A stretch of DNA of 64,000 nt. It comes from Candidatus Lindowbacteria bacterium RIFCSPLOWO2_12_FULL_62_27. Lineage in GTDB: Bacteria > Lindowbacteria > 2-12-FULL-62-27. The notes under the pieces are model-generated. The model was given only the letters and a program-made list of their open reading frames with translations. It ran no database searches and had not been told where the DNA came from. The stretch lies in the NCBI GenBank assembly GCA_001784175.1, contig MFPR01000040.1, forward strand, positions 44,955-108,954, in the 5' to 3' direction. This document shows positions 1 to 64,000 of this stretch, in pieces (positions within the stretch are counted from its first letter, which is position 1; every line of letters starts with the position of its first letter). The position numbers and the translations under genes are program-made.

Positions 1-252
1 AAGACCGTCGCCGTCACCGAACTGCCGACGCACTTCGGCCCGGTTTCATACAAAATTGAATCCCGTGAGCAGTCGATCGAAGTCCGCGTGGACGGCCAAC
101 TGACAGGGGCCGACACCATCGTGTTCGCGTCGCCGCCGGCCGGGAAAGACATCGCCGCCGTCCTCGTGGACGATCAACCCTACGCCGGCTGGCGCTCCGG
201 CGAGATCGTTCTACCGCAACTTCCGGCCAAGATCGTCTTTCAACTCAAGTAG
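1..252 (+). CDS. 3' end of an upstream gene (partial, last 83 codons); product unknown
   Basis: Frame 1 is open from the window edge to TAG at 250-252 (..TELPTHFGPVSYKIESREQSIEVRVDGQLTGADTIVFASPPAGKDIAAVLVDD..). It converges on the GH94 gene with a 13-nt tail-to-tail overlap. It is too short to assign a family. Confidence 0.4.
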   Translation, partial: KTVAVTELPTHFGPVSYKIESREQSIEVRVDGQLTGADTIVFASPPAGKDIAAVLVDDQPYAGWRSGEIVLPQLPAKIVFQLK

Positions 253-3200
253 ACGCGGACGGCGTGGGATCGCCGGTCGTTCGTCAGCGGCACCCGCCCG
301 TCGTTCACGGGCCGGCCGTCCAGAAGAATCTTTGCGGCTGCCCGACGGCCACGGATCGTATTGCTCACCTCGATCCGGTACACCGTATCGCGGTACCGGT
401 ACGTCATCGAGTACCCCGGCCAGTCGGCGGGAACGCAGGGATCGACGGTGAAGGACTTGCCTTGAAGCTTCAGCCCCAGCAGCCACTCGATACCGATGCG
501 GTACATCCAGCCGGCCGAGCCCGTGTACCACGTCCATCCGCCGCGGCCGGTGTACGGCTCGACGCCGTACACGTCGGCGGCCATGACGTAAGGCTCGACT
601 TTGTAGCGCTCGACGGCCGCCGGCGATCCGGCGTGCCGGACGGGATTGATGAGATTGAATAGGGATACGGCGCGGGCGCGGTCCTTGAGCATGGCGTATG
701 CGAGGATCACCCAGGTGGAGGCATGCGAATACTGGCCGCCGTTCTCGCGCACGCCCGCGACGTATCCTTTGATATAGCCGGGATCCAGTTTGGATCGATC
801 GAAGGGCGGAGTCAAAAGAAGGATGAGCCCGCTCTTGCGGCGAATCAGATGCCGGTCCAGCGCCTTCATCGCGCGCCGCGCGCGCGCGCGGTCGGCCGCG
901 CCGGAAATCACGGCCCAGGATTGCGCGAGGGAGTCGATCCGGCACTCGTCATTGCGCGCCGCGCCCAGCGGCGTGCCGTCGTCCATGTAGGCGCGCCGGT
1001 ACCAGCCGCCGTCCCAGGCGTGGCGTTCGATCGAGCCGGCGATATCCCCGGCGGTCCGGCGAAACTCTTGCGCGCGACGGCCGTCGCCAAGCGATTCGCA
1101 CACGCGCGAGAACCGGTTCAGCACGTCGATCAGAAACCAGCCCAGCCACACGCTCTCTCCCTTGCCCCGGTGGCCCACCCGGTTCATGCCGTCGTTCCAG
1201 TCGCAGGAACCGATGAGCGGCAGACCGTGCCGGCCGAGGCGGACGCCTTTCCGGATCGATTTCAGACAATGCTCGTAGAGCGTGCCCCGCCGGGCGGAGA
1301 TTCTCGGAATGAAACAGCATTCCTGCTCGTGCTTCGGTACCGGTTTGCCTTCAACATAGGGAATTTTTTCGTTCAGCACGGAGTGATCGCCCGTCGCGGC
1401 GATGTAGTCGGAGACGACGTACGGCAAAAACAACAGATCGTCGGAACACCGCGTGCGTGGCCCCATCCCAAACGGCGGATGCCACCAGTGCTGCACGTCC
1501 CCCTCGACGAATTGCCGCGCGGCGGACCGCAGGATGTGTTCGCGAACGAGATGGGGCGCTGAATAAACGAGCGCGCGGGCGTCCTGAAGCTGATCGCGAA
1601 ACCCGAACGCGCCGCCGGATTGATAGAACGCCGACCGCGACCAGATCCTGCACGACAGGGTCTGGTACAGGAGCCAGCGGTTGAGCATGAGGTCGAGCGC
1701 ACGGTCCGGCGTGCGGACCTGCACGGCGCCGAGGACGCGGTCCCAGTGTTCCCGGGCCGCCGCGAGCGCCCGGTCGGCCGCGCCGTGTTTCCTGTATTTC
1801 CGGGCGACGGCCCGCGCCTCCCGCGCATCGCGTCCTTGGCCGAGGAGAAACACGATTTCGCGGCTTTGATTCGGCGCGAGGTCGAACACGACTTGGAGGG
1901 CGGCGCAGGGATCCTGAGGAATCCCCCTCTCCTCCTGAGGATTTCCCCTCTCCCCCCTTGGGGGGAGAGGGTTGGGGTGAGGGGGCTGGAAGGCCGCCGG
2001 CGAGCGCAGGACGCCCTGCGGCCCCAGAAACTCGGCGCGGCTGCAGGTGCCGGCGCGGGGAAACGCGGCGGCGCAGTCGAGAAACGCGACGCGCCCGGGA
2101 AACGGGCCGGCCTTTCGATTCCGCGCCATCAATATGCCGGTCCGGCGGTCCTGCCAGGACTCGACGTGCGGATGGGTTTCGGGGCGCGTCACGCCCAGGA
2201 CCCACTCGGCGTAGAGCGTAGCGGACACTTTTCGATATCGACCCGAACGGTTTTTCAAAACAAGCCTGTATATTTTGACCGGATCATTCATCGGGCAATA
2301 CAGGGACAGCCGCTGGTCCATGCCGTGGCTCGAATGCTCGAACACGGAGTATCCCTGGCCGTGGCGGATCACGTACGGCGCGCCGTCCCGGATCGGCGAG
2401 CAGGTCGTTGTCCAAACCTCGCCGGTTTCCTCGTCGCGCAGATACAGAACTTCACCGGGTGGATCGCTGACCGGATCGTTCGACCACGGCGTCAGCTTGT
2501 TCTCCCGGCTGTTCTCCGACCACGTGTATCCGGCGCCGGACTCGGAAACCTGGAACCCGAACCGCGGATTGGACACCACGTTCACCCACGGCGCCGGCGT
2601 CGTGCGGCCTTTCTCCAGCACGATGATGTATTCGCGGCCGTCGGCGCTGAACCCGCCGAGACCGTTGTATTCGACCAGCGTTTTTTTGTCCCACCCTCTC
2701 CCCCGTGTGTTCCCCCCTCTCCCCCGTAAGGGGGAGAGGGTTGGGGTGAGGGGGCTTTGAACCGGTCCCGGACTGAAATTCTCGAACGGCGCGCGATTCT
2801 TAGGAATGCGGCCGAACACGCGCGCGACCGCATCCGGATTGTGATATCGAGAAATCATTTCTAGCGCGCGCCGTCGGTCGGGCGCGGCGCCGGTGATGAA
2901 GCTCACGCGCGCCTCCGCGCCGGCCGGGATCCGAAGGATCGTCCGGAGACTCAGAATCGGATCGAGCACAGCGCCGGTCGATCCGCTCATCCGAAAGCCT
3001 TTCTCCATCGCCGCCGGATGATCGACCGTCCGGCCGCGGCCGATGAAGCGCGCGCGGTCGGTTTCGTACTGGACCCGGCCGGGCGGTTTCCCGTTTGGCC
3101 CGACGAGCGTATGAAACATCCAGATGGTTTTTTCATTTGCCGACCGGGGCCGGCGAAACGCCAGAATCGCGCTTGCGCGTTTGTCAAATTGCGTCTGGAC

Positions 3201-3656
3201 AAACAGATTGCTGAACGCCGGATGGGACAGATCCGCCGAGGCCGGCGCCAGAACCGCCTCCAGGTAGCTGGTCAGCTCGATGTCGCGAGATTCATCGGAA
3301 AGATTGCTGATCGTGACCCGCCTGATTTCCGCGCGTTCATTCGGTGTAACGACGATTTCCGTCCGCAACTCCATGAACGGATACGAACTCACATACTCGG
3401 ATTTGTCCGAAGAGAACCTGTATCGAAAAATCCCGGAAGCGGCCCGGACCGGCAGAAACGCCGCCGACACGACGGCGTTCGTCATCCTATCCCGCGCGTA
3501 AATAAACGGCCCCCACCCGTCCGTCGTCGGGTCATCCCGCCAGCGCGTCAGGTCCAGAGTCTGGCCGTGGATCGAGCAGAAGCTTTTCCCGCCGCCACCG
3601 TTCGTCAGAAGAACGGAATAGAAGCCGTTAGAAAGAATGCAGCTTTCCTTCCGCAT
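240..3656 (-). CDS. GH94-family glycoside phosphorylase (cellobiose/cellodextrin/chitobiose/1,2-beta-oligoglucan phosphorylase family), long form with extra N-terminal domains
   Basis: 1138-aa ORF. It carries GH94-type motifs: GLGGFSADGREYIIVL at the start of the N-terminal domain, FGFRDQLQDARAL and GDVQHWWHPP in the catalytic (alpha/alpha)6 region. It carries two in-frame insertions of the GGGAGAGG hairpin element (..SPLRGRGGNTRGRG.. and ..PPRGERGNPQEERG..). Confidence 0.8.
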   Translation of the reverse strand: MRKESCILSNGFYSVLLTNGGGGKSFCSIHGQTLDLTRWRDDPTTDGWGPFIYARDRMTNAVVSAAFLPVRAASGIFRYRFSSDKSEYVSSYPFMELRTEIVVTPNERAEIRRVTISNLSDESRDIELTSYLEAVLAPASADLSHPAFSNLFVQTQFDKRASAILAFRRPRSANEKTIWMFHTLVGPNGKPPGRVQYETDRARFIGRGRTVDHPAAMEKGFRMSGSTGAVLDPILSLRTILRIPAGAEARVSFITGAAPDRRRALEMISRYHNPDAVARVFGRIPKNRAPFENFSPGPVQSPLTPTLSPLRGRGGNTRGRGWDKKTLVEYNGLGGFSADGREYIIVLEKGRTTPAPWVNVVSNPRFGFQVSESGAGYTWSENSRENKLTPWSNDPVSDPPGEVLYLRDEETGEVWTTTCSPIRDGAPYVIRHGQGYSVFEHSSHGMDQRLSLYCPMNDPVKIYRLVLKNRSGRYRKVSATLYAEWVLGVTRPETHPHVESWQDRRTGILMARNRKAGPFPGRVAFLDCAAAFPRAGTCSRAEFLGPQGVLRSPAAFQPPHPNPLPPRGERGNPQEERGIPQDPCAALQVVFDLAPNQSREIVFLLGQGRDAREARAVARKYRKHGAADRALAAAREHWDRVLGAVQVRTPDRALDLMLNRWLLYQTLSCRIWSRSAFYQSGGAFGFRDQLQDARALVYSAPHLVREHILRSAARQFVEGDVQHWWHPPFGMGPRTRCSDDLLFLPYVVSDYIAATGDHSVLNEKIPYVEGKPVPKHEQECCFIPRISARRGTLYEHCLKSIRKGVRLGRHGLPLIGSCDWNDGMNRVGHRGKGESVWLGWFLIDVLNRFSRVCESLGDGRRAQEFRRTAGDIAGSIERHAWDGGWYRRAYMDDGTPLGAARNDECRIDSLAQSWAVISGAADRARARRAMKALDRHLIRRKSGLILLLTPPFDRSKLDPGYIKGYVAGVRENGGQYSHASTWVILAYAMLKDRARAVSLFNLINPVRHAGSPAAVERYKVEPYVMAADVYGVEPYTGRGGWTWYTGSAGWMYRIGIEWLLGLKLQGKSFTVDPCVPADWPGYSMTYRYRDTVYRIEVSNTIRGRRAAAKILLDGRPVNDGRVPLTNDRRSHAVRVYLS
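1946..1987. repeat. GGGAGAGG-family palindromic element (12-bp stem CCCTCTCCCCCC/GGGGGGAGAGGG plus GTTGGGGTGAGGGGGCT tail), in frame inside the GH94 CDS
   Basis: A stem-loop is directly readable. The same composite element recurs at 2692-2756 and 14437-14543. A second mini-palindrome TCCTCCTGAGGA lies 5' to it. Confidence 0.85.
2692..2756. repeat. GGGAGAGG-family palindromic element (half copy plus a full hairpin CCCTCTCCCCC gtaa GGGGGAGAGGG plus GTTGGGGTGAGGGGGCT), in frame inside the GH94 CDS
   Basis: Same orientation and same tail as the copy at 1946-1987. Confidence 0.85.
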
Positions 3657-3746
3657 AGACTCTGGCCAATATCAGCATCAGCGGCAATTCGCAAGTGATT
3701 ACAAAAGTCTTGTTTTCCTTCCGCTGCGGACTTAGGATCGCCTGCG

Positions 3747-6506
3747 ATGAGACCGTACTGGGGAGGATTTGCCGCTGTGGTCTGGATCGCCGCTCTTTCG
3801 GCCGGCGGCTCGGCCGCCCGGTGGGATTTGCGGAAGGTCGGCGTGGAAATCCGCGCGTCGTCCGAGGAGAACAACGGCCAGCTCGCCGCCGCCAATGCCT
3901 TCGACGGGAACACCGGCAGCCGCTGGTCGTCCCATTTTTCCGATCCCCAGTGGATCCAGATCCGGTTCGAGAAACAGGTGCCCATCGACGAGGTGGAAGT
4001 CTGGTGGGAGGCGGCCTGCGCGTCCGATTATCGCATCGAGGTTTCGGACGACGGGAAAACCTGGACGAAGGTCCACGAAGTGTCGGGCGGCCGGGGCGGG
4101 AACGAACGCTTCGAATTCAAAGACGTGCGGGCGACGTACCTCAGACTGTACGGCGTGAAACGCGCGACCGAGTGGGGCTATTCGATCTTTGAGCTGATCG
4201 CGAGCGGCGATCTGCCCGATCCCGAGCCGGAATACGCGGGCCTCATCAAGGAACCTCCGCCGCCGCCGGTCGTCACGATTTACGACCAGCTCAAGGCCGA
4301 ACTCGATCCGATGTTTCGCGCGAAACTCGAGTCGGATCCGCCGACCGCTGAGAATCTGTCGGACGACGAGTTCCTTGACCTCATCCAGCGCCGCGCCTTT
4401 GACTATTACTGGTACGAAGTCGACCCCGAATCGCTCTTTCCGGTCGACAGCCTCACCTGGAAGACCGCGACCTCGACGGCGGCCGTCGGATTCGCGCTCG
4501 CCGCCTATGTCGTCGGCCACGAACGCGAATACCGGCCCCGGCAGGAAATCTACGCGCGTGTCGAGAAACTCGTCGATCACGTCTGGGACGACCCCGCCGA
4601 CCCCGGCGACCTCTGCATCGAGCACATGTCGGGTCACCCCTACCACTGGACGAACATCCGGACGGGCCGGTGGGAGGAAATCGAGGGCATCATCACGCAC
4701 GATTCGATGAAGCTGTTTTGCGGGATGATTCTGATCAAGCATTATTTCAAAGGCACGAAGGCCGGCGACATCGCCGAGAAATATCTCGACGCGATCGACT
4801 GGCCGTGGCTCGTGCACGGCGTGAAGAACCGGCAGTATCTGTCGAATTTCTTCACCCGCCACAGCGACCCGTCCGGACCCGGCGATGTCCTCATGTACGA
4901 TGGGATGAAGCTCGATTATCTGGTCCCGATGGGCGCAGCCAAAGGGGTGGCCGCGTATTTCTGGGACAACTGGGCCATGAGTTACCCGTGGGACGACTAC
5001 CGCGGGCATTTCTGGCGGATCCAGCGGCCCGCGATCTGGATCCACCAGTGGGACAACGTCTGGTTTGATTTTCGAAACCTGCGCGACGCGTACGCGGACT
5101 ATCACCAGAATTCCGTCGAAGCGACCCTGGCCAACCGCCAGTGGTGCATCGACAGCCGCACCTACAACGAGTCGCTCTGGGGCATCAACCCGTGCGCGGG
5201 TCCGGGACCGGCCGGCGGCGAGATCTACGGAAATTTCGGCGCGCCGCCGGACGAACTGCCGTTTCAGAACGGCAAGGGCAACGACGGTACCATCGCGCCC
5301 ACCGCCGCCCTCCCTTCCATTATTTTTACGCCGAAGGAATCCATCGCCGTCGCGCGATATCTGTACGACCGCTACCGCCGCAGCATATGGGGCCGCTACG
5401 GGTTCATGGACGCGATCAACCCCTCGAAAAACTGGGTGTCCAAAAACGTCATCGGCATCGATCAGGGGCCCATCCTCACAAACATCGAAAATTACAGGAC
5501 CGGGCTCATCTGGAAATACTTTGCGATGGAAGACATGGTCTGGCGGGGTCTCGACAAGGCCGGCTTCGTGGGCGTCATCGACAACTTCGACCCGTCCGAA
5601 CACTCTCCGCCGTACGCTGTCTGGGTCGCCGACAACCGGCGCGTCTCCATTCGAAAGCAGTCGGACGAAGTCAAAGAGGCCGAACACGCGCTGAAGGTGC
5701 AATACAAACTGGAGGAGGGCGCCTCGGCCAGTTTCGTGGCGCGGCCCGCCCGCCGGGATTTTTCGCGGTGGCGGTACCTCTCGTTCTGGCAGAAGGGCGG
5801 CCCGGACCTCGCCGTGACGCTGTCGTCCGAAACAGGCGCGGAAATCGCGCTGGATCGCGCGGCGGTGGTGGAGGCCGAAGGCGGATGGCGGAAAGTTTAT
5901 TTTTCGGTGCCGCCGGAGTTTGTCCGGGAGCCGGCGCTCGAAGTCTGGTTTTCGTTCACAGCGTCCGGCAAGGGCGAGTTTTATCTCGACGCCGTCTTCC
6001 TCACGAACGATCTCGACCGGACTCCGCAGCCGTTTTTACTCGATGATTTTGAGGCCGCCGCCCCGGCGGAGTGGGTCGTTTCGGACGGAATACGGGTTGC
6101 GAAGTCGGCGGAGAAAGCGCGAGGCGGCGCGGGCGCGCTCAAAGTCGAGGTGCGCAAGACCGGCGACGATGACAAATGGGCTCATCTGAAAATCAAGCCG
6201 CGCGTCCGCGACTGGCGCCGCTTTCATTCGGTCTCCCTCTGGGTCTACGGCCAGGCGGAGATCCTCCTGAAACTGGCCGACGCCTCCGGCCGGTCCAACG
6301 ACGCGTGGATCGCGCGTGCGCCGGCCGCCGGGCGGTGGAATCATGTCTTCTTCAACATCCAGAGAAACACCGATCCGAAGAAAGCCGTTTGGGATGGTGT
6401 CCTGTACGACAAAACCAACATCGCGGAACTCATGCTCTTCATCGAACCGGGCAAACCCCGGGCCAAAGCGGACCTCTACATCGACGATCTGGCGCTGACG
6501 GACTGA
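3747..6506 (+). CDS. secreted glycoside hydrolase: F5/8 type C (discoidin) domain, then a glycoamylase-like (alpha/alpha)6 catalytic domain (GH144-like/PF10091-like), then two C-terminal CBM-like beta-sandwich domains
   Basis: Signal peptide MRPYWGGFAAVVWIAALSAGGSAA. Discoidin motifs NAFDGNTGSRWSS..DPQWIQI..GYSIFELIA. Catalytic-domain motifs shared with four paralogs in this window (LSDDEFLDLIQRRAFDYYWYE; IENYRTGLIWKYFAME). Confidence 0.8.
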   Translation: MRPYWGGFAAVVWIAALSAGGSAARWDLRKVGVEIRASSEENNGQLAAANAFDGNTGSRWSSHFSDPQWIQIRFEKQVPIDEVEVWWEAACASDYRIEVSDDGKTWTKVHEVSGGRGGNERFEFKDVRATYLRLYGVKRATEWGYSIFELIASGDLPDPEPEYAGLIKEPPPPPVVTIYDQLKAELDPMFRAKLESDPPTAENLSDDEFLDLIQRRAFDYYWYEVDPESLFPVDSLTWKTATSTAAVGFALAAYVVGHEREYRPRQEIYARVEKLVDHVWDDPADPGDLCIEHMSGHPYHWTNIRTGRWEEIEGIITHDSMKLFCGMILIKHYFKGTKAGDIAEKYLDAIDWPWLVHGVKNRQYLSNFFTRHSDPSGPGDVLMYDGMKLDYLVPMGAAKGVAAYFWDNWAMSYPWDDYRGHFWRIQRPAIWIHQWDNVWFDFRNLRDAYADYHQNSVEATLANRQWCIDSRTYNESLWGINPCAGPGPAGGEIYGNFGAPPDELPFQNGKGNDGTIAPTAALPSIIFTPKESIAVARYLYDRYRRSIWGRYGFMDAINPSKNWVSKNVIGIDQGPILTNIENYRTGLIWKYFAMEDMVWRGLDKAGFVGVIDNFDPSEHSPPYAVWVADNRRVSIRKQSDEVKEAEHALKVQYKLEEGASASFVARPARRDFSRWRYLSFWQKGGPDLAVTLSSETGAEIALDRAAVVEAEGGWRKVYFSVPPEFVREPALEVWFSFTASGKGEFYLDAVFLTNDLDRTPQPFLLDDFEAAAPAEWVVSDGIRVAKSAEKARGGAGALKVEVRKTGDDDKWAHLKIKPRVRDWRRFHSVSLWVYGQAEILLKLADASGRSNDAWIARAPAAGRWNHVFFNIQRNTDPKKAVWDGVLYDKTNIAELMLFIEPGKPRAKADLYIDDLALTD

Positions 6507-6569
6507 CCCCCCTTCATCAACCTTCGCCTTCCGATTGACAAACTCGCGATCTGAAGTAAGTTGTCGTCT

Positions 6570-6591
6570 GGGACGAAAGCGCTTTCGTCCC
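6570..6591. promoter_or_regulatory. cre-like palindromic operator (GGGAC GAAAGCGCTTTC GTCCC), 36 nt upstream of ATG 6627 and downstream of a TTGACA -35-like box at 6535-6540
   Basis: Perfect 22-nt palindrome. The core GAAAGCGCTTTC matches the G(T/A)AAGC|GCTT(A/T)C half-site pattern seen at six other positions. Confidence 0.55.
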
Positions 6592-6626
6592 GGCGGTGCG
6601 ACGGGTGACAGGGGGGTTTCTCGGAC

Positions 6627-7637
6627 ATGCGCGGTCTTGCGGGACGGTTGGCGGGTTGTCTTCTTGCATCCATCGGGGTTCTCTCGTTCCCGCCCTCTCT
6701 GGCCCGCGCCGACACGCTGACCATCGCGCTCGTCAAGCTTGGCGACGTGTCCGGCTATCGCGGGGCCTGGCGGATCGACCGGCAGATCACGCGGCTTTTG
6801 TCCGAAGCGCTTCTCAGCCTGAACGGCGTGTCCCTCGCGCCGGCCTCGGACGTGTCGGAGGCGGCGCGGCAAACGATCGGCATGCCGGACGAGTCCCTTG
6901 ATCCGAAAAAACTTCTGATGATCGGCCGCGCGGTCGGCGCGGACCTGGCGGTGGGCGGGACGGTCGATAAACTGTCTCTCGAGGGCCAGGGCGTCGTCAG
7001 CTACCGGGCCGGCGGGTATGAGCGGTTCGTGGGCGAGGTGGACCTGACCCTGACGGTGATCGAGACGCGCGGCGGTTCAGCGCTTGTCAACAAGGAAAAG
7101 ATATCGATCTCCCTCGCCGACGACGATGTCGGCATCGCGATCCTGCAGGGACCCGGCAACCGGCCGACCGAGGAAACATTGTACAAAATCTGGAACGCGC
7201 CCGTCGAATCCGACCTCGTCCAGGGATCGATCATCGGCCGCGCAATGGCGCAGGCGGCGATGGAGGCGTCCTCCCGCGTCGCTCGCGCCATCTCCGGCGT
7301 GCCCGCCGGCCGGGAGGGCCGCGTGGTCCGCGTGCGCGGGCGGGACATCTATATCAGCCTGGGGTCGGAGGACGATGTGCGCGAGGGCGACGTCGTCATG
7401 ATCTGGGAGAACGTGGAGGCGGTCCGCGACCCGAAAACCTCCGTGATGCTGGGGTTCACCCGCGCGTCGGAGGGCGCCGAAGCCGAGGTCCGGGAAATCC
7501 GCGGCCGGAAACTCTCGATTTGCCGGACGGCGGAAGACCAGGAATTCCGCGAGGGCGACACGGTCCGCTTCCTCGGCGGGCGGCGCGCCGGCAAATGGGC
7601 GGGCGCGCGGCGCCGGCCTGTCCAGGAAACGGAATGA
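6627..7637 (+). CDS. hypothetical secreted/periplasmic protein (possible CsgG/LpoB-like fold; uncertain)
   Basis: ATG at 6627, with a G-rich Shine-Dalgarno-like stretch 9 nt upstream. Signal peptide ..LSFPPSLARA|DT. 336 aa, with no recognisable catalytic motif. Confidence 0.5.
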   Translation: MRGLAGRLAGCLLASIGVLSFPPSLARADTLTIALVKLGDVSGYRGAWRIDRQITRLLSEALLSLNGVSLAPASDVSEAARQTIGMPDESLDPKKLLMIGRAVGADLAVGGTVDKLSLEGQGVVSYRAGGYERFVGEVDLTLTVIETRGGSALVNKEKISISLADDDVGIAILQGPGNRPTEETLYKIWNAPVESDLVQGSIIGRAMAQAAMEASSRVARAISGVPAGREGRVVRVRGRDIYISLGSEDDVREGDVVMIWENVEAVRDPKTSVMLGFTRASEGAEAEVREIRGRKLSICRTAEDQEFREGDTVRFLGGRRAGKWAGARRRPVQETE

Positions 7638-10600
7638 TCCTCCTTGCCGCCGGAGCCGTGCTGCTGATGATGGAAACGGCGACTTCGGCAATCCAATTCG
7701 ACCGGCGCGCGCCCGAAGGGCTGGTCGGAAACGGCCGGTCGGTGGTGAAGGTCCGGCCGGGCGGTTATGAATTTTTTTCGGGCGGGAAAGCGTCGGGCCG
7801 CATCCGGGTTATGATCGGCGGGAAACGGCGTGAGATTGGCGCGGGGGATGTGCGGCGGTCGGAATTTTTCCCGGGCGGCGTCATCTATTCATTAAATATC
7901 GACGGCGTCGATCTCGACGTCCTGCACGGCGCGCTGAAGGAGGTCGCGTATGTCGCGGCGTTCCGCACGAGGGGTACGCCGCCGCCGGATGTTCAGATCG
8001 ATCTCGAGTCGACTGAAACGCCGGCGGTGTCTCCCTCCGGGCGATTGGACCTCTCGGGCAAGGGCGGGTTTCTTGCGGTTTCCACCGGGTCAGCGCCTCC
8101 GGCGCCCCAAGTGCCGGGGTCTCCGACGCCGGCCGATCCGTCCTATTCGACGAATTCCTGGGATGACCTGCGGGCTGCCGTTGAGGCGCCGTACCTGAAA
8201 GGATTTCAGGTCCGCACGCCGTCGCCGGCCGTCGACCGGGCAGCCCGGTTCTGCCAGTTTTTGCTGGACCTCGGATTTGACGGCCGGCTTCACGTCAGCG
8301 AACTTTTCCGCTGGCGCGACATCTGGTCGCGGGATCTCGGAACGGGTCTCGCGCCGGGCTCGCTGGTCGGCGGCCGGTTCGACGCCGCGCGCATCTCCAT
8401 CCAGTATGATCTCGCGCGATACAAAGCGGCCAACCCAAGAGGCCTGCGGATCACGGAGGACGCGTCCCAGGGCGGGTCGGCCGAAGGGACCGCGTGGCTG
8501 ACACGCGCCGTATGGCGCGATTACCTTTTGAGCGGCGACCGCGCGTTTCTCGCGGAAGCCGCCGGGACGTTGCGTCCGTGGGTGCGGGCGTGGATCGACC
8601 GGGACGCCGACGAAGACGGCCTCGTGATCGACGTCACCGAATGGATGGACCACTCGCGGTTCTTTCTCTTCCCGGACGGCGCCCTCGGGCTGTATTCGAA
8701 CGCGCTGTTCGCGGACCTCCTGGGAACGTTCTCGAAAATCGAAAAGGAACTAGGAGACGAAACCGCCGCCGCCGCCCGGCTCGATGCTTTGCGGCGGAAG
8801 ACCGCCCGCGCGATCAATGACGTTCTCTGGAACGAATCGGCCGGCGCGTACGATAATCTCTCGATCTTCGGGCGAAACGATCAGCGTCTCTCGTCGGCGG
8901 AAAACGCGCTCGCGGTGCTCGCGGGCGTCGCACCGCCCGACCGCGCCCGCCGCGCGCTCCAGACGGTGCGCGACCGGAACTGGCGCAAGGCCGGGTCCGT
9001 CACGATCGCGCCGGCGATGACGCATGTGGACGACAAGAACGACCAGAACGTCCGCGTCTGGCCGTGGTGGAACGCCGTCGAAGCCCGCGCGAGGTTCCGG
9101 ACGGGCGATACGGCGGGCGCCGTGCATCTGCTCGAAAAATGCGCGGCAACGCTGGAGGACGAACACTATCCCGGTCTCATCGAGGAACTGCTGACCCCGG
9201 AGGGCGTGACGGAAGGCGGCCACGCCTTTTTGAGCGCCGCCGGCACGTTCTTGGACGCGCTGTATGAAGGATTGCTCGGGATCGAGATTCTCGAAGCGGG
9301 TTGCGCGCGCATCCGCGTGTCGCCCCACACGCCCGACTGGAAAGCGTGGGAGGCCGCCGTGCCGCTGCCGGGCGGCGATCTCTCCGTGTCTTTCGCCGAC
9401 GGCGTTCTGCGCATCCGCGTGACCGACCCGCGGGTAAAAGTGGTGGAAGCGCCGGCGTCGGCAATTGTTGAGGGAGCGACGCGCGCTGATTTCTCTGTTT
9501 CTCCTGATCCGTCCGAATCTGTTTTCTCAGAATCCAAAATCCAAAATCCAAAATCCAAAATCTCCGACCCGAAGCCCCGCCGCGCCGCGCTCTTCTCCGA
9601 GCCCGGCATCCCGCGCTCGTCCGCCGCGGGCCTGCCCAAGCAGACCATCAACGCGGAGGCGCTCTTGACACTCGACCCCGCCCGGACGCCGGCCCTCGTG
9701 ATCGCCGGCAACGCTCTGCCGCGCCGGACGAAATCCGCCGGAGATGTGCAGAACGCGCTGGCGCGGTACCTGGACGGCGGCGGCGCGATCGTGTTTTTCG
9801 GCGCGACCATGCACGACCGCGGCACGATGGGTGAACACGGCGGCGTGATCGATTGGTACGAGCATCTCCCGCAACTGAAGTACGAGCCGCTGGCCGGCTG
9901 GCGGTTCTCGATCTCGCCGGATGGCCCGGCGGCGCCGCAGGACAAGGAGCACGGTCTGGCCAAAGGCTGGCACCGGCCGGACTTTGACGATCGCGAGTGG
10001 AAACCGATCCGCGTTCCCGGCTGGTGGGAGGACCATCTCGGCCGCGCGCAGGACGGATGGGGCTGGTATCGGACGGAGTTTCTTCTGCCCGAGTCCCGAA
10101 AAGGAAAAACGGTCATTCTGGATATTGGCCGGATCGATGATGACGACTGGATATTCGTAAACGGCGTTCCGGCCGGCTCGGACAAGGGCTGGCAGACGCG
10201 GCGGCTGTACCATCTGAAACCGGGCAGTCCGGCGCACGCGGCGCTGAACTTCGGCGGCCGAAACGTCGTGGCGGTCCAAGTCCTCGATTACGGTGGCGGA
10301 GGCGGCATGCATGCGGACCCGACAAAACTGGCGGTCGAAACGGACGAGTATTCGTGGCAGCCGATCAATCCCAAGACCGGCGTCGTCAGCGAGCAACCAG
10401 TGCGGCACGGCGTCGTGTCCTGGGGGCCGGGCGGAGACTTCTTCAATTCGTGGGAAACGTCCAGAGGCGCATTCGGATTCCGGATTGAAGGACGAAATGT
10501 CTCGTTCGATCCGGAAGGCCCTCTGAAGGGCCTCGCGCCGATCGCAATGACGGTCCATGAAGCCTTCACGGATTTCGCCGTCGCCCGGCCATGGCAATTC

Positions 10601-10780
10601 CAGCCGCTCGCCTTTACGGAAACACGCCGGCGGCTTCTTTACCCGGACAATGGCGAGCGCTACCCGTGCGCGGCCCGCGTGGTGAACACGAAAACCGGAG
10701 GTGAATTCATCCTCGTGCCTGCGTCGCTGGCGGCATCTCCGGCCGGACCTGAACTTCTGCAGAAACTCAGAATCCATTGA
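7634..10780 (+). CDS. six-hairpin (alpha/alpha)6 glycosidase-like protein (GDE_C/GH78/GH63-like region with a W-x-R-D motif) with a C-terminal GH2-N-like jelly-roll sugar-binding domain
   Basis: The ATG at 7634 overlaps the upstream stop (ATGA). N-terminal hydrophobic segment MILLAAGAVLLMM. Motif TAWLTRAVWRDYLLSGDRAF. C-terminal DFDDREWKPIRVPGWWEDHLG..GWGWYRTEF..ILDIGRIDDDDWIFVNG is the jelly-roll domain repeated across this window. It carries an in-frame PKSKIQN heptamer-repeat linker and an in-frame GSAPPAPQVPGSPTP element. Confidence 0.7.
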   Translation: MILLAAGAVLLMMETATSAIQFDRRAPEGLVGNGRSVVKVRPGGYEFFSGGKASGRIRVMIGGKRREIGAGDVRRSEFFPGGVIYSLNIDGVDLDVLHGALKEVAYVAAFRTRGTPPPDVQIDLESTETPAVSPSGRLDLSGKGGFLAVSTGSAPPAPQVPGSPTPADPSYSTNSWDDLRAAVEAPYLKGFQVRTPSPAVDRAARFCQFLLDLGFDGRLHVSELFRWRDIWSRDLGTGLAPGSLVGGRFDAARISIQYDLARYKAANPRGLRITEDASQGGSAEGTAWLTRAVWRDYLLSGDRAFLAEAAGTLRPWVRAWIDRDADEDGLVIDVTEWMDHSRFFLFPDGALGLYSNALFADLLGTFSKIEKELGDETAAAARLDALRRKTARAINDVLWNESAGAYDNLSIFGRNDQRLSSAENALAVLAGVAPPDRARRALQTVRDRNWRKAGSVTIAPAMTHVDDKNDQNVRVWPWWNAVEARARFRTGDTAGAVHLLEKCAATLEDEHYPGLIEELLTPEGVTEGGHAFLSAAGTFLDALYEGLLGIEILEAGCARIRVSPHTPDWKAWEAAVPLPGGDLSVSFADGVLRIRVTDPRVKVVEAPASAIVEGATRADFSVSPDPSESVFSESKIQNPKSKISDPKPRRAALFSEPGIPRSSAAGLPKQTINAEALLTLDPARTPALVIAGNALPRRTKSAGDVQNALARYLDGGGAIVFFGATMHDRGTMGEHGGVIDWYEHLPQLKYEPLAGWRFSISPDGPAAPQDKEHGLAKGWHRPDFDDREWKPIRVPGWWEDHLGRAQDGWGWYRTEFLLPESRKGKTVILDIGRIDDDDWIFVNGVPAGSDKGWQTRRLYHLKPGSPAHAALNFGGRNVVAVQVLDYGGGGGMHADPTKLAVETDEYSWQPINPKTGVVSEQPVRHGVVSWGPGGDFFNSWETSRGAFGFRIEGRNVSFDPEGPLKGLAPIAMTVHEAFTDFAVARPWQFQPLAFTETRRRLLYPDNGERYPCAARVVNTKTGGEFILVPASLAASPAGPELLQKLRIH
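8086..8134. repeat. second intragenic element family (CCGGGTCAGCGCCTCCGGCGCCCCAAGTGCCGGGGTCTCCGACGCCGGCC), in frame as ..GSAPPAPQVPGSPTPA..
   Basis: About 90% identical to 17636-17684. Partial copies at 14743-14764 and 27477-27504, all in the same translation frame. Confidence 0.8.
9530..9561. repeat. heptamer mini-element (CCAAAAT)x4, in frame as a ..SESKIQNPKSKIS.. linker
   Basis: aatccaaaatccaaaatccaaaatccaaaatc inside CDS 7634..10780. Confidence 0.9.
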
Positions 10781-10801
10781 AACGACAGGAGACGAATCCC
10801 T

Positions 10802-13800
10802 ATGAAAAATCTATGGCTGGTGCTTTTCATGACGTCGGTCGCTGCGGCCGTTGAGCCGGCTTCGGCAAAAACGGTTTCCGGAATCCCGGAGAGCCTCTCG
10901 GGGTACTGGTTCTACTGGTCCGACCCCGACGGGACCCTTCGGGCGACGGACATCCAGCAGAGGATGGCGCAGGGCGAGAAACGCAAGATGCTCATCCCAT
11001 CAAATTGGTCGAGGCACGATCGAGATTTACTGAATTACAACGGCGTCGTCTGGTTCGCCCGCGCGTTCAACGCCAAAAAACCACGGCTGACCGAGCGGCT
11101 CTTTCTGCAGTTTGACGGCGTCGATTACGAGGCGGACGTTTTCCTCAACGGCCGGCCGGTAGGACGGCACACCGGATATTTCGAGCCGTTTCGGATCAAC
11201 ATCACCGATACGGTCCAGGCGGGTGAGAACCTCCTGATCGTCCGCGTCAACAGCCCGAGGGACGAGGGATACGCCGACAAGAAAACTCTGATCAAGGGAA
11301 TCTTTGTTCATCACGACTGCCGCCCCGGGTCCAATTCCGGCCAGCAGAATCAGAACGAGCCCACCGGCGGCATCTGGGGAGATGTCCGGCTGGTCCGGAC
11401 GGGGCCGGTGGCGGTTGAGGGCGCGCGGATCATGACGGAACTCAAAGACGGCAAAGGCAGGATCACCGCGCGGTACCGGCTCCGCAACTACTCGGCCTCC
11501 ACGCAGTATCCGCGCCTGAATCTTTCCGTGGCCGGCAAAACCTTCGAGTCGACGCCGGTCAAGGGCCGCGCCAACGTCAAGATCAATCCCGGCGCGATGG
11601 AGGAAGCGGTCGTGACGCTGGACGTTCCCGACCCCCGCCTCTGGTGGACCTGGGACCACGGCCGGCCTGATCTCTATCGGGTCGTCGCCCAGCTCGTGTT
11701 CGAGGGCGTGGTGACGGAGACGCGCGAGGATGCGGTCGGGTTTCGGACCATCGAGTTCGACGAGAAGGCCCTCATCATGAAACTCAACGGCCGCCCCGTG
11801 TTTCACCGAGGTTCCAACTACATCGCGACGCAGTGGCTGGCCGGGTACGGCAGGGAACAGTTTCAAAAGGACATCGATCTCATGAAAGGCGCCAACCTTA
11901 ACTCGATTCGTGTCCACGCGCATGTTCTGCCCCACACGTTTTACGATCTCGCCGACGAGTCGGGCGTCCTCGTCTGGGCCGATTTCGCGCTCATCTGGGG
12001 ATACGACCCCTCCGAATCCTTCGCGCGCGATGCGCTCCGGCAGTACCGCGCGTTCATCGACGGCTGGTTTCACCATCCGTCCATCTGGCTCTGGTGCGCG
12101 CACAACGAAGGCAGCGCCAACGATCCGCTGAACATCCGGCTGGTCGAAATGGCCCGCAGTCTCGACCCCACGCGCGTGCACCTTAAAAACTCCGGCAAGT
12201 GGCCGCCCGGCCCGGGCGGCTGGGACGAACACGAGTATGCGGGGTGGTATGGGGGAAACTATTTGGAATTCGCGGACAAGCAGCATCAGTTCGTCACCGA
12301 ATACGGCGCCCAGGCTGCGCCGGCGGGCTTCGAAAAAATTCTCGCCTCGGGCCACCGCTGGCCGCCGGATCTGGACGACTGGCGTTACCATGATTTCCAG
12401 CTGACTGAAAATCTCCGGAACCTCGGCCCGCTGGAACTTTTCAACAGCGTCGCGGATTTTGTCGAAACCAGCCAGAAATACCAGTACGACCTGCTGAAAT
12501 TCTCGACAGAGGCGTATCGCCGGACAAAGTATCGCCCGCTCGGTGGCATCTACCACTTCATGTTCACCGAATGCTGGCCCGCCATGACCTGGGCGGTCGT
12601 CGATCACGAGCGCGCGCCCAAGCTCGGCTATCACGCGCTGCGCGACGCCATGGCGCCTGTGATTGTTTCTCTGGAAGTTCGCCGGCGCGAGGTTGCGCCG
12701 GGCGAAACGATTGATATCCCGGTCTGGGTCGTGTCCGACCTCGACGAACCCCTGAAGAACTGGCGCGTCCGGTTCGGCGTAGAGGGCGGCGAAGCGCAGA
12801 CATCGGAAGTCAGCTTGGGCGCGGACGCGGCCATGCAGGTCGCCGTTCTCAAAGTGACGGCGCCTGAAACGCCCGGCACGTCCGTTCGAATTTTCTCCGA
12901 ACTGTTTGACTCCGAATCCAAAATCCAAAATCCAAAATCCAAAATCTCAATGTCCGAGTGGGGTTTCGTCGTAAAGAGCGATCCCTTTCGGCTCGGCCAC
13001 TGGACCTTCCGCACCGGCGACGACATGGCTTGGGCGAAGGGCGACGCGGCGCCGGAGGGATTCAAGCCCATCAAGGTTCCCGGCAACTGGGAAAACGACG
13101 GGTATCCGGATTACGACGGATACGGCTGGTACCGCGCGACATTCGTCGTGCCGCCAGCGCACAAGGGAGAACTGCAACTCATGCTGGGGCCCGTCGACGA
13201 CGTGGACGAATTGTACGTCAACGGCGAGTTCGTGGGCCGGACGGGCCGGTTCCCGCCGAATTACGAGACGGCCTGGACCGCGGAACGCGCGTACATGATT
13301 CCGGAAAAATTGTTGCGGAAGGACCGCCCAAACGTGATCGCGATCCGCGTCTATGATTCTACCGGCGGCGGCGGGCCTTACAAGGGTCCCGTCAAACTGA
13401 TCGTTCCGGTCGGAGTCGATCTTGCGTCCGACCGGTGGCGGCTGAAACACGGGGACGATCCGGCGTGGAGCGATCCGGCCTTCAACGACAAGGATTGGAA
13501 ACGCGTCCGCGTGCCGCAGACGTGGGAGGGTACGCTGGGGGAAGTCGACGGATTTGGGTGGTATCGGTTGAAATTTGATGTCCCCCCCTCCGCGCTGCCG
13601 GCGGGCCCTCTGACGCTGACCATCGGCGCGGTCGATGACGTCGATGCGACGTATCTGAACGGCAAAAAAATCGGCCAGACCGGCGAGTTCCCGCCGTCGA
13701 CGGGCGGCGGCGCCACATGGACCACGATGCGGAGATACTTTTTGCCGAGAGACCTTTTGCGCGCGAAGGACAACGTCCTCGCGGTGCGCGTCTACGACGG

Positions 13801-13894
13801 CGGCGGTGGCGGCGGCATATGGCAGGGCCCGGTCCGCATCGACGCGATGGACGCGAGCCTCCGGTACCGGCCGGTGAGGGCCACGTACCCATGA
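10802..13894 (+). CDS. GH2-family glycoside hydrolase (beta-mannosidase/beta-galactosidase-like) with two C-terminal jelly-roll sugar-binding domains
   Basis: Signal peptide. GH2 N-terminal sugar-binding domain (VVWFARAF..LQFDGVDYEADVFLNGRPVG). TIM-barrel motifs WLWCAHNEGSANDP (acid/base NE) and FVTEYGAQA (nucleophile E). A PKSKIQN heptamer linker is followed by two GWYR jelly-roll repeats. Confidence 0.85.
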   Translation: MKNLWLVLFMTSVAAAVEPASAKTVSGIPESLSGYWFYWSDPDGTLRATDIQQRMAQGEKRKMLIPSNWSRHDRDLLNYNGVVWFARAFNAKKPRLTERLFLQFDGVDYEADVFLNGRPVGRHTGYFEPFRINITDTVQAGENLLIVRVNSPRDEGYADKKTLIKGIFVHHDCRPGSNSGQQNQNEPTGGIWGDVRLVRTGPVAVEGARIMTELKDGKGRITARYRLRNYSASTQYPRLNLSVAGKTFESTPVKGRANVKINPGAMEEAVVTLDVPDPRLWWTWDHGRPDLYRVVAQLVFEGVVTETREDAVGFRTIEFDEKALIMKLNGRPVFHRGSNYIATQWLAGYGREQFQKDIDLMKGANLNSIRVHAHVLPHTFYDLADESGVLVWADFALIWGYDPSESFARDALRQYRAFIDGWFHHPSIWLWCAHNEGSANDPLNIRLVEMARSLDPTRVHLKNSGKWPPGPGGWDEHEYAGWYGGNYLEFADKQHQFVTEYGAQAAPAGFEKILASGHRWPPDLDDWRYHDFQLTENLRNLGPLELFNSVADFVETSQKYQYDLLKFSTEAYRRTKYRPLGGIYHFMFTECWPAMTWAVVDHERAPKLGYHALRDAMAPVIVSLEVRRREVAPGETIDIPVWVVSDLDEPLKNWRVRFGVEGGEAQTSEVSLGADAAMQVAVLKVTAPETPGTSVRIFSELFDSESKIQNPKSKISMSEWGFVVKSDPFRLGHWTFRTGDDMAWAKGDAAPEGFKPIKVPGNWENDGYPDYDGYGWYRATFVVPPAHKGELQLMLGPVDDVDELYVNGEFVGRTGRFPPNYETAWTAERAYMIPEKLLRKDRPNVIAIRVYDSTGGGGPYKGPVKLIVPVGVDLASDRWRLKHGDDPAWSDPAFNDKDWKRVRVPQTWEGTLGEVDGFGWYRLKFDVPPSALPAGPLTLTIGAVDDVDATYLNGKKIGQTGEFPPSTGGGATWTTMRRYFLPRDLLRAKDNVLAVRVYDGGGGGGIWQGPVRIDAMDASLRYRPVRATYP
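12915..12946. repeat. heptamer mini-element (CCAAAAT)x4, in frame as a ..DSESKIQNPKSKIS.. linker
   Basis: Identical 32-nt array inside the GH2 CDS, between the catalytic part and the C-terminal jelly-roll domains. Confidence 0.9.
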
Positions 13895-14415
13895 AAAGCC
13901 GGAGATTTTGGATTTTGGATTTTGGATTTTGGATTTCAAACATTCCAAACATGATCTGGATCGTGCCGGCGCTCACGATCGGATGCGCCGCGCCGAAGGC
14001 CGATCTGCAGCGGCCCGACGTGACGATGCCCAAGCGCCTGGAAGTCGTCGGAGCGTCGGCGTCCGGCCAGGAGTCCGACGATGTGCGAGCGATGAATGCG
14101 TTCGACGGCGATGCGAAAACCCGCTGGTCGTCCCCGCATGCCGACCACCAGTGGCTGGTGGCGGATCTCGGGTCGGACCGCACCGTGATCGGTGTCAAGC
14201 TCGTGTGGGAGGCCGCGTTCGGAGAGGAGTATCGCGTGGAGGGATCCTTGAACAACGAGGATTGGTCCAAACTCGCAACGGTCCGGGGCGGGGACGGCGA
14301 GGAGGACCAGATCGAGTTTCGCCCGGCCAAGCTGCGGTACCTGCGGATCAACTGTGTCCGCCGCGGCACGGAGTATGGATTTTCCCTGTATGAGGTCCAA
14401 GTCTGGGGATTTTAA
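13891..14415 (+). CDS. small secreted/lipoprotein-like single F5/8 type C (discoidin) domain protein
   Basis: The ATG at 13891 overlaps the upstream stop (ATGA). N-terminus MKSRRFWILDFGFWISNIPNMIWIVPALTIGC (heptamer element plus signal/lipobox-like segment). Discoidin motifs NAFDGDAKTRWSS..HQWLVADLG..GFSLYEVQVWGF. Confidence 0.7.
   Translation: MKSRRFWILDFGFWISNIPNMIWIVPALTIGCAAPKADLQRPDVTMPKRLEVVGASASGQESDDVRAMNAFDGDAKTRWSSPHADHQWLVADLGSDRTVIGVKLVWEAAFGEEYRVEGSLNNEDWSKLATVRGGDGEEDQIEFRPAKLRYLRINCVRRGTEYGFSLYEVQVWGF
13904..13936. repeat. heptamer mini-element (GATTTTG)x4.7, opposite orientation, at codons 4-15 of CDS 13891..14415 (RFWILDFGFWI)
   Basis: gattttggattttggattttggattttggattt starts 10 nt after the start codon. 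Confidence 0.9.
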
Positions 14416-14431
14416 AAAACATGTGCGCCAT

Positions 14432-14543
14432 TCACCTCCTCTCCCCCCGCAGGGGGGAGAGGATTGAGGTGAGGGGGGTGGCCGGCGTCGATAAAATCCT
14501 GCCACCCTCACCCCAACCCTCTCCCGCCAGAGGCGGGAGAGGG
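14432..14543. repeat. two tandem GGGAGAGG-family hairpin elements in opposite orientations (CCTCTCCCCCC gca GGGGGGAGAGG, and CCCTCTCCCGCC aga GGCGGGAGAGGG preceded by CACCCTCACCCCAACC)
   Basis: They fill the 146-bp gap between CDS 13891..14415 and the ATG at 14562. They are also in frame with the ATG at 14421. Confidence 0.85.
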
Positions 14544-14561
14544 GGGACACAGTTGCGAAAC

Positions 14562-17500
14562 ATGATATTTTGGAGTCTGAGCTGTCTCCTCCTGTCATCG
14601 GCCACGGTCGCGGACGCGGTCGAGTCGCTCCGGAACGTGTCGCTGTCCGCCAAGCCAACCGCGTCTTCTCAGTTCGATGCCGCGTCGGGCCCGCGCAACG
14701 CCATCGATGCGTCGCGGCGATCCACCTGGATCCCCGCGACCGCCGGGTCAGCGCCTCCGGCCGGAGAGGAGTGGCTGCTCCTTGAATTCGACCGCGAGGA
14801 AAACCTGCGGCGCGCGGTCCTGAACTGGGAGTTTTCCCTCAAGGCGAACTGGCGCATCGAAATTTTGCGCGGCGGGATGTGGACCGAAGCGGCGCGCGGC
14901 GTCAAGGACGGAACCGCAACGCGGATCGTCGAACTTGGAGGAAAGCGCGCGGACAAGGTGAAGCTCGTCTGCTCGGGCGCCACGCCCATGGCCTGCTCGC
15001 TGGCGGACTTCCAAGTCTGGGCGGTCGAATCGGATGTGTTTGGCGGGACGTTGGAACCGGCGGCACCGGCGCCGCCAAAATCTGAACCGGCGAAACCCCA
15101 GCCGTCCGCACCAGTCCCTGTCTTCGTCCCCGTTCCGGCGCCACCCAAGCCTCCGAAACCCGCTCCTCCACCACCGGCCGTTCCGAAACGCGAACCGGCG
15201 CCGATCCTGTCCCGGGTTCAGGCTCCGTCCAAACTCCTCGCGCCCCCGCCGCCGGCCGCAAAGAAAGCGAGCGCGCCCAGCCCCAGCCCGATTTTGCCGA
15301 TCCCTTCTCCGGTTTCTCCCCCCTTTACAAGGGGGGATCAAGGGGGGTCCGGTCTCGGGTCACGGCCGCCGGCCGACGTTCGGCCGCATCTCACGACGCT
15401 TGTAGAATCGTTTGACAATATATTGGAAAGCGTGCCCTTGGGCGCCGCGCCGGTGGCGGAGGCGTCCGAAGGCTGCGTGATGCAGGGCGCCGTGACGGGT
15501 GGCGGCTGGGGCCGGGGCGGAAGGGGCGAGGCGTACCGGGCGCGGTTCGTGGTCGTGCCGGACGGCGTCGCGACGCTGAGCCAGAAATTGAAATCGTCGG
15601 CCCCGAGCGGATGGTCGGAACTCTCCTTCTGGGTCAGAGGGTCATGGGCGGCCGGCGCCCCGCTCGAAGTCGTTCTCGCGGACGACGCAAACCAACAGGC
15701 GGCCTTGGCGGCGCCCGGAACGGAAGGCGGCAGTGCGCTCTGGCGCCAGATTAAAATCCCAGCCGGCGCCGTCAAGAAAATCAATCGCGACCGCATCAAG
15801 TCCTATATCCTCCGGTTCACGCCGGCGCATCAGGCGGGAGAAGTCTACATCGACGACATTTATCTCCACGGCGGCGCCGCACCGGGGAAGCCCCGCTCCT
15901 CCGCGGCGGATCCAAAGAAGGCTTCCGCCTCCATCTCTCCAGAACCTCCGGCCTCTATCCCTGTTTCCGACCTCGATCCGCCAGAATCTAAAATCCAAAA
16001 TCCAAAATCCAAAATCTCAAATGTTTTACCGGAGGTTCGCCCCTTCACCTACGACCCCAAAGACCGGCAGGCGGTCCACGAGATGCTGTTGGCGGCCGCC
16101 ATGAACGACCCGAAAACATCGGAGGGCCTCTCGGACGACGAATTTCTTGATCTGGTCGAACGCCGCGCGTTTTTGTATTTCTGGTATGGCGCCAATCCCG
16201 AAAACGGGATCACGCTGGATGGCGCGAAAAACTGGAAACCGGACGATGACCTCGACTGGAATTCGATCGCGGCGGTCGGGTTCGGCCTCACCGCCATCTG
16301 CATCGGCGCCGAACGCGGGTGGATCTCCAAAGAGATGGCTTACGAGCGGTGCCGCGTGACGCTCGACGCCTACTTGAACAAAATACAGAACAACCACGGG
16401 TTTTATTATCATTTCACCAATCGCAAGGGCATGAACGACCGCAATACCGAGCTTTCGTCGATCGACTCCCTCCTCATGTTTTGCGGGATGCTCTTCGCCG
16501 CTGAGTATTTCAAGAGCACGGAGGTCGAGAAAATGGCCCGGCAGATTTTTGAGCGGGTCGACTGGCGGTGGATGCACGACAACCGTAAGTTCGCGTCAAT
16601 GGCGGTGGACCCCGGCGGTAAATTTAATCCCGCAAGCTGGGACCGGCACTGCGAAGGGCAGATCCTGTCCATCCTCGAACTCGGGCATCCCCAAAACATG
16701 CCGACAGACCTCTGGTTCGACATGCCGGAACAATACGGCACATATCGGGGGTACCGCAGCCTCAACCAGGGGCCGCTCTTTACGTTTCAGTTTCCGTCCA
16801 ACTGGATCGATTTCAGGGACCGCAACGACGGGGCCGTCAATTTCTGGGAGAACGGGATCGAAGCGACGCTGGCCAACCGCTTTTACGCCATTGAAAAAAT
16901 GCCTGAACGCAAGGGGTACGGCCCGAACTCGTGGGGATTCACCGCCGGCGATTTCCCCGGCGGATACCATGCGTTTGCCGCTCCGCCCTCTTATCCGGGC
17001 GAGGACGGCACCGTCACGATCAACGCGGCGGGCGGATCTGTCATATTCACGCCGCATCTGTCCACCCAGGCGCTCCGATGGATGTACGACAACCTGCACG
17101 ACAAAGTCTGGGGCAAGTACGGGTTTACGGACGGATACAACCTCGACAAGAACTGGTCCTGCGACCGCGTGATCGGGATTGGCACAGGACCCGTTCTCCT
17201 CTCCATTGAAAATCACCGCACCGGATTCGTCTGGAAATATTTCATGCAGAACGACTATGTCAAACGCGGCATGGAACGCGTTGGCTTTAAGGACGAGCCG
17301 CGCCGGACCGCCAAAGCCCGGCCGCTGGACCTTGCCGGATACTGGAAATGGAAACCCGGCGACAACAAAACGTGGAGCAAGCCCGAGGTCGACGACTCCG
17401 GCTGGCGCGACATGTACGCGCCCGACAAGTGGGAAGTACAGCTCACGCAGGACGGCGACCGCAAGATGGCCGAGTACGACGGGTTCGGCTGGTACCGCCG

Positions 17501-17867
17501 CCGCTTCACCGTGCCGCTGGATACGTGGGAATCCTGGAAAGGTCAGGACCTGTTTTTCCACGCCGGCGCGATCGACGACGCCGACGAGGTCTTCCTGAAC
17601 GGCGAGAAGATCGGTTCGACCGGATCGATGTCCGCCGGGTCAGCGTCTCCGACGCCCCAAGTGTCGGCGTCTCCGACGCCGACCGGCGGGGAGAGCGCTT
17701 GGGAAAAACCGCGCAAGTACGCAGTCCCGCGCAAGCTCGTCAAGGTCGGCGAAGACAACGTGATCGCCGTGCGTGTCTTCGACGCCGCCGGCGGCGGCGG
17801 CCTCTGGATGCGCCCGGTCGAGCTGGGCCCGTTCCTGCCGCTCGATTTCAAACCCTGGAAGCTATAA
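14562..17867 (+). CDS. secreted multidomain glycoside hydrolase: discoidin-like domain, Pro-rich linkers, CBM-like domain, GH144-like (alpha/alpha)6 catalytic domain and a C-terminal jelly-roll domain
   Basis: Signal peptide MIFWSLSCLLLSSATVADA at the ATG at 14562. An in-frame ATG at 14421 would add a 47-aa extension made entirely of two hairpin repeat elements, and this start remains possible. Catalytic motifs LSDDEFLDLVERRAFLYFWYG and IENHRTGFVWKYFMQ. An 80-residue P/A/K-rich linker. In-frame PKSKIQN linker, CCCCCCTT/AAGGGGGG hairpin and GSASPTPQVSASPTP element. Confidence 0.75.
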   Translation: MIFWSLSCLLLSSATVADAVESLRNVSLSAKPTASSQFDAASGPRNAIDASRRSTWIPATAGSAPPAGEEWLLLEFDREENLRRAVLNWEFSLKANWRIEILRGGMWTEAARGVKDGTATRIVELGGKRADKVKLVCSGATPMACSLADFQVWAVESDVFGGTLEPAAPAPPKSEPAKPQPSAPVPVFVPVPAPPKPPKPAPPPPAVPKREPAPILSRVQAPSKLLAPPPPAAKKASAPSPSPILPIPSPVSPPFTRGDQGGSGLGSRPPADVRPHLTTLVESFDNILESVPLGAAPVAEASEGCVMQGAVTGGGWGRGGRGEAYRARFVVVPDGVATLSQKLKSSAPSGWSELSFWVRGSWAAGAPLEVVLADDANQQAALAAPGTEGGSALWRQIKIPAGAVKKINRDRIKSYILRFTPAHQAGEVYIDDIYLHGGAAPGKPRSSAADPKKASASISPEPPASIPVSDLDPPESKIQNPKSKISNVLPEVRPFTYDPKDRQAVHEMLLAAAMNDPKTSEGLSDDEFLDLVERRAFLYFWYGANPENGITLDGAKNWKPDDDLDWNSIAAVGFGLTAICIGAERGWISKEMAYERCRVTLDAYLNKIQNNHGFYYHFTNRKGMNDRNTELSSIDSLLMFCGMLFAAEYFKSTEVEKMARQIFERVDWRWMHDNRKFASMAVDPGGKFNPASWDRHCEGQILSILELGHPQNMPTDLWFDMPEQYGTYRGYRSLNQGPLFTFQFPSNWIDFRDRNDGAVNFWENGIEATLANRFYAIEKMPERKGYGPNSWGFTAGDFPGGYHAFAAPPSYPGEDGTVTINAAGGSVIFTPHLSTQALRWMYDNLHDKVWGKYGFTDGYNLDKNWSCDRVIGIGTGPVLLSIENHRTGFVWKYFMQNDYVKRGMERVGFKDEPRRTAKARPLDLAGYWKWKPGDNKTWSKPEVDDSGWRDMYAPDKWEVQLTQDGDRKMAEYDGFGWYRRRFTVPLDTWESWKGQDLFFHAGAIDDADEVFLNGEKIGSTGSMSAGSASPTPQVSASPTPTGGESAWEKPRKYAVPRKLVKVGEDNVIAVRVFDAAGGGGLWMRPVELGPFLPLDFKPWKL
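14743..14764. repeat. partial copy (5' 22 nt) of the second element family, in frame as ..TAGSAPPAGE..
   Basis: ccgggtcagcgcctccggccgg. Confidence 0.6.
15316..15350. repeat. variant hairpin element CCCCCCTT tac AAGGGGGG plus ATCAAGGGGGGTCC, in frame (..SPPFTRGDQGGSG..)
   Basis: An 8-bp perfect stem inside the Pro-rich linker of CDS 14562..17867. Confidence 0.7.
15985..16016. repeat. heptamer mini-element (CCAAAAT)x4 (first unit CTAAAAT), in frame as a ..PPESKIQNPKSKIS.. linker
   Basis: Inside CDS 14562..17867, between the Pro-rich region and the catalytic domain. Confidence 0.9.
17636..17684. repeat. second intragenic element family, in frame as ..GSASPTPQVSASPTPT.., interrupting a jelly-roll domain relative to its paralogs
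   Basis: Paralogous domains have ..TGRFPPNYETAW.. or ..TGEFPPSTGGGATW.. where this copy has TGSMSAGSASPTPQVSASPTPTGGESAW. Confidence 0.8.
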
Positions 17868-17870
17868 ATC

Positions 17871-18407
17871 GTGGAACCGAAAACTTGGGGCGTGAGCGTG
17901 ATTGTTGCGCTCCTCATGAACATCCTGGGTCTTGGCGCCGGGCTTGAGCCGCCCCGGTATGAGATGTCACTCGAAGGGCAGTGGAAGCTGTCGGCGGGGG
18001 ACAACTACGAATGGAAATCGCCCGAGTTCAATGATGAGAGCTGGAAAAACGCGCAGGTGCCCGCCGCTTGGGAGTCCCAGGGGCTGACCGATTACAACGG
18101 ATACGGCTGGTACCGCTACACGTTCGTCGTTCCCAAAGAGTGGGAAAAAACGGCGCGTGGGTTCATCCTCGACGCGGGACAGATCGACGACGAGGACATC
18201 ACGTTCGTGAACGGCCATGACGTCGGCTCCTCCTCGGGCTGGGACGTGTCCCGGTCCTACGGCGTCCCCAAATCTCTCATCAAGTTCGGCGAAAAAAATG
18301 TGATCGCCATCCGCGTCTACGACCGCACCGGCGGCGGCGGGATCCACAAAGGCCCGGTGAAGCTACGCAGCGGCGTCGTCGGCCGGTTCGACGTCGAAGG
18401 CTATTGA
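17871..18407 (+). CDS. small secreted stand-alone jelly-roll (GH2-N-like sugar-binding) domain protein, paralog 1
   Basis: 178 aa. Signal peptide, then ..KSPEFNDESWKNAQVPAAWESQGLTDYNGYGWYRYTFVVP..ILDAGQIDDEDITFVNG..IAIRVYDRTGGGG. About 75% identical to the product of 19468..20001. Confidence 0.7.
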   Translation: MEPKTWGVSVIVALLMNILGLGAGLEPPRYEMSLEGQWKLSAGDNYEWKSPEFNDESWKNAQVPAAWESQGLTDYNGYGWYRYTFVVPKEWEKTARGFILDAGQIDDEDITFVNGHDVGSSSGWDVSRSYGVPKSLIKFGEKNVIAIRVYDRTGGGGIHKGPVKLRSGVVGRFDVEGY

Positions 18408-18507
18408 TGTTTGGATTTCCCGTCAGTCCTTGGGTGTGGAGATAGATCAATCGTTTCGATCGTTTCTGAACACAAGTTCAGAAAAATAAAGTAGGAGGTG
18501 ATTCCAG

Positions 18508-19341
18508 ATGAGAGTAGTTATTTGTTGTCTTATGCTTGTTGCAGTTTTATCCGTGACAGCGTTTGCGGTCGATGTATTCTACGACGATGTATTAATTTCA
18601 GGTTCAACAGGATTTAACGCACCTGGAGAAACTGCCACTTTGTACCTAGGAGATTTCAATAACAGAGTGAATGCTGTTTGGGGATCTGGTTTGCGTTTTT
18701 CCGCATACAATGCGGAAGACCTACTTGTGTTAAATGAAGTAACGGGCAATGTGGGTATCGGGACAGTCTCTCCACAACATAAAATTCATGTTTTCGATGA
18801 CACCAATCCCCGAATTGAGATCGAGGCCAAGTCGGGTATCGTCCCGCTCAGTTCCGAATTGAACCTTGTCACACAACAAGGGGACAGCCCCGCAAAATTT
18901 GTCAATCTCTTTGCAGACGAGCAAGGGAAATTCGGCATTTGGACCGGAGGGCCGGGTGGTGCAGGCTCCACAAAGCTGACTTTGACCTCACAGGGGGACC
19001 TAGATGTTACAGGAAAGATCAACAGCGGGAGTAAAGGCTTGGTCTACTCCACGACAACAGGTTTGAAGAAAATGGTGACTACATCCGTCAGCGTCAACAC
19101 AAGTATTTCAGGTGGCTCCTCGGGTGGCGCTCCTGCGACTGTGTCCTTTAATTTCTCTGAATCGTTTTCAGGAACACCTGTCGCTTGGGTTGGAGATATC
19201 ACTGCTGGATTACCAAGTTTTTTCATTTTCACTCTCAAAGATGTCACCAGTACCGGTGGAACGCTCTCTATATCGAATCCAACATCTAGCTCCGCAACGT
19301 GTAATGTGACCATAAGAATCGTGGCGTTGGGTTCAGAGTGA
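18508..19341 (+). CDS. secreted tail-fibre-like protein with a C-terminal H-type-lectin-like domain (low-GC gene)
   Basis: Shine-Dalgarno-like AGGAGG 8 nt upstream. Signal peptide MRVVICCLMLVAVLSVTAFA. Motif GNVGIGTVSPQHKIHV, typical of tail-fibre-like proteins. The C-terminus ..VSFNFSESFSGTPVAWVGDIT..IFTLKDVTSTGGTL..CNVTIRIVALG fits an H-type lectin pattern. GC content is clearly below the surrounding genes. Confidence 0.55.
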   Translation: MRVVICCLMLVAVLSVTAFAVDVFYDDVLISGSTGFNAPGETATLYLGDFNNRVNAVWGSGLRFSAYNAEDLLVLNEVTGNVGIGTVSPQHKIHVFDDTNPRIEIEAKSGIVPLSSELNLVTQQGDSPAKFVNLFADEQGKFGIWTGGPGGAGSTKLTLTSQGDLDVTGKINSGSKGLVYSTTTGLKKMVTTSVSVNTSISGGSSGGAPATVSFNFSESFSGTPVAWVGDITAGLPSFFIFTLKDVTSTGGTLSISNPTSSSATCNVTIRIVALGSE

Positions 19342-19393
19342 AGCATTCCACATATTATTGATAGCTGTTAGAGCGTTTGGTTTGCCTTAAATT

Positions 19394-19424
19394 ATCCCTC
19401 TCCCGTCCTATGCGGGAGAGGGAT
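19394..19424. repeat. GGGAGAGG-family hairpin (ATCCCTCTCCCG tcctatg CGGGAGAGGGAT), intergenic, terminator-like
   Basis: A 12-bp perfect stem between the lectin-like gene and paralog 2; followed by AAAAGGGG rather than a T-run. Confidence 0.7.
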
Positions 19425-19467
19425 AAAAGGGGAATGGATATGACAAGAAGGGAGGGACTTTATAGAT

Positions 19468-20001
19468 ATGGCGCCAAAAACTTGTGGTATTGGTGTAATT
19501 GTTTCGCTTCTGATCAGTATTCTCGGATTAGGAACCACCTTTGAGCAACCGAAATTCGAGATTGGCTTGGAAGGACAGTGGTTGTTGTCGGCAGGGGACA
19601 ATTACGAATGGAAGTTGCCCGAGTTTCATGCCGAGGGCTGGAAGACCACGCAGGTGCCTGCCGCGTGGGAGTCCCAAGGACTGACCGATTACAACGGGCA
19701 TGGCTGGTACCTGTACACCTTTGTCGTCCCCAAAGAGTGGGAGAAAACAGCCCGCGAGTTTATCCTCGACATGGGCCAGATTGACAACGAAGATGTCACG
19801 TATGTAAACGGCCAAGACGTCGGTTCTACCAGCGGCTGGAACGTACTCCGTTCCTACGGGATACCGAAACCCCTTGTGAAATTCGGAGAAAAAAACGTCA
19901 TCGTGGTCCGCATCTACGACCGCACAAGCGGCGGCATTCTTCGGGGTCCGATCAAACTCCGCAGCGGCGGCGTTGGCCGATTCGACGTCGAAGGCTATTA
20001 A
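19468..20001 (+). CDS. small secreted stand-alone jelly-roll domain protein, paralog 2 (lower GC than paralog 1)
   Basis: 177 aa, co-linear with the 17871..18407 product (..EWKLPEFHAEGWKTTQVPAAWESQGLTDYNGHGWYLYTFVVP..). Shine-Dalgarno-like AAGGGAGGG upstream. Confidence 0.7.
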   Translation: MAPKTCGIGVIVSLLISILGLGTTFEQPKFEIGLEGQWLLSAGDNYEWKLPEFHAEGWKTTQVPAAWESQGLTDYNGHGWYLYTFVVPKEWEKTAREFILDMGQIDNEDVTYVNGQDVGSTSGWNVLRSYGIPKPLVKFGEKNVIVVRIYDRTSGGILRGPIKLRSGGVGRFDVEGY

Positions 20002-20026
20002 AATCAAAGCCGACAATTCCAAAACG

Positions 20027-22426
20027 TTGCCTCCCTGCAACAAATTTCTGGTTGTGTCTCTCGCGCTGGTCCTTTCGGCCATCGGCGTTCTCCCGGACCC
20101 TGCCCGGGCAGACTACCGGGAAGTGTTTGACATCAGTGGCAACCACGTTTTCGCTGGTGAAGAACTCCTACGGATGGAGGGTACGTCTACGACCGGTCCA
20201 GGGTCTGGTGCGTTTGATTTTGTCAATGACCAGCGTCTGTACCGGGACTGGGGTGCAACGGTCAACGTCACGGAATGGGTCAACAATATGCAGTACAATC
20301 TCGATTTTGGCCGTGTCGGTACATGGTTCACGCCGCTGACCCTTCACAAGGAACGGTTCCGGCCCGGATACGCGAATAAGTTATACGACCGCTGGTGGGA
20401 CCAGCGCACCGTGCGGTTCCGGCTGTCCAAGGCCGACCGGGAAACCACCATGCTGTTCGCCAAGACCGCGAACGCCAACGACGACGATGAGTGGTGGGGA
20501 AACACCGCCGCGTACGACAACATCGACATCGACCGCTACTTTTTCGCGTTCCGCCACCGCTTCAACCTCGCCGGCCAGACGCTCGGGTTTTCCTTCGCCA
20601 ATGAGCATTTCTCATCCTTTAAAGGCGGCGGGATCGACCTCGAATCGCCTCTGCAGGGCGACATCCCGGACGATACACCGGTGGTCATCGCGGTGCTCGT
20701 CCGGGATGATTCGCCGCTGGACAAGGACGGCAATACCGACCAGGCCGGCGCCGCCGTGTACAACATCAGAACCTTCGTGGATGGCGCGGAGGACGCCTCC
20801 TTGGCGATCACCAACGGCGATCCCGCGGGCGCCAATACCGTGCGGTACGGCAATTTCATCGAGTCGGCCGACCGCGTTGAGATGATCGGTCCGACGTCCA
20901 CCGGTTTCTCGCACTTTGTGGTCTTCTATTTCCTGCCCCCCACCACCGCCAAATCCGTGAAATTCTTCATCGATGTGGCCGGCGATTACAACATCATCGC
21001 CGCGCCCATCTCTCTGGCCGATTTCAACGGCCGAAGCCTCACCCCGTTCAGCCTGCCGTTTCTCAAGACCACGCGCGCGAAAGGGAACATCCGCGATAAC
21101 TCGAACCGGCAGACCGTTGAGGTGTCGGTCAACAAATTGACTGGCCAGAGCGTCTTCGGCATCGATCTCCATGGGCTTGTCCCCTGGGTCAACGTCGCCT
21201 TTAACGCCGAAATCGCGCGTTCGTTTCGGTACGGCAAATATCCCGTCCAGAAGGGCATCCAGACCTCGGAACACGCCGATGCCCTCTATCTGGAGCTTTC
21301 AAGGGATTTCGGCAAGGTCCTCATGGTCACCAAGGCCTGGGATTTCGATCTCGACTACGACGCATCCTTCGCCGTGGAGGACAACGACGACCGCGACGAT
21401 CAGCCGGATGTCGTCGATTACTACACGTCGAATCTGCCGGGCATCGACCGCAACAACGAGAGCGGCCCGGATTACGAGGAGGACTGGCTGCTCTTTACGG
21501 TCGACCCGCCCGTGTTTCTGGAGGGCGTCGATTACAACAACAACGACGTGCTCGACAACCTCGAAAACGACGCCAAGCCGGACTACCCGAACGGCTGGAT
21601 CGTCGGCACGCGCGGGTTCCACAGCACCCTCGCATGGAAGCCGGTGGCGGGGCTTCGGCTGACGGGCGGGTACCGGGACGAGAAGCGGGCCGTCGATGAA
21701 ACCTCCAACCGCCTGCATCACGCCCGGGCCCGGTATTCGTTCGGCCTCCCCGGCGGCGACGCCGTCCTGCGTTACGATTTCAAACGCGCGAAAGACACGA
21801 TCAACAACGACCTCGTGACGATCCCGTACGATTACGCCCAGCGCACGGAAAACCAGACGGACACCTTGGTGTTTCGCGACGCCATTCGCCAGCAGGCCGA
21901 CGTCACCCTGAATTTCCGGCCGGTCGAAAAACTGCCGATCACCGCGCGATACGCGCACGTGTTCCAGCGGCGGAAATACAACACGAGCATCGTCAACCAG
22001 GGCATCGCGATTCTGCGCGGGCAGTACGAGAACTGGCATCCGTTCCGGAGCGTCGGGTTTCTCGCCGACTGGCAAATCCTGCCGCTGTTCAAATTCCAGC
22101 GTGAATTTTCGTTTTCGGAGGCGGCCCAGAAACGCACCCACCTCTCCGACTTCTTCACCCAGTCCTTCGGAATCGAGGCCATCCGGAAGCTTTCGGACAA
22201 GACCAAGTTTTTCATGGGACACCAGATCCAGAGCCAGTCGAATTTCCTGTCGCAGACCGACTATGACCGGGGCGTGACGGCCTTCCAGCTTGTTCACAAG
22301 AACCGGTTCCGGGACAAGGAGGTTGTCATCACCACCGGCGTGAACATCATCTCCAAACGAAGCGAAAACGCCGCCGACAACCTCGAAACGATCTTCTCGT
22401 ATTTCAGGTCGTACTTCCAATGGTAA
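20027..22426 (+). CDS. predicted outer-membrane beta-barrel protein (porin-like), D/N-rich
   Basis: The TTG start at 20027 is chosen to avoid an overlap with the upstream gene; the in-frame ATG at 19973 is the alternative. Signal peptide ..KFLVVSLALVLSAIGVLPDPARA. Alternating hydrophobic beta-strand pattern and a C-terminal aromatic end ..FSYFRSYFQW, typical of OM barrels. Confidence 0.5.
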   Translation: MPPCNKFLVVSLALVLSAIGVLPDPARADYREVFDISGNHVFAGEELLRMEGTSTTGPGSGAFDFVNDQRLYRDWGATVNVTEWVNNMQYNLDFGRVGTWFTPLTLHKERFRPGYANKLYDRWWDQRTVRFRLSKADRETTMLFAKTANANDDDEWWGNTAAYDNIDIDRYFFAFRHRFNLAGQTLGFSFANEHFSSFKGGGIDLESPLQGDIPDDTPVVIAVLVRDDSPLDKDGNTDQAGAAVYNIRTFVDGAEDASLAITNGDPAGANTVRYGNFIESADRVEMIGPTSTGFSHFVVFYFLPPTTAKSVKFFIDVAGDYNIIAAPISLADFNGRSLTPFSLPFLKTTRAKGNIRDNSNRQTVEVSVNKLTGQSVFGIDLHGLVPWVNVAFNAEIARSFRYGKYPVQKGIQTSEHADALYLELSRDFGKVLMVTKAWDFDLDYDASFAVEDNDDRDDQPDVVDYYTSNLPGIDRNNESGPDYEEDWLLFTVDPPVFLEGVDYNNNDVLDNLENDAKPDYPNGWIVGTRGFHSTLAWKPVAGLRLTGGYRDEKRAVDETSNRLHHARARYSFGLPGGDAVLRYDFKRAKDTINNDLVTIPYDYAQRTENQTDTLVFRDAIRQQADVTLNFRPVEKLPITARYAHVFQRRKYNTSIVNQGIAILRGQYENWHPFRSVGFLADWQILPLFKFQREFSFSEAAQKRTHLSDFFTQSFGIEAIRKLSDKTKFFMGHQIQSQSNFLSQTDYDRGVTAFQLVHKNRFRDKEVVITTGVNIISKRSENAADNLETIFSYFRSYFQW

Positions 22427-25014
22427 CTATCCACCTCCTCTCCCCCCGCAGGGGGATGCGATGTTGGCCGGCCGTCCTTGTCCTCGCCTTGATGTGCATG
22501 TCTCCATCGGCGGTCCATGCGGCCGGGCTCATTGACAGTTTTGAAAATGACAATGCTCTTTCTGACGGTTCTGGCGCAGACGGTAAATGGGTTGTCGGAT
22601 CCGGGACTTATACGCTGACTTACGAATCGAACCGAACGTTTTTTTCGAAAGGCGCGATGCGTGTCGATTATAACAAGGCAGGCACGGCTTATACTTGGAT
22701 TGAAATTAAGGGTGTCGATACAAACATTGGCGCCAATTTCTCCAACGACACATTCATGACGGCTCGAGTTTTTGGCGCCGTCTCCATCCTGGCTAAATTC
22801 CGCGATGACGACTGTGAAAGTGATGTGCAGGTCGCCACGACTACGAATGCGACGGGATGGTCGCTTGTCACTTGGAAATATAATCCCAATGCACAGGTAG
22901 TTGGCTTATGTACCATCAATCCGAATAATATAAAAGATATGCTGTTCTTTGTGGCTCCGGGGGATACTGCCCCATCCGGAACCTTTTACATGGACAACCT
23001 CTGGCTCGGGTACGGCTATCCGAACGCCCCCGACACCGTGACCAACCTCATCGCCGTGCCGGGACCCAAAAACGGGCAGGCGCGCCTGAGCTGGACCGCG
23101 ATCGGGGACACGAACGGGCAGGACCGCGTCAAGCAGTATCTGATCCGGCAGAGCACGAGCACCATCACAGAGTCCGGGTTCAATTCCCTGACGGACCTGA
23201 CCGGTATTCCGGCGCCGTCGGCCGCCGGAACGCTCGATTCGATGATCGTGTCCGGCCTCACGGCCGGCCAGACCTATTATTTCGCCATCAAGGCGGTGGA
23301 TACGAACAGCCAGACCGACAGCCTGTCCAACGTGGCCCAGTCGGCCGCGCTGTCCTCCTCGGCCGGCAGCCTCGTCTTTGACGATTTCTCCGATGGATAC
23401 ACCAAGCCAAACGGATTCGGCAAGGACGTCGGCCAGTGGTCCAGCGGCGGCGCGACCATTTTCATCTCGACGGCCGCTCCCGCCAATTCGCTCGGCAACA
23501 TCGGCGGCGCGCTGGATATCACCTACAACCGAGGCACCGGCGAGTGCGGGTACTATTCCGTCTTGGGCGAAACGGACCTCTCCGCCTACAAGGGCATTTC
23601 TTTCTGGGCGCGCGGCGCCCTCGGTGGGGAGGAATTTCTGATCGGGTTGAAATCGGTTGTGAACGGCAAGGAATCGAAACTGCGCGCCCACGTCTATCTC
23701 AAGCAGGCGCGGATCACGGCGGCGTGGCAGAAAATCGTGATCCCGTTCGCCGCCTTTAACAAACTCGATCCCAGCGAGGTCGCCACGAGCGGGACGCCGA
23801 CCAATCCGCTGACGAAAATGGAAAACGTGTCGTTCACGTTCGGCACCCAGACGGCCTCCGCCTCCGGACAGGTCTTCATCGACGACATCGCGTTCGTGAA
23901 ATCCGTGCCGGTCGTCTTCCTCGAAAATTTCGACACCACGGCCGATCCGTCCGAAGGCACCCACGCGGCGGGCGGAAACGAGGGCGACCTCAATACGAAC
24001 AACGACGATCCCTTCATAGTGGAAAACGGACACGCCAAACTCACGTCGACCATCGCCAACCAGGGGGTATTTCTGACCCTGCTCCAGTTCGGCGACAGCA
24101 CCGGACTCGGGGACAAGACGACGCCCTTCATCGAGGCGACGCATATTTCCTTGTACGCGCGCGGCAACGTCGGCGGAGAATCGCTCGAGATCAACCTTCA
24201 GGACAAGTACAATCAAAGCCGGGCTGTGAACGTGCGGGACGTTCTCGGCACGGCCCTTCCCGCCGTCTGGACAAAAGTGTCGGTTCCGCTGATCCTGTTT
24301 CCCGGGGTCGACATGACGTTCATGGACGCCGTCCATATCCGTCTGGCCGAGGCCGGCAAGATCGCGTTCATCGATTCGATCGTCTTCGACGACAGCGCCA
24401 CGCCCACCGCGCCGTCCAATCTCCTCCTGAACGGCGTCCTCGCCACCGCCAACGCGCCCCTCACGACCCGCAACACCCTCAGCGTCACGGCCGACGACGG
24501 CGCCACGGACGTCAGCATGCAGGAGGTCCGCTTCGAGTACTCGACCACCGGCGGGTCGGACTGGAGCCTGATCGGTGTCGACCGAGACGTCGCCGATAAC
24601 ACGTACCAGGTAATCTGGGTCACCCGCAACATCGCGGGCGCCCCTTTCTACGCGGCTGTTCCCGTCAACCTCTCCTACCGCGCCGTCGCCGTGGACGTCG
24701 CGGGCAACACCACCGCCACGGCCGCGCTGGCGGCGTCCACGATCAACACGAGCAACGTGGTCGTCTATCCCAATCCCTACTATCCGTTGCAGGGCGGAAA
24801 AATGAAAATCACCAACCTGTCGACCGGCGCGACGGTCAATATCTACACGCTCTCGGGCGAGCTGGTTGTGCAGCTCCTGGATTCCGACAACGACGGCCAG
24901 GTCGACTGGACGGGCGTCAACAAGGGCGGCGACCGCGTCGCCAGCGGCCTGTACCTCTACGAGGCGATCCTCTCGGCGGGTAGAGAGCGCGGAAAGCTGG
25001 TTGTAATTAAATGA
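22420..25014 (+). CDS. secreted multidomain carbohydrate-binding protein (CBM-like modules and FN3) with a T9SS C-terminal sorting domain
   Basis: Signal peptide (alternative start at ATG 22456). FN3-like ..KQYLIRQS..GLTAGQTYYFAIKAVD. CBM-like module LVFDDFSDGY..QVFIDDIAFV. The C-terminus VVVYPNPYYPLQGGKMKITNLSTGATVNIYTLSGELV..WTGVNKGGDRVASGLYLYEA..KLVVIK matches the T9SS type-A CTD pattern. Confidence 0.7.
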   Translation: MVTIHLLSPRRGMRCWPAVLVLALMCMSPSAVHAAGLIDSFENDNALSDGSGADGKWVVGSGTYTLTYESNRTFFSKGAMRVDYNKAGTAYTWIEIKGVDTNIGANFSNDTFMTARVFGAVSILAKFRDDDCESDVQVATTTNATGWSLVTWKYNPNAQVVGLCTINPNNIKDMLFFVAPGDTAPSGTFYMDNLWLGYGYPNAPDTVTNLIAVPGPKNGQARLSWTAIGDTNGQDRVKQYLIRQSTSTITESGFNSLTDLTGIPAPSAAGTLDSMIVSGLTAGQTYYFAIKAVDTNSQTDSLSNVAQSAALSSSAGSLVFDDFSDGYTKPNGFGKDVGQWSSGGATIFISTAAPANSLGNIGGALDITYNRGTGECGYYSVLGETDLSAYKGISFWARGALGGEEFLIGLKSVVNGKESKLRAHVYLKQARITAAWQKIVIPFAAFNKLDPSEVATSGTPTNPLTKMENVSFTFGTQTASASGQVFIDDIAFVKSVPVVFLENFDTTADPSEGTHAAGGNEGDLNTNNDDPFIVENGHAKLTSTIANQGVFLTLLQFGDSTGLGDKTTPFIEATHISLYARGNVGGESLEINLQDKYNQSRAVNVRDVLGTALPAVWTKVSVPLILFPGVDMTFMDAVHIRLAEAGKIAFIDSIVFDDSATPTAPSNLLLNGVLATANAPLTTRNTLSVTADDGATDVSMQEVRFEYSTTGGSDWSLIGVDRDVADNTYQVIWVTRNIAGAPFYAAVPVNLSYRAVAVDVAGNTTATAALAASTINTSNVVVYPNPYYPLQGGKMKITNLSTGATVNIYTLSGELVVQLLDSDNDGQVDWTGVNKGGDRVASGLYLYEAILSAGRERGKLVVIK
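22432..22456. repeat. truncated 5' half of the hairpin element (25 nt identical to 14432-14456), ending at the ATG at 22456
   Basis: cacctcctctccccccgcaggggg is identical to the start of the copy at 14432. Confidence 0.75.
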
Positions 25015-26456
25015 GAATACTTGTTTCGTCGCTCCTCGTGGTCTGTGCCTGTTTCAACGCGTTTGCCGGCGGCGTCGGCACCACCGGCGCGAATTTCCTG
25101 AAAATCCCCGCCGGCGCGCGCGGGATGGCGGTGGGCGGCGCGTTCGGTGCGGTGGCCGACGACGCGTTCGGCGCGTACTGGAACCCGGCCGGGATCGTGG
25201 AGACGGCGCGCGCCCAGACAGGATTCAGCCACGTCGAATGGTTGGAGGGGATCAGTTACGAACACGTCAGCGCGGTGGTCCCGCTCGGCCGCGGCCGCAT
25301 CACCTCCCTGCCGCTTCTGGTCGACGATTTCGACGACGGCGCCGATCCCAACGCCCTCGGCGGGCCCATCGGCGCATGGTCCGATCAGGACGCCGGCGGA
25401 TCGTCCATCCTCACCACCGGATATCGCGCCGAAAGACGCGGGCGGTCTTATCGCGTCACCTATCTGGTCCAACCCAGGCCGGACGGCAAGCCCGGTGCGG
25501 CCGGATGGTGGATCGGGATGGAGGGCCGGAACGTGAAGAGCTACCGGTTTCTGGCGTTTCGCATCCGCGGCGCCTACGGCGGGGAGACCGTGACCATCGG
25601 CCTGAAGGACAAAAAGCAGGTTGAAACGCGGGTGGCGCTCTCCGCCTACGGCGGCGTGACGGCGTCCTGGCGAGAGGTGCTGATCCCGCTGGCCGATTTC
25701 AAGAACGTCGATCTTACCCAGCTTGACAATATATCGCTGGCCTTCGCCGGGTCCGGCGCGGTGTATCTCGACGACCTCATGTTTTCCGGCAAGCGGTCCA
25801 GCGTCCACGGCCTCGGGGTTTCCGCCGGGTATCTCACGTCCGGCAAAATCCCGAGAACGGTCGAGATCGCCGCGTTTCCGTTTTATCAGGAGGTCGGCAG
25901 TTTCGATGTCGGCGCGTCGGTCCTCGGCGTCACGTACGGCCGGGGATTCCTGCTCGGCCCCGTCTATATGCCGGCCGGATTCACCCTGAAATACATCGGC
26001 GAGAATCTCGCCGAGGAACACGCCTCCGGATACGCCCTCGATGTCGGGCTTCTCCTCTCCCCCGCCGACAGCCGCCGGTTCCGGTTCGGCGTGTCCATCC
26101 AGAACATCGGATCGATGAAAGCCTTTGTCCAGGAAGCCGACCCGCTGCCGCTCAACGTCAAAACATCGTTTCTCCTCAAGTCCGATTCCGGCCGCACCCT
26201 CTTCTCGGCCGACATGGACCTTCCCGTCGACGAAGAACCCAGGTTCCGGCTGGGCATCGAGTCGTGGCTCTTCAGATTCTTCAGCCTGCGCGCCGGGTAT
26301 GCCTTCGGCGAAAAAGGCGAAGGACTGCGCGGCGCCGCCGCCGGCCTGGGCGTTCAACTCGGCGGCGTCGTGATCGATTATGCGTTTACCCCGTGGGGCG
26401 ATCTGGGCGACGCCCACCGGTTCTCGGCCACGCTGGTGTGGGGACAGGCCCGATGA
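25011..26456 (+). CDS. PorV/PorQ-family-like outer-membrane protein with an inserted CBM-like module
   Basis: The ATG overlaps the upstream stop (ATGA). The N-terminal region ..GANFLKIPAGARGMAVGGAFGAVADDAFGAYWNPAGI resembles the conserved start of PorV/PorQ-family proteins. A CBM-like insertion (DDFDDGADPNALGG..AVYLDDLMFS) is homologous to modules in the upstream cargo protein. The C-terminal ..WGDLGDAHRFSATLVWGQAR is barrel-like. Confidence 0.55.
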   Translation: MRILVSSLLVVCACFNAFAGGVGTTGANFLKIPAGARGMAVGGAFGAVADDAFGAYWNPAGIVETARAQTGFSHVEWLEGISYEHVSAVVPLGRGRITSLPLLVDDFDDGADPNALGGPIGAWSDQDAGGSSILTTGYRAERRGRSYRVTYLVQPRPDGKPGAAGWWIGMEGRNVKSYRFLAFRIRGAYGGETVTIGLKDKKQVETRVALSAYGGVTASWREVLIPLADFKNVDLTQLDNISLAFAGSGAVYLDDLMFSGKRSSVHGLGVSAGYLTSGKIPRTVEIAAFPFYQEVGSFDVGASVLGVTYGRGFLLGPVYMPAGFTLKYIGENLAEEHASGYALDVGLLLSPADSRRFRFGVSIQNIGSMKAFVQEADPLPLNVKTSFLLKSDSGRTLFSADMDLPVDEEPRFRLGIESWLFRFFSLRAGYAFGEKGEGLRGAAAGLGVQLGGVVIDYAFTPWGDLGDAHRFSATLVWGQAR

Positions 26457-27676
26457 GAAGGAGATTTTGGATTTTGGATTTTGGATTTTGGATTGTCGGG
26501 ATACTTCTGTGCTGGAGCCTCTCGGCCGTCGCCGCGCAGCCGCCCGCTGCGACGCTCCTGTTTGCGCCGCCTGGCGCCGGGAGCGTCGGTATGTCGGCCG
26601 CCGGCGCCGAGGACATCGGGTCGGCCCTCTGGCACAACCCGGCCGGACTTGTGCATCTGCGGTACCGCGAGATCGAGGCCGGGTTTGGCAGCAACTCGAA
26701 CGGATTCGACGCGCACGCCGGATATTTCGACCCGGGTAAACCCATTCTCGGTTTGCCGATGGCGTTCCGCTTCGACGCGCTGACCTCCAACGTCCTTCTC
26801 AGCGACACCAGCCCGGATCGGAAGTTCGGCGACGGCCATCTGATCGCCGTTTCCGCCGGCGCCGGTTTTTACGCCGCTTCGCGGTTGTCGCTCGGTGCGG
26901 CCACGCGGTTCTTCCATCTGAAAGCTCCGGCCGGAAACGGCGTTGGCGCCGTCGCGGATCTCGGCGCGATCTACCGCCCCGGCGAATTGATCCGATTCTC
27001 ATACGGCATCAAAAACCTTGGCTTCGTATCCAGCATTCCCGGTAGCCAGGGCGACATGCCCGTGACCCAGCTTTTGGGCGTTCACGTCAAATCCCCCGCG
27101 CGGGGCAACATCGCGATGGACGCCGTCCTGGGCTGGCCGGCCGACCTCAAGGGCTTCTGGAGTGTGGCCGGGACCTACCGGTTCACGGAGTCGTTGGGCA
27201 TGCGATTTCATCTGGCCGAGGCCAAAGACATCCCGGTCATCGACGGGCGCGGGATTGGATTCTTTCTAAACACATATTGGGGCAAGTTCGATCTGTCGTA
27301 TCAGTTGGCGGAGCTTGGAAATTTCCTCAGGTTCACCTGGATCCGCCGATCGAGCCGGCCCCCTGAAACCTACCCACCCCTCCTCCGGAGCCGGCCGCGT
27401 CCCCCCCCCGCCGCGGGCTCTATTATATATGGAGAGGCGGAAGGTGAACCTGCGAAGGAAAAGACCGGGTCGCCGGCCGGATCAGCGCCTCCGGCGCCGC
27501 CCGGGCGGATCAAGGATGCCGAAGGCACCCCGGCGGTGGCGACGCCGGTGGACGCGGAACCGCCGTCCACGGAGGAGTTTTTCCGTCCGGCCCCCAAGCG
27601 TCCTTCTGTGCCCGAAGGTCCGGCCGCCGACGCCGACGCCCCGGCGGCCGTCGCTGTCCCGGTGGACGAACGATGA
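26453..27676 (+). CDS. second PorV/PorQ-family-like outer-membrane protein with a Pro/Ala-rich low-complexity C-terminal tail
   Basis: ATGA overlap with the upstream gene. N-terminus MRRRFWILDFGFWIVGILLCWSLSAVAA (heptamer element plus signal peptide). ..GSVGMSAAGAEDIGSALWHNPAGL motif. The C-terminal 100 aa are P/A/E-rich and include an in-frame GSAPPAPP element. Confidence 0.5.
   Translation: MRRRFWILDFGFWIVGILLCWSLSAVAAQPPAATLLFAPPGAGSVGMSAAGAEDIGSALWHNPAGLVHLRYREIEAGFGSNSNGFDAHAGYFDPGKPILGLPMAFRFDALTSNVLLSDTSPDRKFGDGHLIAVSAGAGFYAASRLSLGAATRFFHLKAPAGNGVGAVADLGAIYRPGELIRFSYGIKNLGFVSSIPGSQGDMPVTQLLGVHVKSPARGNIAMDAVLGWPADLKGFWSVAGTYRFTESLGMRFHLAEAKDIPVIDGRGIGFFLNTYWGKFDLSYQLAELGNFLRFTWIRRSSRPPETYPPLLRSRPRPPPAAGSIIYGEAEGEPAKEKTGSPAGSAPPAPPGRIKDAEGTPAVATPVDAEPPSTEEFFRPAPKRPSVPEGPAADADAPAAVAVPVDER
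26463..26487. repeat. heptamer mini-element (GATTTTG)x3.5 at codons 4-12 of CDS 26453..27676 (RFWILDFGFWI)
   Basis: gattttggattttggattttggatt follows ATGAGAAGGA. Confidence 0.9.
27477..27504. repeat. partial copy of the second element family, in frame as ..GSAPPAPPG.. within the low-complexity tail of CDS 26453..27676
   Basis: ccggatcagcgcctccggcgccgcccgg. Confidence 0.6.
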
Positions 27677-27749
27677 AAAAGGATCCGTTGCCGTACTTCA
27701 CCGCAATGACAATATTGCGAACCCATGCTATAAAGGAGGTTCTACCGAT

Positions 27750-28799
27750 ATGATCAAGAAGAAACTGCTCCAGAACGGGGCGTCCCGCAAGTCCAACATC
27801 TATGACGTGGCCGAGGAGGCCGGCGTGTCCATCGCGACCATTTCCCGCGCCATGAACAATCCCGCGATCGTCTTTCCCGAAACTCTCAAGCAGATCGAGA
27901 CGGCCATGAAAAAGCTCCGGTACCGGCCCAGCCCCGAGGCGAAATGCCTCGCGCAGCAGAAGAGCGACCAGATCGCCGTGTTCCTGTCGCCTCACGATGA
28001 GGTCCACTATGCCCTCGTCGTCATGAACTTTCTCGTCGGCATCATCTGGGGCGCCGAAAAGAACCGGCTTCGCATGACGGCGCATATGCTGTTCAAGACC
28101 GAGGAGGAAAACGCCGCCGTGGACGTGACGACTTCCCTGGAAGGCGCGATCATGATGGCGGACATGAAGCGCAGCGGGGCCTTGAGGGAACTCGAGCAAA
28201 ACAAAGTCCCGGTCGTCTATTTGAACTGCACCGACCATCCCAAAAAACACCGGATCACGGTGGACGACGCCGCCGGCGCCGGACTGGCGCTGGAGCATCT
28301 CATCCAGCTCGGCCACGAGCGTATCGCGTTTCTGACCGGCGAGATGACCACGATCAGCGGCCTCGCCCGCGCCCGTGGCTGCCAGGAGACTTTGAAAAAG
28401 CATGGCCTGCTCGAAGCGACGGAAAAGAACAGGTTTTTCCGAAACGCGCGGTTCGACCAGAAGATCGCCTACGCCGAAACCCATGACCTCCTCCGGCAAA
28501 CCCCGCGGCCCACCGCCATCTTCGCCGCCAGCGACTGGATGGCCCTCGGGGCCATCACCGCGATCCGCGAAAAAGGCCTGGCCGTGCCCCGCGACGTCTC
28601 CGTGGTTGGATACGACAACTCCATCCTCGCCTCCCAGGTCACGCCGCCGCTCACCACGGTCCACCAGCCGTTCGTGGAAATGGGCAAGGAAGCGGTGGCG
28701 GCCATCCTGAAGATCCGCGAGGAATCCGGCCGCGTCTATCACAAGACGCTGGAGCCGAGTCTCGTGATCCGGGAAACCACGGCGCCGCCGGCCAAATGA
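27750..28799 (+). CDS. LacI-family transcriptional regulator
   Basis: Shine-Dalgarno-like AAAGGAGG 9 nt upstream of ATG 27750. N-terminal helix-turn-helix NIYDVAEEAGVSIATISRAMN. Periplasmic-binding-protein-like effector domain. Confidence 0.85.
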   Translation: MIKKKLLQNGASRKSNIYDVAEEAGVSIATISRAMNNPAIVFPETLKQIETAMKKLRYRPSPEAKCLAQQKSDQIAVFLSPHDEVHYALVVMNFLVGIIWGAEKNRLRMTAHMLFKTEEENAAVDVTTSLEGAIMMADMKRSGALRELEQNKVPVVYLNCTDHPKKHRITVDDAAGAGLALEHLIQLGHERIAFLTGEMTTISGLARARGCQETLKKHGLLEATEKNRFFRNARFDQKIAYAETHDLLRQTPRPTAIFAASDWMALGAITAIREKGLAVPRDVSVVGYDNSILASQVTPPLTTVHQPFVEMGKEAVAAILKIREESGRVYHKTLEPSLVIRETTAPPAK

Positions 28800-28823
28800 A
28801 CCGCCGGCCCGACGGGTTCTGAA

Positions 28824-30356
28824 ATGCGGCTCGTCAAGAAGGATCTCCTCGGGAAAATCCTCCTCACCACCAGGATCATTTCCAAAGATCAGCTCCGCGA
28901 GGCTTTGGAGCGCCAGCAGAAGTCGCCCCTCAAACTCGTCGGCGAAATCCTCATCGAACTCGGATACGCCACCCAGGCCGACGTGCTCACCGCCTACGCC
29001 CTTCAACACGGCATCCGGTATGTCAACCTCGACGACACCGACCTCCCTCATTCCTCCATCGCCGGCCGCTTGCCCGCCAAATTCGCCTGCAAGTACTGCA
29101 TCCTGCCGCTCAAGGAGGACGACGCGACATTCACCATCGCGTCCCACATGCCCAAATACGTCGACAAGACCATCGTCGACGATCTCGAATTGATCCTGGA
29201 CAAAAAAATCGAGCTGGTGATCTGCGGCAAAGACCAGCTCATCGCCAAAATATGCGAGTTCTACCGCATCGCACGCGAGGAATATGACCGGCTGCGGTCC
29301 ATCACCGACCGCGTGGCCATGGAGCTGCCGGACCTGGCGGAAGATCTGGCGCAGGAACCGTTCGACGGCGACCGCCTGGCGGTCGTCAAAAACAGCCCCA
29401 AGATGGCCGCGCTCTATGAAACGATTCTGAGAGTTGCCAAAAGCAACGCGGCCGTCCTGCTCCTCGGCGAAACCGGCACCGGCAAGGAGGTTTGCGCCAA
29501 GGTCATCCATCAGAACAGTCTGAGGAAGGACAAGCCGTTCATCAAAGTCAGTTGCGCCGCGCTGCCGGAGACGCTCCTCGAAAGCGAGATGTTCGGTTAC
29601 GAAAAAGGCGCGTTCACCGGCGCATACAGCCGCAAGCAGGGCCGGTTCGAGCTCGCCAGTGGCGGCACCCTCTTCCTCGACGAAATCGGCGAGATTACCA
29701 TGCCCGTCCAGATCAAGCTCCTGCGCGTCCTCCAGGACGGCGAGATCGAGAGGCTCGGCGGCGTCCACTCCATCAAAACCGACGTGCGGATCATCGCGGC
29801 GACGAACCGCAACCTCGAACAGGAAGTCAAGGCGGGCCGGTTCCGGCAGGACCTCTTTTACCGGCTGAACGTGGTCGCGTTCCAGATCCCGCCGCTGCGC
29901 GACCGCAAGGAGGACATCCCGTACCTGATCGAGCATTTCATCCAGAAGTTCAACCGGAAGAACGACCGGCACGTAAAGTACGTGTCGCCTAAGGTCACCG
30001 ACCTTTTGATGGAATACGACTGGCCGGGAAACATCCGGGAACTCGAAAATTGCATCGAACGCATGATCGTCACGTGCACCTCCGACAAAATCCTCGTCGA
30101 ACACATTCCGTTCCACTTGAAATCGCTCCAGATGCAGGTCGCCTACAGCGGGATTTCGGACGACACGGCCGCATCTCCAGCCGGGCCGGCGCCCGGCCAT
30201 GCTCCGTCTGCCGGTCCGGCAACATCGGCGGCGCTCTCCCGAGAACAGATCGAGGAAGCCCTGCGGAAAACCAGGTGGAACAAAGTCCGCGCGGCCAAAC
30301 TCCTGAACATCCACCGCAACACGCTGATGAAAAAAATCAAGGACCTCGGGTTGTAA
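28824..30356 (+). CDS. sigma-54-dependent transcriptional activator (enhancer-binding protein) with an N-terminal T2SSE_N/MshEN-like domain instead of a receiver domain
   Basis: N-terminal ..LTTRIISKDQLREALE..LVGEILIELGYATQADVLTAYALQHGIRYVNLDD.. is GspE-N/MshEN-like. AAA+ sigma-54 interaction domain (VLLLGETGTGKEV, GAFTGA, GGTLFLDEIGEI). C-terminal Fis-type helix-turn-helix LLNIHRNTLMKKIKDLG. Confidence 0.85.
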   Translation: MRLVKKDLLGKILLTTRIISKDQLREALERQQKSPLKLVGEILIELGYATQADVLTAYALQHGIRYVNLDDTDLPHSSIAGRLPAKFACKYCILPLKEDDATFTIASHMPKYVDKTIVDDLELILDKKIELVICGKDQLIAKICEFYRIAREEYDRLRSITDRVAMELPDLAEDLAQEPFDGDRLAVVKNSPKMAALYETILRVAKSNAAVLLLGETGTGKEVCAKVIHQNSLRKDKPFIKVSCAALPETLLESEMFGYEKGAFTGAYSRKQGRFELASGGTLFLDEIGEITMPVQIKLLRVLQDGEIERLGGVHSIKTDVRIIAATNRNLEQEVKAGRFRQDLFYRLNVVAFQIPPLRDRKEDIPYLIEHFIQKFNRKNDRHVKYVSPKVTDLLMEYDWPGNIRELENCIERMIVTCTSDKILVEHIPFHLKSLQMQVAYSGISDDTAASPAGPAPGHAPSAGPATSAALSREQIEEALRKTRWNKVRAAKLLNIHRNTLMKKIKDLGL

Positions 30357-30357
30357 T

Positions 30358-30400
30358 CGCCGGGCGGTGGAACCCTATTTCACATCCACCGTCATTTTTC
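30358..30400. terminator. possible bidirectional terminator between convergent genes (CGGTGGA-N13-TCCACCG followed by TCATTTTT)
   Basis: 7-bp stem. Overlaps the 3' end of the minus-strand gene. Confidence 0.35.
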
Positions 30401-30869
30401 GGAGGTCGAAGGTTGCGATCCGGCCCGTGATGATTTCCATGCCGACGAGTCCGACTTCGGCGTCGGTCAGACTCAGAAGCACAACGATCCGGCGGCCGGA
30501 AACTTGAAGTGTCCCTCGATATAAAATGTCCTGCACGACGCTGCCGTCCGCCAATTGATATTGGGTCCGGTTGAAAGGCTCCAACCGCGCGCGCCGGCCG
30601 ATCTTTCGCGGCAACACGAGACTGCCGTTGAATCCGGTGTCCAGGATCGCGTTGAATTGAATGCGCTCACCCCTCATTCCAAGAATGGACACGTCTTCGA
30701 GCATCGGTTCGAGATTGGCCGTGATCTGGCCTTTCAGGAATGTCACCTGAAGCGAAAGAACGGGGTATGGATCTTGAAGGCCGTCGGATACCCGACGCGG
30801 ATGAGGCGCACGTCGCTGCCGTTTTTCATCGGCGGGCAACTCCGGACAATGTCGGACCCGCAGAAACAC
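30375..30869 (-). CDS. retropepsin-like (clan AA) aspartic protease domain protein
   Basis: DTG-type motif ..NAILDTGFNGSLVLP.. and an overall size of about 120-160 aa. The true start is probably internal (Met56, about 30704). Convergent with the sigma-54 activator gene. Confidence 0.5.
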   Translation of the reverse strand: MFLRVRHCPELPADEKRQRRAPHPRRVSDGLQDPYPVLSLQVTFLKGQITANLEPMLEDVSILGMRGERIQFNAILDTGFNGSLVLPRKIGRRARLEPFNRTQYQLADGSVVQDILYRGTLQVSGRRIVVLLSLTDAEVGLVGMEIITGRIATFDLRKMTVDVK

Positions 30870-31077
30870 CGGCCGCTTTTTATATCCACCGCCACCAATA
30901 TCCCCTTGCGAAGCCTCCGGCCTTTGAAAAATTTCCGGGCGGCCAAAAGCGCATCCCTATTCCAAGCCGCCGGCGTTTTGGAACTCCGTACGGATCGTTT
31001 CATGACCTTATGCTATCCCCGGGTTGTCCGAAAGGCAAGCTCGCAAATGAGAAAACGGAAATGCATCGTCTCGCTCA

Positions 31078-31227
31078 GAACGTGTGAATAAATCCCTTAT
31101 CCACGAAGGAGCACGAAGGGGCACGAAGAAACATTTAGATAACATATTGAATATCTGGATTCCCTTCGTGTCAGCTTCGTGTCCCTTCGTGGATAAAAAG
31201 TGGTTTATTCAATTTTTTCACACGTTC
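31078..31227. repeat. 150-bp compound inverted repeat: outer arms GAACGTGTGAATAAA / TTTATTCA..TTCACACGTTC; inner arms each carry three direct CACGAAG(G) units (TCCACGAAGGAGCACGAAGGGGCACGAAG / CTTCGTGTCAGCTTCGTGTCCCTTCGTGGA)
   Basis: The arms are directly readable and about 85% complementary. It could be a six-half-site binding array, a MITE-like element or a structured RNA; the function is unknown. Confidence 0.8.
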
Positions 31228-31257
31228 TCACCGAACGGCGGAACTAAACAGCATAAT

Positions 31258-31275
31258 GCACATATAATTGTGCAT
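31258..31275. promoter_or_regulatory. NtrC-type enhancer-like dyad TGCACA-TATAAT-TGTGCA (perfect 6-bp arms)
   Basis: Resembles TGCACC-N5-GGTGCA upstream activating sequences of enhancer-binding proteins. It sits in the AT-rich intergenic region between the divergent genes 30375..30869 and 31495..34107. Confidence 0.4.
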
Positions 31276-31359
31276 ATAGCCTATATATCTGCCGTGAATA
31301 TGCAGTATGCACACATCATCAAGCGTGCTTTCACGATGGGCGCCCACTTTGGCGCATTC

Positions 31360-31375
31360 GAAACCTTAAGGTTTC
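31360..31375. promoter_or_regulatory. perfect 16-bp palindrome GAAACCTTAAGGTTTC
   Basis: Directly readable. Located between the NtrC-like dyad and the candidate sigma-54 promoter. Confidence 0.4.
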
Positions 31376-31424
31376 AAATGATTTGTGAAAATTCCACGTT
31401 TTAACAGTAAGCGCTTTCATCACC

Positions 31425-31440
31425 GGGCATACCCTTTGCA
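31425..31440 (+). promoter_or_regulatory. candidate sigma-54 (-24/-12) promoter GGGCAT-N5-TTGCA for CDS 31495..34107
   Basis: The GG..GC spacing equals the TGGCAC-N5-TTGCA consensus, with a perfect TTGCA -12 element. The predicted start of transcription falls at the cre-like operator. An NtrC-like dyad lies about 165 bp upstream. A sigma-54 activator gene is adjacent. Confidence 0.4.
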
Positions 31441-31448
31441 AGAGATGG

Positions 31449-31462
31449 AGTAAGCGCTTACA
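31449..31462. promoter_or_regulatory. cre-like operator AGTAAGCGCTTACA (perfect 12-bp palindrome core), about 33 nt upstream of ATG 31495
   Basis: Matches the LacI/CcpA-type consensus TGTAAGCGCTTACA at 13 of 14 positions. A half-site-like GTAAGCGCTTTCA at 31407-31420. Confidence 0.6.
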
Positions 31463-31494
31463 AGCGCCAAACAAAAATGGGGTGGAGGTCAGAC

Positions 31495-34107
31495 ATGAAA
31501 ACTGAGATTTTAGATTTTAGATTTTGGATTTTGGATTCCAATAAGGGCGGTTTGAGATGGGCTACCGCGATTCTCATCCTGCTGCTCTGCGCCGGCCTTC
31601 CTGAGGCTCAGGCCGCGCTCAGCAAATCATCGCCGACCGGCGAGGAGGTCTGGCGCATCAACTGCGGCGCCACCGCCGCCGATTACGCCGATCCGGCCGG
31701 GAACACATGGGTCAAGGACGAGGATTTCTACTCCATTTACCGCTGGGGCTACATCAACGGCAACACCGCCTCCACCACCTCCAACATCACCAACACCTCC
31801 ACGCCCGAAATTTACAAGTCCAGCCGCTGGGGCGGAACGAACCTGTCCTACAAGGTCGAAGTCCCCAACGGCACCTACCGCGTCCGGCTCATGTTTGCGG
31901 AGACGTACTGGAACCAGGCCGGCAAGCGCGTGTTCAACGTGGCCCTCGAAGGCAACACGCTGTGGTCCTTCGTCGACATCTGGGCCTGGGCCGGCAATGC
32001 GATGAACAAGGCGATGGACCTGACGGCCGACGTGACGGTGACGGACGGCGTCCTCGACGTGACGTTTCCCGTCGTTCAGATGGACAACGCCTGCATCAGC
32101 GGGATCGAGGTCAAGGTCCTCACGCTGGCCGACGACGCGTTCCTCGATTTCGTGCAGAAAAAGATGTTCTGGTTTTACTGGAACGAGGCCGACGTTCAGA
32201 CCGGCCTCGTCAAATGGGGCGAGAACAATTTCGCCCAGGGGTACGGCAACACCTCCAGCATCGCCACCGATGGGTTCGCCCTCTCCATCTATACGATCGC
32301 CGCCAGCCGCGGATGGATCACGCGCCAGCAGGCGTACGATCGCGTCATGAAAATGCTGAATACGTTTGAGACTGTCATCCAGAACGTGCATGGTTTCTGG
32401 TGGCATTTCGTCTACACCGCCACCGGCGCGCGCGAGGGCACAACCGAAATCTCGACCGTCGACTCCGCGCTCTTTATCATGGGCGCGCTCCAGGCCGGCG
32501 AGTTTTTCCGAAGCGACCATCCGGACGTCGCGTCCAAGGCGGACCTTCTGTACCGCCGCATGGAGTGGAGCTGGTTTCTGAACGTCAATGCCGGCGATCC
32601 GTATCTGAACCGGTTCGTCAACATGGGCTGGAAGCCCGAGTATCAGCCGGGATCGCCGCACGGCTACGTCATCGCGAGCGGCCGGCCCGAAGGCGGTTAT
32701 TTCGTGAACGACTGGTGGAACCGGTACAGCGAATCGGTCTTCGTGAACTTCCTCGCGCTCGGCTCGCCCACCTACTCGGCCGGTCCGGCGGCTTGGACGG
32801 ACATGGGCAAGCCGTGGGTCGACGATTTTGGCTATCACTACGTGAACGAGCCGCCGCTTTTCACGCACCAGTTTCATCATCTCTATTACGACATGCGAAA
32901 CCGGCACGACGGCAAGGTCGACTACGTCGACAACACCCGCAAGGCCACGCAGGTCAACCGCCTCACGTGCGAGAACGACAGCCGCTATGAGCCCAAACGC
33001 TGGGGGCTGTCGGGTTCCAACGGGCCGACGGGCTATCAGGCCTACGGCGCCGGCACGGGCGGGTTCCACGACGGCACGGTCGATCCGGCCGCGCCCGCCG
33101 CCACGATGAACATCACGCCCACGGAGTCGATCCAGGCCACGCGGTTCATGTTCTTCCAGTACAAGCATCACATCTGGGGCCAGTACGGGTTTTCGGACGC
33201 GTTCAACGTGAGCGCCGACTGGAAGGACTGGCTCTTCGACGGCCTCAGCGCCGGCGCGCTCGTCATTGGCATCGAAAATTACCGCACCGGCATGGTGAGA
33301 AACGAGTTCATGAAAAATCCATACCTTGCGACCGCCTACGCTCAGGCCGGCATCAAGACCTTCGGCCAGTCCGCGCTCTACAACGCATCGACCGGCAGTG
33401 ACGCGCCGAACGCGTTCGACAACAACATGACCACGCGCTGGGGCTCGGCCTTCGCCGACCCGCAGTGGCTCGAAGTCGACTACGGCGCCGGACGGACGTT
33501 CAACAAGGTCACGATCAACTGGGAGGCGGCCTACGGCAAGGACTACAAGATCCAGGCGTCGTGGGACGCGAACACGTGGTGGGACGTCGCGACCGTCGTG
33601 AACGGCAACGGCGCCACGGACATCCTGACCTTCCCGATGAACACCGCCCGATACTGGAGAATGTACGGCACGAAACGCGGCACGGCGTGGGGCTATTCGA
33701 TCTGGGAGATGAAATTCGAGAACACGGTGAATCTCGCTCTGAACAAGCCGGCCACGTCCTCATCCAACGAAAACTCGGGCGTCACGGCGCCGAAGGCCTT
33801 CGACGGCAGCTTCACGACGCGCTGGGCGTCACTGTGGAGCGACCCGCAGTGGGTCCGGGTCGACCTCGGCTCGAACCAGAACGTGAGCCGCGTGATCCTG
33901 CACTGGGAGTACGCGTACGGCAAGGACTACAAAATCCAGACCTCGACGGACAACATCAACTGGACGGACCGCTTCACGGCGGTCAACGGCGACGGCGGCG
34001 TCGATGAGTGCCCGTTCACGGCCGTGAGCGCCCGGTACATCCGCATGTACGGCACCGCGCGCGGCACCGGGTTCGGGTATTCGCTGTGGGAGATGCAGGT
34101 GCAGTGA
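31495..34107 (+). CDS. secreted glycoside hydrolase: malectin-like CBM, then a GH144-like (alpha/alpha)6 catalytic domain, then two C-terminal F5/8 type C domains
   Basis: GGAGG 7 nt upstream of ATG 31495. N-terminus MKTEILDFRFWILDSNKGG followed by a signal peptide. Malectin-like ..WRINCGATAADYADPAGNTW..YRVRLMFAETYWNQAGKRVFNVALEGN..ISGIEV. Catalytic motifs DDAFLDFVQKKMFWFYWNEADVQTGLVK and IENYRTGMV. Two discoidin repeats ending GYSLWEMQVQ. Confidence 0.8.
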   Translation: MKTEILDFRFWILDSNKGGLRWATAILILLLCAGLPEAQAALSKSSPTGEEVWRINCGATAADYADPAGNTWVKDEDFYSIYRWGYINGNTASTTSNITNTSTPEIYKSSRWGGTNLSYKVEVPNGTYRVRLMFAETYWNQAGKRVFNVALEGNTLWSFVDIWAWAGNAMNKAMDLTADVTVTDGVLDVTFPVVQMDNACISGIEVKVLTLADDAFLDFVQKKMFWFYWNEADVQTGLVKWGENNFAQGYGNTSSIATDGFALSIYTIAASRGWITRQQAYDRVMKMLNTFETVIQNVHGFWWHFVYTATGAREGTTEISTVDSALFIMGALQAGEFFRSDHPDVASKADLLYRRMEWSWFLNVNAGDPYLNRFVNMGWKPEYQPGSPHGYVIASGRPEGGYFVNDWWNRYSESVFVNFLALGSPTYSAGPAAWTDMGKPWVDDFGYHYVNEPPLFTHQFHHLYYDMRNRHDGKVDYVDNTRKATQVNRLTCENDSRYEPKRWGLSGSNGPTGYQAYGAGTGGFHDGTVDPAAPAATMNITPTESIQATRFMFFQYKHHIWGQYGFSDAFNVSADWKDWLFDGLSAGALVIGIENYRTGMVRNEFMKNPYLATAYAQAGIKTFGQSALYNASTGSDAPNAFDNNMTTRWGSAFADPQWLEVDYGAGRTFNKVTINWEAAYGKDYKIQASWDANTWWDVATVVNGNGATDILTFPMNTARYWRMYGTKRGTAWGYSIWEMKFENTVNLALNKPATSSSNENSGVTAPKAFDGSFTTRWASLWSDPQWVRVDLGSNQNVSRVILHWEYAYGKDYKIQTSTDNINWTDRFTAVNGDGGVDECPFTAVSARYIRMYGTARGTGFGYSLWEMQVQ
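31506..31537. repeat. heptamer mini-element (GATTTTR)x4.5 at codons 4-14 of CDS 31495..34107 (EILDFRFWILD)
   Basis: gattttagattttagattttggattttggatt follows ATGAAAACTGA. Confidence 0.9.
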
Positions 34108-35750
34108 AAAAACCTGAGATTTTAGATTTTAGATTTTCGATTTTTCTTCCATTCTGTCCAAAGTCGTCGAAGGAGTCGTTGGCCATAGTCTTACTGGCGT
34201 GCGCCGTTGTGATGTGCCCGGAGGCAACTTGGGCAACGCATCTGGGCACCTGCCATGACAGCAATCACGTGACATGTTTCTCGACGGCCCCCAGTCACAC
34301 TCAGGAATTCATCAGCATGGGCTGGCTTAGCTACCATGACATCGCGTTCGGATTGCTGATCAAACCGGGATGGAAACAGGGAATCCTGAGCGCATATAAT
34401 TGGAGTCCGCACGTTCCCAACCATATCACGGAGGTAACCAGTGTGGATCTGGTGCGATGGGATGTTTTCGGCGATTTTCCAGGCTATTATCGAGACGCGC
34501 TGGCTTCAGGAATCCCAGTTCCGATCGCATCGGGTGGGGGCACCGTAGGTTCCTTCTTGCCAACGCGCGGGGGAACATTTTATACGGGAACGAAGATAAA
34601 CATCTCCGCACGCTATGAGGGTTATTATCCATGGCTGGAGCCGCTGGGCGGATATAATTCAGACGGATCGGCCAACAAAGGTCCCATCGAGTTCACCAAT
34701 CCAGAGTGGGGCGTGGGACCCCAATTCGACGAATGGGGGTTTGAGGTGAGACCATGGTGCATCGCATTGCAGATGCGGCTTGAGAATTTGACCCCCGGGG
34801 ACCTGAATCCGCCGGAAGAGGTTCAGCCAAAGAACGCCGATCCGGGCGATCCCACGAATGAGAAATCGAAGGTCCGATCCAGGTTGTCCGGAACATCTGT
34901 GCCGTCCTTGCTGGCGGGGGGTGCATACGTGGGGTGGTATATCGAAGGAGAAGGCGGGGGACATGAGGAAGCGCATCACGCCACACCAAGACCGGTCGGC
35001 ACGTTTGAGAATGGCCAGTGGCTGCATTTCGAACACGTGCCGACGGGGCAGACCGTCGATCTCACTCGGACATATACCGCTGGCGAATTCGGGGGCGACG
35101 AGCGAATCAAGGTTGTGGTCAGCGACAAGCCGTTGACTGCTTCGAGCCTTCCGAGATCGACGCTTGCGGAACAGGCGTCGGCCCGGGAGGTATTGAAGCA
35201 GGAGGGTATCGCGGCGGCGGGAAACGACGAAGGCGTCCGCGGCGACGGCACCGGCTGCGCGTTTGGGACCGACGTCTACGTTTTCTGGCCGGGCCTTCAA
35301 GAAATCTCGGATGGGGCGGATTACGAAAAAACGGGACAAACCCCTTCACACCCTCGGAACCACCATGGAACCTCAGATTTGATTATGGCTATTGAGAAAG
35401 TAGCCTTTAAATATAGAGAAACCACGAAGAACAGCCCCGGTCTTGATGAAGCCATTATCCGTGTCAATGACATGAGTCTTGAGAATGGCGGAGCGTTTGA
35501 TATTTGCGCCACGTGGGATATACACGATAATAGTTGTTTGTCTGATCCCAAACCGCCGACGGCTCACAATCGTCACAGAACGGGAAAGAGTGTGGATATC
35601 AGTAAATTCCATAAAGTGATATCTACTGGGTCCGTGGTCCTCCTCGGGAATAATACCTTTCTGGTACAACAATTATTTACAAATGAAAATCTAAATATTT
35701 CTTCACAATTATTTGCGCAATTCGGAAGACTGCATTTTGAACTGCAATGA
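34104..35750 (+). CDS. secreted protein with a C-terminal LAS/M15-like zinc-peptidase-like domain (possible peptidoglycan hydrolase); the C-terminal domain is low-GC
   Basis: The GTG at 34104 overlaps the upstream stop (GTGA); a TTG at about 34179 is an alternative start. N-terminus KKPEILDFRFSIF.. (heptamer element) followed by a signal peptide. C-terminal motif ..AHNRHRTGKSVDIS.. (H-x-T-G-x-x-V-D as in VanY/M15). GC content drops sharply from about 35330. Confidence 0.55.
   Translation: MKKPEILDFRFSIFLPFCPKSSKESLAIVLLACAVVMCPEATWATHLGTCHDSNHVTCFSTAPSHTQEFISMGWLSYHDIAFGLLIKPGWKQGILSAYNWSPHVPNHITEVTSVDLVRWDVFGDFPGYYRDALASGIPVPIASGGGTVGSFLPTRGGTFYTGTKINISARYEGYYPWLEPLGGYNSDGSANKGPIEFTNPEWGVGPQFDEWGFEVRPWCIALQMRLENLTPGDLNPPEEVQPKNADPGDPTNEKSKVRSRLSGTSVPSLLAGGAYVGWYIEGEGGGHEEAHHATPRPVGTFENGQWLHFEHVPTGQTVDLTRTYTAGEFGGDERIKVVVSDKPLTASSLPRSTLAEQASAREVLKQEGIAAAGNDEGVRGDGTGCAFGTDVYVFWPGLQEISDGADYEKTGQTPSHPRNHHGTSDLIMAIEKVAFKYRETTKNSPGLDEAIIRVNDMSLENGGAFDICATWDIHDNSCLSDPKPPTAHNRHRTGKSVDISKFHKVISTGSVVLLGNNTFLVQQLFTNENLNISSQLFAQFGRLHFELQ
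34117..34144. repeat. degenerate heptamer mini-element at codons 5-14 of CDS 34104..35750 (EILDFRFSIF)
   Basis: gattttagattttagattttcgattttt follows GTGAAAAAACCTGA. Confidence 0.85.
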
Positions 35751-36835
35751 AAAAAACAAACGTGGTGTTATCTCTGATTCCATTTTCGGTGGTCATCGTT
35801 ACCAACTGTTGGGCATTTGAACCAAGAGAAAATTTGCCGGTTCTCAGACAGATACGATTATCGTCCACGATTGCTAAGATTGCCGGGTCGATAGATTATT
35901 ATGAATATGACTACTCATTATACAATTCCAACACGAACAGTGGAAGTGTCATGTCAATTGTTATCGATCTGACGGAGCGGGCGAAGAGAATACAACAATT
36001 CAATAGTTCTGTCGGATTTGTGGACAATCGTATGGCGGGGTTTGGAAAGGAGCATGGATATCCCCCAATTGTGGCGGTGAGCGATCTAAAAATTCCAGAC
36101 CGCTGGTTTGGCTTTTTAGGATCGGTTGCCGTCAACTGGGTTGTGCATGGAAGTCAGGATGATCATCCATGGTTGGTAGTCCCCGGAAAATCATTGCAAG
36201 GTCTTGGATTTAAGTCACCGGCGGTGCCGGGTATTACAACATTCGTGGTAACACCTGTCTTGGATCTTTCCAAGTTCTATCCGGACATTCATGATGTTAC
36301 CGGTGGATTGGAAGAAGAAAACGCTTTAATGCGACAGATAAATCAAGATCGTGATGCCATTAAATTTACCGGCAGGACATTGGGACCTGTGGCTCCACCG
36401 GTTGATTTATCAGAACTATGCGATACATTTATCCTCGACCTGATCGGCCAAGTGCGAGAGGCGGAGGTATTGGGCTGGATCAAGCACGACCTGCGGAAAG
36501 ACCGGGACGACGATGACGACCACGGCAAGCGGACGGTCGACGAGAAAGGCAAGAAGAAAGGCCGCGACAAAGACGATGACGAAGACGACGACAACGGCGA
36601 TGACGACGATTCCGACCTCGACGAGAAGAACAGGGGCCTGCCGGGTGTGGCGAAGTCGATCATCAAGAAGCTGACGAAGGTGCGTCAGGAGTGTCTGCGT
36701 GAGAAGTTCGGGATCGCCCGTGAGAAACTGCGGGCGCTGATCAAGCAGGTGAGCGCGCAGCGAGGGAAGCACTTGACCGATGAGGCCTATTATCTGATCC
36801 GATTCAACGCGGAATTTCTGCTTGAAAAAATATAA
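35747..36835 (+). CDS. hypothetical periplasmic protein with an extreme K/R/D/E-rich low-complexity C-terminal region; low-GC; coupled to the upstream gene (ATGA)
   Basis: Signal peptide MKKTNVVLSLIPFSVVIVTNCWA. ..RDDDDDHGKRTVDEKGKKKGRDKDDDEDDDNGDDDDSDLDEKNRG.. tract. No catalytic motifs. Confidence 0.55.
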   Translation: MKKTNVVLSLIPFSVVIVTNCWAFEPRENLPVLRQIRLSSTIAKIAGSIDYYEYDYSLYNSNTNSGSVMSIVIDLTERAKRIQQFNSSVGFVDNRMAGFGKEHGYPPIVAVSDLKIPDRWFGFLGSVAVNWVVHGSQDDHPWLVVPGKSLQGLGFKSPAVPGITTFVVTPVLDLSKFYPDIHDVTGGLEEENALMRQINQDRDAIKFTGRTLGPVAPPVDLSELCDTFILDLIGQVREAEVLGWIKHDLRKDRDDDDDHGKRTVDEKGKKKGRDKDDDEDDDNGDDDDSDLDEKNRGLPGVAKSIIKKLTKVRQECLREKFGIAREKLRALIKQVSAQRGKHLTDEAYYLIRFNAEFLLEKI

Positions 36836-36940
36836 GACGGTCGCCCCAATATGCTTGGTGGCCGTCCCTTTTCCATTTGGATGACAAACTTGGCCCACTT
36901 GCGGCTCTGGAGTTGCCAAAACAATAATGGAGGATGAGTC

Positions 36941-39316
36941 ATGAGAAACGACCTGCCAACATTTTTTTTTGGCATCACGAAGAAAGCGCTTACAATACTC
37001 ATACTGTCTGTGGTCGTCCTGTCACGCGCATGGGCGGCCTCCGACTATCTCCACACCATCGGCAACCGCGTGTACGACGAGAACAACACGGAGGTGTTCA
37101 TCACCGGCGTCAACTGGTTTGGATTCGAGACCACCGATTACGTGTTTCATGGTCTGTGGGCCAGAAACATGAACGACATGCTCAATCAGATGGCGGGACT
37201 GAAATTCAACGTCCTGCGCGTGCCGCTGTCGAGTGAGTTCATCAAGAAGGTCCGCACCGGGCAGACGGTGAAGCCCGGCAAGAGCAAGATCAACCGGAAC
37301 GTGAATCCTGATCTGGTGGGGAAAACGTCGATCGAAATCCTCGACATGGCCATCGCCTACTGCCGGACGATCGGCCTCAAGGTCATCCTCGACATGCACC
37401 GAACGCCCGCGTCCGGCATGATCGACCTCTGGTACAACTCGTCGATCACCGAAGAGGACTGGATGCTCAACTGGGAGTGGCTGGCTGGCCGCTACGGAGG
37501 CAACGACGCCGTCATCGGCGCCGACATTTTCAACGAGCCGCACGGCGTCGCGCGCTGGGACGGATCGAACTCGGCCGTGGACTGGCGGCGCGCGGCGCAA
37601 TTGTGCGGCAACCGGGTCATAGCCATCGAACCGAACTGGCTGATTTTCGTCGAAGGCGTCGAGACGCCGGACGGCGCCACCTACGGCTGGTGGGGCGGGA
37701 ACCTCCGCGGCGCCGCCTCGTATCCCGTCACGCTGAGCCGGCCCGACAAGCTCGTCTATTCTCCGCACGAATACGGGCCGGCGGTCTACAATCAGTGGTG
37801 GTTCCATAACGGCAGTTTTTCCTATGACTCACTGATGAGCGAGCACTGGAAACCGAGCTGGCTCTTCATCAACGATCAGGCCGACGTGCATCCCCTCCTG
37901 ATCGGCGAATGGGGCGGCCGCGAATACGACCTCGCGAGCGACAGCGGCCGATGGTTCAACTATCTTGTTCAGCTCATCGCCAACAAGAAACTCAATCACA
38001 CCTTCTGGTGCTGGAACCCCAACAGCGGTGACACCGGCGGCGTCCTGAACGACGACTGGACGACGGTGAACTGGGGAAAATACAACGTCATTCTGGCGAC
38101 CCTGTTCGGCAATGGACTCGGCCATACCGTCGGACTGGGCGGCGGCGCGCCCTGGCCAGGGTTCACTCAAAGCTGGCCCCGGGCCGTCGCATCGACCTAC
38201 GACGGAAACGGGGTGGAGCCGGCGAACGCCATCGACGGCAATTACAGCTCGCGCTGGAGTTCGACCTTCAACGACAATCAGTGGATCTCCATCGACTTTC
38301 AATCGAACCGTTCCTTCGACGGCGTGACGCTGACCTGGGAGGCGGCCTATGGCCGCGCGTATGAAATCCAGGTGTCGGCGGACGGCGCCAACTGGATGAC
38401 CGTGGCGGCCGTGACCGACGGCGACGGCGGACAGGATGTGGTCTCATTTTCGCCGCAGACGGCGCGGTACGTGAAAAAGAAGGGCGTGACGCGGGCGACA
38501 TCGTGGGGATACTCGCTCTATGAGTTTCAGATCAACGAGGTAATCCCCTCCATTTTCCCGATCGTCACCGAATCCTCCTACGAGTCCGCCGACCGGGACG
38601 GCCGCAAGGCCTTCGACGGCAGCATGGGCACGCGGTGGGCCTCAGAGTGGAGCGACCCGCAGTGGATCAAGGCCGATTACGGGACGGAGACGACCTTCAA
38701 CAAAATCACGATCGACTGGGAGTCCGCCTACGGGAAATCCTACGCGGTGGAGATGTCGCACAACAATTTCAACTGGACGCCCGTCTATTCGACCGCGACG
38801 GGTGACGGCGGGCAGGACCTCCTCACGTTCGAGCCGGTCTCTGCGCGGTACGTGCGGCTGTACGGCACCGAACGGGGAACAACGTATGGATATTCGATCT
38901 GGGAAATAAAAATCGAAAACACGATGGCCGCCATCTCCAATCTGGCGCTCGGTCGCACGGCCTACGCCTCCTCCATCGAGGATTCGGGCATGGAACCCAT
39001 CAGCGCCTTCGACGGCAACATCTCCACGCGCTGGGCCTCGCAGTGGTCCGACCCGCAGTGGCTGGCGGTCGACCTCGGGTCGGCGAAGACCGTCAGCCAG
39101 GTGACGCTCGACTGGGAATACGCGTCGGCACGGTCGTACAAAATCCAGGTGTCGCAGGACATGTCGAGCTGGACGGACGTCTACTCGACGACCACAGGCG
39201 ATGGCGGATACGACGATATCACTTTCCCGGCAGTCAGCGTGCGGTACGTGCGGATGTACGGCGCCCAGCGCGCCACGACGTTCGGGTACTCGCTGTGGGA
39301 GATGCAAGTACGGTGA
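36941..39316 (+). CDS. GH5-family endoglucanase (cellulase family A) with three C-terminal F5/8 type C domains
   Basis: GGAGG upstream. Signal peptide. GH5 motifs: VFITGVNWFGFET, IFNEPHG (acid/base E) and LIGEWGG (nucleophile E). Three discoidin repeats (..RWSSTFNDNQWISIDF.., ..RWASEWSDPQWIKADY.., ..RWASQWSDPQWLAVDLG..). Confidence 0.85.
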   Translation: MRNDLPTFFFGITKKALTILILSVVVLSRAWAASDYLHTIGNRVYDENNTEVFITGVNWFGFETTDYVFHGLWARNMNDMLNQMAGLKFNVLRVPLSSEFIKKVRTGQTVKPGKSKINRNVNPDLVGKTSIEILDMAIAYCRTIGLKVILDMHRTPASGMIDLWYNSSITEEDWMLNWEWLAGRYGGNDAVIGADIFNEPHGVARWDGSNSAVDWRRAAQLCGNRVIAIEPNWLIFVEGVETPDGATYGWWGGNLRGAASYPVTLSRPDKLVYSPHEYGPAVYNQWWFHNGSFSYDSLMSEHWKPSWLFINDQADVHPLLIGEWGGREYDLASDSGRWFNYLVQLIANKKLNHTFWCWNPNSGDTGGVLNDDWTTVNWGKYNVILATLFGNGLGHTVGLGGGAPWPGFTQSWPRAVASTYDGNGVEPANAIDGNYSSRWSSTFNDNQWISIDFQSNRSFDGVTLTWEAAYGRAYEIQVSADGANWMTVAAVTDGDGGQDVVSFSPQTARYVKKKGVTRATSWGYSLYEFQINEVIPSIFPIVTESSYESADRDGRKAFDGSMGTRWASEWSDPQWIKADYGTETTFNKITIDWESAYGKSYAVEMSHNNFNWTPVYSTATGDGGQDLLTFEPVSARYVRLYGTERGTTYGYSIWEIKIENTMAAISNLALGRTAYASSIEDSGMEPISAFDGNISTRWASQWSDPQWLAVDLGSAKTVSQVTLDWEYASARSYKIQVSQDMSSWTDVYSTTTGDGGYDDITFPAVSVRYVRMYGAQRATTFGYSLWEMQVR
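36981..36996. promoter_or_regulatory. cre-like motif AGAAAGCGCTTACAAT inside the first 20 codons of the GH5 gene
   Basis: 10-11 of 12 matches to the palindrome. Its position at +40 to +55 from the ATG makes a regulatory role less certain. Confidence 0.35.
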
Positions 39317-41937
39317 AAAAAGACGCGGGCGGCAGGGTTCGCGATTCCGGAGAGTGGATAATCGGTGTCGGGCTGATCCTGGTTGCGGCCGGATTTCTCG
39401 CTCTGTTCCTCTTATTTGTCGGCGCCCGGCAGGCCCACGCGGCCCTCAGCAAATCCTCGCCGGCCGGCGAGGAGGTCTGGCGGCTGAATTGCGGCGGAGC
39501 GAATTACGATTATACGGATCCCGCCGGCAACTGGTGGACGAGGGATGAGGCCTTTGCGTCCCTCTACCGCTGGGGCTATGCCAACGGATCAAATCGCTCG
39601 ACGGGGAACGCGATCTCCGGGACGACTCAGGGGCCCGTCTATCAGGACTGCCGCGAGGGCGGGACGACGTTGTCGTACAAAATCGAAGTACCGAACGGCA
39701 CGTACCGGGTGAGGCTCATGCTGGCGGAACTGCGCTGGACGGCCGCCGGAAAGAGGAAATTCAACATCGCGCTCGAGGGAACGACCCTGTGGACCAACGT
39801 CGATCCGTACGCACTGGCGGGCGGCCGGCACAAGGCGGTGGACTTGACGGCCGACGTGACGGTTAGCGACGGAGTGCTGGACGTGACGTTTCCGGCCGTG
39901 TACGCAGACAAGGCGTGCCTGAACGGGATCGAGATCAGGCCGCTCGGCGTGCCCGACGGCGCGTTTCTGGATTTCATTCAGAAAAAGATGTTCTGGTATT
40001 TCTGGAACGAAGCCGACGTCCAGACCGGGCTGGTCAAATCGACGGAGAACAACTGGAAAACCGGATACGGCACCGTGTCGAGCATCGCCGTCGACGGGTT
40101 TGCCCTCTCGGTCTACACGGTCGCCGCCGAACGCGGCTGGATCACGCGGCAGACGGCGTACGACCGTGTCATGAAAATGCTGACCTCGTTCGAAACGCGC
40201 CTCCAGAACGTCCACGGATTCTGGTATCACTTCGTCAACATCGGCACCGGCGCGCGCGAGATGAACAGCGAAGTCTCCACCGTCGATTCGGCGCTCTTCA
40301 TTCTCGGCGCGATTCAGGCCGGCCGGTATTTCTTGAGCGACCATCCGGATGTCTGGGCGAAAGCGGACCTCCTGTACCGCCGGATGGACTGGACGTGGTT
40401 TATGAACATCGGCAGTGACTGGCAGAAGCGGTTCGTGAACATGGGATGGAAACCGGAAAACGACGGGTATTCCTATATCATCTCCAGCGGTCGGCCCGAA
40501 GGCGGGTTTTTCTGCAACGACTGGTGGAACCGGTACAGCGAATCGATTTTCGTCACGCTTCTTGCGCTCGGATCTCCGACGCACTCGATCGGCCCGGCGG
40601 CTTGGACCGACATGGGTCGATGGTGGGCCGAGGCGTTCGGATACCGGTTCATCCAAGAACCGCCGCTCTTCACGCACCAGTACCACCATCTCTACATCGA
40701 TCTGCGAAACATCCACGACGGCGGCGCCGACTATTTCGAAAACAGCGTCCGGGCGGCGCAGACCAACCGCTTGACGTGCGTGACGGACGCGCAGGCGCGA
40801 TACGAGCCGGACCGCTGGGGCCTGACGGCCTGCGTCGGGCCGGACGGCGCCTATCACGCGTATGGCGGGTCGCCGGGCGGATCCCATGACGGCACGGTGG
40901 CGCCGACGGCTGCCGTGACCTCGGTGATGCTGACCCCGGCCGAATCGATCCGCGCGGCGCGGTACATGTTTTTCCAGTACAAGCATCACATCTGGGGCCG
41001 GTACGGGTTCACGGACGCGTTCAACGTCGGTCAAACCTGGAGAAGCCAGTTCGTGGACGGCCTCAATCAAGCGCCGATGATTCTGGCGATCGAAAACTAC
41101 AACGCCGGCCTCGTGCGAAACACGTTCATGAGCAATCCCTACATTCAGTCCGCCCTGGCGTTGGCGGGCTTCAAACCGTTTTCGGAAGAGCCGTTGGTGT
41201 CGTCGTCGACCTTCGAAGCGCCCGAACGAAACGGCGCGAAGGCGTTCGACGGGGATCCGAACACGCGGTGGGCCTCGCAGTGGTCCGACCCGCAGTGGCT
41301 CGAGATCGATTACGGGGGCGGGCGCACCTTCAATCAGGCAACGATCGACTGGGAATACGCGCATGGCCGGTCCTACAAGATCCAGTCCTCCTCGGACGGC
41401 GCGACCTGGGTCGATGCGTTCTCGACGTCGTCCGGAGACGGCGGTCAGGATGCGGCGGCGTTCGGCGAGATGACCGGCAGATTCTGGCGTCTCTATGGAA
41501 CGGAGCGCGGGACGCCGTACGGCTACTCGATCTGGGAAATGAAATACGAACACTCAGTCAATCTGGCGCTCAACAAAGTGGTGGCGGCATCCTCGATCGA
41601 AGACTCCGGCATGGAGCCGGCCCGCGCGGTGGATGGAGACTTGGGCACGCGGTGGGCTTCGCAGTGGAGCGACGCGCAATGGATATGGGTGGATCTCGGC
41701 TCGCCGCAGGCCATCCGCCGGGTGACCCTGCACTGGGAATACGCCTATGGGAAGGACTACACCCTCCAGACGTCGGACGACAGCTTCAACTGGACGACCC
41801 GCGCGACGATCGTGGGGGGTGACGGCGGCGTGGATGAGGTGCCGCTGGCGGGTGTGACCGCGCGATACGTGCGGATGGATGGCACGCGCCGCGGCACGCC
41901 GTACGGTTACTCACTGTGGGAATTTCAGGTTCAATAA
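39313..41937 (+). CDS. paralog of 31495..34107: malectin-like CBM, GH144-like catalytic domain and two F5/8 type C domains
   Basis: The GTG at 39313 overlaps the upstream stop (GTGA, same junction as at 34104). TM/signal segment. Malectin-like ..WRLNCGGANYDYTDPAGNWW... Catalytic motifs DGAFLDFIQKKMFWYFWNEADVQTGLVK and IENYNAGLV. Two discoidin repeats. Confidence 0.8.
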   Translation: MKKDAGGRVRDSGEWIIGVGLILVAAGFLALFLLFVGARQAHAALSKSSPAGEEVWRLNCGGANYDYTDPAGNWWTRDEAFASLYRWGYANGSNRSTGNAISGTTQGPVYQDCREGGTTLSYKIEVPNGTYRVRLMLAELRWTAAGKRKFNIALEGTTLWTNVDPYALAGGRHKAVDLTADVTVSDGVLDVTFPAVYADKACLNGIEIRPLGVPDGAFLDFIQKKMFWYFWNEADVQTGLVKSTENNWKTGYGTVSSIAVDGFALSVYTVAAERGWITRQTAYDRVMKMLTSFETRLQNVHGFWYHFVNIGTGAREMNSEVSTVDSALFILGAIQAGRYFLSDHPDVWAKADLLYRRMDWTWFMNIGSDWQKRFVNMGWKPENDGYSYIISSGRPEGGFFCNDWWNRYSESIFVTLLALGSPTHSIGPAAWTDMGRWWAEAFGYRFIQEPPLFTHQYHHLYIDLRNIHDGGADYFENSVRAAQTNRLTCVTDAQARYEPDRWGLTACVGPDGAYHAYGGSPGGSHDGTVAPTAAVTSVMLTPAESIRAARYMFFQYKHHIWGRYGFTDAFNVGQTWRSQFVDGLNQAPMILAIENYNAGLVRNTFMSNPYIQSALALAGFKPFSEEPLVSSSTFEAPERNGAKAFDGDPNTRWASQWSDPQWLEIDYGGGRTFNQATIDWEYAHGRSYKIQSSSDGATWVDAFSTSSGDGGQDAAAFGEMTGRFWRLYGTERGTPYGYSIWEMKYEHSVNLALNKVVAASSIEDSGMEPARAVDGDLGTRWASQWSDAQWIWVDLGSPQAIRRVTLHWEYAYGKDYTLQTSDDSFNWTTRATIVGGDGGVDEVPLAGVTARYVRMDGTRRGTPYGYSLWEFQVQ

Positions 41938-41973
41938 GACGATCGGCAACCCCTTGATTTCTCTCCTCGGAGT

Positions 41974-44433
41974 GTGTTTGATGCACGGGTGACCAAATAT
42001 CCGATGACCCTACGAACCATTCTCCGTCTGACGATCTGGATGGCCGCATTCGGTCTCTGCCTCTTTTATCCGACCGGCGCATCGGCAGATCGAGGCAAGA
42101 GAATCGTTGTGACAATGGAGGCGGTTTCTCAAGGGGCGGTCGAATTCTTCAGCACCCTGTCGACGGTGGATTTTCGGATGTCACCCGTACGGCCGCCGAA
42201 ACTCCGTGAAGAGCCGCCGACCGGGGGACGCATGAAACAGTTTGGCGCGCTCCGGCTTGGAACGGAACAGGCGGAATTTGCGGTCATGGAAGACGTGATC
42301 GCCGAACCCTTGCTGATCGATCTTGTCCCGTCGCCCGAGTCGCAGGCGATGCGCGTGACGGGGCTTGGAAGGCGGTTTCTGCCTAGTTTGAAGGATTTTC
42401 GGTCTTATCGGGCGTTTCCAACCCGCCTCCTCAATTCGGACTGGGAAGTCGAAGCGACCTTTGCGGGGAACGCTTCGGGGGCCGCCGATCCCGTCGTGGT
42501 CCGCAACAAAAATGACGGTGGACGGGTGGCCGTCCTTTACCAAACCGACAACGACAGTCTTCCGCGCGCCGCGGTTCTTCGCGAGTTTTTTACCCGCTGG
42601 GCGCCGACCGTTGCGCCGCTCGCCAAAATGGACATCGCGCTGTACATCGATCAAACGTGGTGGATTTCAAAGCCTGCGGCCGTGCGCGTCGCAAAGAACC
42701 TGATCCGGTCTCTGCAAAAAATAGTGAGGAGCATCGCAATCGTTTCGGAAGAAGATATGCCGGCGTGGGCGCAGCGAAACACGGGCGACGGCGACTTCGA
42801 TGTCCTCGCGCTCTTTGGAGATTTCCCTCAATCGATCTATCCGTCCAACAACACCCAGCCGGACGGTTCGCCGGCGGAGCGCTTTCTCGAGGATGGCAAC
42901 ATGATTCTCAACACGGCGGACTACATTTTTTGGGGTCAGGGACGAAACGCCGCCGAGGGACTCATCCACATGATGGACAACCCGGGCAAGACCGACCTGT
43001 ATGTGGACCGGGACGCGGACGGCGTCCTGACGGCGGCCGACCGGGTGGAATGGTCGCCGTGGACAAAAAGTGACAGAGTCCTGGCGGGGTCTGCGGTATT
43101 GAGTGTGCCATACAGGATCGGCAAGAACGCGTCGAATTTGCCGTGCGGAATCCAGTTCATCCGGCGTCCAGGCGACGGGACTCTGCGGCCGCTTATCATT
43201 CCAGACTATTACCGCCGGGGCGCCGTCAAATTGGGAACTCAAACGTATACGGTCGCGCTCAGAAACGCTGCGGGCGATGGGCTTTTCAACCGGATGGAGG
43301 GGAATGCCAATCGCGTGTCGATCGATCTCAACAGGAACGGGAAAATTGAAGCGGACGTGGAGGAACGGGATCTCTCCCAGTATTTTGTGATCGGGGACCG
43401 GACATATCAGGTGGCGGACATCACGCCGGATGGACTGAAACTGACGTTTGTCGAACGGCGGTTCGGGGATTCCGAACGCAAAACTTCCCGACGCCCGTCC
43501 AAACCGGCCTATCCGGTTACGTTTCGGTTTACATTTGCCGGCGCCAAACAGGTCTACCTGCTTGGATCCTTTAACGACTGGGACCCCTCCAGAGCTTCGG
43601 CCATGCGATTTCGCAAAGGGGAGTGGACCGCGACGCTGAATCTTGACACAGGCATTTATGCCTACAAATTCAAAGTCACTTCCGACTCGCCGCTTCCGGA
43701 CGACGGATGGATGCGCGATCCGGGAAATCCCCTGGTCGCCGAAAACCAGTTTGGGACATTGAATTCACTGGTGGCGGTTCCGCCCGGTTTCAAACCGGAC
43801 ACCGGGGCGCTCCTCGCCGCTTTCCGCGAGGCCCTCAAGGACGAGGTTGAGGCGCTCGGAAATATCGTAGGCTATCATCTGGCGCAAAACGACGTTCCTG
43901 CGGCAGAGCGGACATACAACCGGATCCGGCAGTCGATGGATGAGGACTTGAGCGAACACGCCGGCCGCATGGTCTGGACGGCCAAACAGCGGGAGAAAAA
44001 GCGGAAATACACAGCCCGGGAGGCGCCGGACATTCGCGGCACGACGCTGGCCGGCCGCCCTCTGGCGCTCTCCGATTTTCGAGGGAAAATCGTGCTGATT
44101 GATTTCTGGGCAACCTGGTGCGGGCCGTGCATGTACGAACTTCCGAACGTGAAAAGAATCTACGAGACCTACAAAGACAGCGGACTGGCGGTCATCGGCA
44201 TCGGCCTCGACCATGACACGGATCAACTCAATAAAACGATCAAGGACAAATCGATTCCCTGGCCGCAGATGTTTGACGGCAAGGCCTGGGAAGGCCCGCT
44301 GGTCAAAGCCTACGGAGTCGACGGCATTCCCGCGACCTATCTGCTCAATTCGAGCGGCCAAATCGTCGCGATGGATTTAAGAGGCGGGGAGCTGGAAAAG
44401 AAAATTGGAGAGATGCTCGAGGGTATTAAATAG
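41974..44433 (+). CDS. secreted multidomain protein: unknown N-terminal region, CBM48/E-set-like domain and a C-terminal TlpA-like thioredoxin (thiol-disulfide oxidoreductase) domain
   Basis: The probable start is Met11 (42004, MTLRTILRLTIWMAAFGLCLF..). E-set/CBM48-like ..FRFTFAGAKQVYLLGSFNDWDPS..GIYAYKFKV. C-terminal ..GKIVLIDFWATWCGPCMYELP.. is a TlpA/AhpC-like fold. Confidence 0.7.
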   Translation: MFDARVTKYPMTLRTILRLTIWMAAFGLCLFYPTGASADRGKRIVVTMEAVSQGAVEFFSTLSTVDFRMSPVRPPKLREEPPTGGRMKQFGALRLGTEQAEFAVMEDVIAEPLLIDLVPSPESQAMRVTGLGRRFLPSLKDFRSYRAFPTRLLNSDWEVEATFAGNASGAADPVVVRNKNDGGRVAVLYQTDNDSLPRAAVLREFFTRWAPTVAPLAKMDIALYIDQTWWISKPAAVRVAKNLIRSLQKIVRSIAIVSEEDMPAWAQRNTGDGDFDVLALFGDFPQSIYPSNNTQPDGSPAERFLEDGNMILNTADYIFWGQGRNAAEGLIHMMDNPGKTDLYVDRDADGVLTAADRVEWSPWTKSDRVLAGSAVLSVPYRIGKNASNLPCGIQFIRRPGDGTLRPLIIPDYYRRGAVKLGTQTYTVALRNAAGDGLFNRMEGNANRVSIDLNRNGKIEADVEERDLSQYFVIGDRTYQVADITPDGLKLTFVERRFGDSERKTSRRPSKPAYPVTFRFTFAGAKQVYLLGSFNDWDPSRASAMRFRKGEWTATLNLDTGIYAYKFKVTSDSPLPDDGWMRDPGNPLVAENQFGTLNSLVAVPPGFKPDTGALLAAFREALKDEVEALGNIVGYHLAQNDVPAAERTYNRIRQSMDEDLSEHAGRMVWTAKQREKKRKYTAREAPDIRGTTLAGRPLALSDFRGKIVLIDFWATWCGPCMYELPNVKRIYETYKDSGLAVIGIGLDHDTDQLNKTIKDKSIPWPQMFDGKAWEGPLVKAYGVDGIPATYLLNSSGQIVAMDLRGGELEKKIGEMLEGIK

Positions 44434-44534
44434 GGAGATCATCACCCGCGAAAATTCTGCATGTGGTAACAATCGCAATAACAGGTAGTTAAAGGCTTTT
44501 CGTTTTGGCGGCCTTGACTTTGTGTGCTACATGG

Positions 44535-44548
44535 TGTAAACGCTTACA
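44535..44548. promoter_or_regulatory. cre-like operator TGTAAACGCTTACA overlapping a putative -10 region, 119 nt upstream of ATG 44667; TTGACT -35-like box at 44511-44516
   Basis: 13 of 14 matches to TGTAAGCGCTTACA. Confidence 0.55.
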
Positions 44549-44666
44549 TGAGGGTCGGGAACGTGTCGGTCAAAATCGAGAGGTCGGGTCTGACAACTTT
44601 TGAAATTGAATAGATCGGGTTGGGACGCTGTCTTTTAGAAACGACAAAAAGAGATTAAAGGAGATT

Positions 44667-47600
44667 ATGATGAAAGCGCTTTCAACAACGAGGTATCCGG
44701 AAATCCGATGGGCGACGATTGGGCTGGTCAGTGCACTCATACTTTCCTGCTGGTTTTGTATCGCCTATGCTTCTCCGAATCTGGCGTTGAACAAGTCCGT
44801 CACCGTGTCGAGCGCGGAAGGCGGGAACGTCGGATCGAACGCGGTCGATGGGAATTCCGGAACCCGCTGGAGCAGCGATTTCAGGGATCCGCAATGGATA
44901 CGGGTGGACCTCGGGTCGACGGCGGCGGTCAACCGCGTTGTTCTGAACTGGGAGGCGGCCTACGGGCGGGAGTATCGGATTCAGGCTTCTTCCAACGGCG
45001 TCGATTTTACGGACATCCTCTATATTAATAATGGCGATGGCGGATTTGACGACCTCGGGTTTGCTCCGGTTCAAACGCGATATGTCCGGTTGTACGGGAT
45101 CGCGCGCGGCACGCCCTGGGGATACTCGCTGTGGGAGCTCGAAGTCTACGTCGATGACGAGTCGCCGGCCGCGCCCGTCGTGAACGCGACGTCGGCGTGG
45201 TCGAACATCGAGATGGAGGCGCGGACGATCAGCGGGACGGTGGAGCCGAACGCGACGGTGATCCCGTACGTAGAGGTGTTCGGGTCGTCGTACGAGCAGA
45301 CGAACGTGCAGGCGGGCGGCGACGGCAACTGGAGCGCGCCGGTGAACATCTGGGGACCGGACGGGACGGAGTTCAAAGTCTACGCGGCCGCGCGGGACGC
45401 GGCCGGCAACTGGAGTGGGCGGTCGAACGAGCAGATCATCCGAAAAGATTTGTCGGCGCCGGCGGCGCCCGTCGTGAACGTGACCTCGGCGTGGTCGAAC
45501 GTGGAGCAGGAGGCGCGGACGATCAGCGGGACGGCGGAGGCGAACGCGACCGTGATCCCGTACGTCGAGGTGTTCGGATCGTCGTATGAGCAGACGAACG
45601 CGCAGGCGGGACCCGACGGGACCTGGAGCGCGACGGTGAACATCTGGGGTCCGCACGGGACGGAGTTCAAAGTATATGCGGCGGCGAGGGACGCGGCCGG
45701 CCACTGGAGCGGGCGGTCGAGCGATCAGACGATTCGAAAAGACCTCCTCGCGCCGGCGACGCCTCTTCTTTATCCGATGTCGCCCTGGTCCACCACTGAA
45801 AACGAGGTCCGGATTATCTCGGGCCGCGCTGAGCCTTACACGACGATCGTTCCGTATGTTTCGGTTCTCGGCAACGGCACCTTCGAGCAGACGAGCGTGC
45901 GGGCCGACACGAGCGGTTCGTGGCTGGCCACGGTCAATCTGTTCGGGCCTGACGCATCTGAATTTGATATTTATGTTCAGGCCTTGGACGACGCGGGCAA
46001 CGCCAGCCCCCGCTCGAACTTGGATCACGTCCGCAAGGATGTCTCGGCCCCGGCCGCGCCGGAGGTGTTCGCGACATCGGAGTGGTCGAACATCGAGAAC
46101 GAGGCGCGGACCATCAGCGGCGTCACGGAACCTTACGCGACGGTCGCGCCGTTTGTAGAAGTGGTCGGCATCGGCACGTGGGAACAGGCGAACGTTGCGG
46201 CCGACGCGTTCGGCGCCTGGAGCGCCTCCGTCAATATCTGGGGGCCCGACGCCACCGAGTTTCATATCTACGGCGTCGCCAAAGACGCGGCCGGCAATGT
46301 CGGGCCGCGGTCGAACGCGCTGACCGTCCGCAAGGACCTCGTCGCGCCGGTCATCACGATCGATGCGGTCGAAAGCCCGACCGATCAGGACGTGACGCTG
46401 CGGTATACGGTGGTGGACGCCAACCCGACGGCCGTCACGGGAGACAACAGTCCCTACACGGCCGAGGGCGAGCACACCGCGACGCTGACCGCGACCGACG
46501 CGGCCGGAAACAGTTCGAGCGCGTCCATCACGTTCGTCATCCATCGCGCGCCTCCGCCGCCGGTCGACGGCGCCGCGCCGGTGACGACGCTTTCCATCGA
46601 TCTCATCAACGAATCCACCAAGACCGCGATCTCGCAGAGCCTGGTGACGCTGAGCGCAGAGGACGCCGCGGGCGAGGGCGCCTCGGGCGTGGCGGCGATC
46701 GAGTTCCGGTTTGACGACGGCGCATTTCTGAACTACGCCGGCGCATTCACTCTGGAGGGGTTGGCCTTGGGCGCGCACACGCTGGAGTACCGGAGCCGCG
46801 ACGTGGCCGGCAATGTCGAGACGGCGCACCGGCTGGAGTTCAGCGTGGCCGACGCGCTGGCGATTTCGCGACAGACCAACGAGGGCATCGCGCCGAACCT
46901 CCTCGTGTGGCTGAACTACCGGGAGGGCAAGGGATCGAACAGCGGCAAGCTCTTTGCGGATGGTGAGGATGAGGTCGACGTGGCGCTCCTCGATCAGGTT
47001 CTGGCGGACGCCGGCGCGCTGTCGGTCACGAAGGTCGTGTCGCGCCAGGATTACGTCAAGGCGCTGCGCAGCGGCGATTACAACGCGTATCTCATTTTGG
47101 GCAACCGGTCGAACTCAAAGAACGCCGGCACGTACGACGAGGAGCTTCGCGAGCGCGTGCGCCGCGGAGAAGCGGTGGTGGCATCATTCTGGCGGAGCGG
47201 CCGGCTGGCCGACGCGCGGGTGGAGGGCCGCAGTGTGTGGGGCGCGCTGGTGCGCGACGGCAAGACCGGGAAGCGCGATCTGACCGCGACGTTTTTCGGC
47301 GGCAACCTCGTGGCGGACACGCTGTCGATCCAAGCCGACGGCAAGACGCGGCGGGTGAGTCTGAGCGCCAAGGATCAGAGTCCGGACGTGTCCGTGATCG
47401 GCGTCGTCGACTGCGGCGCCGGCGCTCCGGACGACGAGTGCGAGGACCCGGACGGCGGCGATGACGACGAGTGCGGCGACGACGACGGCTGCGGGGACGA
47501 CGGCCCTGAAATCCAAAATCCAAAATCCAAAATCCAAAATCTCAATCAGAGCGTGGCCGTGAGCAACTCGTATCATCAGGGGCGCGCCGTTTACGTGCCG

Positions 47601-48329
47601 TTTGACTTGGGCGCGGCGCTGACGGCGGGCAACGCGGGTCAGATCAAGGACGTGCTCCGGTCGGCTCTGACGTTCTCGCGACCGGAAGTGACGACCGTGG
47701 TGGAAGGCCAGAGCGTGATGGTGTCGATTCAAGTGTCCTCGCCCGTCGTGGATCTTCTGACGAAGACTGAAGTGTCCCTGCCGGCGCAGGTCGCCGTGGT
47801 GAACACTTCGGCCGGCGCGGACTTGGGCGAGGCCGGCAAGATCAAGTGGCTGGTGACGGTGGCGGCGGGCGGGGGCGCGAATCTTATGTTCACCGTGAAA
47901 TTCCCGGACGGCGACCGCTCGGCAGCGGCCTTCACGACCACCGTTTCCTACTTCGTGCGCGGCCGGTTCTATCCGGTCTCGAATTCGTTTATCGTTGTCG
48001 TCGACGGCGGCGACGTGGACGCGCTCGTTCAGGCCGCCTCGGCGGACATTTCGGCGTTGGCGGTGAGCGGCAAGAAGGACCGCCATTACCAGGAAAAGGC
48101 CGTTCGGGAGCTGGCCCGGATCAAGGACCGCCATCTGGACGGGGCCGGAAAAGTCCGCGACGCGCTCAGGAACTGGAAGGACGCCGTGTACGGCAACCTC
48201 CTGCGGATCGAGACGGCGGACCCCGCCGCTTTGAGCGCGATCCGCGACCGGCTGACGACCCTGATGCTGGTGCTGGAGCGGAAGTTCGTGACAGCCGCCG
48301 CCACCCATGGAGACCTGGCGAGCAACTGA
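44667..48329 (+). CDS. giant surface protein: N-terminal F5/8 type C domain, six tandem bacterial Ig-like repeats, HYR-like region, an acidic Cys-rich cluster and a large C-terminal region of unknown function
   Basis: GGAG upstream. TM/signal segment. Discoidin ..GTRWSSDFRDPQWIRVDLG..GYSLWELEVYVD. Repeats of about 96 aa (..APVVNATSAWSNIEMEARTISGT..). DCGAGAPDDECEDPDGGDDDECGDDDGCGDD followed by an in-frame PEIQNPKSKIQN linker. Confidence 0.75.
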   Translation: MMKALSTTRYPEIRWATIGLVSALILSCWFCIAYASPNLALNKSVTVSSAEGGNVGSNAVDGNSGTRWSSDFRDPQWIRVDLGSTAAVNRVVLNWEAAYGREYRIQASSNGVDFTDILYINNGDGGFDDLGFAPVQTRYVRLYGIARGTPWGYSLWELEVYVDDESPAAPVVNATSAWSNIEMEARTISGTVEPNATVIPYVEVFGSSYEQTNVQAGGDGNWSAPVNIWGPDGTEFKVYAAARDAAGNWSGRSNEQIIRKDLSAPAAPVVNVTSAWSNVEQEARTISGTAEANATVIPYVEVFGSSYEQTNAQAGPDGTWSATVNIWGPHGTEFKVYAAARDAAGHWSGRSSDQTIRKDLLAPATPLLYPMSPWSTTENEVRIISGRAEPYTTIVPYVSVLGNGTFEQTSVRADTSGSWLATVNLFGPDASEFDIYVQALDDAGNASPRSNLDHVRKDVSAPAAPEVFATSEWSNIENEARTISGVTEPYATVAPFVEVVGIGTWEQANVAADAFGAWSASVNIWGPDATEFHIYGVAKDAAGNVGPRSNALTVRKDLVAPVITIDAVESPTDQDVTLRYTVVDANPTAVTGDNSPYTAEGEHTATLTATDAAGNSSSASITFVIHRAPPPPVDGAAPVTTLSIDLINESTKTAISQSLVTLSAEDAAGEGASGVAAIEFRFDDGAFLNYAGAFTLEGLALGAHTLEYRSRDVAGNVETAHRLEFSVADALAISRQTNEGIAPNLLVWLNYREGKGSNSGKLFADGEDEVDVALLDQVLADAGALSVTKVVSRQDYVKALRSGDYNAYLILGNRSNSKNAGTYDEELRERVRRGEAVVASFWRSGRLADARVEGRSVWGALVRDGKTGKRDLTATFFGGNLVADTLSIQADGKTRRVSLSAKDQSPDVSVIGVVDCGAGAPDDECEDPDGGDDDECGDDDGCGDDGPEIQNPKSKIQNLNQSVAVSNSYHQGRAVYVPFDLGAALTAGNAGQIKDVLRSALTFSRPEVTTVVEGQSVMVSIQVSSPVVDLLTKTEVSLPAQVAVVNTSAGADLGEAGKIKWLVTVAAGGGANLMFTVKFPDGDRSAAAFTTTVSYFVRGRFYPVSNSFIVVVDGGDVDALVQAASADISALAVSGKKDRHYQEKAVRELARIKDRHLDGAGKVRDALRNWKDAVYGNLLRIETADPAALSAIRDRLTTLMLVLERKFVTAAATHGDLASN
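45161..45742. repeat. tandem duplication, 2 x 291 bp near-identical units (bacterial Ig-like repeat), followed by about four more diverged units
   Basis: gtcgccggccgcgcccgtcgtgaacgcgac..aaagatttg recurs at 45452 with about 90% identity. Protein repeat APVVN(A/V)TSAWSN(I/V)E.EARTISGT.E.NATVIPYVEVFGSSYEQTN.QAG.DG.WSA.VNIWGP.GTEFKVYAAARDAAG.WSGRS. Confidence 0.8.
47509..47541. repeat. heptamer mini-element (CCAAAAT)x4.5, in frame as ..PEIQNPKSKIQNL.., directly after an acidic Cys cluster
   Basis: aaatccaaaatccaaaatccaaaatccaaaatc inside CDS 44667..48329. Confidence 0.9.
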
Positions 48330-48368
48330 CATGGCATGATTCGGAACACTTATTTGTCCACGACCCAA

Positions 48369-48410
48369 CCTCTGTCCCTAGCCCTCCAAGGGACAGGGGT
48401 TGAATTTTTT
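48369..48410 (+). terminator. intrinsic terminator after CDS 44667..48329
   Basis: Hairpin CTGTCCCT..AGGGACAGGGG followed by TTGAATTTTTT. Confidence 0.6.
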
Positions 48411-48462
48411 ATCCGCGGATGCGTCACTGCCGGCGTGGAGAGACGAAAAAGACGAAAAGGGG

Positions 48463-48523
48463 CCGGGTATTGACTAAAGTGACTTATTTCAGGCTGGAAC
48501 AAGTCAATAAAGTCAATACCCGG
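48463..48523. promoter_or_regulatory. 13-bp perfect inverted repeat CCGGGTATTGACT-N35-AGTCAATACCCGG upstream of CDS 48569..49981; direct repeats GACGAAAA x2 (48441-48458) and CCGTATGCGGCC-like x3 (48520-48566) flank it
   Basis: Directly readable. Function unknown (operator, attenuator or terminator). Confidence 0.5.
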
Positions 48524-48568
48524 CCCCATATGCGGCCCCCGTATGCGGCCCCGTATGCCCCGGCCCGT

Positions 48569-49981
48569 ATGCGTGTGAAACGCCTATTATATTTCTGGTT
48601 TCTGTTCACCGTCATTGTCTGGTCTGCGTCCCAGGAAGCACTGGGACTTTCGGTCGGATTCACCGCACCGGAATTTTCCGCCGATGATCTTTATGGCCGG
48701 CCCCTGAAACTCTCGGATCACCGGGGCAAGTGGATATTTCTGGATTTCTGGGCAACCTGGTGCGGTCCCTGCCGATCGGAGACGCCGCATCTGATGGATG
48801 CGTATCGCCAGTATCATGGGCATCCGATTGAATTTGTTTCGGTGAGCCTTGACAACGACAAGGAGGAGTTGATCCGGTACACACAGGAACTTGGTTTGCC
48901 CTTCCGGCAGATTTTTTCCGGCAAGGGTTGGAATGATCCCATCTCCAGACTCTACGGCGTGCGGGCCATCCCCGAAAATTTTCTGATCGATCCAACCGGC
49001 CGAATTCTGGCGATGAGTCTGAGGGGTGGAGCTCTTCAGGAAAAGCTCAGAGACATTTTTTCATCCGCCAAGCCCGTCAAACGATCCCAGCCGGAACTTG
49101 AGATTCCGCCGAGCGGCGCGCTTGAGGTTCTCGACCGGGAAAGGGCCCTTTTAAAGGGAGACCTCCAAGTCAGCGCGTCCCGCGAAGTGGACGAGCGCGG
49201 GATGCTGACGGTGGAAGACCGGCAGATACAGTTGCCCGGCGGAGCATTCATTTCGAATCCCGGGCCGGAACTGCCCGAATCCGAGCAGGAATTTCTGGCA
49301 AGATCGCAATTGACAGAAATGCCGCCGAGTCCATTTGGAGGGATATGGGTGTACATTAAAACACCCCATCAACCGACGTTTACCCTGCATGCCTTCGATG
49401 CCGAAGGCGCGCTGAGATTCAGTTATCATGTCTCGCCGATTTCGAAGCCGGTCTGGTATGACCGGGTCGAAGGCGATTTGGTTCTGGGCTCGGCCCGTGA
49501 CAATCTCCTTTGGACGCCGCCGTGGGAGCAACCGGGTCTGGGCGTTGTGATCGCCCGCGCGCTGCGAAAACAAACCAACTCGGATGTGGGCCTCTATCCG
49601 GCACTGGCCATCCGGGGAAACATTCCCAAAGGAGATGTCCGGCGCTCTCATCTCGAGGATGCAATCGTCGGATCAGATTCCGTGGTTGTATTATTCATGA
49701 AGGGTACCATTCTAACGAACCTTTTGAGCCAAGCGCACTCGAATGAGAACTGGGTTCATGTATCGGGCGCATCGGTTGAATCTCGAGAGATGGGACCGGG
49801 GATGCCTTTGATGACCACCCGTCTCGAAGATGGAACGATGGCAGGTCTTTCGAAATCCTATACCGTCGCGGCCCCGGCTTGCATGGCGGCAACAATAAAG
49901 GCGGCCACCGTAAAATGGGTCGGATCAAACGTAGTGGAAACCGTGTCCAATTACGTCTCTTCGGTCAGGCAAATCCCGTGA
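48569..49981 (+). CDS. secreted TlpA-like thioredoxin domain protein with a C-terminal 5'-nucleotidase-C-like/unknown domain
   Basis: Signal peptide MRVKRLLYFWFLFTVIVWSA. ..GKWIFLDFWATWCGPCRSETPHL... The C-terminal ..ALAIRGNIPKGDVRRSHLEDAIVGSDSVVVLFMKGTIL.. resembles 5'-nucleotidase C-terminal domains, but only weakly. Confidence 0.65.
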   Translation: MRVKRLLYFWFLFTVIVWSASQEALGLSVGFTAPEFSADDLYGRPLKLSDHRGKWIFLDFWATWCGPCRSETPHLMDAYRQYHGHPIEFVSVSLDNDKEELIRYTQELGLPFRQIFSGKGWNDPISRLYGVRAIPENFLIDPTGRILAMSLRGGALQEKLRDIFSSAKPVKRSQPELEIPPSGALEVLDRERALLKGDLQVSASREVDERGMLTVEDRQIQLPGGAFISNPGPELPESEQEFLARSQLTEMPPSPFGGIWVYIKTPHQPTFTLHAFDAEGALRFSYHVSPISKPVWYDRVEGDLVLGSARDNLLWTPPWEQPGLGVVIARALRKQTNSDVGLYPALAIRGNIPKGDVRRSHLEDAIVGSDSVVVLFMKGTILTNLLSQAHSNENWVHVSGASVESREMGPGMPLMTTRLEDGTMAGLSKSYTVAAPACMAATIKAATVKWVGSNVVETVSNYVSSVRQIP

Positions 49982-52900
49982 TCGCCTTTTTGAGAAGCGC
50001 GTGTATTGGCATCCTGATCTGGTGGTCCTGCGTTTCGGAGTGTGTGCACGCGCAGGTGACCGCGACGGCGTCGAGCGAGGACAACGCCGAACTCGCGGCG
50101 GACCGTGCTGTCGACGGGAACGTGCAGACCCGGTGGTCGAGCAAGTTCGAGGACAAGCAGTGGCTGGAGATCGATCTCGGAGAGGCCCGGGACATTTCCG
50201 GACTGTACATTTTCTGGGAAGCCGCGTACGCGAAGGAATATGATGTTCAGGTTTCGACTGACCGGGCGGACTGGAGTACCGTCCATTCGACGCGGGACGG
50301 CCGGGGCGGGACCGACAAGCTTTTTTTCTCAGGCCGGCCGGTCCGTTACGTCAAGATCGACTGCCTGAAGCGTGGCACGGACTGGGGGAACTCGATCTAT
50401 GAAGTCCAGTTCAGGTCCGCCGAGCCTGCCGCCGCGGGTGGCGCGGGGGGGATGCGTCTTCTCGAGGATTTCGAATCGACCGACGGCTGGGCCGAGATCA
50501 AATCCCAGGGCGCGGAGTTTCGCCTGTCGACCGAGCGCGGGCCCGAGGATAAAGCGCTTGGACTGAACTTCGAGTTTCCTTCACCGCTCGGCTACGTCGT
50601 GGCGGGCAAGGACGTGGACCTGTCCCTTCCGGAGGATTACAAGCTGTCGTTTCTCGTCAAGGGCGAAGGCCCGCCGAACACGATCGAGTTCAAGCTGATG
50701 GACGAGGCCGGCAACACCTACTGGAAGAAATTCGAGGAATTTGAATTTCCGCCGGACTGGAAAGAAATATCGGTCCGGAAAAAACAGGTTGTCTTTGCGT
50801 GGGGTCCGTCCGGCGGCGGGTCCATCCGGGACGTCCGGCGGATTGAATTCGGCGTTTCGTGCGGCCAAGGCGGTAAGGGCCGGCTCCTGATCGACAAGCT
50901 GTCGATCACGGATGTCTCCGCGTCGAAAACGCGCTTTTCCCCGAGCGTGACCGCATCGACGTCCGAGAAAGACGAATTTAGCGCGGCGCGCGCGGTCGAC
51001 GGCGACCGAGGCACGCGGTGGTCGAGTTTGTTCGAGGACGGCCAGTGGCTGGAGCTGGACTTGGGCGAGGTGCGGGAATTCGTCGGGCTGACCATTCACT
51101 GGGAAGCGGCGCACGCGAAGGAGTACGATGTATCGATATCGACCGACCGCGAGAGCTGGACGCGCGTGTATACGACGGACGCAAGCGAGGGTGGCGTGGC
51201 GGACCTGTATTTCAAAAAGCGGACGGCGCGGTACATCCGGATCGACTGTCGCAAGCGCGCGACAGGGTGGGGGAACTCGATCTGGGAGGTAGAGCTGAAG
51301 GGGCCGGAGGAGGAAGTGCGGCTGAGCGCGTCGTCGTCGGATGATCTGGCCGAAAACGCGCTGGACGGCGACCTGACCACGGCGTGGAGCAGCGGGCCGT
51401 CCGACAGCGCCTGGATTATGTGCGATCTGGGCCGGCCGCGCGACATCGGGGCCGTCTTTATCTCGTGGTCCGAGGATTTTGCGCGTTCCTATGACGTGTA
51501 TTTTTCCCGGGACCTTGCGCAATGGGACCGCCGGTTTTCGAGCCGGCGTGGCAACGGCGGCCGCGACCGGCTGGTGTTCAAAGATCTGGAGGCGAGGTAC
51601 GTCATGATCCACGGGCAGGAAGGCGCGGGCGGGCGGGGAATCGGGGTCCGCGAGATCGAGGTGAAGGGATCGGAGTATTCCGGCGACCGCAACACCTTTT
51701 ACGAGATCGCGGCCGAAGAGGCGCCGCGCGGATTTTATCCGAAGTATTTTTCCAAACAGCAATCCTACTGGACGGTCGTCGGCGTGAGCGAGGACAAGGA
51801 GGAGGCGCTGATCAACGAAGAGGGCGCGTTCGAAGTCGGGCGGGAGCAGTTTTCGGTGGAGCCGTTTGTGTACGTGAACGATCGGCTGATCACTTGGGCG
51901 GACGTCACGGCGTCGCAGTCGCTTGAAAAAGACTATCTGCCGATCCCGTCTGTTCAGTGGACGCATCCGGAGGTCGGGTTGACCGTCCAACTGTTCGCGC
52001 ATGGCCCGCCCGGCGGGTCTTCGATGTATGCCGGCTATCGGGTGAGCAATCCGACCGAAGAGAGGCTTCAGGGGAAACTCTTTCTGGCCATTCGGCCGTT
52101 TCAGGTCAACCCTCCGTGGCAGACGCTGAACCAGAAGGGAGGCGTGGCGATAATATCCAGTATCGAGTATGGCGGCGGCGCCGTGTCCGTCAACGGCGGA
52201 AAAAAAGTGATTCCGCTGGTTCGACCGGCAGGGTTCGGCGCGGTCTCGTCCGCGTCCGGTGATGTTACGGATTATCTGCAGAACGGCCGGGTGCCACCGG
52301 AAGGGTCGGTCACCGATGGGGATGCTCTGGCATCGGGCGCGTTGGAATTTCCGTTCGATCTCGGCGCCGGCGAATCGGCGTGGGTTTATCTGGCCGTTCC
52401 GTTTCATGACCGCATGCCGGCCGGCATCGGAGACGCTGGCCCGGCCGCAAGTCCAAACATGGAGGTGGACCGCGCGAGAGAATTGTATGAGAAGCGCCTG
52501 GCGGAAACGGCGGGCTGGTGGGACGACCGGCTGAGCCGGGTGACGTTCAAGGTTCCGGAGAAAGCGCAAAAATTCGTGAACGCGCTGAAATCCAATCTCG
52601 CCTACATTTTCATCAACCGGGACGGCTACCGGATCCAGCCGGGGTCGAGGTCCTACCTGCGGTCGTGGATCCGGGACGGGGCGATGACGTCGTCGGCGAT
52701 TTTGCGGATGGGAAACATCCAGGAGGTGCGGGAGTATCTCTCGTGGTATGCGCCCAACCTGTTCGAAGACGGCCGTGTCCCCTGCGTGGTGGACGACCGG
52801 GGCGCGGACGGCACGCCGGAGAACGACTCGAACGGCGAGTTCATCTACGGATTTTTGCAGTACTATTATTTCACGCAGGACAAGGCGTTCCTGAGGGAGC

Positions 52901-54009
52901 ATTTCCCGAGCCTCCGGAAAGCCGCGGATTTCATCATTCAGATGCGGAATCAGCGAAAGACCGACGAATACAAAAACGGCGGGCCCGAAAAGCGGATGCT
53001 GTACGGGCTGGTGCCGGAATCGATCAGCCACGAAGGTTATTCGGCCAAGCCGGCCCATTCGCACTGGGACAATTTCTTTTCGCTGAAGGGCCTGAAGGAC
53101 GCCGCGACGATCTGCGAGATTCTCGGGGAATCCGACATGGCCGCGAGCTACCGGCGGGAGGTCGACGATTACCGGGCGTGCCTGTACGACTCGATCCGCC
53201 GATCGATGGAATTTTTCAAGACCGATTTCATTCCGGGCGCGGCCGATCTCGGAGACTTTGACGCGACGTCGACGTCGATCGGTGTTTTCCCCTGCGGCGA
53301 GCTTGGCCACATTCCGCAGGAGGCGTTGATACGCACATTCGACAAATACTACGCCGATCTCGAAAAGCGCCTGATCCCGGGAAACAACTGGGGCGAGGCC
53401 TACACGCCGTATGAAATCCGAAGCTGCCGGACGTTCATGATCATGGGGCAGAAGGATCGCGCGGCCGTCATGTTCGACTTTTTCTTCAACGACTGCCGCC
53501 CGCGCGCGTGGAACCACTGGGCCGAGGTCGTCTGGCGCCTTCCGGAGACGCCGCGGTTCATCGGCGACATGCCGCACACGTGGATCGGGTCGGACTACAT
53601 GAACACGGTCCGGAGCATGTTCGTGTATGAGCAGGAGGAGGACCGCTCATTGATTTTGGGCGCCGGGATTTTCGAGGATTGGCTGGACGGCGGGGAGGAA
53701 GTCGGCATCGAACGGGCGCCGACGTACTGGGGATCGGTGAACTTCTCCATGAAGCGCGCCGGCGATCAGACGCTCCTCGTGCGGGTCTGGGGGGACGCTG
53801 CGCCGCCAGGGAAGATCTACGTCCGCCCGCCGCTCAAGGCGCCGATCCGGTCGGTGAAGATCGACCAAACGCCGGCTGGTGAGGTGGCGTATGAGCCGCC
53901 GCGTACGGATTCAAAGGATTGTGCGTCGTGTCCGAAGGGAAGCGGGACGTGGGCGTCAGCCGGGATCCGGGTGGATCAACTGCCGGCGGATATCCAGATC
54001 AATTATTAA
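49978..54009 (+). CDS. secreted protein with three N-terminal F5/8 type C domains and a C-terminal six-hairpin (alpha/alpha)6 glycosidase-like domain (GH15-like W-x-R-D motif)
   Basis: The GTG at 49978 overlaps the upstream stop (GTGA). Three discoidin repeats (..RWSSKFEDKQWLEIDLG.., ..RWSSLFEDGQWLELDLG.., ..AWSSGPSDSAWIMCDLG..). ..SYLRSWIRDGAMTSSAIL.. motif in the C-terminal barrel. Confidence 0.7.
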   Translation: MIAFLRSACIGILIWWSCVSECVHAQVTATASSEDNAELAADRAVDGNVQTRWSSKFEDKQWLEIDLGEARDISGLYIFWEAAYAKEYDVQVSTDRADWSTVHSTRDGRGGTDKLFFSGRPVRYVKIDCLKRGTDWGNSIYEVQFRSAEPAAAGGAGGMRLLEDFESTDGWAEIKSQGAEFRLSTERGPEDKALGLNFEFPSPLGYVVAGKDVDLSLPEDYKLSFLVKGEGPPNTIEFKLMDEAGNTYWKKFEEFEFPPDWKEISVRKKQVVFAWGPSGGGSIRDVRRIEFGVSCGQGGKGRLLIDKLSITDVSASKTRFSPSVTASTSEKDEFSAARAVDGDRGTRWSSLFEDGQWLELDLGEVREFVGLTIHWEAAHAKEYDVSISTDRESWTRVYTTDASEGGVADLYFKKRTARYIRIDCRKRATGWGNSIWEVELKGPEEEVRLSASSSDDLAENALDGDLTTAWSSGPSDSAWIMCDLGRPRDIGAVFISWSEDFARSYDVYFSRDLAQWDRRFSSRRGNGGRDRLVFKDLEARYVMIHGQEGAGGRGIGVREIEVKGSEYSGDRNTFYEIAAEEAPRGFYPKYFSKQQSYWTVVGVSEDKEEALINEEGAFEVGREQFSVEPFVYVNDRLITWADVTASQSLEKDYLPIPSVQWTHPEVGLTVQLFAHGPPGGSSMYAGYRVSNPTEERLQGKLFLAIRPFQVNPPWQTLNQKGGVAIISSIEYGGGAVSVNGGKKVIPLVRPAGFGAVSSASGDVTDYLQNGRVPPEGSVTDGDALASGALEFPFDLGAGESAWVYLAVPFHDRMPAGIGDAGPAASPNMEVDRARELYEKRLAETAGWWDDRLSRVTFKVPEKAQKFVNALKSNLAYIFINRDGYRIQPGSRSYLRSWIRDGAMTSSAILRMGNIQEVREYLSWYAPNLFEDGRVPCVVDDRGADGTPENDSNGEFIYGFLQYYYFTQDKAFLREHFPSLRKAADFIIQMRNQRKTDEYKNGGPEKRMLYGLVPESISHEGYSAKPAHSHWDNFFSLKGLKDAATICEILGESDMAASYRREVDDYRACLYDSIRRSMEFFKTDFIPGAADLGDFDATSTSIGVFPCGELGHIPQEALIRTFDKYYADLEKRLIPGNNWGEAYTPYEIRSCRTFMIMGQKDRAAVMFDFFFNDCRPRAWNHWAEVVWRLPETPRFIGDMPHTWIGSDYMNTVRSMFVYEQEEDRSLILGAGIFEDWLDGGEEVGIERAPTYWGSVNFSMKRAGDQTLLVRVWGDAAPPGKIYVRPPLKAPIRSVKIDQTPAGEVAYEPPRTDSKDCASCPKGSGTWASAGIRVDQLPADIQINY

Positions 54010-56552
54010 TGTTCCGGCGATTCTTCCCGATCGGTATGGTCCTGTTTTCGATCGTTTTTCCGCGCACCGACCTCCCGGCGGCACCGGCCGGTGTTACCCC
54101 CAGCGTGGCGGCCTCCAGTTACCGCAATCCGAAAGTCGACGTCGAATCCCGCGTCTCCGATCTTCTGGCGCGCATGACACTCGAGGAAAAAGTCAGCCTG
54201 CTTGCCGGAAGCGGGCGCGAGAACGGATTCAACACGCGAGCCATCGAACGGCTCGGCATCCCGGAACTCAAGATGACGGACGGACCGCAGGGAGTTCGAT
54301 GGGAGAGCGCGGTGGCCTTCCCGTCCGGAATCGCCATGGCTTCCACGTGGGACCCAGGTCTCGTCCGGCGTCTCGGAGTTGCGCTCGCGGAGGAGACGAA
54401 AGGCCGCGGTCGGCATGTCCTTCTCGGGCCGTGCGTCAACATTCACAGGCTTCCCCTCGGCGGGCGGAACTTCGAGAGTTTCGGAGAGGACCCGTATCTT
54501 GCGGCGCGGATTGCCGTGGGATACATCGGTGGCGTGCAGAGCAAGGGCGTCGTTGCCACCGTCAAGCACTTTGCGTGCAACAATCAGGAACATTCCCGCG
54601 GGGAGGTCGACGTCACCCTCTCCGAACGCGCGCTTCACGAAATTTATTTTCCCGCGTTCCGGGCGTCGATTGAGGAAGCCGGATGCTGGGCCGTCATGTC
54701 CGCATACAACAAGGTCAACACATTCTGGTGCGCGGAGAATGAATATCTCCTGCATCAGACGCTCAAGATGCGCTGGAAGTTCCGCGGCCTCGTCATGTCC
54801 GACTGGGGCGGCGTGCACAGCACCGCCCCGACGCTGAACGCCGGACTCGACATCGAAATGCCGGCCGGCCGAAACCTCGACCACAAGGTCATCGACGAAA
54901 TACGTAATGGCGTCATCGCCGCGTCGGCTGTCGACGACGCCGTTCGGCGGACGCTCCGCGTGATCTTTTCAATCGGCCTCTTCGATCAGCCCATCGAATC
55001 GGACAATTCGCAGGTCAACAGCAAGGCGCACCGTGAAATTGCCCGGCGCGTGGCGGAGGACGGGCTCGTGCTTCTCAAGAACGACGGCGCGGCGCTGCCG
55101 CTGGAGGCCGGCGCGGTGGAACGTATCGCAGTCATCGGCCCGAACGCCGCGCAACTTCGGTTTCACGGCGGCGGAAGCGGCCATGCCGAGCCTGTGCAGA
55201 CGGTTTCACCCCTGGACGGCATCCGGGCGCTGGCCGGGCGCAAGACGGAGGTCATCTATGCTCCAGGGACGATGATGGAAAACGAAATCGATCCGATCGA
55301 ACCGGAACATCTGTCACCGCCGGCCGGCGGCGGCGCGCGCGGGATTCGAGCGGAGTACTTCGCCAACCAGACTATGGAGGGGAAACCCGCGCTCGTCCGC
55401 ATCGATCCGCAAATCAACTTCAACTGGGGCGGCGGATCGCCTGCGCCGGAGATTCCCGTCGATCATTTTTCCGCGCGCTGGGCCGGAAATCTGACGCCGA
55501 CCGAGAGCGGCGAGTATGAGATTGTCGCGAGCAGTGACGACGGGATTCGCGTGTTTCTCGACGGGAAAAAAATTCTCGACATCTGGCGCGACCACGCGGA
55601 AGAGGCCGCGCGCGCCCGTGTTTCCCTCACGGCCGGCCGGCGATATGCGGTACGGGTGGAATACTACGAGAACGGGGGCGGCGCGATTGCGCGTCTGGGA
55701 TGGAACCGGATCGAGGATGTCACGAACCGTCTTGAAGCGGCGGTGCAGGCCGCAAAGGATGCGGACGTTGCGATTGTCTTCGCGGGTCTCACCGAACGCC
55801 ACGAGACGGAGGGCAGGGACCGCGACACGCTCGCTCTACCCGCGGGCCAGGACGAACTCATTGTTGCGGTTTCACGGGCGAATCCAAAGACGATCGTTGT
55901 CCTGAACAACGGCGGGCCGCTTCTGATGGACCGCTGGCTCGACAAGGCCGCCGCCGTGGTTGAGGCGTGGTATCCGGGGCAGGAGGGCGGCGCGGCCGTC
56001 GCCCATGTTCTTTTCGGCCGTGTCAATCCGTCAGGGAAACTCCCGATGACGATGCCGAGAAGCTGGGAATCGTCGCCGGCCTATGGAAATTATCCCGGAG
56101 AAAACCTGCGCGTGGAATACGCCGAAGGCATCTACGTCGGCTACCGATACTTCGACGCAAAACATCTCGAACCTCTTTTCCCCTTCGGCCATGGCCTCTC
56201 CTACACGTCCTTCGAGTACAGCAATCTGACAGTCGCGCCCGGCAAGACGGTGAAGGTTTCCTTCGATATTAAGAACACGGGGAAGCGTGAAGGCGCGGAG
56301 GTGGCGCAGGTCTATGTTGCCGAGGATTCGCCGCGCATCGACCGGCCGCCGAAGGAACTCAAGGCATTTCGAAAAATCGCTCTCGCGCCCGGGAAGAAGA
56401 CGCGCGTAGAAATCGATCTGGGGCGTGACGCGTTTTCCTATTTCGATCCCGTCCAGAGGGACTGGGACGCCGCAGCGGGAATGTTCACGATTCTCGTAGG
56501 CAGTTCGTCCAAAGACATCCGGCTTCAACAGAAAGTCGAGTACATGCCCTGA
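54009..56552 (+). CDS. GH3-family beta-glucosidase with an inserted PA14 domain
   Basis: TAATG junction with the upstream gene. Signal peptide. GH3 motifs KHFACNNQEHSR and VMSDWGG (nucleophile D). PA14 segment ..GIRAEYFANQTMEGKPALVRIDPQINFNWGG..YEIVASSDDGIRVFLDGKKILD.. C-terminal FN3-like domain. Confidence 0.9.
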   Translation: MFRRFFPIGMVLFSIVFPRTDLPAAPAGVTPSVAASSYRNPKVDVESRVSDLLARMTLEEKVSLLAGSGRENGFNTRAIERLGIPELKMTDGPQGVRWESAVAFPSGIAMASTWDPGLVRRLGVALAEETKGRGRHVLLGPCVNIHRLPLGGRNFESFGEDPYLAARIAVGYIGGVQSKGVVATVKHFACNNQEHSRGEVDVTLSERALHEIYFPAFRASIEEAGCWAVMSAYNKVNTFWCAENEYLLHQTLKMRWKFRGLVMSDWGGVHSTAPTLNAGLDIEMPAGRNLDHKVIDEIRNGVIAASAVDDAVRRTLRVIFSIGLFDQPIESDNSQVNSKAHREIARRVAEDGLVLLKNDGAALPLEAGAVERIAVIGPNAAQLRFHGGGSGHAEPVQTVSPLDGIRALAGRKTEVIYAPGTMMENEIDPIEPEHLSPPAGGGARGIRAEYFANQTMEGKPALVRIDPQINFNWGGGSPAPEIPVDHFSARWAGNLTPTESGEYEIVASSDDGIRVFLDGKKILDIWRDHAEEAARARVSLTAGRRYAVRVEYYENGGGAIARLGWNRIEDVTNRLEAAVQAAKDADVAIVFAGLTERHETEGRDRDTLALPAGQDELIVAVSRANPKTIVVLNNGGPLLMDRWLDKAAAVVEAWYPGQEGGAAVAHVLFGRVNPSGKLPMTMPRSWESSPAYGNYPGENLRVEYAEGIYVGYRYFDAKHLEPLFPFGHGLSYTSFEYSNLTVAPGKTVKVSFDIKNTGKREGAEVAQVYVAEDSPRIDRPPKELKAFRKIALAPGKKTRVEIDLGRDAFSYFDPVQRDWDAAAGMFTILVGSSSKDIRLQQKVEYMP

Positions 56553-56560
56553 TCCGGGGA

Positions 56561-58396
56561 ATGGAAGGGTGGAAAGGAGCCGGGATATGGCTTCCCGCAG
56601 CCTTTGGCGTGCTCCTCGGAAGTCTGCCGGCGCTCGCGCTGGACATTCATGACGGCTGGGGATTTCAGACCGGAGACAGGAATGAATGGGCGTCGCCGGC
56701 GTTTGACGATTCGGCATGGCGGAAAATCCGGGGCGGCCGGTCGTGGGAGGATCAGGGACATGCCGGATATGACGGCGTGGCCTGGTATCGGAAATGGATC
56801 AGCATTCCGAAGGAATGGTCCGGCCAGGACTTGATTCTGGAACTGGGTCCGATCGATGACGCCGACGTCACGTACGTCAACGGGCGAATCGTCGGCTCCT
56901 TCGGAGGATTCCCTCCTGCCTTCCGAAGCGCCTGGACAGCGGCGCGTGTCTATCGGATTCGGGCCGACCATGTACGGCCCGGCCGGCGGAACCTCATCGC
57001 CATCCGAGTGTACGACGGCGGGGGCGGCGGCGGTCTGCATGGATGGCCATATCTCATCAGTCCCGATTCCGAATATCAGCAGAAACGAAAGTTGGCGGAC
57101 CGGCCTCACCCGTCGCTGATAATTCCTTCGAATGTTCAATCCATACTGGAACAATCCGAACCTGAACTGAAAGGCGCCGATCTGGACGATGATCGTTCGT
57201 TTGTCATCCGCCGCGCGGTCGCCGCCATTCGCGCGGCGACGGTCCGGGAAGGCGCCGCGGCCGGACAGATTCGCGCCAGCCTGCCGCCCGGCGAATACCG
57301 GGACACGGCATGGGCGCGCGACATGGGCTACGCCCTGTTGGGCCTTTTGGATGCGGCGAGTTTGGGCGCGCAGGGCGTGCTTGACGACGTCCGGCGAGGA
57401 CTGGATTTCTTCATGCGGGCCGAAGCCGGCACGTACAAACAGTACGTCTGGAACGGTCTGGACCGGGGGGTCGGCAAGCCGTATCGCATTTCGGTCTGTC
57501 GCTATTCCGCCGGTGGTCGCGAGTATTCGGACATGGATGCGTCTCGTGGCCCGAACATCGAGCTGGACGGATTCGGTCTGGCGCTCAGCGTGTTTGAACG
57601 ATACGTCGAACAATCGGGGGATCGGACGTTTTTGCGCAAGCACTGGCCTGTGATTTCCAAGGAAATCGCTGACGTGTTGATCCATACGACGGATCAGGCA
57701 ACGGGATTGATCCGGCCCGAATCCGGAATCTGGGAGGTTCATCTGCCCGGCATGCGTTTTCTGCACACAAATGTGCTGGCTGCCGCCGGGCTTTTTTCCG
57801 CCGCGCGGATGGCGGCCGCGCTGAATGACGGGGCCTCCCGGGAGAAATACCAGCGCGCGGCCGAGTTGTTGGCGGAATCCATTCGCTCGCGGCTGGTTGA
57901 ACCCAACACGGGCGTCCTCGCGGGAAATCTGGAACATTTGAATGAAGGCCGGGCGCTGGAGGAATACGCGGGCTCGGCCGGCCCGGGCGTGGCGGACGCA
58001 ATCCAGTTTGAAGTTTTCGATACCGGCGACGCTGTGGTTCAGGCGTCGCTGGATCGCATCGCCGCCGAACTTCGGTGGGCCGGCGCCTACGCGCGTCTGG
58101 ACGGCGGCGGGACGGTAGAGGAATTTTCGTTTACGTCGTTGCGCCTGGCTGCGGCGTTCCTTCGGGCCGGCAGAAAAAAGGAGGGCGAGGCTCTCTTGAA
58201 CTGGGCGGAGCAGAACGCCCGCCAAAACCAGGGCTTGTTCGCTGAAGTCTACACGCGCGATGCGGGCGATTACGCCGGATCGTCGCCCTTGGTCGGGATG
58301 GGCGCCGGCGCCTATTTGACGGCCGTCGCGCAGCTTGTTCCGGGCGTGTCCTTCGGGCCAACCTCTGACCACGAAATTGAATTGATTGTGAAGTAA
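56561..58396 (+). CDS. secreted protein: N-terminal jelly-roll sugar-binding domain and a six-hairpin (alpha/alpha)6 glycosidase-like domain (GH15-like)
   Basis: Signal peptide. ..WRKIRGGRSWEDQGHAGYDGVAWYRKWISIP..ILELGPIDDADVTYVNG..IAIRVYDGGGGGG. ..YRDTAWARDMGYALLGL.. motif. Confidence 0.7.
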   Translation: MEGWKGAGIWLPAAFGVLLGSLPALALDIHDGWGFQTGDRNEWASPAFDDSAWRKIRGGRSWEDQGHAGYDGVAWYRKWISIPKEWSGQDLILELGPIDDADVTYVNGRIVGSFGGFPPAFRSAWTAARVYRIRADHVRPGRRNLIAIRVYDGGGGGGLHGWPYLISPDSEYQQKRKLADRPHPSLIIPSNVQSILEQSEPELKGADLDDDRSFVIRRAVAAIRAATVREGAAAGQIRASLPPGEYRDTAWARDMGYALLGLLDAASLGAQGVLDDVRRGLDFFMRAEAGTYKQYVWNGLDRGVGKPYRISVCRYSAGGREYSDMDASRGPNIELDGFGLALSVFERYVEQSGDRTFLRKHWPVISKEIADVLIHTTDQATGLIRPESGIWEVHLPGMRFLHTNVLAAAGLFSAARMAAALNDGASREKYQRAAELLAESIRSRLVEPNTGVLAGNLEHLNEGRALEEYAGSAGPGVADAIQFEVFDTGDAVVQASLDRIAAELRWAGAYARLDGGGTVEEFSFTSLRLAAAFLRAGRKKEGEALLNWAEQNARQNQGLFAEVYTRDAGDYAGSSPLVGMGAGAYLTAVAQLVPGVSFGPTSDHEIELIVK

Positions 58397-58438
58397 ATGT
58401 CAAAAAGTGTGGGCCTGTCTTGTCTATCAACCAACTTT

Positions 58439-58849
58439 TTATGCCGGATCGAAGGGGTTTACGACAGGACGCAGGAGAAAATGGAAATGGCCGATGTTGC
58501 GAGTTGAAAGGATGAGATCATGAGCGACGGCCGTGGCCGCGATCAGACCGTCCGCAGTAGAAAGCTGAGACTGGCGCGAAGAGAGGCGTCCCCATTCTTT
58601 GGCGACGGCTTTGTCAATCGAGAGAAATCGATTGCTGAACCGCTCCTGAATTTGTCCGAACCAGAGCATCAGATCATTTCGGCGGCGGCCGGTTTCCATG
58701 CCCTCCATGCCCTTCTCTATTTCGCCCAGGGTGATGACGCTTATAAAAATGTCATCATCGGCGATCGATTCAAACCACCGCTTGACCCGGGATTCCGGCC
58801 GGAGCTTTGACATTTCTGAAATAATATTCGTGTCGACCAGATATTTCAT
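58439..58849 (-). CDS. vapC: type II toxin, PIN-domain VapC-like ribonuclease
   Basis: 136 aa. MKYLVDTNIISE.., ..DIFISVITLGEIEKG.., ..LIAATAVAHDLILSTRN.. It overlaps the upstream antitoxin gene by 4 nt (ATGA on the minus strand). Confidence 0.8.
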   Translation of the reverse strand: MKYLVDTNIISEMSKLRPESRVKRWFESIADDDIFISVITLGEIEKGMEGMETGRRRNDLMLWFGQIQERFSNRFLSIDKAVAKEWGRLSSRQSQLSTADGLIAATAVAHDLILSTRNIGHFHFLLRPVVNPFDPA

Positions 58850-59097
58850 TTGAGCTTGATGCCGCGATGCGGCCGATTGTCGCGTTCCAACTTGATCCCG
58901 CTGCCGACCATGGGTGACTGACGAATCAAGTCCCAAAATTTTCTGCCGGTCAGGCGGTTTTCGCCGTAATCCTCGACGGCCGTGACGACGGCAACGGGTT
59001 TGCCATGGACGGTGATCTCCTGGGGGCCGTCTTTTCGCGCGGCCGCGACAAGCGCGCTCAACTTCGCCTTGGCGGTCTGCATCTGCCATTGTTCCAT
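58846..59097 (-). CDS. type II antitoxin (Phd/YefM- or VapB-like)
   Basis: 83-aa ORF immediately upstream of, and overlapping, the PIN toxin gene. ..AKAKLSALVAAARKDGPQEITVHGKPVAVVTAVEDY.. is Phd/YefM-like. Confidence 0.65.
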   Translation of the reverse strand: MEQWQMQTAKAKLSALVAAARKDGPQEITVHGKPVAVVTAVEDYGENRLTGRKFWDLIRQSPMVGSGIKLERDNRPHRGIKLK

Positions 59098-59541
59098 GGG
59101 TATCCTCCTTATAGTCAGATTGGTCAGATTGTCCTCGAGGACCAGGCATTTGTCAAGCGCAACCCCGGGTCCCTTTCGGGGCCCAGGCAGGGGGTTGGGG
59201 GGGCCTTTCCATTACCCACAATTTATCACCACGGAGGCACAGAGACACTGAGAATATAATTTTCGCATCTGCTCAGGCTGATTATGTGGGAATTTACCAC
59301 GAATAAGAGATGTTCGAAGTTTGAACCATAAAAAAATTCGTGTCCATTCGTGCTCAGCATTCGTGGAAATTGTTAATGTCCCCTCTATCGACCCGGTTAC
59401 ATAATGTAAGCGATTTCACTTGACAACCGGGTACCGACGTGGGACACTGTCGTGGTGGGTGGTCAGCGGGAATGCCTGCCAAAGAGACTTCTGCACAATT
59501 GAATCGCCGGATGGAAGGAAGGCTATTTTTTTACAGTGCGC

Positions 59542-59555
59542 AGGAAGCGCTTACA
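59542..59555. promoter_or_regulatory. cre-like operator AGGAAGCGCTTACA in the first (orphan) copy of a duplicated promoter/leader module
   Basis: Part of the module 59385-59600, which is paralogous to 59646-59815. Confidence 0.5.
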
Positions 59556-59785
59556 TCATTTTGGGGAGCAGGCTGTAGGTGTCATCTGGATCGGCAAAAC
59601 TCTTCACATGAAGGGTGCAATAACATGGATATATATCTGTATATAATTACAAAAGTATTTCCTTGACAAACCATATACCGACTAGGACAATCATGGGGTT
59701 AGGATAGTGGGACCGTGAGGGTCCGGCGTAATTTGGGGCGCTTGGAGAGAGGCAGGGGGTTGGTTGTTATTTTTACAGGCGTTGT

Positions 59786-59799
59786 TGGAAGCGCTTACA
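59786..59799. promoter_or_regulatory. cre-like operator TGGAAGCGCTTACA, 20 nt upstream of ATG 59819
   Basis: 13 of 14 matches to TGTAAGCGCTTACA. TTGACA -35-like box at 59663-59668. Confidence 0.55.
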
Positions 59800-59818
59800 A
59801 CACAACCGGGGGGCCGTA

Positions 59819-62800
59819 ATGCCGAACGCGGGGTTGAACGGGAGGACCCGAACTGATTTGAGGATACTGGCAACGATGACGGTGGGGGTCTGCCCGTTTG
59901 TTCTGATGCTGCTGTGGGCGGTGGATGGCTGGGCGACGCCATTTCAGTATATGGGGTTCAACAATGGGACCGTGTATCGGGTGAATGTGGGGTCGACGTC
60001 GAATTACACCGACACCGGCGGGAACATCTGGTACGCGGACCGGGCGTACGACACGAACAGCACGGACGGGTTCGGGTATTCGGCGGGGAAGGGCGGGACG
60101 GCGGACACCGTGAGCGCGGACATCACGAGCACGACGCTGGATCCGCTGTATGCGTCGCACCGGTGGGGGGCCGAGATCGAGTACCGGTTTGACGTGCCGT
60201 CGGCGGGCTGGGACACGGGCGGGATTTACGAGGTGATGATCCGGATCATCGAGCCGTTTTATCAGGCCGGGGGCCAGCGGGTGTTCAACATCTATTTCAA
60301 CGACCTCAGCATCTCGGCGCGCGGGTATCTGATGTTTCAGAGCGTGGATCCGTATTCGTGGTCCGGCGCGCGGTACAAGGCGATGGACATCACGGTGCCG
60401 TATTTTCCGTGCAACGAAGGGACGCTTCGGATCACGTTCGTGCCGAACGGCGGGGACAACACGGCGCTGGTGTCGGCGATCCAGGTGCGGAAAGTGCCGT
60501 ACATCGTGGACAACCTGAATATGACGAACGAGCAGTTTCTGGACAGTTACGAGCGGAAGATATTCAACTGGTTTTACACGGAGGTGATCGACAATCAGTA
60601 TTATCTACCCCCGTCGGAAGGGGGCTATGACGTGCCATGGAACGAAGCCTTTACGAGCATTGCCTCGATCTCTCCTGCGATTGCCGCGTACGTGATCGGC
60701 CATTACCGGCAGTATCCGAAGCCGGGTACGACCCAGGCGTTCAGCTACAATGACGCGTACACGCGGGTGCTGGGCATTCTCAAAGGCGTGGGACAATTCG
60801 TCAAAGGCCCGAACGATCAGGACACGCCGGAGTGCACGGGCGGTCCACGGGCGTGTGATACGGTCTATTCGACGACCAGCATCTATTCGGATCCAAGTCT
60901 CTATAAGAATCATTACACACAGACCTATCATCACCACTATCACCGCGAGCCATGGTGGAAATTCGGCCATCCGTTTCCGGGCTTTGACAAGTGGCGGTCG
61001 ATCGACGACAACGGTGATCTGATGATCGGCATGATGCTTGCCGCCGAATATTTCAAAAACACTGAAATCGAGCTTAGAGCCCGCCAGCTTCTGGAGAGCA
61101 TCAACTGGGGGAATTACTGGTTTGATCCGTGCTACTGCGAGCGGATGATGGCGTTTCTCGAATCGGCCGGTCAGCCCAGAGACGACCGCCGAACTGCGAA
61201 TGACATCAACGCTTGGAACAATGCGTACTGGCAAGGCAATTACGGCGCCGCGATCTACTGGCACCAGTGGCAAAATCTCTGGTACGACGGCCGCAACACG
61301 CAGACCACGCAGGGCACTCAGGTAGGCCGAAATGATTTCAACGCGGATCAACAGCTCACTTTGGAGTTGCGCAAGCGTCAACAGGATATGTGGAAATACT
61401 TGCCCGATTGGTATAACACTTACGACTGGGATGCATGGGGCATAACGGCCGCTTCGCAGACGAACAGTTGTTACGGCGTAAACGGCTGGATACTTCCCAC
61501 AAACAACTCAACTGACGCGGCGGCGATGAATGGCCAGGCCGGGTTTTGCGGAACGAACGAGTCAAGGAGCTACGGAGGCAACCTCAATCCCTTCGCCACC
61601 GTCGCGTCTCTGCCGTTTGCTCCGACAGAGGTTCTCAACGCAATGCGTCACATGTTCTGGCGTTTTGGTCCAACGTCTGAAGGAGGCTTGGGATATCCGC
61701 AATACATGGGAGGCCCCATCACCAGCACATACGGTTTCGCTCAGACGTACAACATTGGCGATCAGCCAGATGGTTCCCTTTGGTACAGGGCCACCGGCAA
61801 CGCCGGATTCGACAATGGCCCGCAGATCATGGCAATCGAAAATTACCGCACCGGCCTGATTTGGAATTACATGATGCAAAGCGACTACATGAAGCGCGCG
61901 ATGTGGCGGTTCAAGATGCAGGGCTTCAGCGATTCGCCGGCGCTGCCGATGAACACTGTCACCGGCATCCCCGGCGCCGTCCACGCGTCGAATTCGACCG
62001 CGTCGCCCACCGACTGGGACGGGTACGGGCCGCCGCAGTCGTCGGGCAAGGCGATGTACGCGTTCGATCTTGACAAGATGAAGCGGTGGCACGCGATGAA
62101 GGCGGACGCGGACACCGGAAACGTGACGCTGTCGGTGACGTTTCCGAACGGGAGCGAGCAGACGGTGGGGAGCGTGATTTTATGGTGGCATGACGAGTAC
62201 GCGACGGCCTACGACATTCGCGTCAAATCGACATCCGACACGTGGCACACCTATTATACGACGACGAGCGGCGACGGCACGGTCGACCGTCTCACCTTTT
62301 CGCCACCGATCGCCAACGCGCGCGCGGTCGAAATCGTGATGAAGACGCGCGTGAACGCAACGCTCGGTTATTCGATCTGGGAGGTCGAAATCTACCCGGA
62401 CGTGCTGGTGGCGACGGGCGCGCTGGTGGACGATTTTGAGGTGACGAGCGGCAAGAACCGTCTGGGCGGATCGATGGATCACTGGCCGTCCGGCACGACC
62501 TACGCGAACCACGCGTACGCGAGCGACAATTACTACGCCGGCAGCAAGGGCATGTGGATCTGGTATGACGTTCGCGCAGGGAATCCCTCCGGGGAGGCAG
62601 GATACTGGACGCAGGTCGCCAATTACGACGCGCGCAACTACAAATATCTGTCGCTTTGGGCGAAGGGATCGACCGGGACGGAAAATTTCCGTGTGCGCCT
62701 CAAGACGGAGCTGACGCCCGGCAATTTTGTCGAGGACGCCGGCGACACCACGTTCACCGCGTCGACGACGTGGACGCAGGTCATCATTCCGCTGGTCGTG

Positions 62801-64000
62801 TACGACGCGTCGAATTTGGCGGACTTGGACAACATCAACGTGTATTTTCACAACAGTTATGGCGGAAATCAAAACAGCCAGATCTGGATCGACGACGTGC
62901 GGTTCGTGCAGGAGGAGGACCTTCCGCCGCCGGCGCCGACGGGCGCGGCGTCGGCCGCGTCGGGCGGGGACAATCTGATCACGTGGACGGCGATCCCCTC
63001 GCAGTATCAGGCGAATCTGGCCGGCTACAACGTGTACCGGAAGAAATGGACCACGACCGACACGGCGACGAAACTCACGGCCGTGCCGTTTGCCGGCACG
63101 ACGTACAGCGACGCGTCGCTGCCTGCGGCCGACAGCACCGTGTGGGAGTATTACGTGACGGCGGTCAGTTCGAAGGGCCCGGAATCGGCGAAGAGCGGCA
63201 CCGTGACGGCCATCCAGGGCAACGTGGATTTGAATTACAGCGACAGCCGGACGACGAACGCCTTCGGGCAGAACGACCTTGGCGCCTGGGGCGGCGCGAT
63301 CAACACGTGGATCGACACGACGCAGAAAGACGGGTCGACCGGCAAATCGCGATACGTCAGCGCCGCGAACGGCGCCGGCGTATTTTCGTCCCTGCTGGAC
63401 GTGGGCGTGACGGCGGACGGCGTGGTGGCACTGACGTTCGACGCGAAGGGAGCATCGGGCGGCGAGACGTTTCTAGTGGGGTTCAAGGACGGCGACGGCG
63501 TGTCCCCGCTGGAGGTGCAGGTGTCCATCGCCACATACGGCGGCGCGCTGACGACGTCGTGGAAGAGATACTCGATCCCGCTGGACGATTTCACCGGGAT
63601 CAATTTTACGAAGCTCGACAACATTTCGTTCAGCCTCGCCGTCCCGTCGGCGAATTTTATGATCGACAACGCCGCGTTCAGCCCGTCGGACACGTCGACG
63701 GTGGTGATGGACCATTTCGACGACGGCATCACCGATTTCAATCCGGCGATCTCCGGCGGCGGCGAGTTCAGCTGGGGCGGCGCGGGCCGGAGCAAATCGC
63801 AGGGCGGCGCCCAGTTCTGGCGCTCGCCGCCGTACGGGCTGAATGTGAGCATCGTGTCCGGCGCGGGGCAGGGATTCGGCCAGTCGGTTCCGAGCTACAA
63901 CGTATCGACGACCAAGTACCTCAGCCTCTGGGTCCGGGGGAGCGACCACTTTCAGAACGAGGACGTGCTGATCGGACTCAAGAGCTACACGGGCCCGACG
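59819..64000 (+). CDS. large secreted glycoside hydrolase (5' part; runs off the window): malectin-like CBM, GH144-like (alpha/alpha)6 catalytic domain, discoidin-like domain, FN3 and several CBM-like modules
   Basis: Hand translation from ATG 59819 is open to the window end (1394 codons). Signal segment MTVGVCPFVLMLLWAVDGWA. Malectin-like ..VYRVNVGSTSNYTDTGGNIWYADRAYD... Catalytic motifs MTNEQFLDSYERKIFNWFYTE and IENYRTGLIWNYMMQ. ..GYSIWEVEIY.. FN3 (NLAGYNVYRKK..EYYVTAV). CBM-like modules (VVMDHFDDGITDF..). Confidence 0.75.
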   Translation, partial: MPNAGLNGRTRTDLRILATMTVGVCPFVLMLLWAVDGWATPFQYMGFNNGTVYRVNVGSTSNYTDTGGNIWYADRAYDTNSTDGFGYSAGKGGTADTVSADITSTTLDPLYASHRWGAEIEYRFDVPSAGWDTGGIYEVMIRIIEPFYQAGGQRVFNIYFNDLSISARGYLMFQSVDPYSWSGARYKAMDITVPYFPCNEGTLRITFVPNGGDNTALVSAIQVRKVPYIVDNLNMTNEQFLDSYERKIFNWFYTEVIDNQYYLPPSEGGYDVPWNEAFTSIASISPAIAAYVIGHYRQYPKPGTTQAFSYNDAYTRVLGILKGVGQFVKGPNDQDTPECTGGPRACDTVYSTTSIYSDPSLYKNHYTQTYHHHYHREPWWKFGHPFPGFDKWRSIDDNGDLMIGMMLAAEYFKNTEIELRARQLLESINWGNYWFDPCYCERMMAFLESAGQPRDDRRTANDINAWNNAYWQGNYGAAIYWHQWQNLWYDGRNTQTTQGTQVGRNDFNADQQLTLELRKRQQDMWKYLPDWYNTYDWDAWGITAASQTNSCYGVNGWILPTNNSTDAAAMNGQAGFCGTNESRSYGGNLNPFATVASLPFAPTEVLNAMRHMFWRFGPTSEGGLGYPQYMGGPITSTYGFAQTYNIGDQPDGSLWYRATGNAGFDNGPQIMAIENYRTGLIWNYMMQSDYMKRAMWRFKMQGFSDSPALPMNTVTGIPGAVHASNSTASPTDWDGYGPPQSSGKAMYAFDLDKMKRWHAMKADADTGNVTLSVTFPNGSEQTVGSVILWWHDEYATAYDIRVKSTSDTWHTYYTTTSGDGTVDRLTFSPPIANARAVEIVMKTRVNATLGYSIWEVEIYPDVLVATGALVDDFEVTSGKNRLGGSMDHWPSGTTYANHAYASDNYYAGSKGMWIWYDVRAGNPSGEAGYWTQVANYDARNYKYLSLWAKGSTGTENFRVRLKTELTPGNFVEDAGDTTFTASTTWTQVIIPLVVYDASNLADLDNINVYFHNSYGGNQNSQIWIDDVRFVQEEDLPPPAPTGAASAASGGDNLITWTAIPSQYQANLAGYNVYRKKWTTTDTATKLTAVPFAGTTYSDASLPAADSTVWEYYVTAVSSKGPESAKSGTVTAIQGNVDLNYSDSRTTNAFGQNDLGAWGGAINTWIDTTQKDGSTGKSRYVSAANGAGVFSSLLDVGVTADGVVALTFDAKGASGGETFLVGFKDGDGVSPLEVQVSIATYGGALTTSWKRYSIPLDDFTGINFTKLDNISFSLAVPSANFMIDNAAFSPSDTSTVVMDHFDDGITDFNPAISGGGEFSWGGAGRSKSQGGAQFWRSPPYGLNVSIVSGAGQGFGQSVPSYNVSTTKYLSLWVRGSDHFQNEDVLIGLKSYTGPT

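What the first reader, a model, noticed from the sequence alone, without database searches (positions are those of the whole stretch)
6570..59799. cre-like palindromic operator (G(T/A)AAGC|GCTT(A/T)C) in front of at least six genes: a LacI-type regulon
Sites sit at 6570-6591 (perfect 22-nt palindrome), 31407-31420 and 31449-31462, 36981-36996, 44535-44548, 59542-59555 and 59786-59799. Most lie 20-120 nt upstream of start codons of secreted glycan-active proteins, and several sit just downstream of TTGACA -35-like boxes. The 14-mer TGTAAGCGCTTACA is the textbook catabolite-responsive-element / LacI-family half-site arrangement. A LacI-family regulator gene (27750..28799) lies in the middle of the locus.
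Basis: partly seen in the sequence, partly recalled or inferred. Interest (0 to 1): 0.7.

Follow-up and report, generated by a model that had tools for sequence, protein, structure and literature searches.

The report
LacI-type operator sites in glucan locus
A short palindromic DNA word recurs nine times at the starts of sugar-polymer-degrading gene blocks in an uncultivated groundwater bacterium; it is most likely the docking site of a LacI-type repressor encoded in the same locus, which is an ordinary kind of bacterial gene switch.

Summary
An 18-bp palindrome (consensus G-w-T-G-W-A-A-G-C-G-C-T-T-W-C-A-w-C) occurs 9 times in 64 kb, against about 0.35 expected. All nine copies lie within -400 to +55 nt of the start codons of five transcription units, and seven lie in the 4.4% of the window that is non-coding. 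Two more exist, at 44671 and 59405. Two sites (36981, 44671) sit inside the first codons of genes.

The locus comes from a Candidatus Lindowbacteria genome and is a beta-1,2-glucan-type degradation cluster (GH144 x6, GH94, GH3, GH2, GH5).

A LacI-family operator is the best reading:
- The central CG is invariant.
- The two half-sites vary independently.
- Eight of the nine sites form no RNA hairpin above background.
- The flanks are not conserved.
- A 47%-identical ortholog of the local LacI has a perfect TGTAAGCGCTTACA on its own promoter.
- The motif recurs in two other GH144 loci but is almost absent from 714 kb of unrelated LacI loci.

It is not demonstrably cre/CcpA.

One target promoter looks sigma-54-type. 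It carries a -24/-12 box bracketed by two operators, it is conserved in a 67%-identical ortholog, and it pairs with an MshEN-domain sigma-54 activator gene that follows the LacI gene.

Verdict: a new member of a known kind, of modest interest. Binding has not been tested.

The parts
6570..6591 (.). Operator-like site 1: GGGACGAAAGCGCTTTCGTCCC, a perfect 22-nt palindrome (14-mer core 6574-6587). It lies 64 nt after the stop of GH144 gene 3747-6506 and 35 nt before ATG 6627.
   Evidence: It is the only site that also folds into a strong RNA hairpin (-19.8 kcal/mol, z -3.3), and the only one with C/G at the outer T/A positions. TTGACA at 6535-6540 and TAAGTT at 6557-6562 lie upstream, read directly from the sequence.
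31406..31419 (.). Operator-like site 2: AGTAAGCGCTTTCA, 5 nt upstream of the sigma-54-like -24/-12 box.
   Evidence: A counterpart TGAAACCGCTTTCA lies 15 nt upstream of the -24/-12 box in ortholog locus L105.
31425..31440 (+). Sigma-54-type promoter-like element GGGCATACCCTTTGCA (GG-N10-GC), 54 nt before ATG 31495.
   Evidence: 2 mismatches to TGGCAC-N5-TTGCW, not significant on its own (15 hits against 18.9 expected in the window). The orthologous position in L105 carries TGGAACGCCATTTGCA, the only hit with at most 1 mismatch in 22.5 kb, 58 nt before the orthologous GH144 start.
31449..31462 (.). Operator-like site 3: AGTAAGCGCTTACA, 8 nt downstream of the -12 element and 32 nt before ATG 31495. 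Its centre is 43 bp from the centre of site 2.
36981..36994 (.). Operator-like site 4: AGAAAGCGCTTACA, inside the GH5 gene (start 36941, codons 14-18 of the signal peptide).
   Evidence: The start codon at 36941 has a GGAGG ribosome-binding site and matches the database gene call. TTGGCA-N16-TACAAT overlaps the site.
44535..44548 (.). Operator-like site 5: TGTAAACGCTTACA, 118 nt before ATG 44667 and 15 nt after TTGACT (44514-44519).
   Evidence: An identical 14-mer occurs in L006 at 19579.
44671..44684 (.). Operator-like site 6 (not in the finding): a perfect TGAAAGCGCTTTCA over codons 2-6 of gene 44667-48329. Its centre is 136 bp from the centre of site 5.
   Evidence: It has the highest PWM score, 27.9 bits.
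59405..59418 (.). Operator-like site 7 (not in the finding): TGTAAGCGATTTCA, abutting TTGACA (59420-25)-N17-GACACT.
59542..59555 (.). Operator-like site 8: AGGAAGCGCTTACA, preceded by TATTTTTTTACAG. It belongs to copy A of a diverged 244-bp tandem duplication.
59786..59799 (.). Operator-like site 9: TGGAAGCGCTTACA, 19 nt before ATG 59819 of a giant malectin-GH144-CBM30 protein. It belongs to copy B of the duplication.
   Evidence: The start at 59819 agrees with the database gene call.
27750..28799 (+). LacI-family regulator gene (349 aa): HTH_LacI plus Peripla_BP_3, with no tetramerisation tail. It is the candidate binder of the sites.
   Evidence: Orthologs of 47-64% identity.
28824..30356 (+). 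Sigma-54 enhancer-binding protein gene (510 aa): MshEN-type N-domain, AAA+ domain with GAFTGA, and HTH_8. It starts 24 nt after LacI and is probably co-transcribed with it.
   Evidence: The LacI-bEBP pair is conserved in L005 and L009. In L010 the gene after LacI overlaps its stop in the same way, but that gene is cut by the contig end and has no domain call. A 68%-identical ortholog lies directly upstream of the GH144 ortholog in L105.
31257..31274 (.). TGCACATATAATTGTGCA, an NtrC-UAS-like inverted repeat about 160 nt upstream of the -24/-12 box. It is a candidate activator binding site.
   Evidence: the only perfect match in the window. A block ATGCACAaATAATTGcaCA is conserved in L105.
6627..18407 (+). 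Putative regulated unit 1: unknown secreted protein, (alpha/alpha)6 GH, GH2, small discoidin protein, GH144, GH2_N-like protein.
   Evidence: Pfam; gene calls. That it is one operon is inferred from short or overlapping gene junctions.
31495..44433 (+). Putative regulated unit 2: malectin-GH144, two unknown proteins, GH5, malectin-GH144, thioredoxin-like/CBM48 protein.
   Evidence: Pfam; gene calls.
44667..58396 (+). Putative regulated unit 3: discoidin/Ig protein, thioredoxin-like protein, large discoidin protein, GH3, GH15-like protein.
   Evidence: Pfam; gene calls.
59819..64000 (+). Putative regulated unit 4: the 5' part of a 6209-aa malectin-GH144-CBM30 protein, which runs off the window.

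Best explanation
The nine palindromes are DNA operators for a dimeric LacI/GalR-family repressor. The most likely binder is the one encoded at 27750-28799.

Inferred mechanism: without inducer, the repressor sits on or just downstream of the promoters of four or five transcription units. Together these hold about 18 genes for secreted beta-1,2-glucan-type degradation (GH144, GH2, GH3, GH5 and others). The repressor blocks initiation, or acts as a roadblock at the two sites inside early coding sequence. A breakdown product, plausibly sophorose or beta-1,2-gluco-oligosaccharides, would release it.

One unit, the GH144 gene at 31495, appears to use a sigma-54 promoter. Two operators bracket its -24/-12 box. 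It would be activated by the MshEN-domain enhancer-binding protein whose gene immediately follows the LacI gene (24-nt gap, same strand; co-transcription is inferred), so that unit would have two inputs.

Shown here: the sites, their enrichment and placement, the gene content, and the cross-species recurrence. Inferred: which protein binds, the direction of control, and the inducer.
For: - Enrichment and clean separation of the nine sites.
- Seven of nine sites lie in the 4.4% of the window that is non-coding. All lie within -400 to +55 of five unit starts.
- The form is that of a LacI-family operator: an even palindrome, an invariant central CG and a TGnAAGC half-site. The W position differs between the two halves in 4 of 9 sites, so the constraint acts on the sequence of each half and not on base pairing.
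- Only site 6570 folds better than shuffled sequence. The flanks carry 0.27 bit per position against 1.09 in the core, so this is not a mobile repeat.
- There is a LacI-family gene in cis.
- Its ortholog P0005 (47% identity, same SIAT(I/V)SR recognition helix) has TTGACA-N17-TAATAT followed by a perfect TGTAAGCGCTTACA 22 nt before its own start codon. Chance expectation is 0.01 in that contig.
- A separate GH144+GH94+ABC-transporter locus, L006, has a LacI with the NIY..A.EA.VSIAT.SR..NN helix-turn-helix and four sites with at most 1 mismatch, all intergenic (0.00 expected). One lies in the LacI/GH35 divergent region.
- The GH144 ortholog locus L105 (67% identity) has two identical TGAAACCGCTTTCA sites in the two intergenic regions that flank the gene (0.00 expected).
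- Control: 80 unrelated LacI-family loci (714 kb) hold only 2 hits with at most 1 mismatch.
- A further 15 kb of the same genome outside the glycan locus holds no site.
- Sigma-54 part: the -24/-12 box, a UAS-like block and an adjacent 68%-identical bEBP gene are conserved between the window and L105. GAFTGA is present in the bEBP.
Against: - There are no binding or expression data.
- Only one genome fragment (about 79 kb) could be scanned, so genome-wide specificity is untested. Other LacI paralogs in the genome could be the real binder.
- The LacI gene has no site in front of its own operon in this window.
- Its closest ortholog contigs hold no site with at most 2 mismatches. L005 (12 kb) and L009 have none with up to 3 mismatches, and L010 has only one 3-mismatch match.
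- Locus L105 has the sites but no LacI gene within the 22.5 kb fetched.
- The SIATVSR recognition helix is common in the family, so it does not single out this protein.
- Promoter positions are not established.
- The window's -24/-12 match is not significant on its own.
- Site 6570 may instead, or also, be an RNA stem-loop.
Confidence: 0.72

Rival explanations
1. The sites are LacI-family operators, but the binder is another LacI paralog or a CcpA-like global catabolite regulator encoded elsewhere in the genome. In that case the motif would report carbon catabolite repression rather than substrate induction.
For: - All nine sites have the conserved core of the cre consensus TGWAANCGNTNWCA, which is cited in PMC10864463. 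Four match it in full; five miss only an outer position.
- cre sites are known to lie inside early coding regions and next to sigma-54 promoters.
- The recognition helix is generic.
- The local LacI lacks an autoregulatory site here, and three ortholog contigs lack the motif.
Against: - The local protein fails the CcpA equivalog model (136.8 against 442 bits).
- The sites are confined to the glycan locus in the 79 kb scanned.
- The 47% ortholog carries a perfect site on its own promoter.
- The motif is nearly absent from 714 kb around unrelated LacI genes.
Confidence: 0.18
2. The palindromes act as RNA hairpins in 5' leaders or between cistrons, as stabilisers, attenuators or terminators, and not as protein operators on DNA.
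For: Site 6570 is a 22-nt perfect palindrome between two same-strand genes. It folds at -19.8 kcal/mol, z -3.3.
Against: - The other eight sites do not fold into the palindrome hairpin better than shuffles (z +0.94 to -2.1).
- Four of nine sites have non-complementary bases at the W pair, while the sequence of each half is conserved.
- There are no U-tracts and no terminator-scan hits.
- Site 59405 lies upstream of the nearest promoter-like box.
Confidence: 0.04
3. The sites are bound by the neighbouring sigma-54 enhancer-binding protein (through its HTH_8 domain) as upstream activating sequences, and not by LacI.
For: The bEBP gene is adjacent and conserved next to GH144 in L105. bEBPs bind inverted repeats, and two sites flank a -24/-12 box.
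Against: - The sites lie 5 and 8 nt from the -24/-12 box, too close for an enhancer (established knowledge of bEBP looping).
- The other seven sites have no -24/-12 box nearby.
- L006 and L007 have the motif with a LacI gene and no bEBP gene.
- A distinct TGCACA-type repeat is conserved at the expected UAS distance.
Confidence: 0.04
4. The recurrence is a by-product of coding or composition (AAA GCG CTT = Lys-Ala-Leu in signal peptides) or of a dispersed repeat or duplication.
For: Two sites encode ..KAL.. in N-terminal signal peptides. Sites 59542 and 59786 belong to a 244-bp tandem duplication.
Against: - Seven sites are non-coding.
- Dinucleotide shuffles give 0.02-0.35 expected.
- The flanks are unrelated apart from the one duplication. 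Within that diverged duplication the operator is the best-conserved block.
Confidence: 0.02

Closest known systems
LacI/GalR-family local sugar repressors and their operators (for example GalR with GTGTAAACGATTCCAC, CelR/CebR of actinomycetes with TGGGAGCGCTCCCA, PurR). Operator sequences are quoted from my own knowledge of the literature.
   Same: - A 14-18 bp even palindrome with a central CG.
- Several operators per locus, on or just downstream of promoters, sometimes in early coding sequence.
- The regulator gene lies inside the catabolic locus.
- The protein has an HTH_LacI domain plus a periplasmic-binding-protein fold.
   Different: - The host is an uncultivated candidate phylum, Lindowbacteria.
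- The target set is a beta-1,2-glucan-type (GH144/GH94) cluster, and my paper searches found no described regulator for such a cluster.
- The regulator lies at the tail of another operon and is followed by a sigma-54 activator gene.
- It has no operator in front of its own operon.
cre/CcpA catabolite repression of Firmicutes, including cre sites next to sigma-54 promoters (B. thuringiensis cel operon, PMC10864463; B. subtilis lev operon)
   Same: - The motif fits TGWAANCGNTNWCA.
- In the cel operon a cre (TGAAAGCGTTAACA) lies just upstream of the -24/-12 box, between it and the UAS sites, and binds the LacI-family protein CcpA. This is the same layout as 31257 (UAS-like), 31406 (operator) and 31425 (-24/-12).
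   Different: - The protein is not a CcpA equivalog.
- No HPr/HPrK evidence is available.
- The sites appear local to one locus.
- A second operator lies downstream of the -12 element.
- The activator has an MshEN-type N-domain rather than PRD/EIIA domains.
NtrC/NifA-type sigma-54 enhancer-binding proteins
   Same: An AAA+ domain with GAFTGA and a C-terminal HTH_8. A TGCACA-type inverted repeat lies about 160 nt upstream of a GG-N10-GC box.
   Different: - The N-terminal sensory domain is an MshEN/T2SSE_N-type module.
- It contains sequences resembling the c-di-GMP-binding motif (my reading; not tested).
- It scores below every NCBIfam equivalog cut-off.

Membership tests
LacI/GalR-family operator and regulator pair | Regulator with an N-terminal LacI-type HTH and a periplasmic-binding-protein-like effector domain | tested here: met
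   PF00356 (5.3e1 bits, E 2e-14), PF13377 and PF00532 on 27750-28799. The best PDB relatives are LacI, CelR-like 5ysz, CcpA and PurR.
LacI/GalR-family operator and regulator pair | Operator is an even palindrome of about 14-20 bp with a central CG and TGnAAnC-type half-sites | tested here: met
   The nine sites have an invariant central CG and invariant G4, A6, A7, T12, T13 and C15 in the 18-mer alignment.
LacI/GalR-family operator and regulator pair | Operators placed at promoters or early transcribed regions of the regulated genes, more often than chance | tested here: met
   Seven of nine sites lie in the 4.4% non-coding DNA, P about 1e-8. All lie within -400 to +55 of unit starts. Exact promoter positions are not established.
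LacI/GalR-family operator and regulator pair | The regulator physically binds the operator and is released by a small-molecule effector | not testable with these tools
   Needs EMSA, DAP-seq or ITC. Indirect support comes from the perfect site on the promoter of ortholog P0005.
LacI/GalR-family operator and regulator pair | Motif and regulator co-occur in related genomes | tested here: inconclusive
   Positive in L007 (47% ortholog) and L006 (32%, same helix). No site with at most 2 mismatches on the short contigs L005, L009 and L010 (59-64% orthologs). L105 has the sites, but no LacI gene lies in the 22.5 kb fetched.
cre / CcpA carbon catabolite repression | Site matches TGWAANCGNTNWCA | tested here: met
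   Four sites (44535, 44671, 59405, 59786) match the degenerate consensus in full. The other five miss only an outer position: 31406, 31449, 36981 and 59542 at position 1, and 6574 at positions 1 and 14. The consensus is as cited in PMC10864463.
cre / CcpA carbon catabolite repression | Binder is a CcpA ortholog | tested here: not met
   TIGR01481 ccpA scores 136.8 bits against a cut-off of 442.35.
cre / CcpA carbon catabolite repression | HPr(Ser-P)/HPr kinase co-repressor system and a genome-wide spread of sites over many catabolic operons | not testable with these tools
   Only about 79 kb of this genome was reachable. Within it the sites are restricted to the glycan locus.
Sigma-54-dependent promoter with enhancer-binding protein | GG-N10-GC (-24/-12) element at a suitable distance upstream of the gene | tested here: met
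   GGGCATACCCTTTGCA at 31425-31440, 54 nt before the ATG. Ortholog locus L105 has TGGAACGCCATTTGCA 58 nt before its ATG, the only hit with at most 1 mismatch in that locus. The window hit alone is not significant.
Sigma-54-dependent promoter with enhancer-binding protein | A bEBP with an AAA+ GAFTGA loop encoded nearby, and a UAS about 100-200 nt upstream | tested here: met
   PF00158 at 239 bits and GAFTGA in the sequence. TGCACA-N6-TGTGCA at 31257-31274 is conserved as a block in L105. The bEBP ortholog (68% identity) is adjacent to GH144 in L105.
Sigma-54-dependent promoter with enhancer-binding protein | rpoN present in the genome; transcription start mapped downstream of the -12 element | not tested
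No transcript data are available.

The most novel reading that the evidence does not exclude
In the candidate phylum Lindowbacteria, a LacI-type repressor and an MshEN-domain sigma-54 activator (possibly sensing c-di-GMP) are adjacent, apparently co-transcribed genes. They would act together as a two-input switch. The repressor brackets the -24/-12 box of a sigma-54 promoter for a secreted beta-1,2-glucanase and also gates several sigma-70-type promoters of the same degradation regulon. Polysaccharide foraging would then be tied both to substrate availability and to a second-messenger or lifestyle signal.
Probability: 0.3. Interest if true: 0.5.

Novelty: new member of a known kind. Interest (0 to 1): 0.3.

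Why it matters
If confirmed, this would be the first regulatory model for any gene set in Candidatus Lindowbacteria. I found no paper on regulation in this phylum. It would also give a candidate sensor and operator pair for beta-1,2-glucan and sophoro-oligosaccharide utilisation, a pathway whose enzymes (GH144, GH94) are recently characterised and for which I found no described regulation.

In practice, the 18-bp motif can be used to delimit the regulon in related MAGs. The LacI protein is a candidate biosensor for beta-1,2-gluco-oligosaccharides. The mechanism itself, a LacI-family repressor on palindromic operators including one next to a sigma-54 promoter, has clear precedents, so the conceptual gain is small.

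Tried and rejected
1. Chance or codon bias (AAA GCG CTT = KAL): rejected by shuffles and by the non-coding placement of seven sites.
2. RNA hairpin: only site 6570 folds well.
3. Dispersed repeat or MITE: the flanks are not conserved. Only 59542 and 59786 are related, through a 244-bp tandem duplication.
4. CcpA membership: the equivalog score is not met.
5. bEBP as the binder: the spacing is wrong and the motif occurs in loci without a bEBP gene.
6. Phylogenetic footprinting with same-species contigs (L011-L019, L101-L104): all are 100% identical in the regulatory regions, so they are uninformative.
7. Metagenome scan with the single LacI sequence found nothing. The scan with the ortholog alignment returned only generic relatives of 29-39% identity, which I used as a background set.
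8. Sigma-70 promoter and terminator scans were inconclusive for most regions.
9. Other sigma-54 boxes near the remaining sites: none convincing (and inspection).
10. Literature search for the exact 14-mer found nothing.
11. GH144 orthologs L107 and L108 (55% identity) have no such motif. L106 has a different LacI-type palindrome, TGCAAACGATTGCA. The operator is therefore not universal to GH144 genes.
12. A PDB alignment to test whether the heptamer arrays are insertions did not reach the relevant region.

Full report
**Observation**

The motif is real and far above chance.
- GWAAGCGCTTWC occurs exactly 5 times, against 0.02 expected.
- TGWAAGCGCTTWCA with up to 2 mismatches occurs 9 times, against 0.35 expected.
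- The core AAGCGCTT occurs 9 times against 0.74 expected, and 7 of those lie in the sites.
- A symmetrised PWM built from the nine 18-mers gives the consensus G-w-T-G-W-A-A-G-C-G-C-T-T-W-C-A-w-C. It separates the nine sites (21.8-27.9 bits) from one intermediate hit (36314, 15.6 bits). Everything else scores 7.7 bits or less. This test is partly circular.

Two further sites exist: 44671-44684, a perfect palindrome and the best scorer, and 59405-59418.

**Where the sites lie**

I took gene calls from the public contigs that carry this DNA, together with Pfam results. On that basis about 2.8 kb (4.4%) of the window is non-coding. Seven of the nine sites fall there, with a binomial P of about 1e-8.

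| Site | Position relative to genes |
|---|---|
| 6574 | 39 nt before ATG 6627 |
| 31406 and 31449 | 75 and 32 nt before ATG 31495 |
| 36981 | codons 14-18 of the GH5 gene (start 36941, strong GGAGG ribosome-binding site) |
| 44535 | 118 nt before ATG 44667 |
| 44671 | codons 2-6 of the gene at 44667 |
| 59405, 59542, 59786 | 400, 263 and 19 nt before ATG 59819 |

Five unit starts are therefore fronted, not six.

The units contain GH144 (beta-1,2-glucanase family) genes, GH2, GH3, GH5, a GH15-like gene, an (alpha/alpha)6 hydrolase and many discoidin/malectin/CBM proteins with signal peptides. A GH94 phosphorylase gene and one GH144 gene (240-6506) have no site in their 90-nt divergent intergenic region. 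The operon that ends with the LacI gene has none either.

**Source**

The LacI protein and the surrounding DNA are identical to contigs from aquifer metagenomes and to NCBI MAG GCA_001782795.1, contig MFPQ01000037.1. A paralog in the window is named as Candidatus Lindowbacteria bacterium RIFCSPLOWO2_12_FULL. The nearest genome-collection relative of the LacI is another Lindowbacteria MAG.

**What the sites are**

Four properties point to a dimeric DNA-binding protein of the LacI/GalR type.
- The sites are even palindromes with an invariant central CG and conserved TG-AAGC half-sites.
- The variable W position differs between the two halves in four sites (31406, 36981, 59542, 59786). The conservation therefore acts on half-site sequence and not on pairing.
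- As RNA, eight of the nine do not fold better than shuffled sequence. Only 6570 does, because its palindrome extends to 22 nt (-19.8 kcal/mol, z -3.3).
- The flanks carry almost no information (0.27 against 1.09 bit per position). The exception is the 59.4-59.8 kb region. That region is a diverged 244-bp tandem duplication, and its best-conserved blocks are a TTGACA-N17-GACA(C/A)T box, a TATTTTT..ACAG box and the operator.

**Which protein binds**

The window encodes one LacI-family protein (27750-28799). It has no tetramerisation tail and is not a CcpA, PurR, GalR or RbsR equivalog.

Its ortholog group is small: four relatives at 47-64% identity, after which identity drops to 37%. The 47% ortholog (L007) is the first gene of its operon. 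Its promoter reads TTGACA-N17-TAATAT-t-A-TGTAAGCGCTTACA, with the ATG 22 nt after the site. This is a textbook autoregulated arrangement, with 0.01 matches expected by chance in that contig.

An unrelated 45%-GC bacterium (L006) has a GH144 + GH94 + GH35 + ABC-transporter locus with a LacI of 32% identity. Its helix-turn-helix is nearly the same (NIYKIAREAEVSIATVSRVLNN against NIYDVAEEAGVSIATISRAMNN). Four sites with at most 1 mismatch lie in its intergenic regions, including the LacI/GH35 divergent promoter.

As a control, 80 loci around generic LacI-family genes (714 kb) hold only two hits with at most 1 mismatch. Another 15 kb of the same Lindowbacteria genome outside the glycan locus holds none.

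Several points weaken the assignment:
- Three ortholog contigs (L005, L009, L010) show no site with at most 2 mismatches; L010 has one 3-mismatch match. They are short, and there, as here, the LacI gene lies mid-operon.
- The recognition helix is common in the family.
- The rest of the genome could not be searched for paralogs.

**A sigma-54 promoter among the targets**

Between sites 31406 and 31449 lies GGGCATACCCTTTGCA (31425-31440). This is a GG-N10-GC element with 2 mismatches to TGGCAC-N5-TTGCW. On its own it is not significant (15 hits against 18.9 expected).

The gene immediately after LacI (24-nt gap) encodes a sigma-54 enhancer-binding protein with GAFTGA and HTH_8, and an N-terminal MshEN-type domain.

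In locus L105 the GH144 ortholog (67% identity) is directly preceded by the ortholog of this activator (68% identity). The intergenic region there carries, in the same order:
- a conserved ATGCACA-ATAATTG-CA block, matching the window's TGCACATATAATTGTGCA at 31257-31274;
- a LacI-type palindrome, TGAAACCGCTTTCA;
- TGGAACGCCATTTGCA, the only sigma-54 match with at most 1 mismatch in 22.5 kb, 58 nt before the start codon.

The operator-to-GG distance differs by 10 bp between the two species, which is one helical turn. The LacI-activator gene pair is also conserved in L005 and L009, in other genomic contexts. L010 shows the same overlapping junction, but its downstream gene is truncated and has no domain call.

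I therefore consider it likely, at roughly 0.6, that the 31495 unit is sigma-54-dependent and that the palindromes bracket its core promoter. This layout has a direct precedent. In the B. thuringiensis cel operon a cre (TGAAAGCGTTAACA) lies just upstream of the -24/-12 box and binds CcpA, a LacI-family protein, while a sigma-54 activator binds UAS sites further upstream (PMC10864463).

The other sites have no -24/-12 box nearby. They lie next to TTGACA/TTGACT/TTTACA/TTGGCA-like hexamers. In four cases the right half-site (..TTACAAT/TACAAG/TACAAC/TACATC) could itself serve as a -10 element. That reading rests on inspection only, and the promoter scan tool was inconclusive.

**Mechanism proposed**

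- *Shown:* repeated operators at unit starts, a LacI-family gene in cis, recurrence of motif plus LacI plus GH144 in other lineages, and conserved sigma-54 promoter architecture for one unit.
- *Inferred:* the LacI dimer represses by occluding promoters. It would act as a roadblock at 36981 and 44671, by analogy with cre and PurR sites in early coding sequence (my own knowledge). A beta-1,2-glucan breakdown product would relieve repression. The unregulated GH144/GH94 pair at 240-6506 may supply that signal. The activator would add a second input at one promoter.

**Comparison with what is known, and novelty**

This behaves like, and by sequence criteria belongs to, the LacI/GalR operator-repressor class. 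It resembles cre in sequence but fails the CcpA test. Three things are new: the host (I found no paper on regulation in Lindowbacteria), the target pathway (I found no described regulator of GH144/GH94 clusters), and the pairing with an MshEN-domain sigma-54 activator. I rate it a new member of a known kind, with interest 0.3.

**Side observation**

The window holds eight 32-33-nt arrays of the heptamer GATTTTG.
- Four are in forward orientation, directly behind start codons.
- Four are in reverse orientation inside hydrolase genes, and are read through as ESKIQNPKSKIS-like peptides.
- They are identical in nine independent assemblies.
- They are absent from every other locus I fetched, and the repeat sequence was not found in the paper library.

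I could not explain them. They may deserve a separate look.

Noticed in passing
window 9531-9562, 12915-12946, 15981-16021, 47509-47541 (reverse orientation); 13904-13936, 26463-26494, 31505-31537, 34117-34144 (forward orientation): There are eight arrays of about 4.6 copies of the heptamer GATTTTG, five of them perfect. The forward arrays lie right behind start codons (three overlap the previous stop as ATGA or GTGA) and encode 'RFWILDFGFWI'-type N-terminal extensions. The reverse arrays lie inside GH genes and are read through as 'ESKIQNPKSKIS'. The unit has no stop codon in any of the six frames. The arrays are identical in nine assemblies of the same population. They are absent from all related and unrelated loci fetched, and the repeat sequence was not found in the paper library.
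   Followed up: partly
window 28824-30356; L005 2045-3601; L009 2470-4005; L105 8243-9736: A sigma-54 activator with an N-terminal MshEN/T2SSE_N-type domain. Residues 7-60 resemble the tandem c-di-GMP-binding motif, and GAFTGA is present. Its gene is conserved directly downstream of the LacI ortholog in L005 and L009, and the junction in L010 looks the same (downstream gene truncated, no domain call). In L105 it lies directly upstream of GH144. This may be a second-messenger input to glycan degradation.
   Followed up: partly
window 31085-31200: A long inverted repeat made of CACGAAG units (CCACGAAGGAGCACGAAGGGGCACGAAG ... CTTCGTGTCAGCTTCGTGTCCCTTCGTGG). It lies in the unusually long (748-nt), low-GC intergenic region upstream of the GH144 promoter.
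   Followed up: no
window 31360-31375: A perfect 16-nt palindrome, GAAACCTTAAGGTTTC, between the UAS-like repeat and the first operator. It is unique in the window and is not conserved in L105.
   Followed up: partly
window 59395-59560 and 59640-59805: A diverged 244-bp tandem duplication of a promoter-plus-operator module upstream of the giant GH144 protein gene. Conserved islands are TTGACAA.CC...TACCGAC..GGACA, TATTTTT..ACAG and GGAAGCGCTTACA.
   Followed up: yes
window 58439-59097 (- strand): A Phd/YefM antitoxin and PIN (VapC) toxin pair inserted between two glycan-degradation units.
   Followed up: no
window 59819-64000 and beyond (L103): The last ORF is the start of a 6209-aa protein (malectin-GH144-CBM30...). 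In another assembly of the same population (L104) the region is called as three genes of 878, 480 and 7641 aa. This reflects either strain or assembly differences.
   Followed up: no
window 18000-20000: A low-GC stretch (51% against 61% for the window). It holds a 277-aa ORF with GC3 of 0.44 and no Pfam hit, followed by a hairpin (CCCTCTCCCGTCCTATGCGGGAGAGGG) at about 19385-19415. It may be foreign DNA.
   Followed up: no
L106 9909-9930 (Elusimicrobia MAG JAFGLF010000032.1): A GH144 ortholog (58% identity) sits next to a different LacI-family gene, with a different LacI-type palindrome (TGCAAACGATTGCA) after a TTGACA promoter. This suggests LacI regulators were recruited to GH144 genes independently.
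   Followed up: partly
L006 6069-7436: A PilZ-GYF-CBM11 protein encoded inside the GH144/GH94 locus of an unrelated bacterium. This is another hint of a link between c-di-GMP and beta-1,2-glucan loci.
   Followed up: no
window 45163-45742: A 294-bp tandem repeat (2 copies, 88% identical) inside gene 44667-48329, corresponding to repeated Ig-like domains.
   Followed up: no

What the first reader, a model, noticed from the sequence alone, without database searches (positions are those of the whole stretch)
9530..47541. Dispersed ~35-nt element made of heptanucleotide units (GATTTTG/CAAAATC)x4-5, always inside reading frames, in both orientations
Eight copies in 64 kb (9530, 12915, 13904, 15985, 26463, 31506, 34117, 47509), with conserved ends (GAGATTTTGG...GGATTC).
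- In one orientation the element is in frame in the middle of enzyme genes. There it encodes (S)E(S)KIQNPKSKIS linkers between catalytic and binding modules. This occurs four times.
- In the other orientation it sits 5-12 nt after the start codon of four secreted-protein genes. There it encodes M(K/R)x(R)RFWILDFGFWI, ahead of a normal signal peptide.
- A 7-nt unit is not a multiple of 3, so gain or loss of one unit would shift the frame. Internal copies could act as slipped-strand switches that detach C-terminal binding domains.
- Start-proximal copies put 4-5 GGA motifs at 7-nt spacing on the mRNA right at the initiation region. That spacing is like CsrA/RsmA sites, so they could also be translational control elements.
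- Alternatively, these are sites of module shuffling by recombination, or simply a selfish mini-element that survives only in frame-neutral positions.
I know of no described element with this structure.
Basis: seen in the sequence. Interest (0 to 1): 0.85.

Follow-up and report, generated by a model that had tools for sequence, protein, structure and literature searches.

The report
Dispersed heptamer repeat inside genes
Eight copies of one 35-base element built from four GATTTTG units sit inside genes of an uncultured groundwater bacterium; it is a new family of an already described class of bacterial heptamer repeats, and it survives in genes because it has no stop codon in any frame.

Summary
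The window holds eight in-register copies of GA(GATTTTG)4GATT[C/T/G]; chance would give about none. All lie in + strand reading frames of a glycan-degradation locus of Candidatus Lindowbacteria.

- **Internal copies (4):** they read CAAAATC in the mRNA and encode (E)SKIQNPKSKI. Two lie in variable linkers or loops by ortholog alignment, and two look linker-like from their flanking sequence.
- **Start-proximal copies (4):** they read GATTTTG 7-11 nt after a start codon and encode hydrophobic FWILDFGFWI or EILDFRFWILD ahead of, or inside, a signal peptide.

The element is kept at the DNA level, not as a protein motif:
- its boundaries are identical in all copies;
- it uses codons that are rare in this genome;
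- a 73%-identical relative carries decayed copies at the same sites;
- more distant orthologs lack it.

Unit number is four in every copy and in every independent assembly, so a slipped-strand switch is not supported. CsrA binding, G-quadruplex, terminator, promoter and start-site-opening roles found no support either.

Heptamer tandem repeats are a described bacterial class (STRR, TAACTGA, GGGNATC). The same GATTTTG array, with the same preferred length, occurs in many phyla, usually just upstream of start codons. I file it as a new member of a known kind, most likely passenger DNA filtered by what translation tolerates.

The parts
9530..9564 (-). Copy 1, perfect: GAGATTTTGGATTTTGGATTTTGGATTTTGGATTC on the - strand. 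The + strand mRNA reads CAAAATC units and encodes SESKIQNPKSKIS inside gene 7634-10780 (six-hairpin glycosidase-like).
   Evidence: In the alignment with nine relatives it falls in a variable proline-rich linker. A relative (L127) has a G-to-A/T variant copy at the same place.
12914..12948 (-). Copy 2, perfect and 35/35 identical to copy 1. It encodes SESKIQNPKSKIS inside the GH2 gene 10802-13894, about residues 704-715.
   Evidence: The 73%-identical ortholog P0002/L127 has a decayed copy (4 substitutions). Orthologs of 62% identity or less lack it, a net gain of 6 residues in AELxDxxGKIxSxxEW.
13902..13936 (+). Copy 3, perfect. It starts 8 nt after ATG 13891, which overlaps the GH2 stop codon (ATGA). 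It encodes MKSRRFWILDFGFWIS ahead of MIWIVPALTIGC in a 174-aa discoidin-domain protein.
   Evidence: The gene is called with this start in 6 contigs. The relative L127 has the element in the opposite orientation right after the ATG at this gene junction.
15984..16018 (-). Copy 4, with one G-to-A change. It encodes PESKIQNPKSKISN inside ORF 14562-17867, between a discoidin-like region and the PF10091 domain.
   Evidence: The flanks are proline-rich. No ortholog could be retrieved.
26461..26495 (+). Copy 5, perfect. It starts 5 nt after ATG 26453, which overlaps the upstream stop codon. It encodes MRRRFWILDFGFWIVGILLCWSLSAVAA, a signal-peptide-like N-terminus.
   Evidence: Gene callers use the TTG at 26474 inside the element, at the same position in three contigs. 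No in-frame start exists after the element and before the hydrophobic core (read from the sequence).
31504..31538 (+). Copy 6, with two G-to-A changes. It starts 6 nt after ATG 31495, which has GGAGG 6 nt upstream. It encodes MKTEILDFRFWILDS ahead of the signal peptide NKGGLRWATAILILLLCAGLPEAQA.
   Evidence: The called product is P0121. Five homologs, including a paralog in this window, have plain signal peptides without it.
34116..34145 (+). Copy 7, degenerate: GAGATTTTAGATTTTAGATTTTCGATTTTT. It starts 9 nt after GTG 34104, which overlaps the upstream stop codon. It is either translated (VKKPEILDFRFSIF) or lies in the 5' leader.
   Evidence: The gene caller starts this gene at 34317, which would leave the copy untranslated.
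47509..47543 (-). Copy 8, perfect. It encodes PEIQNPKSKIQNLN (another phase) inside the 1220-aa gene 44667-48329, directly after an acidic Asp/Cys-rich low-complexity tract.
   Evidence: It is unchanged in three assemblies found through a neighbouring gene.

Best explanation
These are eight copies of one 35-nt dispersed DNA element, GA(GATTTTG)4GATT. It is a genome-specific family of the known class of bacterial heptanucleotide tandem repeats.

The unit has no stop codon in any of the six frames. It reads DFGFWIL one way and QNPKSKI the other. A copy that adds a whole number of codons therefore does not truncate a gene.

In this gene-dense locus the surviving copies are those whose translation is harmless:
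- The lysine- and proline-rich reading sits in variable linkers and loops of multidomain secreted glycosidases.
- The hydrophobic reading sits in the N-terminal leader or signal peptide, which is presumably cleaved off.

The copies are made or kept alike at the DNA level, by copy-and-paste or gene conversion whose enzyme is unknown. They are not kept by selection on the peptide. They do not act as slipped-strand switches.

**Shown:** the anatomy, the stop-free property, the location of two internal copies in variable segments by alignment, the shared boundaries, the rare codons, presence in one relative and absence in more distant ones, and the invariant unit number.

**Inferred:** that the element is a neutral or selfish passenger, the tolerance filter, and the mode of spread.
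For: 1. One family, not independent slippage. All 8 copies are in register with the same left flank GA, which is seen in 3 of 131 arrays of other genomes. All have four units. Five copies are perfect in all four units, and two pairs are 35/35 identical.
2. DNA-level identity. The element uses codons that are rare here: CCA 5% of Pro, TCA 4% of Ser, CAA 16% of Gln, TTG 9% of Leu, GGA 16% of Gly.
3. Gain in one lineage. The GH2 copy is absent from orthologs of 62% identity or less. It is present but decayed in the 73% ortholog. The N-terminal copy of gene 31495 is absent from five homologs. There are no copies in 22.5 kb of a 67% relative, and no array of the GATTTTG type in 1.0 Mb of unrelated loci.
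4. Tolerated sites. A variable linker, a loop at the end of the GH2 core, and N-termini ahead of or within signal-peptide-like segments.
5. Orientation matches context. All 4 hydrophilic readings are internal and all 4 hydrophobic readings are N-terminal. In low-GC genomes of other phyla, long ORFs contain the array almost only in the CAAAATC sense.
6. No unit-number change in assemblies reached through neighbouring genes.
7. The class is described, including copies inside ORFs at protein peripheries.
Against: - None of the eight copies is clearly intergenic. A pure passenger should accumulate there, although intergenic DNA is only a few per cent of this window.
- Four copies, plus one in the relative L127, lie 4-11 nt after a start codon. 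That is tighter than tolerance alone predicts and hints at targeting or function.
- The GH2 copy is better conserved between the window and L127 than about 90% of 12-codon windows of the same gene (88.9% against 72.9% overall). Perfect copies at sites shared with a 73% relative need conversion or selection.
- The net length gain relative to orthologs is 4-6 residues, not 12, so a clean insertion is not demonstrated.
- No mobilising enzyme, inverted terminal repeats or target duplication were found.
Confidence: 0.5

Rival explanations
1. The array is a landing pad for a single-strand nucleic-acid-binding protein, such as ribosomal protein S1, a cold-shock protein or a CsrA-like protein. It tunes translation initiation. 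The four start-proximal copies would be functional and the internal ones by-products or internal start enhancers.
For: - In other phyla the same array sits just upstream of an ATG-led ORF in the CAAAATC sense in 51 cases, against 10 in the other sense. It often ends as CAAAATG.
- TAACTGA repeats show the same placement, and S1, Csp and CsrA were proposed for them.
- The CAAAAUC RNA is predicted to be completely unstructured.
- B. subtilis CspB binds one heptamer per protein, with consensus GTCTTTG/T (PMC1904285). GATTTTG matches it at 5 of 7 positions.
- Array length has a sharp 31-33 nt mode across phyla.
- Two internal copies are followed by an ATG within 5 nt.
Against: - In this window no copy is upstream of a start codon.
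- The start-proximal copies are in the sense that is rare elsewhere, and half the copies are 1.5-2.8 kb inside genes.
- Predicted accessibility of the start region is not raised by the element: 0.20-0.50 against a mean of 0.47 for other genes.
- The ATG after copy 4 is out of frame.
- Per PMC4679880, GGA spacing of 7 nt is shorter than in known CsrA sites.
- No binding protein was identified.
Confidence: 0.22
2. The copies are contingency loci. Gain or loss of one 7-nt unit shifts the frame, switching secreted proteins off or detaching C-terminal binding modules.
For: The unit is not a multiple of three, and four copies lie at the 5' end of genes for secreted proteins. SSRs are reported to be enriched near N-termini of prokaryotic genes (Lin and Kussell, as cited in PMC4692102).
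Against: - All eight copies have exactly four units.
- There is no length variant in contigs from about ten samples, including those retrieved through neighbouring genes and so unbiased for the element.
- The apparent split of two genes in other records is due to runs of N, not to the array.
- From general knowledge, four units is a short tract for efficient slippage.
- Arrays in other phyla also cluster at 4-4.7 units instead of spreading.
Confidence: 0.06
3. The copies are sites of recombination, either inversion or module shuffling, between glycosidase genes.
For: Copies occur in both orientations. The inverted pair 12914(-)/13902(+) is 954 nt apart. At the gene junction downstream of GH2, the relative L127 carries the element in the opposite orientation. 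Internal copies lie near module borders.
Against: The GH2 C-terminal segment between the inverted pair is collinear in the window, in L127 and in more distant orthologs. No rearranged arrangement appears among the contigs of the population. A 35-nt identity is short for efficient homologous recombination (general knowledge).
Confidence: 0.07
4. It is an ordinary protein motif, a linker or signal-peptide extension selected at the peptide level. Alternatively it is a G-quadruplex-forming repeat like GGGNATC.
For: The peptides are physico-chemically suited to their places. Four units plus GATT give exactly four GG tracts, and a preference for four units was linked to G4 formation for GGGNATC.
Against: - The same DNA is used in both orientations and in different phases.
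- There is no synonymous variation among the perfect copies, despite rare codons.
- Orthologs do without it.
- A two-tetrad quadruplex with 5-nt loops scores +12.8 kcal/mol in the ViennaRNA model, against -8.4 for the (GGGAAUC)4 control. None is predicted.
- Three copies have lost GG tracts.
Confidence: 0.05

Closest known systems
TAACTGA direct repeats of marine Beggiatoaceae, some cyanobacteria and Bacteroidetes (MacGregor 2015, PMC4679880)
   Same: One heptamer is repeated 2-6 times at many loci of a genome, while related heptamers are not repeated. The distribution across phyla is patchy. Copies sit close to start codons. A minority lie inside ORFs, at protein peripheries, including a glycosyl hydrolase. 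The mechanism of spread is unknown.
   Different: TAACTGA gives stop codons in all three forward frames, so it is mostly intergenic and can be inside genes in only one orientation. GATTTTG is stop-free in all six frames. Here it is in ORFs in both orientations, with a fixed four units.
GGGNATC heptamer repeats of Xanthomonas and Nostoc (Rehm et al. 2015, PMC4692102)
   Same: [quoted passage not shown] The cross-phylum GATTTTG arrays, and three of the window's G-sense copies (8-10 nt after a stop codon), follow the same geometry.
   Different: [quoted passage not shown] The present unit has GG only, no quadruplex is predicted, and all copies here are in ORFs.
Cyanobacterial STRR heptanucleotide repeats (Calothrix PCC 7601; cited in PMC4692102; unit sequences recalled from memory)
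   Same: Short tandemly repeated heptamers, dispersed, in several families per genome. Many of the 120 loci with GATTTTG arrays are from Nostocales, and other heptamer arrays often abut them.
   Different: STRR are described as intergenic and specific to cyanobacteria. This family is in a candidate-phylum bacterium with 62% G+C and is translated.
Phase-variable simple sequence repeats at the 5' end of surface-protein genes
   Same: A repeat whose unit is not a multiple of three, placed just after the start codon of exported proteins.
   Different: The tract is short with a fixed unit number. No variation was seen across copies or assemblies.

Membership tests
Bacterial dispersed heptanucleotide tandem repeats (STRR / long SSR class; TAACTGA, GGGNATC) | Head-to-tail direct repeats of a 7-nt unit, a few units per array | tested here: met
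   Period 7, 4.0-5.7 copies at 88-100% matches by Tandem Repeats Finder. Four exact or near-exact units in each of eight copies.
Bacterial dispersed heptanucleotide tandem repeats (STRR / long SSR class; TAACTGA, GGGNATC) | One particular heptamer dispersed at many loci of the genome, far above chance | tested here: met
   Eight loci in 38 kb against about 0 expected. The only other period-7 row is a weak 2.8-copy GGCGTGA. No array of this family in 1.0 Mb of unrelated loci.
Bacterial dispersed heptanucleotide tandem repeats (STRR / long SSR class; TAACTGA, GGGNATC) | Preferred small unit number (about four) | tested here: met
   8 of 8 copies have four units plus GATT. In 131 arrays of other genomes the exact periodic run peaks at 31-33 nt.
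Bacterial dispersed heptanucleotide tandem repeats (STRR / long SSR class; TAACTGA, GGGNATC) | Mostly intergenic, hugging start or stop codons | tested here: inconclusive
   In the window all copies are in ORFs. Four of them lie 5-9 nt after a start codon, and three of those lie 8-10 nt after the upstream stop codon. In other phyla the placement is as expected: 51 arrays within 60 nt upstream of an ATG-led ORF.
Bacterial dispersed heptanucleotide tandem repeats (STRR / long SSR class; TAACTGA, GGGNATC) | Patchy occurrence of the same heptamer array in distant phyla, cyanobacteria prominent | tested here: met
   More than 120 loci in Cyanobacteria, Chloroflexota, Acidobacteriota, Planctomycetota, Verrucomicrobiota and others. 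22 viral contigs.
Phase-variable contingency locus (slipped-strand SSR) | Unit number differs between copies, strains or populations | tested here: not met
   Identical arrays in all contigs from about ten samples. Read-level variation could not be examined.
Phase-variable contingency locus (slipped-strand SSR) | Repeat in a reading frame or promoter, with a unit not divisible by three | tested here: met
   A 7-nt unit inside ORFs.
CsrA/RsmA binding-site cluster | GGA motifs presented in hairpin loops, typically overlapping the Shine-Dalgarno sequence, spaced more than 7 nt apart | tested here: not met
   GGA is present every 7 nt in the G sense only. The RNA folds only into a weak G-U hairpin of -2.7 kcal/mol. 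The motifs lie after the start codon. The spacing criterion is from PMC4679880.
CsrA/RsmA binding-site cluster | A CsrA homolog encoded in the genome | not testable with these tools
MITE / REP-type mobile mini-element | Terminal inverted repeats or a palindromic hairpin, and target-site duplication | tested here: not met
   The element is a direct repeat. The flanks of the eight copies share no duplication. There is no stable fold.
G-quadruplex-forming heptamer repeats (GGGNATC type) | Four G tracts able to form a stable quadruplex | tested here: not met
   Four GG tracts in five copies, fewer in three. No quadruplex is predicted, whereas the (GGGAAUC)4 control is. No biophysical test was possible.

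The most novel reading that the evidence does not exclude
The (CAAAATC)4-5 array would be a portable module found in many phyla. It would replace the Shine-Dalgarno region just upstream of start codons, as a landing pad for S1 or a cold-shock-type protein, or as part of a promoter for near-leaderless mRNAs. It would keep a fixed length of about 32 nt because it is read by a defined number of binding domains.

In Lindowbacteria it would have invaded reading frames. The start-proximal copies would tune export-protein synthesis. The internal copies, two of which are followed by an ATG within 5 nt, would allow separate synthesis of the C-terminal carbohydrate-binding modules.
Probability: 0.1. Interest if true: 0.7.

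Novelty: new member of a known kind. Interest (0 to 1): 0.4.

Why it matters
- **Annotation.** The case shows that a short repeat free of stop codons in all six frames can live inside genes, and that its orientation sorts by what the encoded peptide does: hydrophilic in linkers, hydrophobic in leader peptides. This matters for annotating candidate-phylum genomes. Start codons and signal peptides are shifted or blurred by the element, and short-k-mer assemblies may break at it.
- **An open question.** It adds a well-defined family, with orthologous old copies, to the unresolved problem of why bacteria accumulate heptamer arrays of about four units next to start codons.
- **Scope.** The cross-phylum recurrence of this exact array with a sharp length mode is the part most worth a dedicated study. 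The Lindowbacteria copies themselves are probably passengers.

Tried and rejected
- **Close relatives in metagenomes.** The metagenome scan for relatives of the GH2 gene returned nothing above 41% identity, so it served only as a 1.0-Mb negative control.
- **Orthologs of ORF 14562-17867.** The third homolog search found only the query itself, so copy 4 has no ortholog test.
- **RNA families.** Rfam gave no match in the window at gathering thresholds.
- **Promoters and terminators.** Hits are not above shuffles. A few promoter-like hits use the element's CAAAAT or TAAAAT as a -10 box on the - strand, but the counts are at chance level.
- **Opening of the start region.** Predicted unpaired probability around the start codon is not higher with the element than without it or than in other genes.
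- **G-quadruplex.** Not predicted.
- **Target-site duplication or inverted termini.** None found.
- **Unit-number variants.** None found. Two apparent gene splits in other records are runs of N or a 12-nt indel in a neighbouring acidic repeat.
- **Is GATTTTG an unusually common heptamer array?** A composition-matched control (GTTATTG) is as frequent in viral contigs (27 against 22 loci), another (GTATTTG) is rare (3), and TAACTGA is commoner (54). Abundance alone is therefore not special. Only the narrow length distribution is.
- **Literature.** No paper in the library contains the array or its peptides.
- **Walking along the genome.** This was limited to 10 kb on each side, and no further copies were found.

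Full report
**Observation**

The 14-mer GATTTTGGATTTTG (up to 2 mismatches) occurs 30 times in the window, in eight clusters. Dinucleotide-preserving shuffles give 0.47. Tandem Repeats Finder reports the same eight period-7 arrays.

Put in one orientation, the eight copies are in register: GA, four GATTTTG units, then GATT followed by C, T or G, 35 nt in all.
- Five copies are perfect in all four units.
- Copy 15984 has one G-to-A change and copy 31504 has two.
- Copy 34116 is degenerate.

The window has about 61% G+C and the element is 69% A+T.

**Source and genes**

The window matches contigs of Candidatus Lindowbacteria bacterium RIFCSPLOWO2_12_FULL (GCA_001782795.1) and several independent assemblies.

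The + strand ORFs are real genes. They include GH2, six-hairpin glycosidase-like, PF10091 'glucoamylase', discoidin, malectin, GH3, GH15 and GH94 domains. Domains lie on both sides of the internal copies.

**Placement**

- **Internal copies.** Four copies read CAAAATC in the mRNA, deep inside long genes. Three encode ESKIQNPKSKIS and one, in another phase, encodes EIQNPKSKIQNL.
- **Start-proximal copies.** Four copies read GATTTTG and begin 5-9 nt after an ATG or GTG. Three of these start codons overlap the stop codon of the upstream gene. They encode RFWILDFGFWI (two copies), EILDFRFWILD or EILDFRFSIF, ahead of or merging into a signal-peptide-like hydrophobic segment.
- **Confidence in the start codons.** ATG 31495 has GGAGG 6 nt upstream and is the called start (P0121). 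ATG 13891 is the called start in six contigs. For copy 26461 the callers use a TTG inside the element. For copy 34116 they start downstream at 34317. Translation of that degenerate copy is therefore uncertain.

**Stop-free unit**

Because 7 and 3 are coprime, each strand of the array reads one cyclic heptapeptide in all three phases: DFGFWIL on one strand and QNPKSKI on the other. Neither contains a stop codon (read directly from the sequence).

**Is it a protein motif or DNA?**

The GH2 gene gives the clearest test.
- Its 73%-identical ortholog (P0002, locus L127) has, at the same place and with the same length, GAA TCC AAA ATC GAA AAT CCT AAA TCC ATC ATC TCA. That is the element with four substitutions.
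- Orthologs of 62% identity or less have a conserved AELxDxxGKIxSxxEW segment that is six residues shorter, with no repeat.

The upstream gene shows the same pattern. Its copy lies in a proline-rich linker whose length and sequence vary among nine relatives. L127 again carries a variant copy at the orthologous place.

The N-terminal copy of gene 31495 is absent from the signal peptides of a 67% ortholog, a 62% paralog in this window and three further homologs.

The codons used by the element are rare in this genome: CCA 5%, TCA 4%, CAA 16%, AAT 24%, TTG 9%, GGA 16%. Yet perfect copies show no synonymous variation, and the same DNA serves in both orientations and several phases.

The left flank GA is present in 8 of 8 copies here and in 3 of 131 arrays elsewhere. 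The copies are therefore one family kept alike at the DNA level. They are not independent slippage products and not a selected peptide.

Between the window and L127, the 12 codons of the GH2 copy are 88.9% identical, against 72.9% for the whole gene. That places them in the top 10% of windows. This mild excess is compatible with gene conversion or a nucleotide-level constraint.

**Phase variation**

All copies have four units.
- Contigs reached through neighbouring genes, and so unbiased with respect to the element, carry identical arrays at copies 9530, 12914, 26461 and 47509.
- Contigs found through the 174-aa protein are identical at 12914 and 13902.
- Two apparent gene splits in other records are runs of N or an indel in an adjacent acidic repeat.

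Consensus assemblies cannot show rare variants. Even so, nothing supports a slipped-strand switch.

**Other functional ideas tested**

- **RNA structure.** The CAAAAUC RNA is predicted to be fully unstructured. The GAUUUUG RNA forms only a -2.7 kcal/mol G-U hairpin.
- **G-quadruplex.** None is predicted. The model energy is +12.8 kcal/mol for two tetrads with 5-nt loops, while a (GGGAAUC)4 control gives -8.4.
- **Start-region opening.** The element does not make the start region more open. Unpaired probability is 0.20-0.50, against a mean of 0.47 for 16 other genes, and is not higher than with the element deleted in silico.
- **Promoters, terminators, RNA families.** Promoter- and terminator-like hits are at shuffle level. 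Rfam finds nothing.

**Distribution**

- No further copy lies in the 10 kb to the left or right of the window.
- There is none in 22.5 kb of a 67%-identity relative, and no array of this family in 1.0 Mb of unrelated metagenome loci.
- The exact 25-mer occurs in more than 120 loci of species-representative genomes from many phyla. These include Nostocales and other cyanobacteria, Chloroflexota, Acidobacteriota, Planctomycetota, Verrucomicrobiota, Omnitrophota and Rhodothermales. It also occurs in 22 viral contigs.
- In those genomes the exact periodic run peaks at 31-33 nt, which is again four units plus GATT.
- An ATG-led long ORF begins within 60 nt downstream in the CAAAATC sense in 51 cases, against 10 in the other sense. 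The array often ends as CAAAATG.
- Long ORFs of low-GC genomes contain the array almost only in the CAAAATC sense.
- Other heptamer arrays frequently abut it.
- Control heptamers show that such arrays are generic. In viral contigs GTTATTG gives 27 loci, GTATTTG 3 and TAACTGA 54. The GTTATTG control lacks the narrow length mode.

**Comparison with what is known**

Dispersed heptanucleotide tandem repeats are a described bacterial class.
- Mrazek's survey found heptamers to be the commonest long SSR unit (summarised).
- MacGregor described 169 TAACTGA arrays of 2-6 units. Most lie directly upstream of start codons, and some lie inside ORFs at protein peripheries, including a glycosyl hydrolase. 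S1, Csp and CsrA were discussed as possible binders, and the mode of spread was unknown.
- Rehm described GGGNATC arrays with a preference for four units, placed next to start and stop codons.

The present element meets the defining features of this class, except that in this window it is entirely within ORFs. That is possible for GATTTTG because it is stop-free in all six frames, whereas TAACTGA carries stop codons in its forward frames. No paper in the library contains this array or its peptides.

**Verdict**

It is not categorically new. It is a new sequence family, in a new host phylum, of a known kind of repeat.

The best-supported account is a DNA-level passenger whose surviving copies are filtered by what translation tolerates. 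I put that at about 0.5. A role of the start-proximal copies in translation initiation, through a single-strand-binding protein, is the main rival at about 0.2. That rival rests mainly on the cross-phylum placement and on the resemblance of GATTTTG to the CspB consensus GTCTTTG/T, which is a lead and not a test.

Three observations remain open:
- the tight clustering of copies 4-11 nt after start codons;
- the opposite orientation of the element at one orthologous gene start in L127;
- the maintenance of perfect copies at old sites.

Noticed in passing
L001-L120 (genome loci) and L210-L231 (viral loci): The identical (GATTTTG)n array occurs in many phyla, with a sharp mode of 31-33 nt. It usually sits in the CAAAATC sense directly upstream of a start codon and often ends as CAAAATG. 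No paper in the library mentions it. This cross-phylum pattern may be more interesting than the window itself.
   Followed up: partly
L006, L033, L034, L040, L041, L048, L073, L095, L118 (flanks of the arrays): Arrays of other heptamers (GATTGCG, GACTGCG, CCACTTG, GATCCCT, GGTTTTG, GAAGAAT and others) directly abut the GATTTTG array in several phyla, as if different heptamer arrays form at the same sites.
   Followed up: no
L057, L110, L089, L067, L042, L059, L088, L102: In several genomes two GATTTTG arrays face each other across a short spacer, giving a long A/T-rich hairpin. This form is not seen in the window.
   Followed up: no
L127:1-30 and L127:4395-4427: The contig of the 73%-identity relative begins and ends inside copies of the element. 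This is consistent with assembly breaks at a multi-copy repeat (inference; I recall this collection being assembled with short k-mers). At its 3' end the element follows the ATG of the gene downstream of GH2 in the opposite orientation to the window's copy 13902.
   Followed up: partly
window 14438-14462, 14518-14542, about 1940-1975 and about 22433-22458: There is a second small repeat family of G+C-rich palindromes, CCTCTCCCCCC-GCA-GGGGGGAGAGG. They are REP- or terminator-like hairpins at gene junctions. They make the ORFs starting at 14421 and 22420 look longer than the genes probably are (the callers start the first at 14562).
   Followed up: partly
window 45163-45742: A 294-nt tandem duplication (2.0 copies, 88% identical) lies inside the 1220-aa gene. 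It probably duplicates an Ig-like domain.
   Followed up: no
window 47429-47502: A tandem repeat of 18 and 33 nt encodes an Asp/Cys/Gly-rich acidic tract immediately upstream of copy 47509. One assembly (L317) lacks 12 nt here. This is the only length polymorphism seen near any copy.
   Followed up: partly
window 59819-64000 and beyond: An ORF called as 6209 aa in one assembly starts at about 59819 and runs off the window. In another record of identical sequence the same stretch is called as many small - strand genes.
   Followed up: no
window 58439-59097: A PIN-domain and PhdYeFM antitoxin gene pair lies on the - strand between the GH15 gene and the giant ORF.
   Followed up: no
window 240-58396: The locus is a dense cluster of secreted glycan-degrading genes: GH94, GH2, three or more PF10091 proteins, GH3, GH15, a cellulase-family protein and many discoidin and malectin modules. 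It also holds a LacI-type regulator and sigma-54 activators. All eight element copies lie within this cluster, between 9.5 and 47.5 kb.
   Followed up: no

What the first reader, a model, noticed from the sequence alone, without database searches (positions are those of the whole stretch)
8086..27504. Second short repeat family that always lands in the same frame, encoding GSAPPAPQVPGSPTP-like linkers, once in the middle of a folded domain
CCGGGTCAGCGCCTCCGGCGCCCCAAGTGCCGGGGTCTCCGACGCCGGCC (8086) and a 90%-identical copy (17636), plus two partial copies (14743, 27477), are all read in the same frame as (A/T)GSA(P/S)P(A/T)P. The 17636 copy replaces the FPPNY loop of a jelly-roll domain that is intact in four paralogs. 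This argues for a DNA-level insertion tolerated by the fold, not a conserved linker.
Basis: seen in the sequence. Interest (0 to 1): 0.6.

Follow-up and report, generated by a model that had tools for sequence, protein, structure and literature searches.

The report
Tiny hairpin repeat inserted inside genes
The "linker" motif is a 48-base, two-hairpin selfish-type DNA repeat that is scattered through the genomes of these groundwater bacteria (Candidatus Lindowbacteria and relatives) and has inserted, without breaking the reading frame, into loops of unrelated proteins, much like the palindromic elements known from Rickettsia.

Summary
The window holds two full copies (8084-8136, 17634-17686), two in-frame shortened copies (14742-14764, 27476-27504) and a probable fifth copy in reverse orientation (52417-52445).

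The repeat is not a protein linker. The same 48-nt unit occurs at 99 distinct sites in 670 kb of related metagenome and MAG DNA. Its consensus is GCCGG-R-TCA-GCGCC-TCC-GGCGC-CCCAAGT-GCCGGCGTC-TCC-GACGCCGGC-CGG, bounded by GCCGG on both sides. It occurs in both orientations and is read in all five stop-free frames. Host genes are unrelated: GluRS, TrmD, CheR, GT9, GH116, A2M.

The two hairpins show strong compensatory covariation (96.5% paired, 8 of 14 pairs with double changes, 0 of 500 shuffles as high). Copies A and B differ at six positions. All six are non-synonymous, and four of them form two compensatory stem pairs.

Homologues lack the insert exactly: a 16-residue gap for A, a 6-residue gap for C, and no insert at B's position in 20 homologues. 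An AlphaFold model keeps the jelly roll and leaves only the insert disordered.

"Always the same frame" holds only for the four + strand copies in this window. Mobilisation (probably single-strand, HUH/Y1-type, in trans) is inferred, not shown. Closest known: Rickettsia RPEs and intragenic REPs.

The parts
8084..8136 (+). Copy A. Full 48-nt unit plus flanking repeat (ACCGG...GCCGA). Read TGSAPPAPQVPGSPTPA in the MGH1-like/six-hairpin glycosidase gene (7634-10780). HP1 is 8093-8105; HP2 is 8113-8133, with one stem mismatch.
   Evidence: nhmmer E 1.9e-14. Exact 16-residue gap in all 9 homologues. Fold.
17634..17686 (+). Copy B. Full unit (GCCGG...ACCGG) read AGSASPTPQVSASPTPT, inserted in a loop of the C-terminal jelly-roll domain of the glucoamylase-family gene. 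HP1 is 17643-17655; HP2 is 17663-17683 (perfect 9-bp stem).
   Evidence: PDB 7kmm_A aligns as two stretches that abut at residue 324. The only AF2 segment with pLDDT below 50 is residues 130-145; the insert is residues 128-143.
14742..14764 (+). Copy C. An 18-nt in-frame remnant (GCCGG + GTCAGCGCCTCCG + GCCGG) read (A)GSAPPA(G), in the W...QW loop of the N-terminal F5/8 type C domain of the same gene as B. Consistent with a 30-nt deletion between the internal CCGGC repeats of the unit.
   Evidence: 19/19 nt. (23/23 nt match to the derived form; none in the reversed-sequence null). Exact 6-residue insertion relative to 8 window paralogues.
27476..27504 (+). Copy D. A 24-nt one-hairpin derivative read (A)GSAPPAPP(G) in the Pro/Ala-rich C-terminal tail of a putative outer-membrane barrel gene (26474-27676; weak DUF5723 match).
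   Evidence: 27/29 nt match to the form expected from deleting one 24-nt sub-repeat.
52417..52445 (-). Copy E (probable). A one-hairpin 24-nt derivative in reverse orientation, read PAGIGDAG on the + strand in ORF 49879-54009 (discoidin/six-hairpin glycosidase family).
   Evidence: 27/29 nt to the derived consensus; none in the null; nhmmer E 0.2 only. The homologue loop here varies in length, so insertion is not proven.
14421..17867 (+). Host gene of copies B and C: F5/8C domain, Pro-rich region, PF10091 glucoamylase-family catalytic domain, C-terminal jelly roll. The true start is probably ATG 14562 (MIFWSL... signal peptide).
7634..10780 (+). Host gene of copy A (1048-aa product as called in public assemblies).

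Best explanation
The motif is a copy of a small, GC-rich, dispersed palindromic DNA repeat of the REP/RPE type, not a protein-level linker.

Anatomy. The unit is 48 nt (16 codons). It consists of two head-to-tail 24-nt sub-repeats, each forming a hairpin with a TCC loop: HP1 is GCGCC-TCC-GGCGC and HP2 is GCCGGCGTC-TCC-GACGCCGGC. The unit is bounded on both sides by GCCGG.

Why it survives inside genes. The unit is a multiple of three and is stop-free in five of six frames, so an insertion into a gene adds 16 small, Gly/Ser/Ala/Pro-rich, disordered residues. Copies persist where this lands in a loop, a tail or an inter-domain segment.

The window copies. A and B are independent 16-codon insertions from different subfamilies of the element. 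C, D and probably E are in-frame deletion derivatives of 18 or 24 nt, formed by recombination between the unit's internal direct repeats.

Shown: dispersal, both orientations, five frames, hairpin covariation, absence from homologues, and preservation of the fold in a model.

Inferred (about 30% confidence): copies are made through a single-stranded DNA intermediate. A hairpin-recognising HUH/Y1 transposase (IS200/IS605- or RAYT-like), supplied in trans, would insert the unit next to a (G)CCGG target. Later tandem amplification and decay would follow by slippage.
For: Real repeat: (0 matches expected by chance).

Family census:
- The 24-nt core pattern hit 82 metagenome stretches, plus 4 loci of one MAG.
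- nhmmer found 122 hits, or 99 unique contexts, in 670 kb; 100 hits are near full length.
- One assembly, Ga0156236, has 39 unique sites on 18 contigs totalling 2.75 Mb.
- Tandem 48-nt arrays are visible.

Frames. Of the 99 contexts, 28 have coding sequence in one frame on both sides for 80 codons. They use +0 GSAPPAPQVPASPTPAG (4), +1 RPDQRLRRPKCR (1), +2 GRVSASGAPSAGVSDAGR (17), -0 PAGVGDAGTWGAGGADPA (3) and -1 PASETPALGAPEALIR (3). None uses the stop-containing frame.

Hosts are unrelated: GluRS catalytic domain, TrmD, GH116, A2M, CHASE kinase, PD-(D/E)XK nuclease, IS91-type transposase, CheR, GT9.

Hairpins: 96.5% of cells paired against 87.6% in shuffles. 8 of 14 pairs have double changes in 61 cells, with 0/500 shuffles as high. 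Slid controls pair at 23-53%. DNA folds reach -16 to -19 kcal/mol, z -1.9 to -3.4.

A versus B: 11/11 conserved residues share the codon (P about 4e-5). Four of the six differences are two compensatory stem pairs.

Insertions relative to homologues: 16 aa; 6 aa.

Model: pLDDT 86.8, pTM 0.81, with the only segment below 50 being the insert.

A Y1/RAYT-like gene exists in a related assembly, 3.1 kb from an element copy.
Against: - No empty-site/filled-site polymorphism was found. All duplicated loci carry the element, and the six available strains of the window species are at least 99.88% identical. Mobility is therefore inferred from distribution only.
- The flanking GCCGG is invariant, so it cannot be told apart from part of the element or a fixed target. 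It is not a classical variable target-site duplication.
- The only RAYT-like gene seen scores below NCBIfam's cutoff (60.8 vs 80 bits) and is flanked by a different inverted repeat, not by this element.
- Frame usage is very uneven (17 of 28 in +2), which is unexplained.
- Covariation counts cells, not events. Subfamilies are shared between loci, so the number of independent compensatory events (roughly a dozen pair types) is smaller than 61.
- Five of six stop-free frames is what about 75%-GC sequence gives by chance, so it is not evidence of adaptation.
Confidence: 0.85

Rival explanations
1. The repeat spreads without any dedicated enzyme. Microhomology-mediated template switching or ectopic gene conversion at GCCGG(CCGG) motifs copies the hairpin unit from one site to another. 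Hairpin 'covariation' would then reflect quasi-palindrome correction, a mutational process, rather than selection for a protein-recognised structure.
For: The left flank repeats up to 9 nt of the unit's 3' end (GCCGGCCGG). Tandem arrays and in-frame 18/24-nt deletion derivatives show that slippage and recombination between internal repeats do happen. No cognate transposase was found next to the element.
Against: About 100 sites lie in unrelated sequence contexts with sharp, constant boundaries. Many copies in one assembly are identical (15 sites carry one of the two most common 53-mers, across several assemblies). Both observations are more typical of an enzyme-catalysed, end-defined process. 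Subfamilies with linked changes in both hairpins recur at several loci and in several assemblies, as expected for master-copy lineages.
Confidence: 0.2
2. The unit is a host-selected functional DNA or RNA motif, for example an mRNA-stabilising or decay-blocking stem-loop, a gyrase or nucleoid-protein site, or a transcription pause signal. Intragenic copies would be by-products.
For: Strong conservation of pairing. Two thirds of copies lie at gene ends, between genes or in non-coding DNA, as for classical REPs. REPs are reported to act in mRNA stabilisation and gyrase binding (PMC3733652).
Against: There is no Rfam match and no U-tract for termination. At least 28 of the 99 sites lie deep inside genes, including GluRS and TrmD, where a regulatory stem-loop has no obvious role. 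Both orientations occur.
Confidence: 0.1
3. It is a conserved Pro/Ser/Thr-rich protein linker of carbohydrate-active enzymes, kept similar by selection on the peptide or by gene conversion among paralogues.
For: In the window the four + strand copies share one frame and encode P/S/T/A-rich peptides in secreted glycosidase-type proteins.
Against: There are zero synonymous differences but six non-synonymous ones between A and B. The unit is read in five frames and both orientations in unrelated cytoplasmic enzymes. B and C sit inside domains, not between them. Homologues lack the unit.
Confidence: 0.02
4. It is an assembly or sequencing artefact, such as an adapter, a chimera or a collapsed repeat.
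For: One locus (L104) has two partial copies flanking a run of N, which is an assembly gap at the repeat.
Against: Identical window sequence appears in six independent assemblies from ENA and NCBI. Copies occur in JGI, ENA and NCBI data, with sequence variants that preserve pairing, and always preserve the frame inside genes.
Confidence: 0.01

Closest known systems
Rickettsia palindromic elements (RPE-1 to RPE-10; Ogata et al. 2000, as summarised in PMC10969869 and PMC3733652)
   Same: A dispersed palindromic repeat with no coding capacity of its own. It is inserted in frame into many unrelated, including essential, protein-coding genes and is translated as a short extra peptide. It sits in loops or at the surface, so the host fold is retained. 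No transposase has been identified for either.
   Different: This unit is 48 nt, against about 100-150 bp for RPEs. It is very GC-rich, made of two head-to-tail hairpins, and read in five frames. It occurs in free-living groundwater bacteria (Candidatus Lindowbacteria and relatives), not obligate intracellular Rickettsiales. Sequence similarity to RPEs was not tested, and none is evident by eye.
REP / REPIN elements and intragenic GTAG- or CGTC-tagged REPs (Di Nocera et al. 2013, PMC3733652; Bertels & Rainey 2011, PMC3116915)
   Same: Short stem-loop repeats in tens to hundreds of copies, mostly at gene ends or between genes. Subfamilies differ by compensatory stem changes. PMC3733652 reports intragenic copies encoding 20-30 residues, most numerous in Opitutus terrae and R. 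conorii.
   Different: There is no terminal GTAG or CGTC tag. The two hairpins are head-to-tail, an arrangement that paper calls negligible among REP dimers, rather than inverted as in REPINs. At least 28 of the 99 sites lie deep inside genes. The one RAYT-like gene seen is flanked by another repeat.
IS200/IS605-derived non-autonomous elements (PATEs) and single-strand 'peel and paste' transposition (PMC6006769)
   Same: A hairpin lies near each end and there are no terminal inverted repeats. The unit always abuts the same short sequence, (G)CCGG, as expected for insertion 3' of a fixed tetra- or pentanucleotide.
   Different: It is far smaller than described PATEs. No cognate TnpA was identified. 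This is a resemblance in mechanism only and remains untested.
Pro/Thr-rich inter-domain linkers of carbohydrate-active enzymes
   Same: In the frame used in this window the peptide (GSAPPAPQVPGSPTP) looks like such a linker. Copy D and the L104 copy do sit in a tail or between domains.
   Different: The conservation is at the DNA level. Other frames give unrelated peptides, and copies B and C are inside domains.

Membership tests
Rickettsia palindromic elements (RPE) | Multi-copy dispersed repeat able to form a stable palindromic/hairpin structure | tested here: met
   99 unique sites. Two hairpins with covariation. Fold z-scores of -1.9 to -3.4.
Rickettsia palindromic elements (RPE) | In-frame insertion in unrelated protein-coding genes, absent from homologues | tested here: met
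   (hosts). (gaps of exactly 16 or 6 residues, or no insert in homologues).
Rickettsia palindromic elements (RPE) | Host fold retained, insert exposed in a loop | tested here: met
   AF2 model of the jelly roll has pLDDT 86.8, and only residues 130-145 fall below 50. This is a model, not an experiment.
Rickettsia palindromic elements (RPE) | Size about 100-150 bp, and membership of one of the ten RPE sequence families of Rickettsiales | tested here: not met
   The unit is 48 nt. The host is Candidatus Lindowbacteria. Direct sequence comparison with RPE consensus sequences was not run.
REP / REPIN-RAYT | Conserved GTAG (or CGTC) tetranucleotide at one end of the stem-loop | tested here: not met
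   The consensus has no terminal GTAG. CGTC occurs only inside the HP2 stem next to the loop. The definition is from PMC3733652.
REP / REPIN-RAYT | RAYT gene flanked by the same repeats | tested here: inconclusive
   One RAYT-like gene (L135:667-1662; NF047646 at 60.8 bits, below the 80-bit cutoff; PF01797 E 2.5e-7) is flanked by a different inverted repeat. Complete genomes were not available.
REP / REPIN-RAYT | REPIN architecture: two REPs in inverted orientation forming one long hairpin | tested here: not met
   HP1 and HP2 are head-to-tail with the same TCC loop.
REP / REPIN-RAYT | Predominantly extragenic location | tested here: inconclusive
   At least 28 of 99 sites lie deep inside genes. 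16 show no coding sequence on either side. The rest lie at gene ends or between genes. The classification uses a codon-usage heuristic, not a gene caller.
MITE | Terminal inverted repeats plus a variable target-site duplication | tested here: not met
   The ends are a direct repeat (GCCGG...GCCGG) that is the same at nearly all sites. No TIR was found beyond the GGCC/CCGG palindromes.
IS200/IS605-type non-autonomous element (PATE-like) | Subterminal hairpins at both ends, no TIR, fixed short target, no TSD | tested here: inconclusive
   The hairpins and the constant (G)CCGG flank are compatible. The cleavage sites and the enzyme are unknown.
IS200/IS605-type non-autonomous element (PATE-like) | Mobilised by a cognate TnpA (HUH/Y1) in trans | not testable with these tools
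   This needs complete genomes and biochemistry.
Protein-level P/T-rich linker | Peptide conserved while synonymous sites vary; located between domains | tested here: not met
   0 synonymous against 6 non-synonymous differences. Five frames are used. Copies B and C are inside domains.

The most novel reading that the evidence does not exclude
The unit would be the smallest autonomous-looking transposition substrate yet seen in bacteria. It would be a 48-nt, two-hairpin, frame-neutral element, still active in Lindowbacteria-like groundwater bacteria, and mobilised as single-stranded DNA by a trans-acting HUH enzyme next to (G)CCGG. By seeding 16-residue disordered loops and linkers, sometimes amplified in tandem, into essential enzymes and surface glycosidases, it would be a continuing source of new protein segments. 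It would also act as a natural 'insertion scan' of permissive sites in protein folds.
Probability: 0.25. Interest if true: 0.75.

Novelty: new variant of a known kind. Interest (0 to 1): 0.6.

Why it matters
- Scope of the phenomenon: in-frame colonisation of genes by palindromic selfish DNA is best known from Rickettsia, with scattered REP cases elsewhere. Here it is widespread in an uncultivated, free-living lineage and involves a much smaller unit.
- Annotation: apparent Pro/Ser-rich "linkers", "GRVSASGAPSAGVSDAGR" or "PEALIR" segments and low-complexity loops in these genomes are repeat insertions. They should not be treated as conserved protein features.
- Protein tolerance: the sites form a natural catalogue of positions where folds (jelly roll, discoidin, GluRS, TrmD, CheR) tolerate 16 extra residues.
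- Biochemistry: the two covarying hairpins with fixed ends give a concrete, testable substrate for single-strand HUH transposase experiments.

Tried and rejected
- Genome-wide scan with a 20-nt core (RCCGGRTCAGCGYCTCCGRC). Most of the 109 stretches found were chance matches, because the reverse complement encodes the common peptide PEALIR/TLIR in high-GC genomes. Only the 4 loci from MAG CAZHRJ01 were informative.
- Empty-site search. Flanks of every copy were BLASTed against all fetched DNA, and only identical filled duplicates were found. The six strains of the window species are 99.88-100% identical, so there is no polymorphism to use.
- Transposase search. This gave one weak hit, confirmed as Y1_Tnp/RAYT-like but flanked by another repeat. 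No link to this element was found.
- Viral contigs: no match. Rfam: no match. Literature on Lindowbacteria: nothing on repeats. One literature search was swamped by 'retinal pigment epithelium' hits.
- Diversity-generating retroelement and CRISPR readings were considered and dropped. The A/B differences are not adenine-specific, and the copies are dispersed rather than arrayed with spacers.
- RNA- or protein-level excision (intron or intein) was considered. It is unlikely because the stop-containing frame is never seen among the 28 deep intragenic sites and all shortened coding copies are multiples of three.
- Copy E (52417-52445): the homologue alignment could not prove insertion because that loop varies in length.


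Full report
**1. The observation**

A second copy lies at 17635-17684, with 43/47 nt identical in the BLAST alignment and 44/50 overall. Shorter matches lie at 14743-14761 (19/19 nt) and 27477-27498 (21/22 nt), with BLAST E-values of 1e-5 to 6e-5 in the 64-kb window.

All four are read in one frame: TGSAPPAPQVPGSPTPA, AGSASPTPQVSASPTPT, TAGSAPPAGEE and PAGSAPPAPPG. The host ORFs are 7520-10780, 14421-17867 (twice) and 26264-27676.

The window is 100% identical to an ENA metagenome contig. It is 99.96% identical to NCBI MAG contig MFPQ01000037.1 (GCA_001782795.1). NCBI names proteins identical to the window's as Candidatus Lindowbacteria bacterium. The region is rich in glycoside hydrolases: GH2, PF10091 glucoamylase-family, MGH1-like and F5/8C domains.

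**2. Peptide or DNA?**

A and B are 11/17 identical as peptide but about 88-91% identical as DNA. All six nucleotide differences change the amino acid. All 11 conserved residues use the same codon, including TCA (5% of Ser codons in this window), TCT (7%), CAA (17%) and GGG (19%). The joint probability from the window's codon usage is about 4e-5.

Four of the six differences are two compensatory pairs in two hairpins. GCGCC-TCC-GGCGC in A corresponds to GCGTC-TCC-GACGC in B. The outer C-G pair of the second stem in A corresponds to T-A in B. This is the signature of a structured DNA element, not of a selected peptide.

**3. The family outside the window**

A 20-nt core scan of one genome per species returned mostly chance hits, because its reverse complement encodes PEALIR. 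Four loci came from one MAG, CAZHRJ01, including a 47/50 copy.

A more specific 24-nt pattern (TCAGCGYCTCYGRCGCYCCAAGTG) matched 82 metagenome stretches. A profile built from these found 122 hits, or 99 unique contexts, in 670 kb. Of the 122 hits, 100 are near full length. Of the 99 contexts, 39 are in one genome-like assembly (Ga0156236), on 18 contigs totalling 2.75 Mb.

Several of these loci also carry the window's other repeat family (GGATTTT heptads), so they are relatives of the window organism.

The consensus is GCCGG-R-TCA-GCGCC-TCC-GGCGC-CCCAAGT-GCCGGCGTC-TCC-GACGCCGGC-CGG. The repeating unit is 48 nt and GCCGG is present on both sides. Tandem arrays with a 48-nt period occur in L143, L144, L165, L176 and L189.

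**4. Structure**

Measured on 65 distinct copies, the two proposed stems behave as follows:
- 96.5% of cells are paired, against 87.6 ± 0.4% when partners are shuffled.
- 8 of 14 pairs show changes on both sides, in 61 cells (10.2 expected; 0/500 shuffles reach this).
- Pairing drops to 23-53% when the partner columns are slid.

Several pair types recur, for example GC/AU/CG at columns 34-46 and UA/GC/CG at 37-43, so roughly a dozen independent compensatory events are involved. Many of the 61 cells are nevertheless inherited within subfamilies.

As single-stranded DNA the consensus folds into exactly these two hairpins (-19.3 kcal/mol, z -3.4). Copies A and B do the same. Both hairpins have the same TCC loop and the same orientation, so the unit is a head-to-tail pair of 24-nt sub-repeats.

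**5. Genomic context**

A codon-usage log-odds score was trained on 68 long ORFs. It correctly recovers the known frames of the window copies.

By this score, 28 of the 99 unique sites have coding sequence in one and the same frame for 80 codons on both sides. A further 16 have no clear coding sequence on either side. The rest lie at gene ends or between genes.

The intragenic copies use all five stop-free frames and both orientations:
- +0, GSAPPAPQVPASPTPAG: 4 sites. This is the frame used in the window.
- +1, RPDQRLRRPKCR: 1 site.
- +2, GRVSASGAPSAGVSDAGR: 17 sites.
- -0, PAGVGDAGTWGAGGADPA: 3 sites.
- -1, PASETPALGAPEALIR: 3 sites.

The sixth frame contains a stop and is never seen.

The hosts are unrelated:
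- the glutamyl-tRNA synthetase catalytic domain
- TrmD
- a GH116 glycosidase
- an alpha-2-macroglobulin bait-region domain
- a CHASE sensor kinase
- a PD-(D/E)XK nuclease
- an FG-GAP protein
- an IS91-type transposase
- CheR, with about 15 extra residues relative to PDB 5ftw
- a GT9 glycosyltransferase

This excludes a protein-level linker and paralogue gene conversion.

**6. The window copies as insertions**

*Copy A.* All nine homologues (30-59% identity over the aligned region) show a gap of exactly 16 residues where the window protein has SAPPAPQVPGSPTPAD.

*Copy B.*
- In the alignment of seven window jelly-roll paralogues, the insert lies between 'VNGxxVGSTG' and 'AWxxxRxY'. Three paralogues have PPNY/PPST/PPAF there and three have short loops.
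- None of 20 homologues of the whole protein has the insert. The four closest have a short loop.
- The solved sialate O-acetylesterase 7kmm_A aligns as two stretches that abut at residue 324, leaving 22 unmatched window residues.
- Removing 48 nt between the two CCGG restores ...GSMSAGGESAW....
- An AlphaFold2 model of the domain has mean pLDDT 86.8 and pTM 0.81. The only segment below 50 is residues 130-145, and the insert is residues 128-143.

*Copy C.* It is an exact 6-residue insertion relative to eight window F5/8C paralogues. It has the form GCCGG + 13 nt + GCCGG, which is the unit minus 30 nt between its internal CCGGC repeats.

*Copy D.* It matches, at 27/29 nt, the one-hairpin form expected from deleting one 24-nt sub-repeat. 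It lies in a disordered C-terminal tail.

*Copy E.* A fifth, reverse-oriented one-hairpin form at 52417-52445 also matches at 27/29 nt. It reads PAGIGDAG in ORF 49879-54009. Its loop varies in length among homologues, so insertion is only probable.

All shortened coding copies are multiples of three, as expected if frame-breaking derivatives are purged.

**7. Mechanism**

Shown: this is a dispersed, end-defined, hairpin-constrained DNA unit that enters genes and is tolerated in loops.

Not shown: how it moves.
- No filled/empty polymorphism is available.
- The invariant GCCGG on both sides fits two readings: insertion next to a fixed short target, as in IS200/IS605-type single-strand transposition, or microhomology-mediated copying. 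It does not fit a variable target-site duplication.
- A Y1/RAYT-like gene exists in Ga0156236, 3.1 kb from a copy. It is below NCBIfam's cutoff and is flanked by a different, GTAG-containing inverted repeat.

I therefore put only about 30% on trans-mobilisation by an HUH/Y1 enzyme and about 20% on enzyme-independent template switching. Host-selected function of the hairpins remains possible for the extragenic copies.

**8. Comparison with known elements**

The behaviour matches Rickettsia palindromic elements (in-frame, translated, tolerated insertions in many unrelated genes; review PMC10969869). It also matches the intragenic REPs reported in Opitutus terrae, R. conorii and others (PMC3733652).

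It is not a member of either family as defined:
- It is three times shorter than RPEs and occurs in a different phylum.
- It lacks the GTAG/CGTC tag of REPs.
- Its hairpins are head-to-tail, not inverted as in REPINs.
- No cognate RAYT was found.
- It has no terminal inverted repeats, so it is not a MITE.

Rfam has no match, viral contigs have none, and the literature on Lindowbacteria does not mention repeats.

**9. Verdict**

'Always the same frame' is a local accident of four copies. It is a previously undescribed, very compact variant of a known phenomenon. It is interesting for protein-evolution and mobile-DNA specialists but does not overturn any paradigm.

Noticed in passing
window 13901-13949, 26460-26508, 31489-31537, 34115-34149 (+); about 9536-9562, 12920-12946, 15990-16016, 47515-47541 (reverse): A second dispersed family: arrays of the heptad GGATTTT. 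In reverse orientation it is translated as ESKIQNPKSKIS inside ORFs 7520-10780 and 14421-17867. In forward orientation it reads RFWILDFGFWI at the N-terminus/signal region of gene 26474-27676. Elsewhere it is intergenic. It is also present in related loci L120, L137, L147, L161, L193 and L195.
   Followed up: partly
window 14435-14545: A REPIN-like pair of inverted hairpins (TCCTCTCCCCCC-GCA-GGGGGGAGAGGA and CCCTCTCCCGCC-AGA-GGCGGGAGAGGG; 44-nt arms, 82% complementary) lies just upstream of the likely true start (ATG 14562) of the glucoamylase-family gene. Public gene calls translate it as ...LLSPRRGERIEVRG...PSPQPSPARGGRGG.
   Followed up: partly
window 15317-15337: A perfect 9-bp hairpin, TCCCCCCTT-TAC-AAGGGGGGA, lies inside the long Pro-rich low-complexity region (about aa 210-330) of ORF 14421-17867 and reads SPPFTRGDQGG. 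It may be a third repeat family embedded in coding sequence.
   Followed up: no
L135 585-650, 667-1662, 1660-1730: A RAYT-like Y1 transposase gene (PF01797; NF047646 at 60.8 bits, below the cutoff) is flanked by inverted repeats that contain GTAG and G-rich heptads (GGCTTGG...). These recall the GGATTTT heptad family rather than the double-hairpin unit.
   Followed up: partly
L176 3356-3502 and about 5271-5321: Seven copies lie in one 6.7-kb locus. A 48-nt tandem array sits inside one ORF (GRISASGAPSAGVSDAGRISRSAAPSAGVSDAGR...). Reverse-orientation copies sit in another ORF (PAGVRDAGTWGAGGADPAGVRDAG...).
   Followed up: partly
L191 about 1283-1332: An IS91-type (Y2_Tnp + Zn_Tnp_IS91) transposase ORF itself carries an in-frame copy of the element.
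   Followed up: no
L104 6997-7173: Two identical partial copies with identical left flanks bracket a run of N. This looks like an assembly break caused by the repeat, at the C-terminus of an ORF ending ...TGSAPPAPTP*.
   Followed up: no
window 45163-45750: A 294-nt tandem duplication (87% identical), with a third, more diverged copy near 46038-46297, lies inside ORF 44667-48329. These are probably repeated protein domains.
   Followed up: no
window 17871-18407 and 19468-20001: Two small stand-alone ORFs (178 and 177 aa) consist only of the same jelly-roll domain found at the C-terminus of the neighbouring glycosidases. They are 75% identical to each other at the DNA level over 300 nt.
   Followed up: no
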